This document shows positions 1 through 22,554 of a DNA stretch of 22,554 nucleotides, piece by piece. The position numbers and the translations under genes were made by a program. The notes beneath the pieces were generated by a model. The model was not told the DNA's origin. It was given only the letters and a program-made list of their open reading frames with translations, and searched no databases. The stretch lies in IMG/VR virus record IMGVR_UViG_3300023210_000016; one strand, given 5' to 3'. Every line of letters begins with the position of its first letter. The stretch's first letter is position 1. This DNA is from a virus (Duplodnaviria; Heunggongvirae; Uroviricota; Caudoviricetes).

Positions 1-32
1 GTCGAGATGTCGTCTATGGCTATGATGTCCAT
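1..32 (-). CDS. 5' fragment of a gene running off the window (MDIIAIDDIS...)
   Basis: ATG at 32-30, just after the o-spanin stop, open to the window edge. Confidence 0.4.
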   Translation of the reverse strand, partial: MDIIAIDDIS

Positions 33-36
33 CGGA

Positions 37-417
37 TCAGTCCTTTTTAACTGTCTTCTTTTCCTGTTGCCTTAATGCTTCTTCGTAGTATACTATAACT
101 GAGTTCTGTTGTCTAATGTATCTTCGCATTTCTTCGACATTGAATCCCAACGCTTTATAATCATCGACCACGATAGCGTAAAAAACAATCACTCCTTGCC
201 GTTCTTTGACCTCTGCTAAGAACGCATCAAGAGTTTCTGGTGTTACTACGTACCATGAATCCTCTAGTTTATTCAGACTTACTGGTTTTGGACGTACTTG
301 AATGAGCACTTGTTTCTCGACCGGTGCAGTCCGTATAAACAGTTCTTTTACGTTCCAGCCACAACTACTCAGTAGGAGTGTCAGTGGGAGCAGGATTGCT
401 AAATGCTTTAGTTTCAT
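37..417 (-). CDS. o-spanin (Rz1/PseT.2-like outer-membrane lipoprotein)
   Basis: Signal peptide with lipobox LSS-C, Pro-rich segment, helical C-terminus; start overlaps the 3' end of an i-spanin-like gene. Confidence 0.75.
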   Translation of the reverse strand: MKLKHLAILLPLTLLLSSCGWNVKELFIRTAPVEKQVLIQVRPKPVSLNKLEDSWYVVTPETLDAFLAEVKERQGVIVFYAIVVDDYKALGFNVEEMRRYIRQQNSVIVYYEEALRQQEKKTVKKD

Positions 418-772
418 CTTCTATATCTCGAAATAATTTACTTGTGGCTCGTCTGGCTCTTCGTTGGAGCAGTCCGGGTTTACTAGCACTAAGGTGTGTC
501 AAGTTATGCTTTGATAACATTTCACGTAATGCGTCTTTGTCTTTTTCGGCAAGCTGTAATGATTTTTGCAACTTGTTGTTTGCCGCAGCGGTTCGTTTGA
601 AATCCGCTTCCATCGTGGCAATAGTATCCTTCTGGAGATCGACCGATACAGTCAGTTTCGCGTTGTTCTCATTCAATGTACGAATAGTAGCCTGTGTGTC
701 TTTGTAGTACATATAGAATATACCAGACATCACTGCCATAACAACCAACAATACTCCAACAACTTTTATCAT
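365..772 (-). CDS. i-spanin (Rz/PseT.3-like inner-membrane protein)
   Basis: Single N-terminal TM helix followed by a long coiled coil; directly upstream of the lipoprotein gene. Confidence 0.75.
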   Translation of the reverse strand: MIKVVGVLLVVMAVMSGIFYMYYKDTQATIRTLNENNAKLTVSVDLQKDTIATMEADFKRTAAANNKLQKSLQLAEKDKDALREMLSKHNLTHLSASKPGLLQRRARRATSKLFRDIEDETKAFSNPAPTDTPTE

Positions 773-2049
773 ATCTTTCCTAACAACCGGCGACGTTCGC
801 CTTCGCCTTCTTGGTATCCATCGGCTTTCCAGACATTTTCCAGACGTTTCAAAATAGCACCGATGTTCGGTCCAGAAGGAAGTCCTTTGGCTAGTAGGTC
901 TTTGCCGGATACGGGGAATACCGGCTTGGTATTCGATCCTAGATTATCCGCAAGGTCTTGCTTTCCTTGGTATTTAAGCAATTCAACGATGTATTCATCT
1001 TTTATTTTGGAGTTCGTGTACATCTTCATCGCTTCGTCCATGGTGATATCTTGATCACGCATGATAACAATAAATCGGGCAAGCTCACGATCTTCGATCT
1101 TCAGCTTCCAACTACCAGCGACCTTCAGTACATCATTCTCATTGTGTAGCAACGCCGCCAGCAATGATGCTGGGTTATTCGTGAACTGTTTCGCACGGTT
1201 GAACTCGTTCATATTCAATTCAGGCATACCCATGTGTTGTGTGACATCGGTAACTTCCATGTATGGTATAATTTTGTCAGTGTGATTGCCCGTGATGATC
1301 TTTGCAAATTCCGACCAGATACGTTCGCCACTGATCTGTCTCATTCCATTAGCGTTTCGTTTTACTGCGGCCAAAGTGGCTGTATTGAAATTCGGGGTAT
1401 CGTTGCGACCTTGGAATCGGAAGTACCGCAGTATACGAAGATAATCTTCGATCATTCTGCTATCAGCATCGCCGACAAATTTAGCAGTACCAGCTTTCAA
1501 ATCGCCCTCGCCACCATGATAATCATACAGACGACCATCAAAATCGAGAGACATTGCGTTCATTGTTAGATCGCGGCGATCTGAATCCGTCTTCCAGTCA
1601 CGTGTCCATGAAACATCGGCATGTCGGCCATCCTGCTCTGTATCAATACGCAGGGTAGTGATCTCAAAGTCTTCGCCATTTAGAACAGCGGTGAATGTTC
1701 CGTGTTTCAATCCAGTTGGAAGAATACGGATGCCGGTACGATTTGCTACACTTGCCAAAGCATCTTCTAAATCTCTCTTATCCGTGCTTTCGTCAGATGT
1801 ACCGAACATATCATATAATTTGTTAGCCCATTCAATGTCCATATCGGTTAGTATGGCAATTGATTCCGCAGGAGTGGCATCTGTGGCCAGATCGATATCT
1901 TTAGGGTTTTTGCTAATCAATAGATCACGCACTGCACCGCCAACGATACGGAGTTCATGTCCGTTATCATTGTAGATTTTTCCAAGTTTCATCAATGCTG
2001 GTGTTAGCAGTGCTTTGAACTCGGGCGAATTGATGTGGCGTGTGCTCAT
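769..2049 (-). CDS. cca: CCA-adding tRNA nucleotidyltransferase (class II, no HD domain)
   Basis: VGGAVRDLL, DIDLATDA, TGLKHGT, RRDLTMNAM, EDYLRILRYFRF, SGERIW and C-terminal FPVSGKDL..G.NIGAIL motifs. Confidence 0.9.
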   Translation of the reverse strand: MSTRHINSPEFKALLTPALMKLGKIYNDNGHELRIVGGAVRDLLISKNPKDIDLATDATPAESIAILTDMDIEWANKLYDMFGTSDESTDKRDLEDALASVANRTGIRILPTGLKHGTFTAVLNGEDFEITTLRIDTEQDGRHADVSWTRDWKTDSDRRDLTMNAMSLDFDGRLYDYHGGEGDLKAGTAKFVGDADSRMIEDYLRILRYFRFQGRNDTPNFNTATLAAVKRNANGMRQISGERIWSEFAKIITGNHTDKIIPYMEVTDVTQHMGMPELNMNEFNRAKQFTNNPASLLAALLHNENDVLKVAGSWKLKIEDRELARFIVIMRDQDITMDEAMKMYTNSKIKDEYIVELLKYQGKQDLADNLGSNTKPVFPVSGKDLLAKGLPSGPNIGAILKRLENVWKADGYQEGEGERRRLLGKI

Positions 2050-2082
2050 TGTAACTCCATTAATATGTCAACGTGTCCTGTC

Positions 2083-2691
2083 TTATTTATCCGGCACAAC
2101 GTATCCAAAGTGGGCGATTTCGTCTGGAAACGTGTCTTGAATGAACTGTATATATGAGTCAGTATAGTACTCTTTTGGGTTGTATTTCTGAACATGAGAT
2201 GCCCGTGTTAGTGGTTCGAAGCATCCTGTGTGTTCTTGTATTTGTTTGAAGCCTTGGTCTAGATTGTCGAGGTCAATAACTATATCTACATTTCGGATGT
2301 ATTCCATTTGGGAAATGGTATGTTTCTCATTGCGTTGCCTGTTGGTTTGGATGTAATTCTCTATCCCGTTGTCCCATTCAAACATATCATCGTCGTATTG
2401 TTTTGTCAACCTCGCAATGTCTGCATCGTTTTGTGCCCGTGATAACATTTTCTTCAATCGTTCGGGACGATGTGCAAACAGGTACATGCTAACCATACGT
2501 TCGTAGGTATTTCTGGTTACGGTAAATGATATGTTGTATGCAAAATGTGGGATTAATGGTTTCATCTCGTCCAACGATAAATGCCCTACAAATTTTGGAG
2601 AACCGATGTGCGTTTTGAACCAATTGCCTATGCTACCACCAGCGGCTTTGGGTATATGAACGAATGCCGTGCCGTTACAGAGGAACGACAT
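2083..2691 (-). CDS. Sulfotransferase family protein (Sulfotransfer_2-like)
   Basis: 5'-PSB motif FVHIPKAAGGSI and 3'-PB motif RNTYERMVSMY. Confidence 0.8.
   Translation of the reverse strand: MSFLCNGTAFVHIPKAAGGSIGNWFKTHIGSPKFVGHLSLDEMKPLIPHFAYNISFTVTRNTYERMVSMYLFAHRPERLKKMLSRAQNDADIARLTKQYDDDMFEWDNGIENYIQTNRQRNEKHTISQMEYIRNVDIVIDLDNLDQGFKQIQEHTGCFEPLTRASHVQKYNPKEYYTDSYIQFIQDTFPDEIAHFGYVVPDK
2084..2091 (-). promoter_or_regulatory. T4 late-type promoter box GATAAATA upstream of cca
   Basis: Matches NATAAATA; overlaps the sulfotransferase stop, ~35 nt upstream of the cca start. Confidence 0.5.
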
Positions 2692-3443
2692 TAGTCCAAA
2701 AACTTTTTGGCCAAGTTCGCTTTTTGGGCAATAATCTTCTTAAAATCAGCTACGGCTTTTTCTGGATCATCCATCATGCCATCCGGAAACCAATTTCTGG
2801 ATTGTGATTTAATGTGATCATAGTATTGGTCAGGGTTCTGATAATTCCCATCATGAACATCCTTCAATAGCCCAGACCATATTGTCCCATCCATGCTGTG
2901 ATCCATGGGGAATTGGTTTGGCTTCACGCCAGATAAATCTGCGATGATTTCTTTTTCTTGTTCTGCTGTGTTGCGTATCTCAGATATAGGGAGTTTATCC
3001 CCGCGTCGATCTCTGATGTGGGAGATTCTGTTGCTCAGTACATCCAATGCGTGGCTTGCCAAAGCGGGAACATATGCAACAACGTTATCGAGGGTGATGT
3101 TATATTTAAGTAACATCGGACTGCGTGAATGATCGCCCGTTGGTGTGAAAATCAAGCCGGGCGAGTTATTTGCCATATTGAATCCTATATCAAATGAAGT
3201 GGTCGTGGATGCAATTTTATCTTCTCGCATATCCGATTGGTTTTGCAAACTCAATGCTCGGTATACGGCGATGTTGCCACCGTGTAATTGGCGAACAAGG
3301 TTAACGGACATCTCTTTCAGGTATGGTTTCTTTTGAACTATCTCCGCGATTCGTCCTTTACCAGTTTCGATGTCAGCCAAGATTGCCTTGGCTTCGGGGA
3401 GACTGATGCGGGATTTCGCTTCTAAGAGTTCATGTATCTTCAT
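2691..3443 (-). CDS. Putative R-S-E clade ADP-ribosyltransferase with MKIHELLE leader
   Basis: Motifs in ART order: VYRAL (R), ASTTTS (STS), EQEKEII (ExE). Confidence 0.6.
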   Translation of the reverse strand: MKIHELLEAKSRISLPEAKAILADIETGKGRIAEIVQKKPYLKEMSVNLVRQLHGGNIAVYRALSLQNQSDMREDKIASTTTSFDIGFNMANNSPGLIFTPTGDHSRSPMLLKYNITLDNVVAYVPALASHALDVLSNRISHIRDRRGDKLPISEIRNTAEQEKEIIADLSGVKPNQFPMDHSMDGTIWSGLLKDVHDGNYQNPDQYYDHIKSQSRNWFPDGMMDDPEKAVADFKKIIAQKANLAKKFLD

Positions 3444-3805
3444 TATTCTTTACTCAGGAATTTTATATATTTAGCTGGAATTGGCTCTTGAGTGGACCAC
3501 TCCCAACTGCTGTCTCCGGTGAACGTAGGGGCCGCAGGGAAGTTGTTTGGCAATGTGATAGACAATGCTGCTAGATCGACACCTTCGCCGTACTTTTCTT
3601 CGTATTCTTCACCAAGCCAATTCATCAACGCATTGTTCATATCATCGATGGATGGGAACATGAAAATCCCATGATCGCCCATTACTTCGCTGCGGGTGCC
3701 AGATTTTGGAATAAGCCCTTGGGTCAGAATAGATTTAACATTATCATACAAGGTAACATGATAGAACGTTCGGGAAACATTATCCGTAAGTTCATGTATC
3801 TTCAC
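3443..3805 (-). CDS. Small ART-fold protein (H-x-T type, Tpt1/DarT-like NAD-binding domain) with MKIHEL leader
   Basis: FYHVT...SILTQGLIP...GIFMF...WEW...IPAKYI pattern; GTG start overlapping the upstream TGA. Confidence 0.6.
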   Translation of the reverse strand: MKIHELTDNVSRTFYHVTLYDNVKSILTQGLIPKSGTRSEVMGDHGIFMFPSIDDMNNALMNWLGEEYEEKYGEGVDLAALSITLPNNFPAAPTFTGDSSWEWSTQEPIPAKYIKFLSKE

Positions 3806-4275
3806 GCCCAGTCCTTGTCAAAGGTTTCCGTGTATTCATTCGTGACCACCAACTTAACATCAGGAGTCGGTAACTCGGTTAAACTCAGATCACATGCCTC
3901 GTAACTCAAGGTAACGTGTGGAGTATAGCTATCAAAATCCCATGATAAATCGTGGGCATCCATGCCATGTTCGTGACGTTTATTAAGCTCCGGACATTCA
4001 AAAGATAACACAAGTACGTTGTTTTCTTCTCCGAACAGTTCCAACTTATATGTACTTGGATCAATTTCCACGTTATGTTCGGCTGATTCCCAATCGAACT
4101 GTTTGTCTTTGCTGTACAGCACAGTTACGTGCATGTCGTCGGCGGGTGTCGGTTTATCGATCCCGTGCCGGTGTGTCCAGTCTTGTAGACTTTTGATGCT
4201 GTCTTCGCTAATATGTGCGCCTACAAACATTCCGGGCTTCTCTGCCCGTTCTTCTAGTAATTCTGATATCATCAT
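3802..4275 (-). CDS. acb1: Anti-CBASS nuclease Acb1 (T4 gp57B-like 2H phosphodiesterase)
   Basis: Two HxT motifs (MHVTVLYS, YTPHVTLSY), N-terminal GMFVGA, VLVL, C-terminal EY.E...DWA; colinear with T4 57B as I recall it. Confidence 0.85.
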   Translation of the reverse strand: MMISELLEERAEKPGMFVGAHISEDSIKSLQDWTHRHGIDKPTPADDMHVTVLYSKDKQFDWESAEHNVEIDPSTYKLELFGEENNVLVLSFECPELNKRHEHGMDAHDLSWDFDSYTPHVTLSYEACDLSLTELPTPDVKLVVTNEYTETFDKDWA

Positions 4276-4691
4276 CCTATTGCTCTCTTCACCATTGGGT
4301 GATCTAAGTCGCGTCTGTCTCTACAGCCGATGTATAGCGGGGCCGCGAATCCATCCGCCCAATGTTCGTCCATATCCCATTCGTCGGCATGAACCTCTTC
4401 TGATGTGGAAAATAAAAACAACTCGCCTACTGCGGTTCTGCCGCTTAAAAATGCACTCACATCATCATGGTGCGCCAAATATGAATTCCAAACATACAAC
4501 TTGTTCTCCCATATAAGACCCCTGAGTTCTGATTCTAGCCCAACCATTATTCTATCTAAGTCTTTTCGCGAAGGGTTCACATACAAAATGGTATCATCGA
4601 CACTCCATTGATCTGGTGGCATCGGTATACGTTTAAGTTCCGACAACGTTGCCTCACTAATCATATCTAGTTTTTTCAACAATACCTTCAT
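4272..4691 (-). CDS. Hypothetical protein
   Basis: 139-aa ORF coupled by ATGA overlap in the same operon; N-terminus contains MISEA. Confidence 0.7.
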   Translation of the reverse strand: MKVLLKKLDMISEATLSELKRIPMPPDQWSVDDTILYVNPSRKDLDRIMVGLESELRGLIWENKLYVWNSYLAHHDDVSAFLSGRTAVGELFLFSTSEEVHADEWDMDEHWADGFAAPLYIGCRDRRDLDHPMVKRAIG

Positions 4692-4718
4692 TGTACCATA
4701 ACCATCCGTTGATGTCTA

Positions 4719-5162
4719 TTAAATCCGTGTGTACACAGTTTTGCCATCAACCTTATCCGCTGCCAGAACTTCATTACGTCCCGGCTCAAAGTAAGAACAA
4801 TGTATCCAGCCACCAGATGGGGAGTCTAGGAATTCAAAAATCAATTGATCGAACTCTAGATTGTCTCTGATCCAATTGCCTAGCTCTTGGATGCTGGCAC
4901 CCGAAGCACTGAAGTCTGCGGCTTGGCCTTTTGAATGTTGTGATGTTGTTGATCCGCCAATAGCTTCATTCAATGCGTCTGAACGATAGCCTGATGTTAC
5001 GGTGATTGGGCCGAAATGATCTCGGCATGGCTGTAAGATTTTCTCACATAACAGTTGTAAGTTATCTTGGTGTACGTCGGTTGGGCTGTTATCCAGCCCT
5101 CTTCTAGTTGCCGTTTGGCTTCTAGTCATTTCATTAAGTGAGAAGTTTGCTGATAGTTTCAT
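4719..5162 (-). CDS. Peptidase M15A family endolysin
   Basis: VTSGYRS, SQH.KGQAADF, GWIHCS Zn-peptidase motifs; start set at MKLSANFSL (5162), just after the upstream stop. Confidence 0.85.
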   Translation of the reverse strand: MKLSANFSLNEMTRSQTATRRGLDNSPTDVHQDNLQLLCEKILQPCRDHFGPITVTSGYRSDALNEAIGGSTTSQHSKGQAADFSASGASIQELGNWIRDNLEFDQLIFEFLDSPSGGWIHCSYFEPGRNEVLAADKVDGKTVYTRI

Positions 5163-5163
5163 G

Positions 5164-5787
5164 TTAACGCCTTGCTCGTGTTGCTGGCTTCGTAGATTCT
5201 TTATGATCATTGAATGAAACACCTGCCTGTTCTCTTAGTTTGTCTGTGAATTTGTTTCTTGGAGCATACCGATTGACATTCATACCAGCCGCCATTTGAA
5301 GTGATTCCATTGCAACATCAACGCCATCTTCGATGCCATTCATGTCCTTGTCGCCATAGTATTCACGATACTCGCGTGGGGAGTTCGGGATTTCGTTCTC
5401 CAGATTTTCCTGTGTAACAGGCAGTCGTCTGTCGTTTTTGTAATACATGAATTCCCAGTCCTTATGATCGATCTCTGTTAGTGCTTCCATATCTACGAGG
5501 ATTTCGATGATCTTCGCAGGTGTCCATGTTCGGCGTTTGATTTCAACAAACACCAGATATTTTCCGTCTTGGAATTCACCTGTGCTGACATCAGCGTCCA
5601 GAACGTCGTTGAATCCCTTCTCAAGGAACCCCATCAAATCCATTGCTGGATTTTTGCCGGTCACCAAGAAGCTAACGACTACGATTTCATCATCATCACC
5701 CATTTTACTGCGAAACTGATCAATATGTAGCTCGGGACGAACCAATCGGTTCAGATCGCCCTCGTTAAGACCCTCAAATAAATTCAT
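5164..5787 (-). CDS. Conserved-looking hypothetical large-phage protein (possible head/core protein)
   Basis: Long acidic ORF; start MNLFEGLNEG at 5787 overlaps the upstream stop by 14 nt. Confidence 0.65.
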   Translation of the reverse strand: MNLFEGLNEGDLNRLVRPELHIDQFRSKMGDDDEIVVVSFLVTGKNPAMDLMGFLEKGFNDVLDADVSTGEFQDGKYLVFVEIKRRTWTPAKIIEILVDMEALTEIDHKDWEFMYYKNDRRLPVTQENLENEIPNSPREYREYYGDKDMNGIEDGVDVAMESLQMAAGMNVNRYAPRNKFTDKLREQAGVSFNDHKESTKPATRARR

Positions 5788-6337
5788 CTTCTTCTGCTCC
5801 TGTTCCAACATCTTCCATTTCTTCATCTGTTTCAGATGTATCCACGTTTGCTTGATCCATCATACCTTCATCAAATGCGCTTTCGACCTGTTGTAGATCG
5901 ACTTCTTTGCCCTCGATTTCGAGTGAACCTTCTTTAATGTCACTGACAAGCTCTCGTGGCATGATGATATTCACGAACCAAACGGGTACTTCCTTGATTT
6001 CTGGCTTATGTGAGCCATCATCGCGGTAGTCTGCATCTGTTTTGATTGTTACGGGGAAGCGTAATACGCCTTTTTTCCAGAACATTTTGCACCCTAATTC
6101 GAGCAATCGTTTGCCACCATTTGGGTCAGGCATGACTGCTACAGGCCACATAAACTTGCATGATACGAAGTATTTCTCGTACAATGGGCCTTCCACCAGT
6201 TCACCTTGTTTCCAGTGTTTGAATGAGTACACGTCCTGTTCATCGAGCACACGCTCAAAGTCCATGAGCGTTGTCAATGCACTGTTGGTCAAGTACAGCA
6301 TTTTCGTATTTTTTACAGCATCGTCAAGATTGAGCAT
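5774..6337 (-). CDS. Hypothetical large-phage protein with acidic tail
   Basis: 187-aa ORF with SD AAGGA and a CATAAATA box upstream. Confidence 0.75.
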   Translation of the reverse strand: MLNLDDAVKNTKMLYLTNSALTTLMDFERVLDEQDVYSFKHWKQGELVEGPLYEKYFVSCKFMWPVAVMPDPNGGKRLLELGCKMFWKKGVLRFPVTIKTDADYRDDGSHKPEIKEVPVWFVNIIMPRELVSDIKEGSLEIEGKEVDLQQVESAFDEGMMDQANVDTSETDEEMEDVGTGAEEDEFI

Positions 6338-6354
6338 ATTAGTTCCTTACATGG

Positions 6355-6362
6355 TATTTATG
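6355..6362 (-). promoter_or_regulatory. Late-type promoter CATAAATA
   Basis: Intergenic, 18 nt upstream of ATG 6337. Confidence 0.6.
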
Positions 6363-6414
6363 ATGGAACAACGATTACTGACACAATCTGGAATGTTCTG
6401 AGTAGGCGATCTTA

Positions 6415-6422
6415 TATTTATC
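6415..6422 (-). promoter_or_regulatory. Late-type promoter GATAAATA inside an inverted repeat
   Basis: Intergenic match; lies between TTCTGAG (6396-6402) and CTCAGAA (6425-6431). Confidence 0.4.
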
Positions 6423-6468
6423 CTCTCAGAATCCTAAAAGTAACGAGCTATTATGATGGTGGGGGGAA

Positions 6469-6476
6469 AATAAATA
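6469..6476 (+). promoter_or_regulatory. Late-type promoter AATAAATA for phoH
   Basis: Intergenic, upstream of SD AAGGAG (6502-6507) and ATG 6512. Confidence 0.5.
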
Positions 6477-6511
6477 TTGGTGTGAACAACAAGTTCACTA
6501 CAAGGAGTAAA

Positions 6512-7240
6512 ATGTCTAGAAGTAAAAAGGCAAAAGGCTTTAAATACAACAATGAGCCAGTAGTTCAACTAGATAACTACATCACTAAAAAGAAACGTGT
6601 GGACATGATCCCACGAAACATCAATCAAGAAGAGTACGTAGAATTGCTACTCGATCCAAGTAAATTAATGGTTTTTGCGGTAGGTCCAGCGGGCACTGGT
6701 AAAACGATGCTAGCCGTATTAGCAGCCATCAAAGCTTACAAAGAAGGATCGATACAACGAATCGTGCTTACAAGACCTGCAGTGGGCGTTGATGACGAGA
6801 AGCATGGATTTTTACCGGGTGACCTAAATCAGAAAATGGAACCTTGGACTAAGCCGTTGTTTGATGTCATCAACGAATACTACACCCCAAAGGATGTGGC
6901 AAACATGATCGAAAATGATATCATTGAAATTGCACCGTTAGCTATGATGCGCGGCAGAACGTTCAAGAATTGTTTCATCATTGCTGACGAAATGCAGAAC
7001 GCCACTCCAAATCAAATGAAGATGATTCTAACTCGATTAGGAGAAAATTCTGAAATGGTGATTACGGGTGATGTCAATCAAACAGATAGACAAGCGGCCC
7101 AAAATGGATTACTTGACTTTGGAAAGCTTCTTAGCAGATTCGGAGAAGCGGAATACATCGACTCAGTTGAATTTAACCGAGACGATATAGAACGTCATCC
7201 TGCTGTCAAAGAAGTGTTGGATATCTACGGCGAGGACTAG
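6512..7240 (+). CDS. phoH: PhoH-like ATPase
   Basis: GPAGTGKT Walker A, RGRTF, DEMQN, GDVNQTD, RHPAV motifs; ATG 6512 follows AAGGAG. Confidence 0.92.
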   Translation: MSRSKKAKGFKYNNEPVVQLDNYITKKKRVDMIPRNINQEEYVELLLDPSKLMVFAVGPAGTGKTMLAVLAAIKAYKEGSIQRIVLTRPAVGVDDEKHGFLPGDLNQKMEPWTKPLFDVINEYYTPKDVANMIENDIIEIAPLAMMRGRTFKNCFIIADEMQNATPNQMKMILTRLGENSEMVITGDVNQTDRQAAQNGLLDFGKLLSRFGEAEYIDSVEFNRDDIERHPAVKEVLDIYGED

Positions 7241-7548
7241 TCTGTTCCATTGTATGGCGGTACATTCGCCGTAGCTGGAGCATTCAGAGACTTCACCATT
7301 GCGTCAAGCATGCGTAGCATTGCGTTGAACTCAGCGTTGATGTCTTTTTGACCATTGGTCGGGACGCAAATAGCTTCCACGCCACTTCCCTGTGCCAAAA
7401 CCGTATGCTTTGCTTCCACGCCACTTCCCTGTGCCAAAACCGTATGCTTTGCTTCCACGCACTTGTTCATGGCATTTTTACCATCATATTCTGTGCGAAT
7501 TTCAGCACCGCTCATGAGTGTGATAATTAACATTGCTTTCATAATCAT
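7237..7548 (-). CDS. Small hypothetical protein with hydrophobic N-terminus and an in-frame 13-aa duplication
   Basis: Start MIMKAMLIITL at 7548 after AGGA; convergent stop shares CTAG with phoH. Confidence 0.6.
   Translation of the reverse strand: MIMKAMLIITLMSGAEIRTEYDGKNAMNKCVEAKHTVLAQGSGVEAKHTVLAQGSGVEAICVPTNGQKDINAEFNAMLRMLDAMVKSLNAPATANVPPYNGTD
7373..7460. repeat. Perfect 39-bp tandem duplication plus a 10-bp third partial copy
   Basis: 7373-7411 equals 7412-7450; GCTTCCACGC recurs at 7373, 7412 and 7451. Confidence 0.95.
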
Positions 7549-7549
7549 G

Positions 7550-7936
7550 TCAGTCTTCCTTCTTTGTTTGTGCGTTACGTGTTCGGGTGTCCATATCACT
7601 CAGCCATTCAACCATTTTCTCTTTGCAGATGGCTTCATTCGCCATCGCTGCTCTAAGGTTGTCGTGGTGCATTTTTAGTTCCTCGGGCTGATGTCCTCGA
7701 ATGCCCTCCATCCGAAGATACAAGTTGTATATACGATTGTCAGAACGTATCCACAACCATATGAACTGATTGAACACAGATGCTTTGTCTGATAACAATT
7801 CTACGGTATAGATATCATTGTATTTGAACTTGGTCTCAACAACAAACCGTGCTTCATCATAGGAGTCACTGACCTCGGACGGATCATATGTCCATTGTTT
7901 GCCAAGCTTCTCCGAGAAATAGTCAAGGTCTTTCAT
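7550..7936 (-). CDS. Hypothetical protein
   Basis: ORF fills the operon gap; start MKDLDY at 7936, just after the upstream stop. Confidence 0.65.
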   Translation of the reverse strand: MKDLDYFSEKLGKQWTYDPSEVSDSYDEARFVVETKFKYNDIYTVELLSDKASVFNQFIWLWIRSDNRIYNLYLRMEGIRGHQPEELKMHHDNLRAAMANEAICKEKMVEWLSDMDTRTRNAQTKKED

Positions 7937-7938
7937 CT

Positions 7939-8337
7939 TCAATCCCATAAGTTCCGGTAGTACTTAGCGAACAAATCCAATCCTTCTTGAAGACGTTCGT
8001 TGTATACGTCATAGTCTGCACTGGACGGTAATGGTGCAGTATCGTCTTCTATGGTTTGTTGAAAACTCCAAATCATTTTAGCCAATGCCTGATCCCACAG
8101 TTCTGCCCCTATGTCATTGTCGTCATCTAATTCCATGAACTCGAAATGATACTGTTCATACCTATCAAAATGATCCATAAACACAGAAGGGTAACCGTTG
8201 CTCGTTGATCGTAATAACTCCAAACATGGTACTATGATTCGAGCGAACGTATCGTCAAAACTCCAGACATCCCATCGGTCAATTTGAATGAGATTTTTTC
8301 CATTCTTGCGTCCCGGCGCACTAAGGTGTATTTTCAT
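7939..8337 (-). CDS. Conserved phage hypothetical protein (D.WS.D.T.A.II ... LF.KYY..LWD family)
   Basis: Recognisable pattern DVWSFDDTFARII, KMIWSF, EGLDLFAKYYRNLWD. Confidence 0.7.
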   Translation of the reverse strand: MKIHLSAPGRKNGKNLIQIDRWDVWSFDDTFARIIVPCLELLRSTSNGYPSVFMDHFDRYEQYHFEFMELDDDNDIGAELWDQALAKMIWSFQQTIEDDTAPLPSSADYDVYNERLQEGLDLFAKYYRNLWD

Positions 8338-8932
8338 CAGTGATTATACCGTATATCTCTTCCCACTTGGTCACAACAGTCGCTGGGCCATTGTATTCGA
8401 TACTATGCCCATGTTCCATCAGAAGGCTTCTAAGGCCCATCTCGTGCCCTAGATCGGCATTCTCAACCTTGTCCTCGATCCACCATAAACCAGAATCCCT
8501 GTATTCTTCAAGCGCAGAGGTTTTCTCCGCTGCAGTATCGAGATACTTGAACTTAGTGAATGCGGTGTCACCAAACAATTTCTTCAAGTTGATTTCACGA
8601 AGGGCTTGGGCATTTGGGTCTTTGCTCAATGATGTAATCACATGAAAGACATAGCCCTGTTCCTCATGCAGTTTCTTGACATATTGGATGCTATCCCTCA
8701 ATGATGGAAGGAAACCAATAGCTGCTGATTCATTGAATACGGTGACAAGCTGTCGAATCGCCAAATCCGGCAAATTAAACCGCATAGCCATGCTGTAATG
8801 ATAATGGGCATCTTCAATCTCTTCATACCCATGATCAACCATCCAGATAGCGAAAGCGAACTCCCAATTACACATCACCCCATCACAATCGGATAAAATA
8901 ATTTTATCGGTGCTTTTGTATTTTTTGTTCAT
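8321..8932 (-). CDS. HAD-superfamily phosphatase / 5'(3')-deoxyribonucleotidase-like (T4 gp30.2-like)
   Basis: Motif I ILSDCDGV and motif IV WIEDKVEN. Confidence 0.8.
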   Translation of the reverse strand: MNKKYKSTDKIILSDCDGVMCNWEFAFAIWMVDHGYEEIEDAHYHYSMAMRFNLPDLAIRQLVTVFNESAAIGFLPSLRDSIQYVKKLHEEQGYVFHVITSLSKDPNAQALREINLKKLFGDTAFTKFKYLDTAAEKTSALEEYRDSGLWWIEDKVENADLGHEMGLRSLLMEHGHSIEYNGPATVVTKWEEIYGIITDENTP

Positions 8933-8938
8933 TTAGGT

Positions 8939-8967
8939 ATGATACACCTAATTTAGATCAATGTCAA
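8939..8967 (-). promoter_or_regulatory. Sigma70-type promoter TTGACA-N17-TATCAT (probably leaderless mRNA)
   Basis: -35 at 8967-8962, -10 at 8944-8939; ATG 7 nt downstream of the -10 box, no SD. Confidence 0.75.
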
Positions 8968-8974
8968 CTATTAT

Positions 8975-9041
8975 CATAAATACAATGTAGGTCACGAACG
9001 CGAATTCCACCTACTCTAACGTCTTGGAGGACATCAGCATG
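8975..9041 (+). promoter_or_regulatory. Conserved structured leader copy A (late box, stem-loop, SD)
   Basis: CATAAATA, GTAGGT/ACCTAC stem, GGAGG; near-identical to the reverse complement of 20087-20157. Confidence 0.8.
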
Positions 9042-9638
9042 CAATCTATTTATATACCATACACCTATCTTATTGGATGGTCATCATTGAAGGTATTTTA
9101 CTATGGAGTAAGATATGCGAAAAATTGCAATCCTTCCGATCTATGGGTAACCTATTTCACATCATCTAAATATGTTGCCGCTTTTCGTGAAATTCACGGC
9201 GAACCTGATATAATACAGATACGAAAACAATTTCCCGACAACAAAGCACGAGCGATATTATGGGAAGATAATGTAATTATGAAACTCCGATTACATAGGC
9301 GTTTCGATTTTCTTAACAAAAACCGCTCAAGGGGATTTGATTTAGATTACGCCACCATTTGCAAGAATAATAGAGCACCAGATCGATGCAAAGCGGTATC
9401 AAATGGGTTAACCGGATTGCCAAAAACAGCAGAACATAAATTAGCGTTATCTAAAGTAGTCCACCCAAGGGGATGGACCCACCGAGAAAATACCAAGAAT
9501 CTAATGTCCACCAAAGCACTCGCGTATAATCCGGGGTTCACATGTCAACATACATGCCCGTTATGTAGTAAACAAGGACAAAAGGCCAACATTGTACGAC
9601 ATCATGGATTACATGGTGAAAAATGCCGATGGTATTAG
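9039..9638 (+). CDS. Free-standing homing endonuclease (divergent GIY-YIG, Seg/Mob-like; NUMOD3-like segment and C-terminal Zn finger)
   Basis: YTYLIGW...YYGVRY...YFTSS pattern, KTAEHKLALSK, CPLC...H...C; ATG 9039 after GGAGG. Confidence 0.75.
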   Translation: MQSIYIPYTYLIGWSSLKVFYYGVRYAKNCNPSDLWVTYFTSSKYVAAFREIHGEPDIIQIRKQFPDNKARAILWEDNVIMKLRLHRRFDFLNKNRSRGFDLDYATICKNNRAPDRCKAVSNGLTGLPKTAEHKLALSKVVHPRGWTHRENTKNLMSTKALAYNPGFTCQHTCPLCSKQGQKANIVRHHGLHGEKCRWY

Positions 9639-9648
9639 TTTGTCGTCT

Positions 9649-10530
9649 TTATGATACTTCAACTTGTGCTTCTTTCTGTTTGGCTTTCTTCGGGTTCAGT
9701 ATCTTAACGTAACTGACTACCGTCTCTGGCGCTTGAACCTCACGACTAGTGGTATGTTTCTTTACCTTTGCCGTGATATCGAGTTCTTCGCCCACTGGAA
9801 AGGCGTCCAGATGTTTGTTGGAGAAGAAAAAGATCAAGTTGCTTTCGGCATCCGTGCCAGATACAACGCTGCAATTGTAGCGATGACTGGTGTATTTGCC
9901 AATGGTGGTGAACTTCATGGAAATTTTATCACCGGGCAGACCAACATGTTTGCTGAATTTAGCAGCACTGGCGCGTTTCAGGTCTTGGTCCAATCGTGTT
10001 TGTCCACGATGATAGAACGTGGCCAAGCTGGCGACCAATCCCAAATCTTTGAAGTCAACTTCATTGGACTTAGTGATTTCCAAGCAGGATTTCTCATAAT
10101 CACTGATGGCACCACTCAATGCTTTGAACAGCATGGTAGAAGTGTATGATATGATGTCTGCGGCCAGCGCCCGATCTTCATCGGTGATTTCTAGCGTAGG
10201 GACACGGGCCAAGAAATACATGTTAGGGAACATTCCGGCGATTTGGTAATCGACCTTCGCTTCCGCATTTCCTTCTTTCGCCATGTATTTCTTGTAGGCT
10301 TTGGTTTCGCCCTCGATTGAGGTATCATACAGGCCAGCGGCCTTGTAGATCAAGGTACGGTTAGATACCTGTGGTTTCTCAGGCTTCATCAATTCACGTT
10401 CTTTCGTGGTGCTAACAAAGCCACCATTCAAGCGATACGCACAAGCTGCCAATTCAATAGCTTGCTCTGTTGGCATTTTCCAACCGGTTGTTTGCTCTTT
10501 GTAATTACGAATCGCTAGCATGATTTCCAT
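9649..10530 (-). CDS. Hypothetical protein with probable C-terminal OB-fold
   Basis: HVGLPGDKI...NLIFFF...ITAKVKKH beta-rich C-terminus; has its own promoter. Confidence 0.6.
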   Translation of the reverse strand: MEIMLAIRNYKEQTTGWKMPTEQAIELAACAYRLNGGFVSTTKERELMKPEKPQVSNRTLIYKAAGLYDTSIEGETKAYKKYMAKEGNAEAKVDYQIAGMFPNMYFLARVPTLEITDEDRALAADIISYTSTMLFKALSGAISDYEKSCLEITKSNEVDFKDLGLVASLATFYHRGQTRLDQDLKRASAAKFSKHVGLPGDKISMKFTTIGKYTSHRYNCSVVSGTDAESNLIFFFSNKHLDAFPVGEELDITAKVKKHTTSREVQAPETVVSYVKILNPKKAKQKEAQVEVS

Positions 10531-10554
10531 CCATTTCTTTGTTGATCTTTGTAT

Positions 10555-10582
10555 AGTATACCAGAAATCTACTAGCTGTCAA
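10555..10582 (-). promoter_or_regulatory. Sigma70-type promoter TTGACA-N16-TATACT with extended -10 (TGn)
   Basis: -35 at 10582-10577, -10 at 10560-10555. Confidence 0.7.
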
Positions 10583-10860
10583 CTAGTTTCTGCTTGAAAT
10601 TGCGCTTTAAGTTCAGGATAGTTTTCCATGAAGTAATTTACGACCACTTCATAGTCACCGTCGCCCAAGCGGTTCTTGATAACCTTCTTGTTTTTTAGGT
10701 CGAGAACAATGCTGGACGTTGCCAATGCATTCATTTTTACGTTCTTCATCAATTTGATATCTTCATCAAGTTGAATGTTATCGGGGTTCAACCAGAAATC
10801 TTTTTCTGAAGTGCTCTTCTTGTTGCGCGGGATCGCCGCGTGTGTTGCTACTAAAAACAT
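10579..10860 (-). CDS. Hypothetical protein
   Basis: 93-aa ORF with SD AAGGA. Confidence 0.7.
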   Translation of the reverse strand: MFLVATHAAIPRNKKSTSEKDFWLNPDNIQLDEDIKLMKNVKMNALATSSIVLDLKNKKVIKNRLGDGDYEVVVNYFMENYPELKAQFQAETS

Positions 10861-10870
10861 GTGTTTTCCT

Positions 10871-11332
10871 TTATTCGATTGTTACTTCAATGCCATCCTT
10901 GGCTAATTCCAAAGCATCATTGTATTCTGCTAATTGGCGTTCCATGGTATCATTGGCCTCTTCGAGTTCTTCCTCAAGCATAGTGACTCGTTCGTCTTTC
11001 TCATTGATTTCCGCGACCGCTTGCGAGAGTGCATCAATCAATTTTTCTTGTTCTTGCCAATCTTCGTCCTGTCCATCAATCTTATTTCTCAACTCTTCGA
11101 TCAGATTGTTCTTTTTCTCTAGTTCATTCTCAGAATCATTGAGATCATTTTCAAGGTCAGTGATTCGATTAGCTCTCATGTTGGCCTTGGCTCTCCACTT
11201 CTTCATAATGCTAGCAAGCTCTGTTACGTAGTCACGAGTCAAAGTTACAAACTCGCCTGACTCTGTGTCATTTGTTACTGCATTTGCCATACTCAATACT
11301 TCTTTATCCCGTTCGGGGCTGTGTTCAACCAC
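10871..11332 (-). CDS. Acidic coiled-coil protein
   Basis: Heptad-rich E/L/N sequence over ~100 aa. Confidence 0.7.
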   Translation of the reverse strand: MVEHSPERDKEVLSMANAVTNDTESGEFVTLTRDYVTELASIMKKWRAKANMRANRITDLENDLNDSENELEKKNNLIEELRNKIDGQDEDWQEQEKLIDALSQAVAEINEKDERVTMLEEELEEANDTMERQLAEYNDALELAKDGIEVTIE

Positions 11333-11723
11333 GCTCTGTCTCCAATTCCAACTCTGCTACCAGTTTGAGGTAATACTCATGTTCCATGTATATCATGTCA
11401 CCATCTAATTGTACCGGATACAAATCGACGTATCTGTATTTTGCTTGATTTGTGATTTTCCGTCTGACGGTTTTGCTCCAAATGGGCCATATGACCCACG
11501 CATCATGATACACGAAATATGGCTCACAATCTTCACGGCCCTCATAAAATTGTTGAGGCACCATTTCAATGTTGACATCAACATCTTTAATGTTATGAAG
11601 GTGCACGTAGGTATCACGGGTCTTGCCAGTGAACTCTCGATGCCATTTGATATCGAACGACTCATGCTGGTGTACTGTGCGGTCAGTATAGGGGTATGTT
11701 TCAAGTTTAAGAAGCATCTTCAC
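11325..11723 (-). CDS. Hypothetical protein
   Basis: 132-aa ORF overlapping both neighbours in the operon. Confidence 0.6.
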   Translation of the reverse strand: MKMLLKLETYPYTDRTVHQHESFDIKWHREFTGKTRDTYVHLHNIKDVDVNIEMVPQQFYEGREDCEPYFVYHDAWVIWPIWSKTVRRKITNQAKYRYVDLYPVQLDGDMIYMEHEYYLKLVAELELETERG

Positions 11724-12645
11724 TCACCTTTATTTTGCATAAGTCGATAATGGTTACACTCAAATTGATCTCTGGATACGGCTGTGTCGGAACCTTGGAA
11801 ATAGAATTCCGGATGATACGTTCTGCATCATTTTGCCCTTGTTCAGTTGAACTCCATAGTTCCAAGTTGTCATACAACCACGCAAACATTTCATGAACAT
11901 CTTCGTTCCGGAGTTGCTTACATATCAGCTTACGTGCTTCGGTGTGTTTGCCATTTCTGAACATTTCCACCGCGTGTAATCTATAGTCCAAGTTCTGTTC
12001 TTCTGATTCACTTGGCACAATTAAAGTACCAGTTAATGAATTCTGATCCAACATATTGATACACTTGCGAAGATCGGGATATGCCGCTTTAACGTACGTG
12101 TCCAGCGTGGGCAAATCAAATGTTATCTCTTCTTCTACCAACACCGTCGCAGCACGAGCAGTGAACTCGGTTTTGTCCATCTTATCGATGTGCCAACCCT
12201 GCAATCGGGAACCTAATGGTTCAATGATCTTGTGGGCATAATTGCAAGTGAAGATGAAACGTGTCGTATCTTCGTACGTCTCCATAAGTTCACGTAATCC
12301 GCCCTGCGCATTAGGGGATAGATAATCTGCTTCATCCAGAAAGACAACTTTGAATTCACCTAAAGGCATGGTTGATACAAAGTTTGTAATCTTGGTATTG
12401 ATCATATCAATACCGTTTTCACGGGACGCTGGAATGAACAATGTATCGAAACGATTGACATCAAATAGCTTGATCAACAATTTCGCCATACTTGTTTTAC
12501 CAGTTCCAGCAGCACCACTGAACATTACGTGAGGGAAACTGCCATTCTTTAGCCATCCCTCGACGTACTCGCGGTGAACTGGTTCACTGAATACAAATTC
12601 GTCCAATGTTGATGGACGATGTGTAGATACCCACGATCTTTTCAT
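11707..12645 (-). CDS. 44: Sliding-clamp loader AAA+ subunit (T4 gp44 / RFC small subunit-like)
   Basis: W..HRPSTLDEFV, GAAGTGKT, LDEAD, FIFTCN, SRL (SRC), PDLRKCIN.L. Confidence 0.9.
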   Translation of the reverse strand: MKRSWVSTHRPSTLDEFVFSEPVHREYVEGWLKNGSFPHVMFSGAAGTGKTSMAKLLIKLFDVNRFDTLFIPASRENGIDMINTKITNFVSTMPLGEFKVVFLDEADYLSPNAQGGLRELMETYEDTTRFIFTCNYAHKIIEPLGSRLQGWHIDKMDKTEFTARAATVLVEEEITFDLPTLDTYVKAAYPDLRKCINMLDQNSLTGTLIVPSESEEQNLDYRLHAVEMFRNGKHTEARKLICKQLRNEDVHEMFAWLYDNLELWSSTEQGQNDAERIIRNSISKVPTQPYPEINLSVTIIDLCKIKVSEDAS

Positions 12646-12839
12646 TCTTTGTCTTTGCGTATTGTACTCTTCCAGTTTTTCAATGATGGAACAAGTAGGT
12701 GATTGATGTCATGAGTTTCTATAGTAACAGAATATCCATGTGATTGCAAGTACCAATCTGGTGCGGTGCCATAACCGACCTCACGATCCCAAGAACGTTG
12801 GGTGCCTTTGCCCTCGCGCTTGACTACGTGTTTAGGCAT
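12642..12839 (-). CDS. Small hypothetical protein
   Basis: 65-aa ORF filling the operon gap with ATGA coupling downstream. Confidence 0.5.
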   Translation of the reverse strand: MPKHVVKREGKGTQRSWDREVGYGTAPDWYLQSHGYSVTIETHDINHLLVPSLKNWKSTIRKDKE

Positions 12840-13122
12840 CTGTTAATTCCTTGATCCGTTTATAGGCTTCTTGGAGTTGTTCTTGAAGTTCACGAACGTT
12901 ATTCTTTAGTATAGAGATGTGTTGAGCGTCTGTCAAGGGGTCAACGCGCTTGAACTGTTTAAGTTGCTCGTCCGTGAGGATAGGATTGTCAGGATCATCG
13001 GCGGCAGCAGCTTCAATTTCTTCGTCGGTCCTGTTCATCAATTCTTCCAATCGTTCGTCTGATATCATAAATCCTGATGATCCGTCCATTCGCTTATCCT
13101 TTAATCTGCTACGCCAATCCAA
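12832..13122 (-). CDS. Small protein with antitoxin-like (BrnA / HTH-XRE N-terminal) segment and C-terminal coiled coil
   Basis: TDEEIEAAAADDPDNPILTDEQLKQFKRV followed by NNVRELQEQLQEAYKRIKEL. Confidence 0.55.
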   Translation of the reverse strand: MDWRSRLKDKRMDGSSGFMISDERLEELMNRTDEEIEAAAADDPDNPILTDEQLKQFKRVDPLTDAQHISILKNNVRELQEQLQEAYKRIKELTDA

Positions 13123-13499
13123 TTGTTGACAGGTTTATCCGCGCCATCCCAAGTGCCCATGACACCATCTGGATCAACACGATTGATAATGACTTCCCCA
13201 TCAGGGTCTTCAATAGTTACAGATCGAGACCACCGACCATGTTCGATCAGTACCCACTGGCCGACATCATAGTCATCGACATTTTCCGCAACAGCATATA
13301 CTTGTGCCCAACGTGGGCGAATGGCTGCACCATCGAATTTGTCTGCCATGATAATCAAGCCAGCTTTCGACCGGCGCTCTTCTGCAAATGATTCATGGAT
13401 ACCTTTCACGAGAATAACATCTCGCAATGGTTTCAATGAGTCTACCTTAACTGTGCCGGAAATACCGGCCTTCGCCATTAAGTCTCTACCTGTAGCCAT
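13101..13499 (-). CDS. groES: GroES/Cpn10-like co-chaperonin
   Basis: LKPLRDVILVK, SKAGLII mobile loop, AQVYAV, VGQWVL. Confidence 0.8.
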   Translation of the reverse strand: MATGRDLMAKAGISGTVKVDSLKPLRDVILVKGIHESFAEERRSKAGLIIMADKFDGAAIRPRWAQVYAVAENVDDYDVGQWVLIEHGRWSRSVTIEDPDGEVIINRVDPDGVMGTWDGADKPVNNWIGVAD

Positions 13500-13850
13500 T
13501 TAGTCTTCCTCTGCTATTTTCTTGGCAAGATCGCCATCTGATAATGTTTCACCCATTTCAAAATCTGGATCATCCAGATCAATCTCTTCACGAACAGTCG
13601 GGACGATCTCTGCTTGTGAGATATCAGCCTCTGCCTTCTGTGGAATGTGTCCATCTGTTGGTACATTCTGGTGAATTTGTGAGTAATGCTCTTTCATGAT
13701 TTCATTACGTGTCTTCACGATTTCACCATTCGGGCCGAGTTTATCACCACGAGCATTCACACCCATGTTACCCACCGCAATGGTTTCTTCGTTTTGTAGA
13801 CGAAGTTTTTCGATATCGATCATTCGTCCTTGTGCTGTTCTATGTGCCAT
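13500..13850 (-). CDS. Conserved-looking hypothetical large-phage protein
   Basis: RTAQGRMIDIEKL...AVGNMGVNARGDKLGPNG pattern; SD AAGGA. Confidence 0.75.
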   Translation of the reverse strand: MAHRTAQGRMIDIEKLRLQNEETIAVGNMGVNARGDKLGPNGEIVKTRNEIMKEHYSQIHQNVPTDGHIPQKAEADISQAEIVPTVREEIDLDDPDFEMGETLSDGDLAKKIAEED

Positions 13851-14565
13851 TTGTTTTCCTTTGTTTTGCGTTTTGTGATTTTGTCTTTCTTATTTGTCGT
13901 TTTTGTTCTTCGGTATAGGTCTTGCCCCGCATAGGGGAAGGTACTCCATACATCGGATTCTTATCTCCAAGTTTACTAGCACTTATTTGTTGTTTAGTGT
14001 GATCTGATAATACTTTTCCCGTGTTGCCTTTGCTTATTTTATTTTTGTGCTCGGTTGATAATGTTTTGCCCGTATGTGCCGCCGACATTTTCGATCTGGT
14101 TTCATTTGAAGCTTGGTACCCTCGTAAGCTATTGGCTCGCTTTTCTATTACTTCTTTAGTATGTAAATGACTAGTATCCCGCATATGACCCTTATTTGCT
14201 TCTGAAATCTTATGTTTGTGTTCTGTGGTGAGAGTAAATCCGCTACGAGAAACTTTGCCACCATTCGCCTTGCTTATTTTATTTCGGGTTTCATGCGTTA
14301 CTATTCTTCCAGAATTACCTTCTCCACCATCTGTTAAATTCCTCAATATGCCGGTACCTTGATCCTTTCTGCCGTGTTGTTCAATCAATGTCTTTTCCAG
14401 TCTAAAAGATTCTTCTTCGGTTAATCCATCTTCCACAATTATAATTCTAGTCTCGTCTATAGGTTTATGTACGGTTCTTGATGCAGACCATGCTCTGTTT
14501 CCTTTTCCTTTGCCTATATAATATGGCGTTCCATCCTCTCTGACATACTGATATACATAATACAA
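13840..14565 (-). CDS. GIY-YIG homing endonuclease with NUMOD3 repeats
   Basis: YYVYQY...PYYIGKG...R, E.LI, N.TDGGEG; several (S/T)xEH/TK.KIS.A.KG repeats; TTG start after AAGGAG. Confidence 0.85.
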   Translation of the reverse strand: MYYVYQYVREDGTPYYIGKGKGNRAWSASRTVHKPIDETRIIIVEDGLTEEESFRLEKTLIEQHGRKDQGTGILRNLTDGGEGNSGRIVTHETRNKISKANGGKVSRSGFTLTTEHKHKISEANKGHMRDTSHLHTKEVIEKRANSLRGYQASNETRSKMSAAHTGKTLSTEHKNKISKGNTGKVLSDHTKQQISASKLGDKNPMYGVPSPMRGKTYTEEQKRQIRKTKSQNAKQRKTNGT

Positions 14566-14595
14566 TGCTATTCTCCTTAATACATTGTATTTATA
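14559..14595 (-). promoter_or_regulatory. Late promoter TATAAATA plus a hairpin occluding the RBS and start codon
   Basis: TATAAATA at 14595-14588; AATACAATG/CATTGTATT 9-bp stem plus TATT/AATA, with AAGGAG in the loop. Confidence 0.8.
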
Positions 14596-14605
14596 TTCTG
14601 TACCT

Positions 14606-15133
14606 CTATCTCAAAAATTCTTTGATATCCAATCCATAAAAAAGCGAATCGATTCGATGCACGTTCATCAAATACAATACATATGATGCAACCGAACTGC
14701 CACGACCTACGCCCATGACCAGATTGCTGTCTTGTACTGTATCTACAAAGTATTTAAGGAATTGCAACAACGGAAACATATTTCTGTCTTGAAACAACAT
14801 CAACTCTTCGCCAACACGCTGTAACTCGGCATCGGTTTTACATAAGCCGATCACGTATTCAGCAATATCAAGGTCTTTGTATTCCTGTGGCATATACCAG
14901 TTGGATTGGTTGTCTGAGTCAAATGCTTCAACTGTTGCATCATCGTAGTCTTCGGTTGATTTGAGCAACAAGTGGCCATAATCGGAGTACAGTCGATTAA
15001 CTGAGTCGTTAAACAACCGAACCTCGTTCTCATCACTAATGCTCACCTCGTCCAAGAGAATGTCATTCTGATATAAACCAGACATAACGTCTTGAGTGGT
15101 GTAGTGAACTTTTCCTAGCTTGTCAAATTCCAT
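14606..15133 (-). CDS. Stand-alone DNA polymerase III alpha (DnaE)-like fragment
   Basis: RV.EEL...LL.FL...VD....GVGRGSSVASYVLYL..V.RID.L.Y.L...FL matches the DnaE GRGS region; ends before the PDID catalytic motif. Confidence 0.75.
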   Translation of the reverse strand: MEFDKLGKVHYTTQDVMSGLYQNDILLDEVSISDENEVRLFNDSVNRLYSDYGHLLLKSTEDYDDATVEAFDSDNQSNWYMPQEYKDLDIAEYVIGLCKTDAELQRVGEELMLFQDRNMFPLLQFLKYFVDTVQDSNLVMGVGRGSSVASYVLYLMNVHRIDSLFYGLDIKEFLR

Positions 15134-15141
15134 TACTAAAT

Positions 15142-15170
15142 ATTATAGTACACTATATAAGGAAATGCAA
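15142..15170 (-). promoter_or_regulatory. Sigma70-type promoter TTGCAT-N17-TATAAT (near-leaderless) containing palindrome TATAGT-AC-ACTATA
   Basis: -35 at 15170-15165, -10 at 15147-15142, ATG at 15133. Confidence 0.65.
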
Positions 15171-16225
15171 TGAAAATCTCAATTATCGGTGCGGGAAACA
15201 TAGGACTAACCATCTATGAAATGTTATCAGAGAAATCAACGAGAATGGTTCCAAGGGACACCTCTCCGTCACATGATGTACAGATAGGGGATATGAACGA
15301 TACGGATGATCGAGTACAGAAACTTGATGCAACCAAGAAATCAGAACTTAAGAAGTTCTTGAAAGGGAGTGATGCTGTGATATCAGCCGCTCCTTTTTTC
15401 TTGAATAAACTGATCATTGATGTCGCAATTGAGCTACAAATCGCATACTTTGATCTCACTGAAGACACCGATATCACACAGTACGCTAAATTGAATGCCA
15501 AGGATGCAGTTGTTATGCCCCAATGTGGTCTTGCACCCGGCGCGATAAACATCATCGCGAATGGTCTCGCAGAGCAATTCAAAGATTTATGGTCAATCAA
15601 AATGAAGGTTGGCGCTCTACCTGTGATGGCAGAGAACGAGATGAAATACTACCGTACATGGTCAACTGCTGGTGTAGTGAATGAATATTGCAACCCGTGC
15701 GATGTGATCATTGATGGCAATCCGTGCCAAATACCGGCAATGGGTAATCTGGATTCTGTGATTATCGACGGTGATTTGTACGAATCTTTCAGTACTTCTG
15801 GTGGAGTTGGAACACTTACTGAAACATATAAAGGCAAGGTTCGGCATATGTCGTATGAAACGTTACGGTATCCGGGCCATTGTGATAAGATGAAATTTCT
15901 ATTGAATGATCTGAGGTTCCGTGACAATCGAGAAGCCTTGGTAGAAATATTGGACATGCATGTTCCCACCACAAAAGATGATGTTGTCGTATTGCATGCG
16001 TCTGTGGTTGGTGGCGCACCAACTGTTCCTCATGGATATCGTCCATACACTAGAAAGATTTATGCCGAGAACGGAATGACCGCAATTCAACGGACTACCG
16101 CATCGGGAGTATGTGCAATTATTGAGTTGTTCCACAAGGGCGATTTGCCTACAGGTTTTGTTCGCCAAGAACAAGTCTCAATGGATATGTTCTTGGCTAC
16201 TAAACATGGACAAATCTTTAAGTAG
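15170..16225 (+). CDS. Saccharopine dehydrogenase / lysine 6-dehydrogenase family oxidoreductase
   Basis: IIGAGNIG, YFDLTED, PQCGLAPG, VGALP, TWS..G..NEY, TSGG.GTL, TLRYPGH, TTA.G; SD AAGGA. Confidence 0.85.
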   Translation: MKISIIGAGNIGLTIYEMLSEKSTRMVPRDTSPSHDVQIGDMNDTDDRVQKLDATKKSELKKFLKGSDAVISAAPFFLNKLIIDVAIELQIAYFDLTEDTDITQYAKLNAKDAVVMPQCGLAPGAINIIANGLAEQFKDLWSIKMKVGALPVMAENEMKYYRTWSTAGVVNEYCNPCDVIIDGNPCQIPAMGNLDSVIIDGDLYESFSTSGGVGTLTETYKGKVRHMSYETLRYPGHCDKMKFLLNDLRFRDNREALVEILDMHVPTTKDDVVVLHASVVGGAPTVPHGYRPYTRKIYAENGMTAIQRTTASGVCAIIELFHKGDLPTGFVRQEQVSMDMFLATKHGQIFK

Positions 16226-16844
16226 GTTTTTTGCCGCCATCAATGATACGTGGTTTGAATAAGTTCTTGACGACCGAGACTGCGGTTTCACCGTCCCACG
16301 TAAATCCTAGCTTATTCCATCCGAATGCTTCTTGATATGAGTTGATTTCGTCTTCGGTGGCATCTACAAAATCATCAGCAATTGTAGCTGCGTCATTGGT
16401 AAACCACCAAGGCGTCACCGGATCATCTGAGTCTAATAATCCATAGCTATCGTCGGACCCGAATATGTATTCGATGTCATCGCCATGATGGCTGCTTAGA
16501 CTTAATGCATCCACCGTCATTTTGCCTTCAAGTATTACATTCAACTTACAATGCAACGCCATGGCAATAATTTGGTCATATGGTTCTTTGGGAAGAAATG
16601 CTATATTAGTCGCTACTGCTCCCCCGATGATATCGTCAATCACAGGATTGTTAATACATGCGAATAGAGTGTTATCGATTGTTTTTTCCATGAAATACTG
16701 CAATCTTTCGAATGCCATATTCTGTTCTAATTTGTCGTCGGTGTGTACTGTGATCGCGAATACTGCTTTATACTTGTTCGGTAACATTACCTCGTCTACT
16801 AAAATTATACCAAGAAACTCGTTACGCCATGTTATTGTTGTCAT
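16218..16844 (-). CDS. Hypothetical large-phage protein
   Basis: 208-aa ORF, convergent overlap with the dehydrogenase gene. Confidence 0.75.
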   Translation of the reverse strand: MTTITWRNEFLGIILVDEVMLPNKYKAVFAITVHTDDKLEQNMAFERLQYFMEKTIDNTLFACINNPVIDDIIGGAVATNIAFLPKEPYDQIIAMALHCKLNVILEGKMTVDALSLSSHHGDDIEYIFGSDDSYGLLDSDDPVTPWWFTNDAATIADDFVDATEDEINSYQEAFGWNKLGFTWDGETAVSVVKNLFKPRIIDGGKKPT

Positions 16845-17102
16845 TTATGATCCGATGTTGATTATATCATCAAACTCGCCATCGCTATCTTCATCTGCGT
16901 CGGCTAGAATTTGAGCATATTCTTTCTGTTGACGTTCGGTAAGTTCAACAGTATATTGATTGATAACGACTTGCATTTGATCCAGTAAGCCAATAGTCAT
17001 TCCCATCTGTCTGGCCGATGCCATCTTTCGATGAAGATCGGACAGTTTCTTAACAATGTCTTTGGTCTCAAAATCTGCGAGATTGTTGATCAATGGATGC
17101 AT
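16845..17102 (-). CDS. Small helical hypothetical protein
   Basis: 85-aa ORF coupled by TAATG. Confidence 0.7.
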   Translation of the reverse strand: MHPLINNLADFETKDIVKKLSDLHRKMASARQMGMTIGLLDQMQVVINQYTVELTERQQKEYAQILADADEDSDGEFDDIINIGS

Positions 17103-17413
17103 TAGAATGCTCCAAGTTTGGTGCTGCCCCCAGCTTTATCGGAATACACGTGAGTGATATATCCATCCATTGGGGTCTCTTTAAGCGTGGCCATGAACTC
17201 GTCTAGTTCATCCTTGTTTGCATTATCCCACAGGAATTGCCAAACTGGTTCCAGTGCCTGATGCTTTTTCTCATTAGCTGCCATCGAGATAAACCCACCA
17301 AATCGGGCCATCCCAAGATGTTTGTACATTGCAGATTGTGTCACCCTGTGAATGAAAATATGCTTGTTGTGGTCTTCGATGGTGTCGGCTTCAAATAACA
17401 ATCGTAGTTTCAT
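17102..17413 (-). CDS. Hypothetical protein with MKLRLLFE leader
   Basis: 103-aa ORF coupled by TAATG on both sides. Confidence 0.7.
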   Translation of the reverse strand: MKLRLLFEADTIEDHNKHIFIHRVTQSAMYKHLGMARFGGFISMAANEKKHQALEPVWQFLWDNANKDELDEFMATLKETPMDGYITHVYSDKAGGSTKLGAF

Positions 17414-17826
17414 TAGATGTCTCCTTCTTCTCTTTCTTCGCTACGTGATGCATCAAACTCACCACCGGGATAGCGTGATTCAAGTTTGTCCACATTAGCT
17501 GTGATGATTTCATTAGGATCGACATTCAATGCCCGACACGCTTGTGCCCAATACCAAATAACATCACCTAGTTCTTTCTTGAGATGAACAATAGTTTCTT
17601 CATCGTACTCTTTGCCTTGAAAGACAATCTTCTTGATGATCTCCGCAAATTCACCAGCTTCTCCAGCCATGCCAATACCGGCGGTCAGAATTCGGGCACA
17701 ATCCATTTCGGATGCTTTGTACAATGTTTCCAAGCGGGTGATTAGAGAGTAAGTATCGCTCGACTCTTCGCTGGTCACGCCTTCGACAAAATGTACGTAT
17801 TTTCTTAAATCTACTTCGGTGGTCAT
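17413..17826 (-). CDS. mazG: MazG-like NTP pyrophosphohydrolase
   Basis: GMAGEAGEFAEIIKK, KELGDVIWY, NV.KL.SRYPGG; SD GAGGA. Confidence 0.9.
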   Translation of the reverse strand: MTTEVDLRKYVHFVEGVTSEESSDTYSLITRLETLYKASEMDCARILTAGIGMAGEAGEFAEIIKKIVFQGKEYDEETIVHLKKELGDVIWYWAQACRALNVDPNEIITANVDKLESRYPGGEFDASRSEEREEGDI

Positions 17827-17852
17827 GTGTGTTTCCTCACTGTTATGTATTA

Positions 17853-17881
17853 ATTATACTCAATACATGCGTAAATAGCAA
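17853..17881 (-). promoter_or_regulatory. Sigma70-type promoter TTGCTA-N17-TATAAT, -10 box flanked by an inverted repeat
   Basis: -35 at 17881-17876, -10 at 17858-17853; ATGTATT (17845-17851) / AATACAT (17862-17868). Confidence 0.7.
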
Positions 17882-17883
17882 GT

Positions 17884-18711
17884 TTATTTAACGATTTGTG
17901 GCGTAACATTGATGGCTATTGGTGGATCACAAGGTTCCATGGTAGCGGTTTTGATTACTTCATTGGAATGGAATGGCTTGAACCCTTGCGACCGATCCAA
18001 ACTCCATGTAATATGATTTGTTCCACCGTCTGGAACACGCTTTGTTGATCCATCGATTTCTACGATCAATGCTTCTAATCCTTTTGTGTTCACGCGCCCG
18101 ATCACATTAACCGTGCGTGGTTGTTCTGGAACACCCAATGCGACTTTCATTGAGTACGTAATGTGATGTCCGATCCATTCAGGATATTGTGGTGGGTATT
18201 TCTTAGCAAGAGCATCGCGTGATGGTTTATCAAGGACGTATGCAATATAGCCCGAGTACCCTTCTTTAATGAGTTTTTTAGATATGTCTTTTAACCAGTC
18301 GTCACGACTTTTATTCATGGTCATTGGGTTTCCAAAATCACTAACATTAAAGACATCAACGATATCATTAACGGATACGTCACTCTGTGATTTCATCGCT
18401 TTGCCTTGTCCAAACATAAGATTTGGATCATTAGATGGGTCTAACTTCCATAGGTCAGATGTTTTCACGCGAATGATAGATGTGTCGTCCTTGAAATTGA
18501 ATTGCATTTTTTGTGCCCAATTAACCGCATCGACTGGATGTTCGAATGCAAACAACCCAGCATCGGTGTTATATCGTTCGCCATCTCGGCGTACCCAATT
18601 GCTTGGTTGAAATTGCATCAATCCCTGTTTCATGATGCTTGGTACATTTTTAGTGAGCGTGGCATGATACAAATAGTTCGATGATTCACCCAAGAGTTCT
18701 TTAATCTTCAT
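17884..18711 (-). CDS. ART-fold / 2H phosphoesterase fusion protein with MKIKELLGE leader
   Basis: N-terminal YLYHAT...SIMKQGL...LFAF; C-terminal HHITY and HITWS HxT pair; start 18711 coupled by TAATG. Confidence 0.7.
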   Translation of the reverse strand: MKIKELLGESSNYLYHATLTKNVPSIMKQGLMQFQPSNWVRRDGERYNTDAGLFAFEHPVDAVNWAQKMQFNFKDDTSIIRVKTSDLWKLDPSNDPNLMFGQGKAMKSQSDVSVNDIVDVFNVSDFGNPMTMNKSRDDWLKDISKKLIKEGYSGYIAYVLDKPSRDALAKKYPPQYPEWIGHHITYSMKVALGVPEQPRTVNVIGRVNTKGLEALIVEIDGSTKRVPDGGTNHITWSLDRSQGFKPFHSNEVIKTATMEPCDPPIAINVTPQIVK

Positions 18712-19442
18712 TAGATAGCTTGTAGTACGAGTTTCTTCCAGATAACGGTTGAACCATCGAATGTTCCTGTGCATACATAAAAGTTGGTTGCGTCCATTGC
18801 TGTCATTCCGGCAAGATCGCCAGCGACACCAACCGCAGTGGCTGTTTTTTGTTCTACGCGGGTACGAGCACGTGACATATCTTCGACTGTAATCGTGGTA
18901 CCAGCGTCATGAGATGTGAATTCTAGCACAAATGTACCAGTGGTGTCAAATGTAATTGCTGCAGTTGTTGAGTCAAATCCCATCAAATCGACAATACCGA
19001 GAGATACTGCTGATGGGAATGTAACTGTATGGGCAACGTTGGCTACGGTAACTTCGACACGAACAGTACCTAACTCGCCAGCGACTGGAAGATTAGAAAA
19101 TGCTAATGTACTAGATGCTGACATGGTATATGTCTGATATGCACCCAAGCTGTAATCAATTGTTACGGTTCCGGATGTTGTTCCCAGAGCCACACGAGTT
19201 TCGCTCATGTCACGGGTAACACCAGCAAATAGGCTTGAACCACCCATGTCGTTGTCAATTGATGTGCCGGTTAGGGCTGATTTAAGCAGAACTTTTGCTT
19301 GAAGGTCTTCGATCTCGGTCTTTGCGAACGTGAAGTTGTTCTTGGATGCAGTGAAGTTATCTCTGAACCCCTGACTGTCATTATCAGTGCCCGCAACAGG
19401 ATATGCTGCGTCAATGTTGCTACTATTAATATTTGATGCCAT
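18711..19442 (-). CDS. Putative virion structural (tail/baseplate-associated) protein
   Basis: MASNI....YPVAG.DNDSQGFRDNF N-terminus, Thr/Gly beta-rich body, fibre-like C-terminus G..GD..G....D..NFYVC...WKK; late promoter upstream. Confidence 0.65.
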   Translation of the reverse strand: MASNINSSNIDAAYPVAGTDNDSQGFRDNFTASKNNFTFAKTEIEDLQAKVLLKSALTGTSIDNDMGGSSLFAGVTRDMSETRVALGTTSGTVTIDYSLGAYQTYTMSASSTLAFSNLPVAGELGTVRVEVTVANVAHTVTFPSAVSLGIVDLMGFDSTTAAITFDTTGTFVLEFTSHDAGTTITVEDMSRARTRVEQKTATAVGVAGDLAGMTAMDATNFYVCTGTFDGSTVIWKKLVLQAI

Positions 19443-19444
19443 AA

Positions 19445-20089
19445 TTAGGTATCTCCATTCTTGTAGTTATTTATACAAACATCACGATGTCTCATGAAGT
19501 TTGCGCCGACATCTGCGAATTCTCGCGCACAGATATCGCATGTTAGTTTTGGTTTGTTTTTAAGTGTTTCGCTGATAAGTTTGCGTCTATGTGTTGGTAC
19601 ATTTTTTCCGCGCAGGGACAGGGATAAATTGTTGCGATGCTCGAAAGATTTGATCATTCCGGTTCTAGTTTCGCTCATTTTTGTTCTGGTCTCAACGGTA
19701 TGCGCGATGCCCATGTGCGAATCGGATAACTTATTGCAGTGTCCATCAGACATTTTTATTCCTTTGTTCCATGGCGATAATCCCATTGTACCTTCCCCGC
19801 CATAGGTCATATTATATCCTCCGTCAGTTGAATAATGGGTACCATACTGTTCTATGAAATATTTCTCCATAACATGCAAGGTATGATCAAGATGATTGCT
19901 CTGATATATGGCTTCAATTGTAAAATTCTCAATCCCGTGCTTTCTCATTGCGTTATATAGATAGTATGACGATTTTCTTGCTTTTGCCTTATGCATTCTG
20001 AAACGATGTTCAATTGATTTGCTTGTAAAACCTACGTACATTTTATCATTGATTTGGTTGGTGATTTTGTATATGCTATAAATATTCAT
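19445..20089 (-). CDS. GIY-YIG homing endonuclease with NUMOD3 repeats and C-terminal Zn finger
   Basis: IYSIYKITN...MYVGFT...RF..H, E.YFI, GYNMT.GGEG, PWNKG, NUMOD3-like repeats, CDIC. Confidence 0.88.
   Translation of the reverse strand: MNIYSIYKITNQINDKMYVGFTSKSIEHRFRMHKAKARKSSYYLYNAMRKHGIENFTIEAIYQSNHLDHTLHVMEKYFIEQYGTHYSTDGGYNMTYGGEGTMGLSPWNKGIKMSDGHCNKLSDSHMGIAHTVETRTKMSETRTGMIKSFEHRNNLSLSLRGKNVPTHRRKLISETLKNKPKLTCDICAREFADVGANFMRHRDVCINNYKNGDT
19468..19475 (-). promoter_or_regulatory. Perfect T4 late promoter TATAAATA inside the 3' end of the endonuclease gene
   Basis: Exact consensus, followed by GGAG and ATG 19442. Confidence 0.7.
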
Positions 20090-20157
20090 GCTGATTGTCC
20101 TCCCAGACGTTAGATTAGGTGGATGCTAGTAACATCGCGACCTACCTTGTATTTATG
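20087..20157 (-). promoter_or_regulatory. Conserved structured leader copy B (late box, stem-loop, SD)
   Basis: Reverse complement reads CATAAATACAAGGTAGGTCGCGATGTTACTAGCATCCACCTAATCTAACGTCTGGGAGGACAATCAGCATG; matches 8975-9041. Confidence 0.8.
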
Positions 20158-20719
20158 CTGCTTTTTCGATGTTTATAAGTTTGACAGGCCCCTGAACTGT
20201 GATTTCTCGTTCTTCGGAAAATTCTGGATTTGAATTTTGTATCAAGGTTTCTTGCCAATCGATATTACGAACATCTACTGTTGCAGAGAACAACCACCTA
20301 ACATCGCCTTGTTTCTTGTTACCCCAATGCGGTGTTGCTGAAGATTTCGACCAAGCCCAATATCGATCACCCTGAAGTGATGGTTTTTTGTTTTCCGGAG
20401 CATATATCGCTCTCCATATTGGGATTCTGGTGCCTTGCATTTGGGACGTTATAGTACTGATTGATCTATCGATTTCGTACATCAAATCATTTTTAAGCCA
20501 TGCAACGAAATCATCATCATAACGTACAAGTTCGGAAAATCGAAGGGCATCATATGGCGTGTTTCCGGTTTCGCGTTGATATGTTCTGGTCAATTCCCGC
20601 CAGATCAAAGTGTCTGGAGCACTTGTGATATCTCGGAAAATCGATTCGATGACTTCATCTTTGTCTATATCGGAAAGAAACGATTGTTGCTGATTTTCAA
20701 GAAGTTCAGATATAAGCAT
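20153..20719 (-). CDS. Putative R-S-E clade ADP-ribosyltransferase with MLISELLE leader
   Basis: IWRAI (R), YWAWSKSSA (S motif), EEREITV (ExE). Confidence 0.55.
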   Translation of the reverse strand: MLISELLENQQQSFLSDIDKDEVIESIFRDITSAPDTLIWRELTRTYQRETGNTPYDALRFSELVRYDDDFVAWLKNDLMYEIDRSISTITSQMQGTRIPIWRAIYAPENKKPSLQGDRYWAWSKSSATPHWGNKKQGDVRWLFSATVDVRNIDWQETLIQNSNPEFSEEREITVQGPVKLINIEKAA

Positions 20720-20721
20720 GA

Positions 20722-22554
20722 TTAACTCAACACATTGATTTTAGGAAATGCCAAGTATTGCGCCAATTCAGTGGTTTGTGACCCTGATACAAACGCTTCC
20801 AAGTCCTTATCATAGAACTTACTGAAGGTTTGATCCCATACATACCGATCTGCTACAAAATCGATGTCGCGCAATGTAAGTTCAGACTTATTCAACTTGT
20901 ACAACAATTCGTCTCCACGTCCCGGCTTAATGTATGCCAATGGCACCGCATTAATGAAACCTAGAACACTTCCATTATCTTGAACACTTTGCATCCACAA
21001 TGGCAATGCATTGTAATCCAATGTACCGACCGTTGTCCGCAATCTGGATCGCAGATTTTCGAAACTGTTTACTTCAATGGTATTGTCGGTAACTGCATCA
21101 GTGTAACTGAGGGGTGCCGATACCTTGAGTTCGTTTTCCGCTTTATCAATAATTTCGACGTAGATCACTTCATATTTTACGGTAGTTTCATCTGATTCCA
21201 ATGCTTTGGCTAACTTGAAGTCACCGTATCGTAGCTTCTTGGAATAATGATTGTTTCCCAGTGCGGTCATGTATGTTGCCGCTGACTCTGGATTCAATCC
21301 ATACATCAATAGCATATCTAAATCGTCAACCATACCAAAGTTCGGGTCTTCTGGGCGATATAAATCCTGAACCGGAAATAATGAGTTACCACTCAAGAAA
21401 TTGTTCATTGGGGTTCTATCATTTAATGGAGGGAATGCACGAAGATATAAGTTCTCATATGGCTGGAATGAATCCCGCAGCACATCAATATTGAACGTTT
21501 TGTTTGCAGAAATTTCCCCTGATTGTGTGATCGCATTCACCACGATTGTGAATTCAGACTCGAAGGTGGTTGTCCCACCATCGAAGGTGGTCGTTTGGGC
21601 ATCGAATGACATGATATCATATCCCGCAAACCCAGTGATCAATCCAGTTGTTCCCAAAGTAAGTGCTGGCGGTAACGCCCCAGAGGTGATAGTGTAAATA
21701 AATGGAACGTCATGAGTATTGGTTGCCTGAATACTCAAGGTGCTGGTTTCTCCAGCAGTAATACTTAAATTAGCTGCGGTAACCCAAGTAACCGTGGTAT
21801 CGATTTCTCCATACAGATCAATACTGAATGAAACTTCTGTGGAAATTACTGTTGGATTACTTAGTTCGCGAGCTTGTAGTACAAAGCTATAAGTCGTGGT
21901 TGTTGGGGTCAATACAGGGAAATTTCCGTAAATATATCCAGATGTCGCATTCAATGTAAGACCAGATGGCAATGCGCCTGATGTGACGATCCATTCCAAC
22001 TGATTTAGATTATAATGCACAGCGGTGAATTGGTACGAGAAATAGTTATTATGACGATATGTGCCAATTGATCCAGCGGTCGTTGTAATGATCGGTACAC
22101 GGCCAGTTGCATCGGCGGTCAATGCTGGTCCTGAATGATCTACCGTGATCAAATCTGTATCCACGGTGAATACGTACAAAGATTGTGTGGTGAAGGTGAA
22201 TACTCTCGTATCAATATACACTCCATCCGTGACGCTTGCGGTGAATTGATACGTTACTGTATTTGGGTCTAGGTCTTGATCGTACGGAACGGTTTGGTAT
22301 CCTACCACATCATAACCTAACGTTTCTGCTGCGTATGTGCTTTCTGGAAGCGTAATGCCACTCAACACCCCACTCGATGAAAGAGAAAGGCCGAGCGGCA
22401 AAGTGCCACCTACGTGGGACCACACTAAAGTGTCTGCCGGATCACTATCATCAGCGCCTAATGTGATATTGATGATTTGTGAATCTCTATATACACCCAG
22501 TACTGAACCGGTTGTAATTGCGGGGGCATCTCTGCCAGTAATAGTTAATGAGAA
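20722..22554 (-). CDS. Large virion structural protein (baseplate/tail) with putative Ig (He_PIG-like) repeats; 5'-truncated by the window
   Basis: Repeated GxLPxGLxLxxxGxIxG units; frame is open from the window end (FSLTITGRDAP...) into the tracked ORF. Confidence 0.75.
   Translation of the reverse strand, partial: FSLTITGRDAPAITTGSVLGVYRDSQIINITLGADDSDPADTLVWSHVGGTLPLGLSLSSSGVLSGITLPESTYAAETLGYDVVGYQTVPYDQDLDPNTVTYQFTASVTDGVYIDTRVFTFTTQSLYVFTVDTDLITVDHSGPALTADATGRVPIITTTAGSIGTYRHNNYFSYQFTAVHYNLNQLEWIVTSGALPSGLTLNATSGYIYGNFPVLTPTTTTYSFVLQARELSNPTVISTEVSFSIDLYGEIDTTVTWVTAANLSITAGETSTLSIQATNTHDVPFIYTITSGALPPALTLGTTGLITGFAGYDIMSFDAQTTTFDGGTTTFESEFTIVVNAITQSGEISANKTFNIDVLRDSFQPYENLYLRAFPPLNDRTPMNNFLSGNSLFPVQDLYRPEDPNFGMVDDLDMLLMYGLNPESAATYMTALGNNHYSKKLRYGDFKLAKALESDETTVKYEVIYVEIIDKAENELKVSAPLSYTDAVTDNTIEVNSFENLRSRLRTTVGTLDYNALPLWMQSVQDNGSVLGFINAVPLAYIKPGRGDELLYKLNKSELTLRDIDFVADRYVWDQTFSKFYDKDLEAFVSGSQTTELAQYLAFPKINVLS

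Follow-up and report, generated by a model that had tools for sequence, protein, structure and literature searches.

The principle that a short N-terminal peptide can bring a protein into a phage capsid has been known in T4 since the 1990s. Targeting there has been proven experimentally only for the capsid-targeting sequence (CTS) of IPIII, not for the propeptides of gp24 and Alt, so that cleavage of a peptide does not by itself make it an address. The T4 propeptides cut by gp21, namely those of gp24, Alt and gp67 and the CTSs of IPI, IPII and IPIII, head otherwise unrelated proteins; in the T4 record, gp24 begins with MAKINELLRE, Alt with MELITELFDE, and the CTS of ipII and ipIII reads MKTYQEFIAE. 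Cleavage occurs at ITE-6 in Alt and removes a propeptide of 10 residues from gp24; the CTS peptides target their bearers to the core (PMC5694885, PMC9026906, PMC3012670). The cleavage rule of the gp21-type proteases is (L/I)-x-E (PMC5694885). Packaging and injection have also been predicted for polyvalent proteins (Iyer et al. 2017, PMC5512222). In the phiKZ-like giants (phiKZ, 201phi2-1, SPN3US), a different phage group, many head-loaded proteins are trimmed after Glu by a gp21-related protease, as we propose here, but at S/A/G-x-E sites and mostly with the loss of propeptides of more than 100 residues. We know of no common 8-residue leader in these giants.

The stretch of 22,554 nucleotides analysed here (the window) comes from an uncultured marine jumbo phage, in which five accessory enzymes have a common 8-residue N-terminal peptide. 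We consider it rather probable that this leader is a propeptide of the T4 type, which targets injected effectors to the capsid and is cut off by a protease. The five N-termini listed in the initial annotation were all found, correctly placed and on the minus strand, and all fit M-x-I-x-E-L-[LT]. They are MKIHELLEA (leader 3417–3443) on a 250-aa ORFan protein (2691–3443), MKIHELTDN (3779–3805) on a 120-aa protein (3443–3805), MMISELLEE (4249–4275) on a 157-aa protein (3802–4275), MKIKELLGE (18685–18711) on a 275-aa two-domain protein (17884–18711), and MLISELLEN (20693–20719) on a 188-aa protein (20153–20719); below, each protein is named by its start coordinate. The 3805 gene has a GTG start that overlaps the upstream stop. 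The 18711 start is an ATG lying within a longer ORF, but the same start is called on several metagenome contigs. Two further leader genes, with the starts MQLFELI and MFLSELY, lie just beyond the window. All five leaders of the window have I-x-E at residues 3–5, and four of the five have an L-x-E ending at residue 8 or 9. The weaker variants proposed alongside them are a mixed group: MNLFEGLNE, on a 207-aa homologue of PA5oct gp188 (5164–5787, minus strand), does have L-F-E at residues 3–5, whereas MKLRLLFEA, on a 103-aa protein (17102–17413, minus strand), is leader-like but lacks Glu-5. In the third, MKVLLKKLDMISEA, on a 139-aa protein without a family in Pfam or PHROG (4272–4691, minus strand), I-S-E occurs only at residues 11–13. 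The proteins had been described as otherwise unrelated, but homology between the 3805 and 18711 proteins extends past the leader (BLASTP E 6e-7 across residues 1–56); all other pairs match only at residues 1–12. As with the T4-type propeptides, then, a short N-terminal peptide is common to otherwise mostly unrelated proteins, here at seven N-termini.

The comparison with chance was made on a 66-kb composite of the same phage containing 94 genes. Seven of the 94 N-termini have the motif [IL]xEL[LIFYT] at residues 3–7; internally, it matches five times in ~20,800 residues. The resulting binomial P of ~6e-16 is optimistic, since the motif was chosen after inspecting the data. The narrower IxEL[LT] occurs five times at N-termini and twice internally. 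Of 496 internal Met residues, only two precede the looser x[IL]xE and none precedes x[IL]xEL. The N-terminal excess is thus large despite the post hoc definition of the motif. The observation that replication and metabolic genes go without the leader was borne out, no such carrier being present among the ~120 genes of the phage. The codons of the common residues vary synonymously from one leader gene to another (ATA/ATT, CTC/TTA/CTT, TCA/TCT), and therefore conservation acts at the protein level. The neighbouring genes 3443 and 3805 depart from this, with 16 of the 17 bases after the start codon identical.

The proposed analogy with T4 turned out to be tighter than claimed, since the leader is nearer to the gp24 peptide and to that of Alt, which is cut between MELITE and LFDE, than to the internal-protein CTS. 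In both the leader and the T4 propeptides, a hydrophobic-x-Glu that fits the (L/I)-x-E rule precedes two hydrophobic residues, after which comes a second Glu. The leader has a register shorter by one residue, and its second Glu is closer by one, E-φ-φ-E in place of the E-φ-φ-x-E of T4. A T4 bearer, Alt, is itself a packaged and injected ADP-ribosyltransferase (ART), and the genes adjoin structural genes in both systems. The present phage, on the other hand, is a jumbo phage distantly related to the PA5oct/Atu_ph07 group and not a member of the Straboviridae, and its predicted cargo includes Acb1 and Tpt1/DarT-like ART folds, neither of which, to our knowledge, is known to be packaged.

The head proteins of related phages carry similar N-termini. 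In PA5oct, where the head gene order is T4-like, gp333, a 73-aa protein encoded after the portal and detected in virions by ESI-MS/MS, starts with MKINDIITE. Across 80 head modules from related uncultured phages, members of the gp333 family start with MILRELFYFD, MKLNEFYNPE, MNIMELFDQ and similar peptides. A scan of 787 kb of related head loci with the strict motif yielded 35 unique ORFs, of which 32 encode members of this small post-portal protein family. Capsid proteins of the clade start with MSELLESRW or MAELFESNW, many of them with MSELLES, and have a conserved AL-x-E/G further on, near residue 20, and L-x-E is also present in the N-termini of the protease and the scaffold; the leader-type peptide thus heads the gp333 family, capsid, protease and scaffold in these relatives. 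When a PSSM was derived solely from this small head protein family, six of the seven strict leaders came out in the top 8 of 120 N-termini and the seventh at rank 13. The remaining two places in the top 8 went to the weak variants MKLRLLFEA and MNLFEGLNE, with MKLRLLFEA ranked highest. A Peptidase_S77 protein, of the gp21 family, is encoded by PA5oct (E 7e-25) and adjoins the capsid gene in 66 of the 80 related loci; the present phage, whose clamp loader has only ~46% identity with that of these relatives, may encode a gp21-type protease as well. The sole strict-motif protein of PA5oct, gp135 (MHLFELFDQ), is in the virion proteome. With a relaxed motif, PA5oct has 32 candidate ORFs, of which only 16 correspond to an annotated start that was checked; 8 of these 16 genes encode virion proteins against a background of 20% (P 0.007). 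Leader-like starts absent from the reported PA5oct virion proteome are those of gp103, gp256, small early proteins and, if it starts at its second Met, gp213. Complete relatives have ~6–8 leader-type starts per 370–450 kb, and therefore a large cargo set is not general in the clade. Since the leader matches the head-protein N-termini of T4 and of the clade, the enzymes are probably taken up into the capsid and delivered to the host along with the DNA.

The layout of the leader genes is as follows. Every leader gene lies directly 3′ of a structural gene, without a gap. The block from 6337 to 2083 is tightly packed and contains four leader genes; its first gene encodes a 187-aa homologue of PA5oct gp189 (5774–6337, minus strand), a protein seen in virions by ESI-MS/MS. 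The 5787 protein matches the PHROG category "virion structural protein" (E 7.5e-26) and, by tblastn, PA5oct 192187–192561 (gp188). The 20719 gene directly follows a fibre-like or baseplate-associated He_PIG gene of 697 aa, identified by Pfam on the full gene in contigs, whose 3′ part occupies 20722–22554 (minus strand); a T4 gp9/10-like protein is encoded two genes further upstream of it. The 18711 gene is in an operon with a 243-aa gene (18711–19442, minus strand) whose stop overlaps its start. The sequence TATAAATA, which resembles a T4 late promoter, is found at 19468–19475, 26 nt 5′ of the ATG of the 243-aa gene, and in relatives it recurs at 16 of 43 loci, no further than 80 nt 5′ of the gene for the small head protein.

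The cargo had been described as ARTs together with Acb1-like and 2H enzymes, and the evidence sustains this in part. The 4275 protein belongs to the Acb1 family (anti-CBASS 2H phosphodiesterases), with the activity predicted accordingly: it matches Pfam PF23474 with an E of 2.2e-35 and has both HxT motifs, H49/T51 and H120/T122, which are invariant among homologues. Since residue 15 of the protein is aligned with profile position 2, the leader is an N-terminal extension. For the 18711 protein, the N-domain (residues ~11–150) has a pLDDT above 90 in the AF2 model, the leader having ~60, and its best Foldseek matches are Tpt1/KptA, DarT and ART toxins, with Tpt1 at probability 1.0 and E 1e-4. 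A check for the conserved His of the H-Y-E class found Y-H-x-T conserved in this type of domain. The 18711 protein and its short homologue at 3805 thus share a confidently modelled Tpt1/DarT-type ART fold. In the 18711 protein, the C-domain matches phrog_36523 and has two HxT motifs, both invariant. These motifs are the basis for reading it as a 2H phosphoesterase, but in this role the domain failed profile comparison: hhalign against the Acb1 alignment gave a probability of 3%, no PDB profile matched, and the model was poor. The leads for the remaining two proteins are weak ones from a language model. For the 3443 protein, a possible R-S-E-type ART, the closest named Atlas clusters are all ARTs (scores 0.84–0.88), no homologue besides itself was found among 5.8 billion proteins, and the single-sequence fold was uninformative (pLDDT 36). 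The 20719 protein, a possible small ART, has DRAT, Mod_ADP_RT and ADPrib_exo_Tox as Atlas leads (0.84–0.90). Outside the window, the tagged set includes an ART-PolyVal protein and an 806-aa protein.

The leader is an optional add-on to these enzyme domains. It is outside the Pfam Acb1 domain in the 4275 protein and outside the AF2 fold in the 18711 protein, and it is present in 19 of 145 representative 18711 homologues, against 1.5 expected, the others beginning directly at the domain. Many of the 842 homologues of the 18711 protein are within polyvalent proteins, where this type of domain is found along with LPD38, ART-PolyVal, RadC and Zeta. Both domains of the 18711 protein occur inside such giant versions, for which packaging and injection are predicted as well; the proteins described here are, in contrast, small, with one or two domains, each with its own leader and with no fusion to MuF or portal.

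Several other explanations of the common N-termini have to be weighed. It is unlikely, in our view, that they play no part in sorting and reflect merely a favoured N-terminal helix, the context of translation starts or a bare protease site, on ordinary cytoplasmic enzymes made during infection. MK-rich and A/T-rich starts are common, the relaxed motif is found on the small early PA5oct proteins absent from the virion proteome, and the Acb1 homologues of other phages start loosely alike, some with Asp in place of Glu at position 5. Moreover, Acb1 and ModA/ModB of T4 work without packaging. Yet conservation at the amino acid level with synonymous codon changes, the absence of the full motif after internal Met and from ~110 other genes of the phage, and the near-exclusive association of the strict motif with one head protein family in the related head loci all argue against it, and it leaves the same peptide on capsid, core and effector-type proteins unexplained. 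Common starts as functionless by-products of 5′-end duplication or recombination, like alt.-1 and alt.-2 of T4, seem distinctly improbable. Such duplicated alt starts do exist in T4, and the near-identity of the adjacent 3443 and 3805 starts fits them, but the other leaders vary at synonymous sites and have no common upstream DNA, homologues from many unrelated metagenomic phages (50% identity clusters) bear the tag too, and the leader is, as partly seen, kept in diverged orthologues while the flanks drift.

We think it quite unlikely that a phage chaperone–protease set (a ClpA/B-like ATPase, ClpP and DnaJ) recognises the leader as a tag or degron, which would time the destruction or unfolding of the effectors rather than their packaging. 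An N-terminal Leu is the classic bacterial N-degron of the N-end rule, and a cut after Glu-5 would expose Leu; genes for ClpB-like, ClpP and DnaJ proteins are located 2–9 kb from the leader cluster, and a relative with a leader-tagged polyvalent protein encodes ClpS and ClpP. The ClpP-like protein of PA5oct, however, is part of the virion, bears the annotation "head maturation protease" and may serve head assembly, known Clp tags are unlike the motif, and the match to capsid and core N-termini would be left unexplained. Recognition of the leader by a radical-SAM enzyme is scarcely credible: the phage has two radical-SAM genes, one of them two genes upstream of the 20719 gene, but Pfam finds no SPASM domain, and four of the five leader genes are at least 15 kb from either gene.

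For the capsid-targeting propeptide that we favour, we infer docking, cleavage, packaging and injection from the motif, its match to T4 and to the clade, the folds of the cargo and the gene context, as follows. The proposed consensus M-x-[IL]-x-E-L-φ-(E) would steer proteins into the prohead. The tagged enzymes would be made late, alongside the structural proteins, and the leader would dock them onto the scaffolding core of the prohead. A prohead protease of the gp21 family would cut after Glu-5 (I-x-E) and/or after Glu-8/9 (L-x-E), and the trimmed enzymes would be retained in the filled head, beside the DNA, and accompany the genome into the next host cell. There, Acb1, the two ART-fold proteins, the two possible ARTs, the ART-PolyVal protein and the 806-aa protein could act ahead of any phage gene expression, Acb1 degrading CBASS signals and the ART-fold enzymes modifying host protein or nucleic acid. 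The finding extends an established principle of T4, and the mechanism itself is not new. If correct, M-x-[IL]-x-E-φ-φ at residue 1 would allow the injected effector set to be read straight from the genomes of uncultured jumbo phages, in a clade that is very widespread in marine and soil habitats. An anti-CBASS nuclease and several ART-fold enzymes would arrive ready-made with the DNA, which would change the assumed timing of counter-defence, and, beyond the T4 family, there would be a candidate tag with which to load foreign proteins into large capsids.

A very unlikely extension of this proposal is a timer with two stages, in which capsid loading is followed by a cut after Glu-5 that leaves a Leu N-degron, so that the injected enzymes would be destroyed by ClpS/ClpAP soon after acting and the Clp genes of this phage group would be part of the system. 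The cut in Alt of T4 leaves an N-terminal Leu as well.

The five N-termini singled out in the initial annotation are all present in the window. They are, on the minus strand, MKIHELLEA at 3443, MKIHELTDN at 3805 (from a GTG start), MMISELLEE at 4275, MKIKELLGE at 18711 (where gene callers use an internal ATG) and MLISELLEN at 20719. Two further proteins with the leader, M-x-[IL]-x-E-L-phi, are encoded a short way left of the window, namely an ART-PolyVal protein beginning (V)QLFELIHK and one of 806 aa beginning MFLSELYKN. MNLFEGLNE is the start of a homologue of a virion structural protein of PA5oct, a cultured Pseudomonas jumbo phage with a published virion proteome. The leader had been expected to be commoner at N-termini than by chance, and the counts bear this out. 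The pattern [IL]xEL[LIFYT] is found at residues 3–7 of 7 of the 94 N-termini versus 5 times at all other positions, with a P of about 6 × 10^-16 that is too flattering, as the motif was picked post hoc. An internal Met is followed by x[IL]xEL in 0 of 496 cases, and by the looser x[IL]xE in only 2 of 496. The N-terminal excess is far beyond chance.

The leader is evidently conserved as protein, since the codons for the shared residues vary between genes and the upstream DNA is unrelated. An exception is the adjacent pair 3443 and 3805, which have bases in common too. Pairwise matches among the leader proteins are confined to residues 1–12, except in the 3805/18711 pair. On contig L127, two adjacent genes (16812–17636 and 17623–18060) have a common N-terminal motif, [IL]LGKL...QIDN; the product of the former starts MKELLGKL, resembling the MKIKELLGE leader minus two residues.

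Similar N-termini are found in the T4 record, as follows. Protein gp24 starts MAKINELLRE, Alt starts MELITELFDE and gp67 starts MEGLIEAIKS, and two internal-protein genes start MKTYQEFIAE. The T4 prohead protease, gp21, cleaves after Glu in (L/I)-x-E, removing six residues from Alt, at ITE-6, and propeptides of 10–20 residues from gp24 and the internal proteins. These propeptides tether the proteins to the prohead core, and the internal proteins of T-even phages are diverse, counter defences, and have the capsid-targeting sequence (CTS) as their sole common feature (PMC5694885, PMC9026906, PMC3012670). The window leader is of the same type as the gp24/Alt peptide, although one residue shorter: both have I-x-E (residues 3–5 in the leader), followed by a pair of hydrophobic residues and another acidic site. 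We propose that the leader is probably a T4-type capsid-targeting propeptide, cut by the prohead protease and carried by effector enzymes. The leader-bearing effectors would be packaged, would lose the leader by cleavage, and would be injected with the DNA. The principle is known from T4, and the novelty lies in the clade, the consensus peptide and the cargo; our literature searches turned up no account of leaders of this kind in the phage group.

The head proteins of the clade carry similar peptides. PA5oct encodes a gp21-family protease (Peptidase_S77, E 7e-25), and its head gene order is T4-like: portal, 73-aa protein, 270-aa protein, protease, 368-aa protein and capsid protein. The 73-aa protein, gp333, starts MKINDIITE and is listed among the published virion proteins. 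A search with five aligned capsid proteins retrieved 80 clade head modules from metagenomes. In these, the small post-portal protein starts MILRELFYFD, MKLNEFYNPE, MRLDEFYNPE, MNIMELFDQ, MFLAELYQK and similar. In all 787 kb of head modules the strict motif begins 35 distinct ORFs, 32 of which are members of this one family, so the leader is not a generic phage N-terminus. The N-termini of the clade capsid proteins are MSELLESRW or MAELFESNW, and an AL-x-E/G motif is conserved close to residue 20; L-x-E peptides are also found at the starts of the protease and scaffold-like proteins, the portal being without one. A scoring matrix made from the small head protein family only places six of the seven strict leader N-termini among the eight best of 120, alongside the weak variants MKLRLLFEA and MNLFEGLNE; the seventh leader ranks 13th. 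The leader density in the window is unusual, since complete relatives have only about 6–8 leader-type starts per genome. In the relative Atu_ph07, clusters of leader-like starts belong to small genes without annotation.

The published PA5oct virion proteome also bears on packaging. PA5oct has a single protein with the strict motif, gp135 (MHLFELFDQ), and it is found in the virion. When the motif is relaxed, 8 of 16 checked annotated genes encode virion proteins versus 93 of 461 overall (P 0.007), a test that covers the 16 of 32 candidate ORFs that map to a checked annotated start. Several small early PA5oct proteins start similarly and are absent from the virion proteome. Taken together, the comparison gives modest support to the packaging reading. 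PA5oct has no homologue of any window leader protein, and Pfam and PHROG gave no family for its virion proteins with leader-like starts, nor for most of the leader proteins. Two PA5oct proteins are called ‘head maturation protease’ (L012:629–1300 and L040:10080–10712), one of the ClpP family (Pfam E 8e-60) and one of the gp21 family; both were detected in the virion.

A structural gene directly precedes each leader gene, without a gap. The block from 6337 to 2083 begins with two genes for homologues of virion structural proteins. The stop of the gene before 18711 overlaps the 18711 start, and 26 nt upstream of that preceding gene is TATAAATA, a T4-late-promoter-like sequence. Ahead of the 20719 gene are a fibre-like gene with He_PIG and a baseplate gene of the gp9/10 type. 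There are four TATAAATA sites in the window versus 1.07 expected, with four or more in 2 of 100 shuffles, a weak pointer to late transcription. Among relatives, 16 of 43 loci have the sequence no more than 80 nt upstream of the small head protein gene, versus 0.07 sites/kb overall. TATAAATA is the T4 late-promoter consensus; in the 80 head loci it favours the sense strand (53 sites versus 15 antisense) and clusters immediately before the small post-portal gene. This bias and position suggest that T4-type late transcription is used across the jumbo-phage clade.

Other origins for the shared starts were weighed. An effect on translation, or helix propensity, is an unlikely explanation, given conservation at the amino-acid level and the near-exclusive link of the motif to one head protein family. 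A role as a Clp degron seems to us unlikely: the ClpP-like protein of PA5oct is a virion component, even though ClpB-like, ClpP and DnaJ genes are close by in the phage and cleavage after Glu-5 would leave a Leu exposed. That the shared starts are a by-product of duplication would fit the 3443/3805 pair only, and we give it very little credence. A radical-SAM-linked N-terminal tag was rejected as well, since such a tag is a different, Ser-rich peptide.

The predicted cargo of a capsid-targeting leader was said to consist of ARTs and of Acb1-like and 2H enzymes. The 4275 protein is indeed an Acb1, with a Pfam match (E 2e-35) that begins at residue 15 and both HxT motifs retained. The 18711 protein has 842 homologues, and both of its domains recur in giant polyvalent proteins beside ART-PolyVal, LPD38, RadC and Zeta-toxin domains. 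Modelled by AlphaFold with an alignment, its N-domain has a pLDDT >90 and most resembles Tpt1/KptA, DarT and ART toxins in structure; residues 1–10 lie outside the fold, with a pLDDT of about 60. An ART fold is predicted for this N-domain, from the model and its structural matches, and for the 3805 protein, a short homologue of it. For the 3443 and 20719 proteins there are language-model leads only, all to ART families; no homologue of the 3443 protein was found, and its single-sequence fold was unusable. The C-domain of 18711 has two invariant HxT motifs, yet its profile comparison with Acb1 failed, and we do not assign it to the 2H enzymes.

Among the 18711 homologues, 19 of 145 representatives (clusters at 50% identity) have an M-x-[ILVM]-x-[ED]-phi start versus 1.5 expected. 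Many others begin right at the domain, e.g., MKLKELNESKIEK-GYSG... versus M-YSGYEL.... Judged from these starts, the leader is a portable tag. On one relative's contig, only a polyvalent-type protein has the tag, and none of the surrounding metabolic genes does. One homologue, P0014, starts MKTF.EYLNE, which resembles the T4 CTS; it has no match among cultured phages.

Nearly all window genes are on the minus strand. No near-identical relative was found among cultured phages by megablast, and exact-word and protein scans of IMG/VR with the window, the 3443 and 18711 proteins and the clamp loader gave no close relative. The clamp loader has 46% identity to that of PA5oct and its kin, with Atu_ph07, Phosso and Xoo-sp13 more distant. 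Window 5164–17826 is syntenic with PA5oct 183.7–192.6 kb, a stretch with genes for MazG, a Pol III alpha fragment, a GroES-like protein, the clamp loader, PhoH and two virion structural proteins. Metagenomes of several marine samples also contain the window sequence, on contigs as long as 103 kb. Contig walking gave a 66-kb composite of the phage, and ~120 genes were eventually covered; the phage's own head module was not met in the ~70 kb added. A choice of head locus by GC content was rejected, as candidates were too numerous. The 200-kb contig behind head locus L076 belongs to another phage, since its GC is 36% versus 42.6% in the window. About 33 kb rightward along the contig from the window, a 57-aa ORF (L035:836–1009) shows homology to an inner part of the clade major capsid protein, with a weak Pfam Gp23 match and 46% identity to the capsid gene of locus L092. 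It is remote from any head module, has NifU and Band_7 genes as neighbours, and could be either a piece of a capsid gene or a small paralogue.

The ORF at 7237–7599 (minus strand) contains a 13-residue unit, VEAKHTVLAQGSG, twice in perfect tandem duplication. This repeat may vary within the population, since the counterpart gene on contig L007 is called at 90 aa, not 120 aa. At 14606–15133 (minus strand) is a 175-aa stand-alone DNA polymerase III alpha fragment (Pfam PF07733, with only 73 profile positions matched), adjoining a GIY-YIG/NUMOD3 endonuclease gene; mobile elements may have split the gene. The window has three homing endonuclease genes, at 13840–14565 and 19445–20089 (minus strand) and 9024–9638 (plus strand).

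The phage ClpP gene (L006:9414–9968) lies beside the ClpB-like and DnaJ genes. The auxiliary gene set is unusually rich, with loci on contigs L001 (3683–4756 and 2482–3029), L126 (8967–9812) and L006 (3438–4322) and in the window at 15170–16225 (plus strand) and 769–2049 (minus strand). Among its members are a DegP-like trypsin-PDZ protease whose start resembles a signal peptide, an IF1/eIF-1a-like protein, IscA- and NifU-like Fe-S proteins, two radical-SAM enzymes, a CCA-adding enzyme, an ornithine/aspartate carbamoyltransferase and, on the opposite strand, a saccharopine dehydrogenase.

Follow-up and report, generated by a model that had tools for sequence, protein, structure and literature searches.

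What would a phage gain from a scattered group of small enzyme genes that share one N-terminal peptide across unrelated folds? We addressed this question in a 22,554-nt stretch of DNA (hereafter the window; IMG/VR record IMGVR_UViG_3300023210_000016, Caudoviricetes), whose source is an uncultured marine T4-like jumbo phage. The window encodes at least two, and probably four, unclassified and putatively NAD-using modifying enzymes of two kinds, and two 2H phosphodiesterases belong to the same leader-tagged set. In the reading that we favor, with some reserve, the set would be packaged in the phage head and then injected with the DNA as anti-host effectors. Genes A–E, all on the minus strand, and their features are as follows.

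2691..3443 (−): gene A, 250 aa, predicted R-S-E ADP-ribosyltransferase (ART) of an unannotated family; N-terminal helices (1–55), ART core (56–180), C-terminal helical bundle (182–250)
3258..3260 (−): Arg62 of A (VYR62AL), strand 1, near-invariant in the family alignment
3201..3209 (−): Ser79-Thr80-Thr81 of A (AS79TTTS), S-T-S-type motif in strand 2; family consensus V-S-T-T/S
2949..2957 (−): Glu163-Lys-Glu165 of A (E163-K-E165-IIA), E-x-E at the start of strand 165–169, both Glu near-invariant
3414..3443 (−): leader of A, MKIHELLEAK
3443..3805 (−): gene B, 120 aa, initiated at a GTG that overlaps the stop codon of C
3802..4275 (−): gene C, 157 aa, Acb1-type 2H phosphodiesterase, HVT at residues 49–51 and 120–122
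18262..18711 (−): N-half of gene D, residues 1–150, predicted minimal H-x-T ART core with H16, T18, F54 and D91
17884..18261 (−): C-half of gene D, residues 151–275 plus stop, 2H phosphoesterase with GHH183IT185 and NH233IT235
19468..19475 (−): TATAAATA, consensus of a T4-type late promoter, 26 nt ahead of a 243-aa gene translationally coupled to D
20153..20719 (−): gene E, 188 aa, with IWR103AI, WS124KSSA and E170-R-E172-ITV
3776–3805, 4246–4275, 18682–18711 and 20690–20719 (−): leaders of B, C, D and E, of the same type as that of A

R-S-E and H-x-T proteins of the window

The original prediction envisaged four ART-fold proteins from two clades, with R-S-E signatures in A and E and H-x-T signatures in B and the N-half of D. 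All of these residues are present, the H-x-T motif as FYH16VT18 in B and LYH16AT18 in D, and the division into two clades is borne out by the family conservation and predicted folds of A and the D N-half. The count of four stands in part: models place the ART fold in at least two members of the set, A and the D N-half, whereas B is supported only across residues 9–37 and E is an orphan without testable conservation. Profile and structure searches, among the checks that had been proposed, gave a divided answer, with an ART-like fold for A and the D N-half but no matching ART model. Specifically, no Pfam ART family (ADPrib_exo_Tox, Mod_ADP_RT, DRAT, ART-PolyVal, DarT/DUF4433 or Arr) emerged for any of the proteins A, B, D and E at a limit as lax as E ≤ 10, and no NCBIfam or PHROG ART model matched these four proteins. 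Megablast with window positions 2000–5000 found no similar phage sequences.

Gene A carries the strongest case. A word-indexed homologue search returned A itself only, and its relatives (73 at E ≤ 1e-3) came from an exhaustive search. The few near-invariant columns of a 30-sequence family alignment include R62, S79-T-T and E163/E165. The AlphaFold (AF2) model of A (pLDDT 93) has the split β-sheet of an ART core, with a strand at 77–81 followed by a helix, and the elements typical of the R-S-E clade appear in order: Arg on strand 1, S-T-S on strand 2 and [QE]-x-E before strand 5. Structure matches of this core are exclusively ART folds, IcmQ among them, and the starts of the alignment ranges for LT/CT, pertussis S1 and PltA suggest that catalytic Arg7/Arg9 falls on residue 62 of the model. 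Family conservation and predicted fold together thus identify A as an R-S-E ART and, because of its E-x-E motif, most likely an arginine-directed protein mono-ART. The sequence of A has no match in Pfam, NCBIfam, PHROG or the PDB, no Pfam ART family is listed for 30 of its relatives, and the A-family profile found nothing in three related virus records. The sole PDB match of that profile, an aldo-keto reductase (E 0.03), was dismissed as chance. An assignment of A to the ART-PolyVal domain was also ruled out, as ART-PolyVal is of the H-x-T type and adjoins, rather than overlaps, the A-like domain.

Gene E probably encodes a further R-S-E ART, in minimal form, a candidacy based on motif order and protein-language-model neighbors. 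Its named neighbors in the ESM Atlas include DRAT (15 of 30) as well as ADPrib_exo_Tox and Mod_ADP_RT, with scores ≤ 0.90; the Atlas model of E has a pLDDT of 0.60. The A-family profile aligns with E at the Arg motif only, ranking sixth of 2,001 against shuffled sequences and making E the best non-self ORF of the window. Neither BLASTP nor hhalign detected significant similarity between A and E. A word-indexed homologue search recovered nothing beyond E itself. Homologues of E were absent from viral contigs, metagenome contigs, a phage collection and the three related virus records, and searches of PDB sequences, Pfam, PHROG and NCBIfam returned nothing.

The H-x-T clade is represented best by the N-half of D. 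H16 and T18 are invariant in a six-sequence alignment of its family, whose members retain the His, the Thr, an aromatic residue and the Asp, and this conservation together with the predicted fold identifies an H-x-T (Tpt1/DarT-like) ART core. Among known enzymes, the core most resembles DarT, Arr and the NAD lobe of Tpt1, with a presumed residue equivalence to Arr. Tpt1 is the best structural match (Foldseek E 1.5e-4), and the matches cover only Tpt1 residues ~90–180. H-x-T enzymes of the Tpt1/DarT/Arr type use phosphate, nucleic-acid or small-molecule acceptors. A true Tpt1 was ruled out for D, as the RNA lobe is absent.

Gene B is related to the D N-half (BLASTP E 1e-7), and a D-N profile built without B scores it at 18.2 bits over residues 9–37 only, with 2,000 shuffles at ≤ 6.9 bits. 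The sequence thus partly verifies B as a shorter relative of the D N-half, across the H-x-T strand-helix. No relatives of B were found in viral or metagenome contigs, PDB sequences gave noise only, and Pfam, PHROG and NCBIfam returned no match. The catalytic positions of both proteins deviate from expectation. The second catalytic position of D is Phe (F54) rather than Tyr or His, and Ser-Asp stands at residues 110–111 where the DarT1 alignment suggests Glu. B has H16/T18, F48 and E107, and lacks the conserved family Asp. A Glu at the DarT1-aligned position, judged from a second, non-significant HMMER stretch, is present in B (E107) and in P0002 but not in D, L001 or L004. Some ART copies may therefore be inactive: D through its Phe and missing Glu, B through its missing Asp.

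2H partners, genomic setting and shared leader

C and the C-half of D each combine a 2H fold with a pair of H-x-T/S motifs. C matches Pfam Acb1 (E 2.2e-35) and PHROG 755, and in D the 2H domain is preceded by a linker, L-I-K-E150. BLASTP between C and the D C-half is not significant, and their kinship is at the level of fold only. An H-x-T protein and a 2H enzyme are thus linked twice, fused in D and adjacent as B–C. The 2H-domain relatives of D have unrelated N-terminal parts, and the D-N-like domain is found alone or in polyvalent proteins.

Domains of both ART families recur in very large proteins. A-like domains occur beside Pfam ART-PolyVal in giant polyvalent proteins (P0026, P0036 and P0043), directly following it in P0026 and P0043, and also in a tape-measure-like protein (P0044); D-N-like domains lie within giant ORFs of 1100 to >1900 aa. 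A-like and D-N-like domains are fused in P0013. The fusions of A-like and H-x-T ARTs mirror the adjacent gene pair B–A. Head genes also accompany relatives: a 39% identical homologue of A sits between Peptidase_S77 (gp21) and Gp23, and a D-N homologue that bears a leader comes from a 389-kb phage encoding Peptidase_S77 (E 1e-29), the evidence for this protease coming from relatives’ contigs and genomes only. In the window itself, two virion-structural-protein genes precede the C-B-A string, and D and E are each translationally coupled to an upstream gene. The TATAAATA ahead of the D unit is a predicted late promoter; the window holds four exact matches against 1.07 expected, and one-mismatch matches are at chance level. 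The gene for a CCA-adding enzyme is found 650 bp downstream of A, and the A homologue P0010 also has such a gene as its neighbor.

The original prediction had overlooked the 2H phosphodiesterases linked to H-x-T genes, the ART–ART fusions and the polyvalent-protein and head-gene contexts. Taken together, these features favor delivery with the DNA over modification of phage DNA.

A leader common to all four putative ARTs had been noted, and M-x-I-x-E-L does begin each of them; it also begins C. The consensus over 8–10 residues is M-x-I-x-E-L-L-x-E, with I-x-E at residues 3–5 in five of five leaders, L-L-E in A, C and E, and L-G-E in D. Codons differ between copies, so the leader is conserved as a peptide. 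It is found on unrelated folds and is poorly modeled (pLDDT 35 in D, 70 in A). The capsid-targeting sequence of T4 is a 10-residue propeptide that gp21 cleaves after Glu (PMC9026906), and all five leaders share the hallmarks of capsid-targeted T4 internal proteins (IPI–III, Alt), a short N-terminus with L/I-x-E. E. coli DarT1, however, starts with MTIQEIIQ ahead of its H-x-T strand, so the leader of B and D could be an ancestral N-terminal helix instead of a targeting signal.

Proposed delivery with the DNA and its alternatives

We infer packaging, cleavage, NAD+ use and targets of the leader-tagged set as follows. The genes would be expressed late, alongside structural genes, and the leader would work as a T4-like capsid-targeting sequence that brings the proteins into the prohead, where a gp21-type protease could cut after I/L-x-E. 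The mature enzymes would then reach the host with the DNA; the ARTs would modify host proteins or nucleic acids using host NAD+, and the 2H enzymes would break down cyclic-nucleotide alarm signals. In myoviruses, the head frequently carries ARTs and 2H domains as cargo (PMC9503650). A bolder extension, which we consider rather doubtful, is that in marine T4-like jumbo phages a portable leader loads a changeable head cocktail comprising two 2H enzymes, one of them Acb1, together with new ART families, two or three in number, that counter-defense starts at DNA entry, and that H-x-T and A-type ARTs pair sequentially on one target. The pairing idea stems from the adjacency of B and A and the single-chain fusions in P0013, P0043 and P0026.

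An alternative role in RNA repair seems unlikely. B and the D N-half would act like Tpt1 in NAD+-dependent removal of 2′-phosphates from healed RNA, the 2H enzymes (C and the D C-half) would open 2′,3′-cyclic ends or hydrolyze Appr>p, and, aided by the CCA-adding enzyme, all of them would repair tRNAs that anticodon nucleases of the host have cleaved. The structural proximity of D to Tpt1, the double H-x-T/2H linkage and the CCA-adding enzymes near A and beside its homologue are consistent with this idea, as is the presence of Appr>p cyclic phosphodiesterase and 2′-5′ RNA ligase among the 2H structure matches. However, only 10–12 residues precede strand 1, leaving no room for the N-terminal RNA lobe of Tpt1, which bears three residues of the Arg-His-Arg-Arg tetrad. 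Pfam PTS_2-RNA scores D at 12–14 bits against a cut-off of 26, over the H-x-T motif only, C is clearly an Acb1, and neither half of D keeps a fixed partner among relatives. Jumbo phages do have repair sets of KptA, 2H and ligase (PMC9503650), but the window revealed no RNA ligase.

Another alternative is that the ARTs are not packaged. T4 ModA and ModB are ARTs that are not packaged (PMC9503650), and the ARTs of the window could similarly be synthesized and act in the infected cell, their common N-terminus serving as an aid to efficient translation initiation, a signal for degradation or timing, or a protein-protein docking helix. The similar N-terminus of DarT1, no capsid protein, fits this scenario, and the case for packaging of A–E is indirect. 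We nevertheless regard this scenario as improbable, given a leader kept as a peptide despite varied codons and carried with I/L-x-E motifs on unrelated folds, the gp21-type proteases that share genomes or contigs with leader-bearing relatives, the recurrence of both ART families in injected polyvalent or tape-measure-like proteins, and the position of the genes within structural-gene strings. We judge it very unlikely that the ART-fold proteins, in part or as a whole, are not transferases but NAD+-consuming hydrolases, or non-catalytic sponges for NAD-derived immune signals, that blunt Thoeris- or CBASS-type signaling beside the 2H enzymes. The degenerate catalytic positions of D and B, the association with signal-degrading 2H enzymes and the precedent of IcmQ, whose ART fold binds NAD without transfer, point this way; the full and strongly conserved R/S-T-S/E-x-E set of A, the residues retained across the D-N family and the absence of any sponge family match argue against it.

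If the reading that we favor is correct, there are several implications. Two ART families, a conserved R-S-E family with 73 detectable relatives and a minimal H-x-T family, would lie beyond current profile libraries, and both would travel in injected contexts, as small genes with a leader or as domains of polyvalent and tape-measure-like proteins. Were the leader a capsid-targeting signal, the phage would bring in ready-made both Acb1, an anti-CBASS nuclease, and several NAD+-using enzymes, which bears on beating defenses that fire within minutes, and head cargo of uncultured T4-like phages could be recognized by the leader as a simple sequence mark. The recurrent linkage of H-x-T with R-S-E ART domains offers a concrete hypothesis for bench experiments.

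Relation to known systems

The A-like and D-N-like domains in giant multidomain ORFs resemble the ARTs of phage and plasmid polyvalent proteins (ART-PolyVal, PF18760; Iyer et al. 2017, PMC5512222; 2022, PMC9503650), whereas A, B and D are free-standing genes with their own leaders. Moreover, the PF18760 model, of the H-x-T type (‘VYHGT’), matches neither A nor B and D. With Tpt1/KptA, the D N-half and B (through residues 9–37) share an NAD-binding ART lobe with an H-x-T strand, but the first strand begins as early as residue 13 (D) or ~14 (B), the RNA-binding N-lobe and most of the tetrad are absent, and the sequence scores of D fall far under cut-offs. DarT is an ssDNA thymidine ART and Arr a rifampin ART; in contrast to DarT, the catalytic Glu position varies across the D-N family, and no macro domain (DarG partner) was found in the subset of window ORFs scanned. 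C belongs to the Acb1 family, and the C-half of D has the viral 2H fold with two H-x-T motifs. Unlike known members, C carries a capsid-type leader and the 2H domain of D follows a leader and ART core in a fusion; T4 Acb1 is not known to be packaged.

T4 Alt is a head-packaged R-S-E ART with gp21-cleaved propeptides. Unlike T4 Alt and the Mod proteins, A and E match neither the ADPrib_exo_Tox nor the Mod_ADP_RT model, and A forms a family of its own, in which the spacing from Arg to STS is short (17 aa) and the core is flanked by helices on the N-terminal side and a helical bundle on the C-terminal side. Nevertheless, as with Alt, ModA and ModB, one phage encodes several R-S-E-type ARTs (A and probably E), and A–E all carry a short, propeptide-like N-terminal leader with I/L-x-E. 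A relative of A also sits in a T4-like head-gene context, and DNA-linked delivery is probable here as well.

Leader-tagged genes in a jumbo-phage window

The phage DNA of the window is gene-dense, with most genes on the minus strand, and none of 50,697 phage records matches it closely. Pseudomonas jumbo phages of the PA5oct group have clamp-loader genes 46% identical to the one encoded here, and several marine metagenome assemblies contain the same phage with identical gene calls, including the GTG-started gene B. Recognisable genes encode an M15 peptidase, PhoH, spanins and a head-morphogenesis (GroES-like) protein, together with some of the following features.

769-2049, minus strand: CCA-adding enzyme
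2691-3443, minus strand: gene A, 250 aa
3443-3805, minus strand: gene B, 120 aa, GTG start
3802-4275, minus strand: gene C, 157 aa
5164-6337: matches to two 'virion structural protein' PHROG families
17884-18711, minus strand: gene D, 275 aa, from an ATG overlapping the upstream stop
20153-20719, minus strand: gene E, 188 aa

The original prediction gave four ADP-ribosyltransferase (ART) genes, A, B, D and E, a shared leader. Each does begin M-x-I-x-E-L, as does C (5/5), an Acb1-type 2H phosphodiesterase (Pfam E = 2.2e-35) whose leader, MMISELLEE, escaped that prediction. Because codons vary between copies, the leader is conserved as a peptide; model confidence over it is low (pLDDT 35 in D, 70 in A), and it occurs on three unrelated folds, which fits a portable signal. 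By another reading, the leader of B and D may in part be an ancestral helix, since E. coli C7 DarT1 (PDB 8baq) starts MTIQEIIQ-x7-LFHFTH, close to the leader plus H-x-T strand of both proteins; the phage leader and the DarT N-terminal helix may thus share an origin.

Weaker leader-like starts, MKVLLKKLDMISEA and MKLRLLFEA, occur in small unannotated genes at 4272-4691 and 17102-17413 (both minus strand), neither of which has a family match. A further small ORF (7237-7599, minus strand) contains a 39-nt direct repeat, with the 13 residues VEAKHTVLAQGSG appearing twice, identically and in tandem.

Two ART clades

All R-S-E motifs predicted in A and E, and H-x-T motifs predicted in B and D, are present. 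Four ARTs in two clades is a firmer statement for some genes than for others: the folds of A and D are well supported, whereas B shows partial homology only and E is a lead only. These ARTs represent families outside current profile libraries.

A word-indexed homologue search with A found only A itself, and HMMER, run exhaustively against 1.84 billion representatives, returned 73 relatives (E ≤ 1e-3). In a 30-sequence alignment, no member of which matches a Pfam family, R62, E163 and E165 are among the near-invariant columns and S79-T-T, Y114 and P126 are also conserved, giving the consensus 'vfR ... VSTT ... LLRY ... YVP ... E-x-EVIADVSGL-P'. The AlphaFold2 model from this alignment is confident (mean pLDDT 93, pTM 0.87), with R62 on strand 57-66, S79-T81 on strand 77-81 ahead of a helix, and strand 165-169 beginning at E165. 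Foldseek gave no match to this model at E ≤ 1e-3; pertussis toxin S1, PltA, ParT and Vis are among the best weak rows. Because the hits are uniform and the three conserved motifs lie on the right strands of the predicted structure, we take A to be an R-S-E ART. Within this clade the E-x-E form points to an arginine acceptor, which by analogy suggests the same for A.

The CCA-adding enzyme (769-2049, minus strand) lies just downstream of A, and does so too in the contig of P0010, an A homologue only 39% identical; this proximity could be a matter of conserved synteny or of a function connected with tRNA. Between the two genes, a 202-aa gene (2083-2691, minus strand) weakly matches a galactose-3-O-sulfotransferase PHROG (E = 6e-6).

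Homologues divide D in two. P0002 (151 aa) matches the N-terminal half alone, whereas P0003-P0007 (~200 aa) match the C-terminal 2H half and have unrelated N-terminal parts. In viral contigs, a relative of the N-terminal half (D-N) stands alone as a 141-aa gene of one 389-kb phage, and others form domains within giant ORFs of 1100 to >1900 aa. Y15, H16, T18, N22, I26, G30, D61 and W65 are invariant in the D-N family, and an aromatic residue (F54; Tyr in contig L004) and Asp91 ('W-x-h-D') are kept in every member except B. The two-domain model of D (pLDDT 79) matches Tpt1 in Foldseek (E = 1.5e-4), and in a PDB search with a six-sequence D-N profile, E. coli DarT1 ranks ahead of Tpt1 chains (E = 0.007 and 0.026, respectively). 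Tpt1 matches in Pfam and NCBIfam are repeated yet sub-threshold and confined to the H-x-T strand and helix. Only a dozen residues of D precede strand 1, so the Tpt1 RNA lobe is absent, and we rejected the identification of D as Tpt1 itself.

The N-terminus of D is related to B (BLASTP E = 1e-7, 40% over 58 aa). B scores 18.2 bits with a D-N profile built without it (2000 shuffles, ≤6.9), with confident alignment restricted to residues 9-37. It has H16, T18, F48 and E107, the last within 'QEPIP', which resembles DarT1 'FEKIPP' in a stretch that HMMER does not score as significant, and lacks the family's conserved Asp. B probably has an ART fold, and its enzymatic activity is doubtful.

For E, sequence searches that included viral and metagenome contigs, a phage collection and three related virus records found no homologues. 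Its pattern, R103 ... S124-K-S-S ... E170-R-E172-ITV, is consistent with a minimal R-S-E core. The ESM Atlas model is poor (pLDDT 0.60), and by language-model features the nearest named clusters are DRAT (15/30), ADPrib_exo_Tox and Mod_ADP_RT, at lead-grade scores (≤0.90). With the A-family profile, E is the top non-self ORF of the window and ranks 6/2001 against its own shuffles, the Arg motif alone being aligned (hhalign probability 3.5%). We lean towards E being an ART and retain it as a candidate.

Recurrent pairings between families

Because C is a 2H phosphodiesterase, an H-x-T protein and a 2H enzyme are coupled twice, by fusion in D and as neighbours in C-B. The original prediction also missed a linkage of A-type and H-x-T ARTs and the presence of A-like domains in giant proteins. 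In the window, B lies immediately ahead of A, with stop and start overlapping. P0013 joins an A-like domain (2-243) and a D-N-like domain (252-389; E = 5e-32) in a single chain, and P0043 and P0026 have a Pfam ART-PolyVal domain, itself of H-x-T type ('VYHGT'), immediately ahead of the A-like domain. P0040 and P0047 combine an A-like ART with a C-terminal GNAT acetyltransferase, placing two different protein-modifying enzymes in each chain. A 3256-aa protein with a minor-tail/tape-measure domain likewise contains an A-like domain, as does a giant protein bearing PcfJ, and one BFVD match is a 'head morphogenesis domain' protein of 1390 aa. These ART/2H and ART/ART linkages may have arisen for co-delivery, and not for any joint chemistry.

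Putative delivery and relation to known phages

In T4, the capsid-targeting sequence is residues 1-10 of IPIII, and the prohead protease gp21 cleaves after Glu, removing a 7-residue propeptide from Alt (PMC9026906). The A homologue of 39% identity, with its CCA-adding enzyme alongside, is flanked by Peptidase_S77 (the gp21 family) and Gp23. The 389-kb phage also encodes Peptidase_S77 (E = 1e-29), and its D-N homologue and both neighbouring genes start M-x-F-K-N-F-L-x-E-A or M-R-I-D-E-I. The downstream neighbour of P0002 begins MKSQEFITE, and 2H relatives P0003-P0007 begin MKAKEFI-E or MRAHEFV-E. Because neighbours of D-N-like genes bear the local leader, leader-bearing genes cluster in related phages too. 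Local leader starts of D-N neighbours in contigs L003 (2669-3782) and L007 (1826-3034) read MEFKNFLREA, MRIDEIVGEL and MKSQEFITEQ.

An L/I-x-E motif stands immediately ahead of the 2H domain, as L-I-K-E150 in D (18244-18282, minus strand) and as L-H-E, L-M-E, L-D-E, L-N-E and L-Q-E in P0003-P0007; it would be a putative release site for a gp21-type protease. In the window, the C-B-A string comes after the two virion-protein genes, the first of which has CATAAATA 18 nt ahead of it; one-mismatch sites occur at chance level. A 243-aa gene with TATAAATA ahead of it is coupled to D, and a gene of >610 aa to E. For the anti-CBASS phosphodiesterase C, the leader suggests possible delivery, pre-made, with the DNA. 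Packaging, cleavage and catalysis are putative for all the leader-tagged proteins.

Iyer et al. make the case that, in myoviruses, packaging into the head is common for phage ARTs and for some 2H domains (PMC9503650), and phages with several, often packaged, ARTs are already in the literature. What is new here are the ART families, their leader-tagged free-standing form, and the recurrent H-x-T/R-S-E and H-x-T/2H pairings.

Follow-up and report, generated by a model that had tools for sequence, protein, structure and literature searches.

A covarying, probably bidirectional cassette at the 5′ end of phage homing endonuclease genes, with a predicted cis-antisense RNA across the ribosome site

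Introduction

No selfish elements are commoner in large phages than homing endonuclease genes. To our knowledge, control of the harm that they do to their carriers has been described in a few T-even cases only, all of which involve hairpins of the sense strand. Antisense RNAs, which typically have bulged stems, control transposases by forming a duplex with the target; in IS10/Tn10, RNA-OUT acts on RNA-IN, and the transposase is thereby under cis-antisense control. T4-type phages also harbour mobile regulatory cassettes, the PeSLs (promoter-early plus stem-loop).

The closest descriptions come from leaders of phage endonuclease genes. In the T-even phages, I-TevI, I-TevII, I-TevIII and segB, as well as mobE of Aeh1, have leader hairpins that sequester the ribosome-binding site and in which late promoters are embedded (PMC2988022). 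The review of T4 mobile elements describes sense hairpins with late promoters, autorepression and processing by RNase E, and no antisense RNA module (PMC2988022). From metagenomic 'fractured genes', hairpins, the sequence TATAAATA and two complementary MEME motifs were reported in the 5′ UTRs of free-standing endonuclease genes of several families; 15 of the 16 loci had both TATAAATA and a conserved hairpin ahead of the start codon (Dassa et al., 2009; PMC2677866). There, the element was read as a translational hairpin of the sense strand, and no covariance model, strand test or antisense RNA was put forward (Dassa et al., 2009). Lastly, CfrI, an antisense RNA of about 225 nt from the cyanophage S-PM2, overlaps a homing endonuclease gene and psbA (Millard et al., 2010, as described in PMC2984593).

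Here, we analyzed a 22,554-nt stretch of DNA from an uncultured tailed phage (IMG/VR record IMGVR_UViG_3300023210_000016), hereafter the window, together with the relatives of a leader that occurs twice in it. A structured leader of about 70 nt, shared by two dissimilar endonuclease genes, had been predicted from the letters of the window. We describe the family to which it belongs, and show that its conserved helices are selected on the strand opposite the gene.

Results

Two copies of the leader in the window

Both copies of the leader are present where the original prediction had placed them, copy A at 8975–9041 on the plus strand and copy B at 20087–20157 on the minus strand (Table 1). They are near-identical except for a variable inner loop, and a 19-mer common to both, TCTAACGTCTNGGAGGACA, occurs exactly twice in the window and in none of 100 shuffles. 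The predicted outer stem, GUAGGU/ACCUA(C), is real and matches a helix that covaries across the family described below; the inner stems differ between the copies, as had been noticed (GAA/UUC and GAUGU/GCAUC), and form part of a helix that covaries family-wide. Hairpin 1 of copy A consists of a 6-bp outer stem, two single bulges around an R-Y pair and an inner stem, and the minus-strand loop of its hairpin 2 is complementary to the Shine-Dalgarno sequence (SD; GGAGG, 9026–9030). Covariance model R3 matches copy A at 8977–9041 on the minus strand (57.1 bits, E = 2.7e-14) and copy B at 20087–20155 on the plus strand (45.8 bits, E = 1.2e-10). The sense box of copy B contains the TAA stop codon (20153–20155) of the upstream gene (20153–20719, minus strand), which leaves no gap between that gene and the cassette.

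The proteins encoded downstream are indeed dissimilar in their catalytic halves: BLASTP returned only a 72-aa C-terminal match (E = 0.003), and protein A has just a weak match to a homing endonuclease PHROG while protein B has GIY-YIG and NUMOD3 domains. A third endonuclease gene of the window (13840–14565, minus strand) had been said to keep the ends of the leader and to lack the part between them, and this holds. It has TATAAATACAATGTA, followed by an SD and a TTG start codon, and neither the hairpins nor an antisense box were found; its covariance-model score reaches only E = 3.8. We take it for a relative that lacks the module, or else for a derivative that arose by deletion. Its product carries NUMOD3 three times, its promoter region is identical to that of copy A over 14 nt, and a 175-aa DnaE-like ORF (14606–15133, minus strand) lies directly upstream.

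The window phage is of the jumbo type, with a clamp loader 46% identical to that of PA5oct. Elsewhere in the window, a saccharopine-dehydrogenase-like gene with both Pfam domains (15170–16225, plus strand) lies in the replication-gene region, its neighbours being on the other strand. Genes for a tRNA nucleotidyltransferase of the CCA-adding type (769–2049, minus), an RNA ligase-like protein (3802–4275, minus), PhoH (6482–7240, plus) and MazG (17413–17826, minus) make up a set for RNA repair and nucleotide housekeeping that is typical of large phages. A near-consensus σ70-type promoter (8939–8967, minus strand; TTGACA, 17 nt, TATCAT; 11 of 12 matches) is located between the predicted end of the antisense RNA of copy A and a minus-strand gene (8321–8932).

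Table 1. Features of the two cassette copies and of the third endonuclease gene in the window
Feature	Position	Strand	Basis or remark
Copy A, sense late-promoter-like box CATAAATA	8975–8982	+	core TAAATA at 8977–8982
Copy A, hairpin 1, terminator-like (H1′ on the minus strand)	8987–9014	−	fold, covariance, U-tract rule
Copy A, hairpin 2 region, 8-bp minus-strand helix CUGAUGUC/GACGUUAG	9016–9037	−	fold and pairing of helix 1
Copy A, perfect TATAAATA box, candidate antisense promoter, in codons 3–6 of the endonuclease gene	9047–9054	−	
Copy A, predicted cis-antisense RNA	8975–9041	−	putative start near 9041 (±2), from T4 spacing
Homing endonuclease gene A, 199 aa, PYTYLIGW SegE-like N-terminus	9039–9638	+	
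Copy B, sense late-promoter-like box CATAAATA	20150–20157	−	
Copy B, hairpin 1 (H1′ on the plus strand)	20115–20145	+	fold, covariance, U-tract rule
Copy B, hairpin 2 region (H2′ on the plus strand, one bulge)	20091–20113	+	SD at 20098–20104
Copy B, perfect TATAAATA box, candidate antisense promoter, in codons 2–5 of endonuclease gene B	20077–20084	+	
Copy B, predicted cis-antisense RNA	20087–20155	+	putative start near 20090, from T4 spacing; both ends predicted
Homing endonuclease gene B, 214 aa, GIY-YIG and NUMOD3	19445–20089	−	
Third endonuclease gene, bare TATAAATA box (14588–14595), SD, TTG start	14563–14595	−	

A large family in phage metagenomes

A first exact-pattern scan of IMG/VR, which included the 3′ box, gave seven distinct relatives, with both GIY-YIG and HNH ORFs and with compensatory stems (GTAGGT/ACCTAC, GTAGTT/AACTAC and GTGACT/AGTCAC). 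With a structure-agnostic pattern, composed of the promoter box, the bulge signature and the linker, at least 120 IMG/VR loci were found to carry the cassette, with at least 125 distinct sequences. Covariance models, built and searched against phage metagenomes, recovered homologues whose helices covary strongly: 115–116 copies in 100 loci, some of which were missed by the pattern. Five large phage records hold 39 covariance-model matches, and single records hold as many as 9 (a complete 329-kb genome), 13 (a complete 360-kb genome) or 12 (a 142-kb fragment). In a complete 329-kb phage genome, two divergently oriented copies lie about 270 bp apart (L022, 1552–1634, minus, and 1907–1987, plus), both in front of GIY-YIG genes; the second has a diverged 3′ box and compensated stems (GCAGUU/AACUGC).

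Rhizobium phage RHph_I1_18 was the sole carrier found among 50,697 deposited phage genomes. Its single copy (MN988519.1, 80291–80362; L182, 1500–1580) lies upstream of EVB91_137, a gene annotated as hypothetical, which has a TTG start and the same PYTYLIGW SegE-like N-terminus as ORF A of the window. In blastn searches of the 81–91-nt leader against the 50,697 phage records, the window and L008 queries gave chance matches only, and a typical member of the family as query gave one real match, to RHph_I1_18; 900-bp regions searched against phage records by blastn found nothing. The module was not found in PA5oct, Atu_ph07, RaK2, XacN1 or SCTP-2, which are the nearest jumbo relatives in culture, or in the cyanophages S-PM2 and P-SSM4. 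For S-PM2 (NC_006820) and P-SSM4, model R3 returned nothing at E ≤ 1, and CfrI is therefore unrelated as judged by model search. Contigs of prokaryote genomes gave 35 pattern matches, with 16 loci confirmed by model R3; all 16 are on contigs of metagenome-assembled genomes (MAGs) and none on isolate chromosomes. Of metatranscriptome runs, only one, from a marine sample, contained a small part of the sampled words, a fraction of 0.11.

No described family in Rfam matches the leader: Rfam 15 gave no match at E ≤ 1 on either strand of the whole window, and, for nine other module-bearing loci, only a chance U6 match outside the module. A literature string search for the conserved boxes returned unrelated primers only, and endonuclease-associated motifs are not mentioned by Weinberg et al. 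(2017). Judged by these searches, the cassette is a large, widespread and undescribed family of about 80 bases that has no Rfam entry.

Anatomy of the sense strand

On the strand of the gene, the cassette reads, in order, a NNTAAATA box, a spacer of 3–5 nt (in all parsed copies), hairpin 1, the linker CUCUA, hairpin 2, YCAGC and the start codon. Across the family, hairpin 1 has a 6-bp outer stem, a bulged C, an R-Y pair, another bulged C and an inner stem of at most 5 bp. Hairpin 2 has a covarying core (GCU/AGC, AGUU/AACU, CAUU/AAUG, GUC/GAC and others) made of three covarying pairs and two that are often mismatched (C·A in 78 of 116 copies); it is only 3–5 bp long, and the SD falls mostly within its 7-nt loop. 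In the sense model, 16 of the 17 pairs show double changes and the covariation score is 0.608, as against at most 0.076 with slid partners.

By T4 spacing, late transcription would start at about the first base of hairpin 1, as originally proposed, and the spacer is 5 nt in 75 of 107 copies. Boxes of the TAAATA type also occur upstream of a virion structural gene in the window, consistent with their use as late promoters; from T4 biology and this position before a virion gene, we infer that these uncultured phages use TAAATA as their late promoter. Since TAAATA lies upstream of hairpin 1, both hairpins are downstream of the putative sense start, and no late promoter was found within or after the 5′ arm, where the T-even leaders have it. 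Neither was a stable sense hairpin that would sequester the SD: the predicted folding energies of the sense leaders in the window are ordinary (z about 0).

The UCCACC segment had been suggested to pair alternatively with the SD, as the basis of a translational switch. Over 107 members, however, the longest complementary stretch does not exceed what shuffled arms give, and the stem/SD switch of the sense strand was rejected, the alternative pairing not being conserved across the 107 copies.

The conserved helices are selected on the strand opposite the gene

In alignments fitted to the covariance models, from which all pairing and covariation counts were taken, non-Watson-Crick cells of the sense strand comprise 191 A·C or C·A against 39 G·U or U·G, or 142 A·C against 11 G·U when the loop-closing pair is left out. 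An A·C or C·A cell is a wobble pair only when read on the opposite strand; A·C being far commoner than G·U, these cells pair only on the opposite strand. A model of the reverse strand has 20 pairs, 97.1% of them paired, and the sense model 17 pairs, 89.0% paired. Double changes are seen in 16 of the 20 antisense pairs, and the covariation score is 0.59–0.61 in both models, against at most 0.10 for slid controls and 0.19–0.22 for shuffles, none of 500 of which reached it.

The antisense strand folds into two hairpins. The one opposite hairpin 1 (H1′) has 12 pairs, 95.9% paired, 11 of them with double changes. The other, antisense helix 1 (H2′), has 8 pairs, 98.8% paired, with conserved G·U. Two invariant boxes of the sense strand that appear single-stranded there, CUAAC and AUCAG, are the two arms of this 8-bp helix, which is held by conserved G·U pairs (GU in 112 and AU in 3 copies at one position; UG in 77 and CG in 32 at another). 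The mean minimum free energy (MFE) is −17.4 for the antisense strand and −12.3 for the sense strand, 5.1 kcal/mol lower for the antisense, which is the more stable in 101 of 107 copies (p = 9e-19). In two typical members, z ranges from −2.1 to −2.2 for the antisense and from −0.2 to −0.6 for the sense strand; for the antisense strand of the window copies, z is −0.98 in copy A and +0.59 in copy B, the latter being a weak fold.

These results show that the conserved helices are selected on the strand opposite the gene. The wobble asymmetry, the pairing and the energies thus speak against a translational switch of the sense strand, as was originally favoured. The alternative offered along with it, an endonuclease-associated non-coding RNA, comes closer to the evidence, but the RNA would be on the other strand.

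A promoter-like box in the first codons and a U-rich tail

In 87 of 107 copies, TATTTA, which is TAAATA on the opposite strand, is found 3–8 nt downstream of the start codon. All three reading frames are represented, with N-termini of the types MxIY, MYL and MIFI/MLF, and even within a single HNH family ('NKYT') the box gives MYLxNKYT, MIFIxNKYT and MSIYLSNKY. Its distance to the CAGC box and the helix is 4–6 nt in 86 of the 87 copies, regardless of the offset from the ATG. The three frames and the fixed spacing indicate that TATTTA is part of the cassette at the level of nucleotides and not a coding feature. TATTTA after an ATG could partly come from I-Y codons in AT-rich genomes; its presence in three frames argues against this. 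The remaining 20 of the 107 copies have no exact TATTTA, and have TACTTA or TATATA instead. The octamers of the antisense box resemble the sense ones, and are perfect in both window copies. By T4 spacing, antisense transcription would begin one base before the first helix. As in control of the RNA-OUT type, the cassette has an outward-facing promoter box inside the 5′ end of the gene, as far as sequence can tell, and selected stem-loops on the antisense strand.

By the U-tract rule, the second antisense hairpin has a U-rich tail in 104 of 107 copies, and the sense hairpin in none of 107. This tail is the complement of the sense promoter and of the A-rich spacer; these bases would serve both strands, and the tail is therefore not independent evidence. 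A simple terminator scan made no call for the window copies, which the bulged stems probably explain. The antisense RNA of copy A would end within the U-rich tail, near 8975.

The cassette precedes unrelated nuclease genes

Among 104 complete downstream ORFs, NUMOD3 was found in 46, four HNH models matched 13, 10, 4 and 2, and GIY-YIG, SegE_GIY-YIG and a TnsA-like endonuclease were found in 7, 4 and 3, respectively. By N-terminal similarity, a large GIY-like cluster and two HNH clusters were distinguished, the other ORFs being singletons, among them remnants with NUMOD3 only. Every parsed copy, those of whole genomes included, precedes a nuclease gene or a nuclease remnant, and subclasses of the module, as defined by hairpin sequence, are common to different nuclease families. 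The leader is thus independent of the ORF, as had been supposed from two genes: it stands before GIY-YIG, two types of HNH, TnsA-like and NUMOD3-only genes. The view of it as a portable cassette also holds, in that it is conserved and covarying in front of unrelated families of homing endonucleases.

Some copies precede truncated ORFs of 30–83 aa or no ORF (L110, L087), so that the cassette outlives decayed endonuclease genes. The stop codon of a long upstream ORF lies within the sense promoter in 11 of 116 copies, copy B of the window among them; that the promoter doubles as an upstream stop codon was accordingly rejected as a general rule.

Discussion

We propose, with a probability that we put at about 60%, that the element is a portable sense/antisense module which encodes a cis-antisense RNA of about 65 nt over the ribosome site of the endonuclease gene. 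The proposal builds on the family and its covariation, on the strand of the fold and on the promoter-like and terminator-like boxes; production of the RNA, its start and end, and repression of the nuclease are what it predicts. A bidirectional cassette of about 80 bp would travel at the 5′ end of phage homing endonuclease genes, supplying on the gene strand a T4-type late promoter box, a 5′ UTR, an SD and a start codon and, on the opposite strand, a TAAATA late-promoter box, situated in the first codons of the ORF and directed back over the leader. Transcription from this second box would yield an RNA of about 65 nt that begins one base ahead of the 8-bp hairpin, with its SD-complementary loop of 7 nt, runs on through the 12-bp bulged hairpin and ends in the U-rich tail. 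It would be made late, as would the endonuclease mRNA, and be fully complementary to the 5′ UTR of the latter. Its first loop would meet the SD in the loop of the sense hairpin, a plausible first contact of the loop-loop kind, and the duplex over the SD would most likely restrain translation of the nuclease, possibly with cleavage by RNase III.

The same helices could instead belong to a structured leader of the sense strand, in which a stabilising 5′-terminal hairpin is followed by one that presents the SD, or which serves as a binding site for a phage or host regulator, the features of the opposite strand being by-products. The T4-spaced start on the first base of hairpin 1 would suit such a leader, 89% of the cells still pair on the sense strand, the T-even endonuclease genes are under the control of leader hairpins (PMC2988022) and similar hairpins were read in this way by Dassa et al. 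(PMC2677866). However, G·U cells that pair on the sense strand only are nearly absent while the A·C cells that break its helices are common, and fixed at three positions; the SD hairpin has 3–5 bp, with the SD in its loop and an MFE z of about 0; the alternative pairing of stem and SD is not conserved; and the conserved TATTTA box in three frames is left unexplained. We therefore regard a sense-strand leader as unlikely. A timing mask in the style of T4, in which AUAAAUA of read-through transcripts pairs with UAUUUAU just behind the AUG and so shuts off the initiation region, whereas late transcripts, devoid of the 5′ arm, are translated, would follow the logic of I-TevI, segB and mobE of Aeh1, and the inverted repeat TAAATA/TATTTA does flank the leader in 87 of 107 copies. 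Yet the helix would consist of just 6–7 A-U pairs closing a multiloop of 60 nt, there is no covariation at the flanks of the repeat (50 against 47.3 expected, and 18 against 14.2), and the antisense-specific wobble pattern of the two hairpins has no place in it, all of which makes it very unlikely.

Two other explanations do without a regulatory small RNA or without RNA altogether. The bulged hairpin and U tail could be an insulator of the antisense strand that merely stops opposite-strand transcription at the edge of the endonuclease gene; the U-tract rule holds in 104 of 107 copies and on that strand only, and in copy A the σ70-like promoter for the next minus-strand gene (8967–8939) follows immediately. 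This reading is quite unlikely, as it explains neither the conserved first hairpin with its SD-matching loop, nor the promoter-like box at fixed spacing, nor the restriction of the module to endonuclease genes. An element that acts as DNA, be it a recombination or homing boundary or a single-stranded DNA hairpin that serves the mobility of the endonuclease gene, would agree with the many copies per genome, with the position at the edge of a mobile gene and with the same module subclasses on different ORFs. We find it highly improbable, though, for the stems vary freely in sequence and yet covary, unlike what selection for identity of the DNA would produce, and the strand-specific G·U pattern, the promoter box and the U tail fit an RNA.

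If the sense/antisense module is real, the cassette would be indifferent to the ORF that it serves, would bring its own antisense brake and would need only the late transcription machinery of the phage, which would account for the invasion of many uncultured jumbo and T4-like phages by very different endonuclease genes, and for the persistence of these genes there. The conserved N-termini MxIY, MYL and MIFI would then be by-products of a promoter on the other strand. It would also be a large RNA family with clear covariation that is missing from Rfam, and, with a carrier in culture (RHph_I1_18), the idea is directly testable. A more doubtful extension is that the cassette, rather than any single nuclease, is the conserved unit, an adaptor made of promoter, antisense brake and start codon that is fused to ORFs in any frame, and that the near-identical RNAs of the 9–13 copies in a jumbo genome act in trans, as a shared silencing network. 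Such a network, if it existed, would determine the endonuclease load as a whole, and related endonuclease genes brought in by co-infecting phages could be silenced too.

Among known systems, the PeSLs resemble the module in being short, repeated cassettes of promoter and hairpin that are tied to gene shuffling, but they have early promoters and flank diverse small ORFs, whereas the module has a late box on each strand and occurs only with endonuclease genes. The T-even leaders share with it a late promoter directly upstream of an endonuclease gene and RNA structure at the initiation region, and the same purpose, to limit a toxic nuclease, would apply. In the module, however, the promoter is upstream of both hairpins, so that late transcripts would keep them; its SD lies in the loop of a sense stem of 3–5 bp, and its helices are optimised for the opposite strand. 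As in the account of Dassa et al., a hairpin and TATAAATA occur upstream of free-standing endonuclease genes of several families in environmental phage DNA; compared by description, the element of that account is probably the same module or a related one. CfrI, as described in PMC2984593, was detected experimentally as an antisense RNA to a homing endonuclease gene of a T4-like phage, and differs from the module in size and layout.

In its design, the module resembles RNA-OUT of IS10. There too, an outward promoter is located just inside the 5′ end of the gene of a mobile element, and a short, stable RNA of about 65–70 nt with a bulged stem-loop is complementary to the 5′ end of the mRNA and its ribosome site. 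The module differs in that it belongs to phage homing endonuclease genes, in that both promoters are T4-type late boxes, and in its two hairpins and an antisense tail that is complementary to the sense promoter; its expression and repression are predicted only, and the two have no sequence relation. The module most likely works in the manner of IS10 RNA-OUT, while being unrelated to it.
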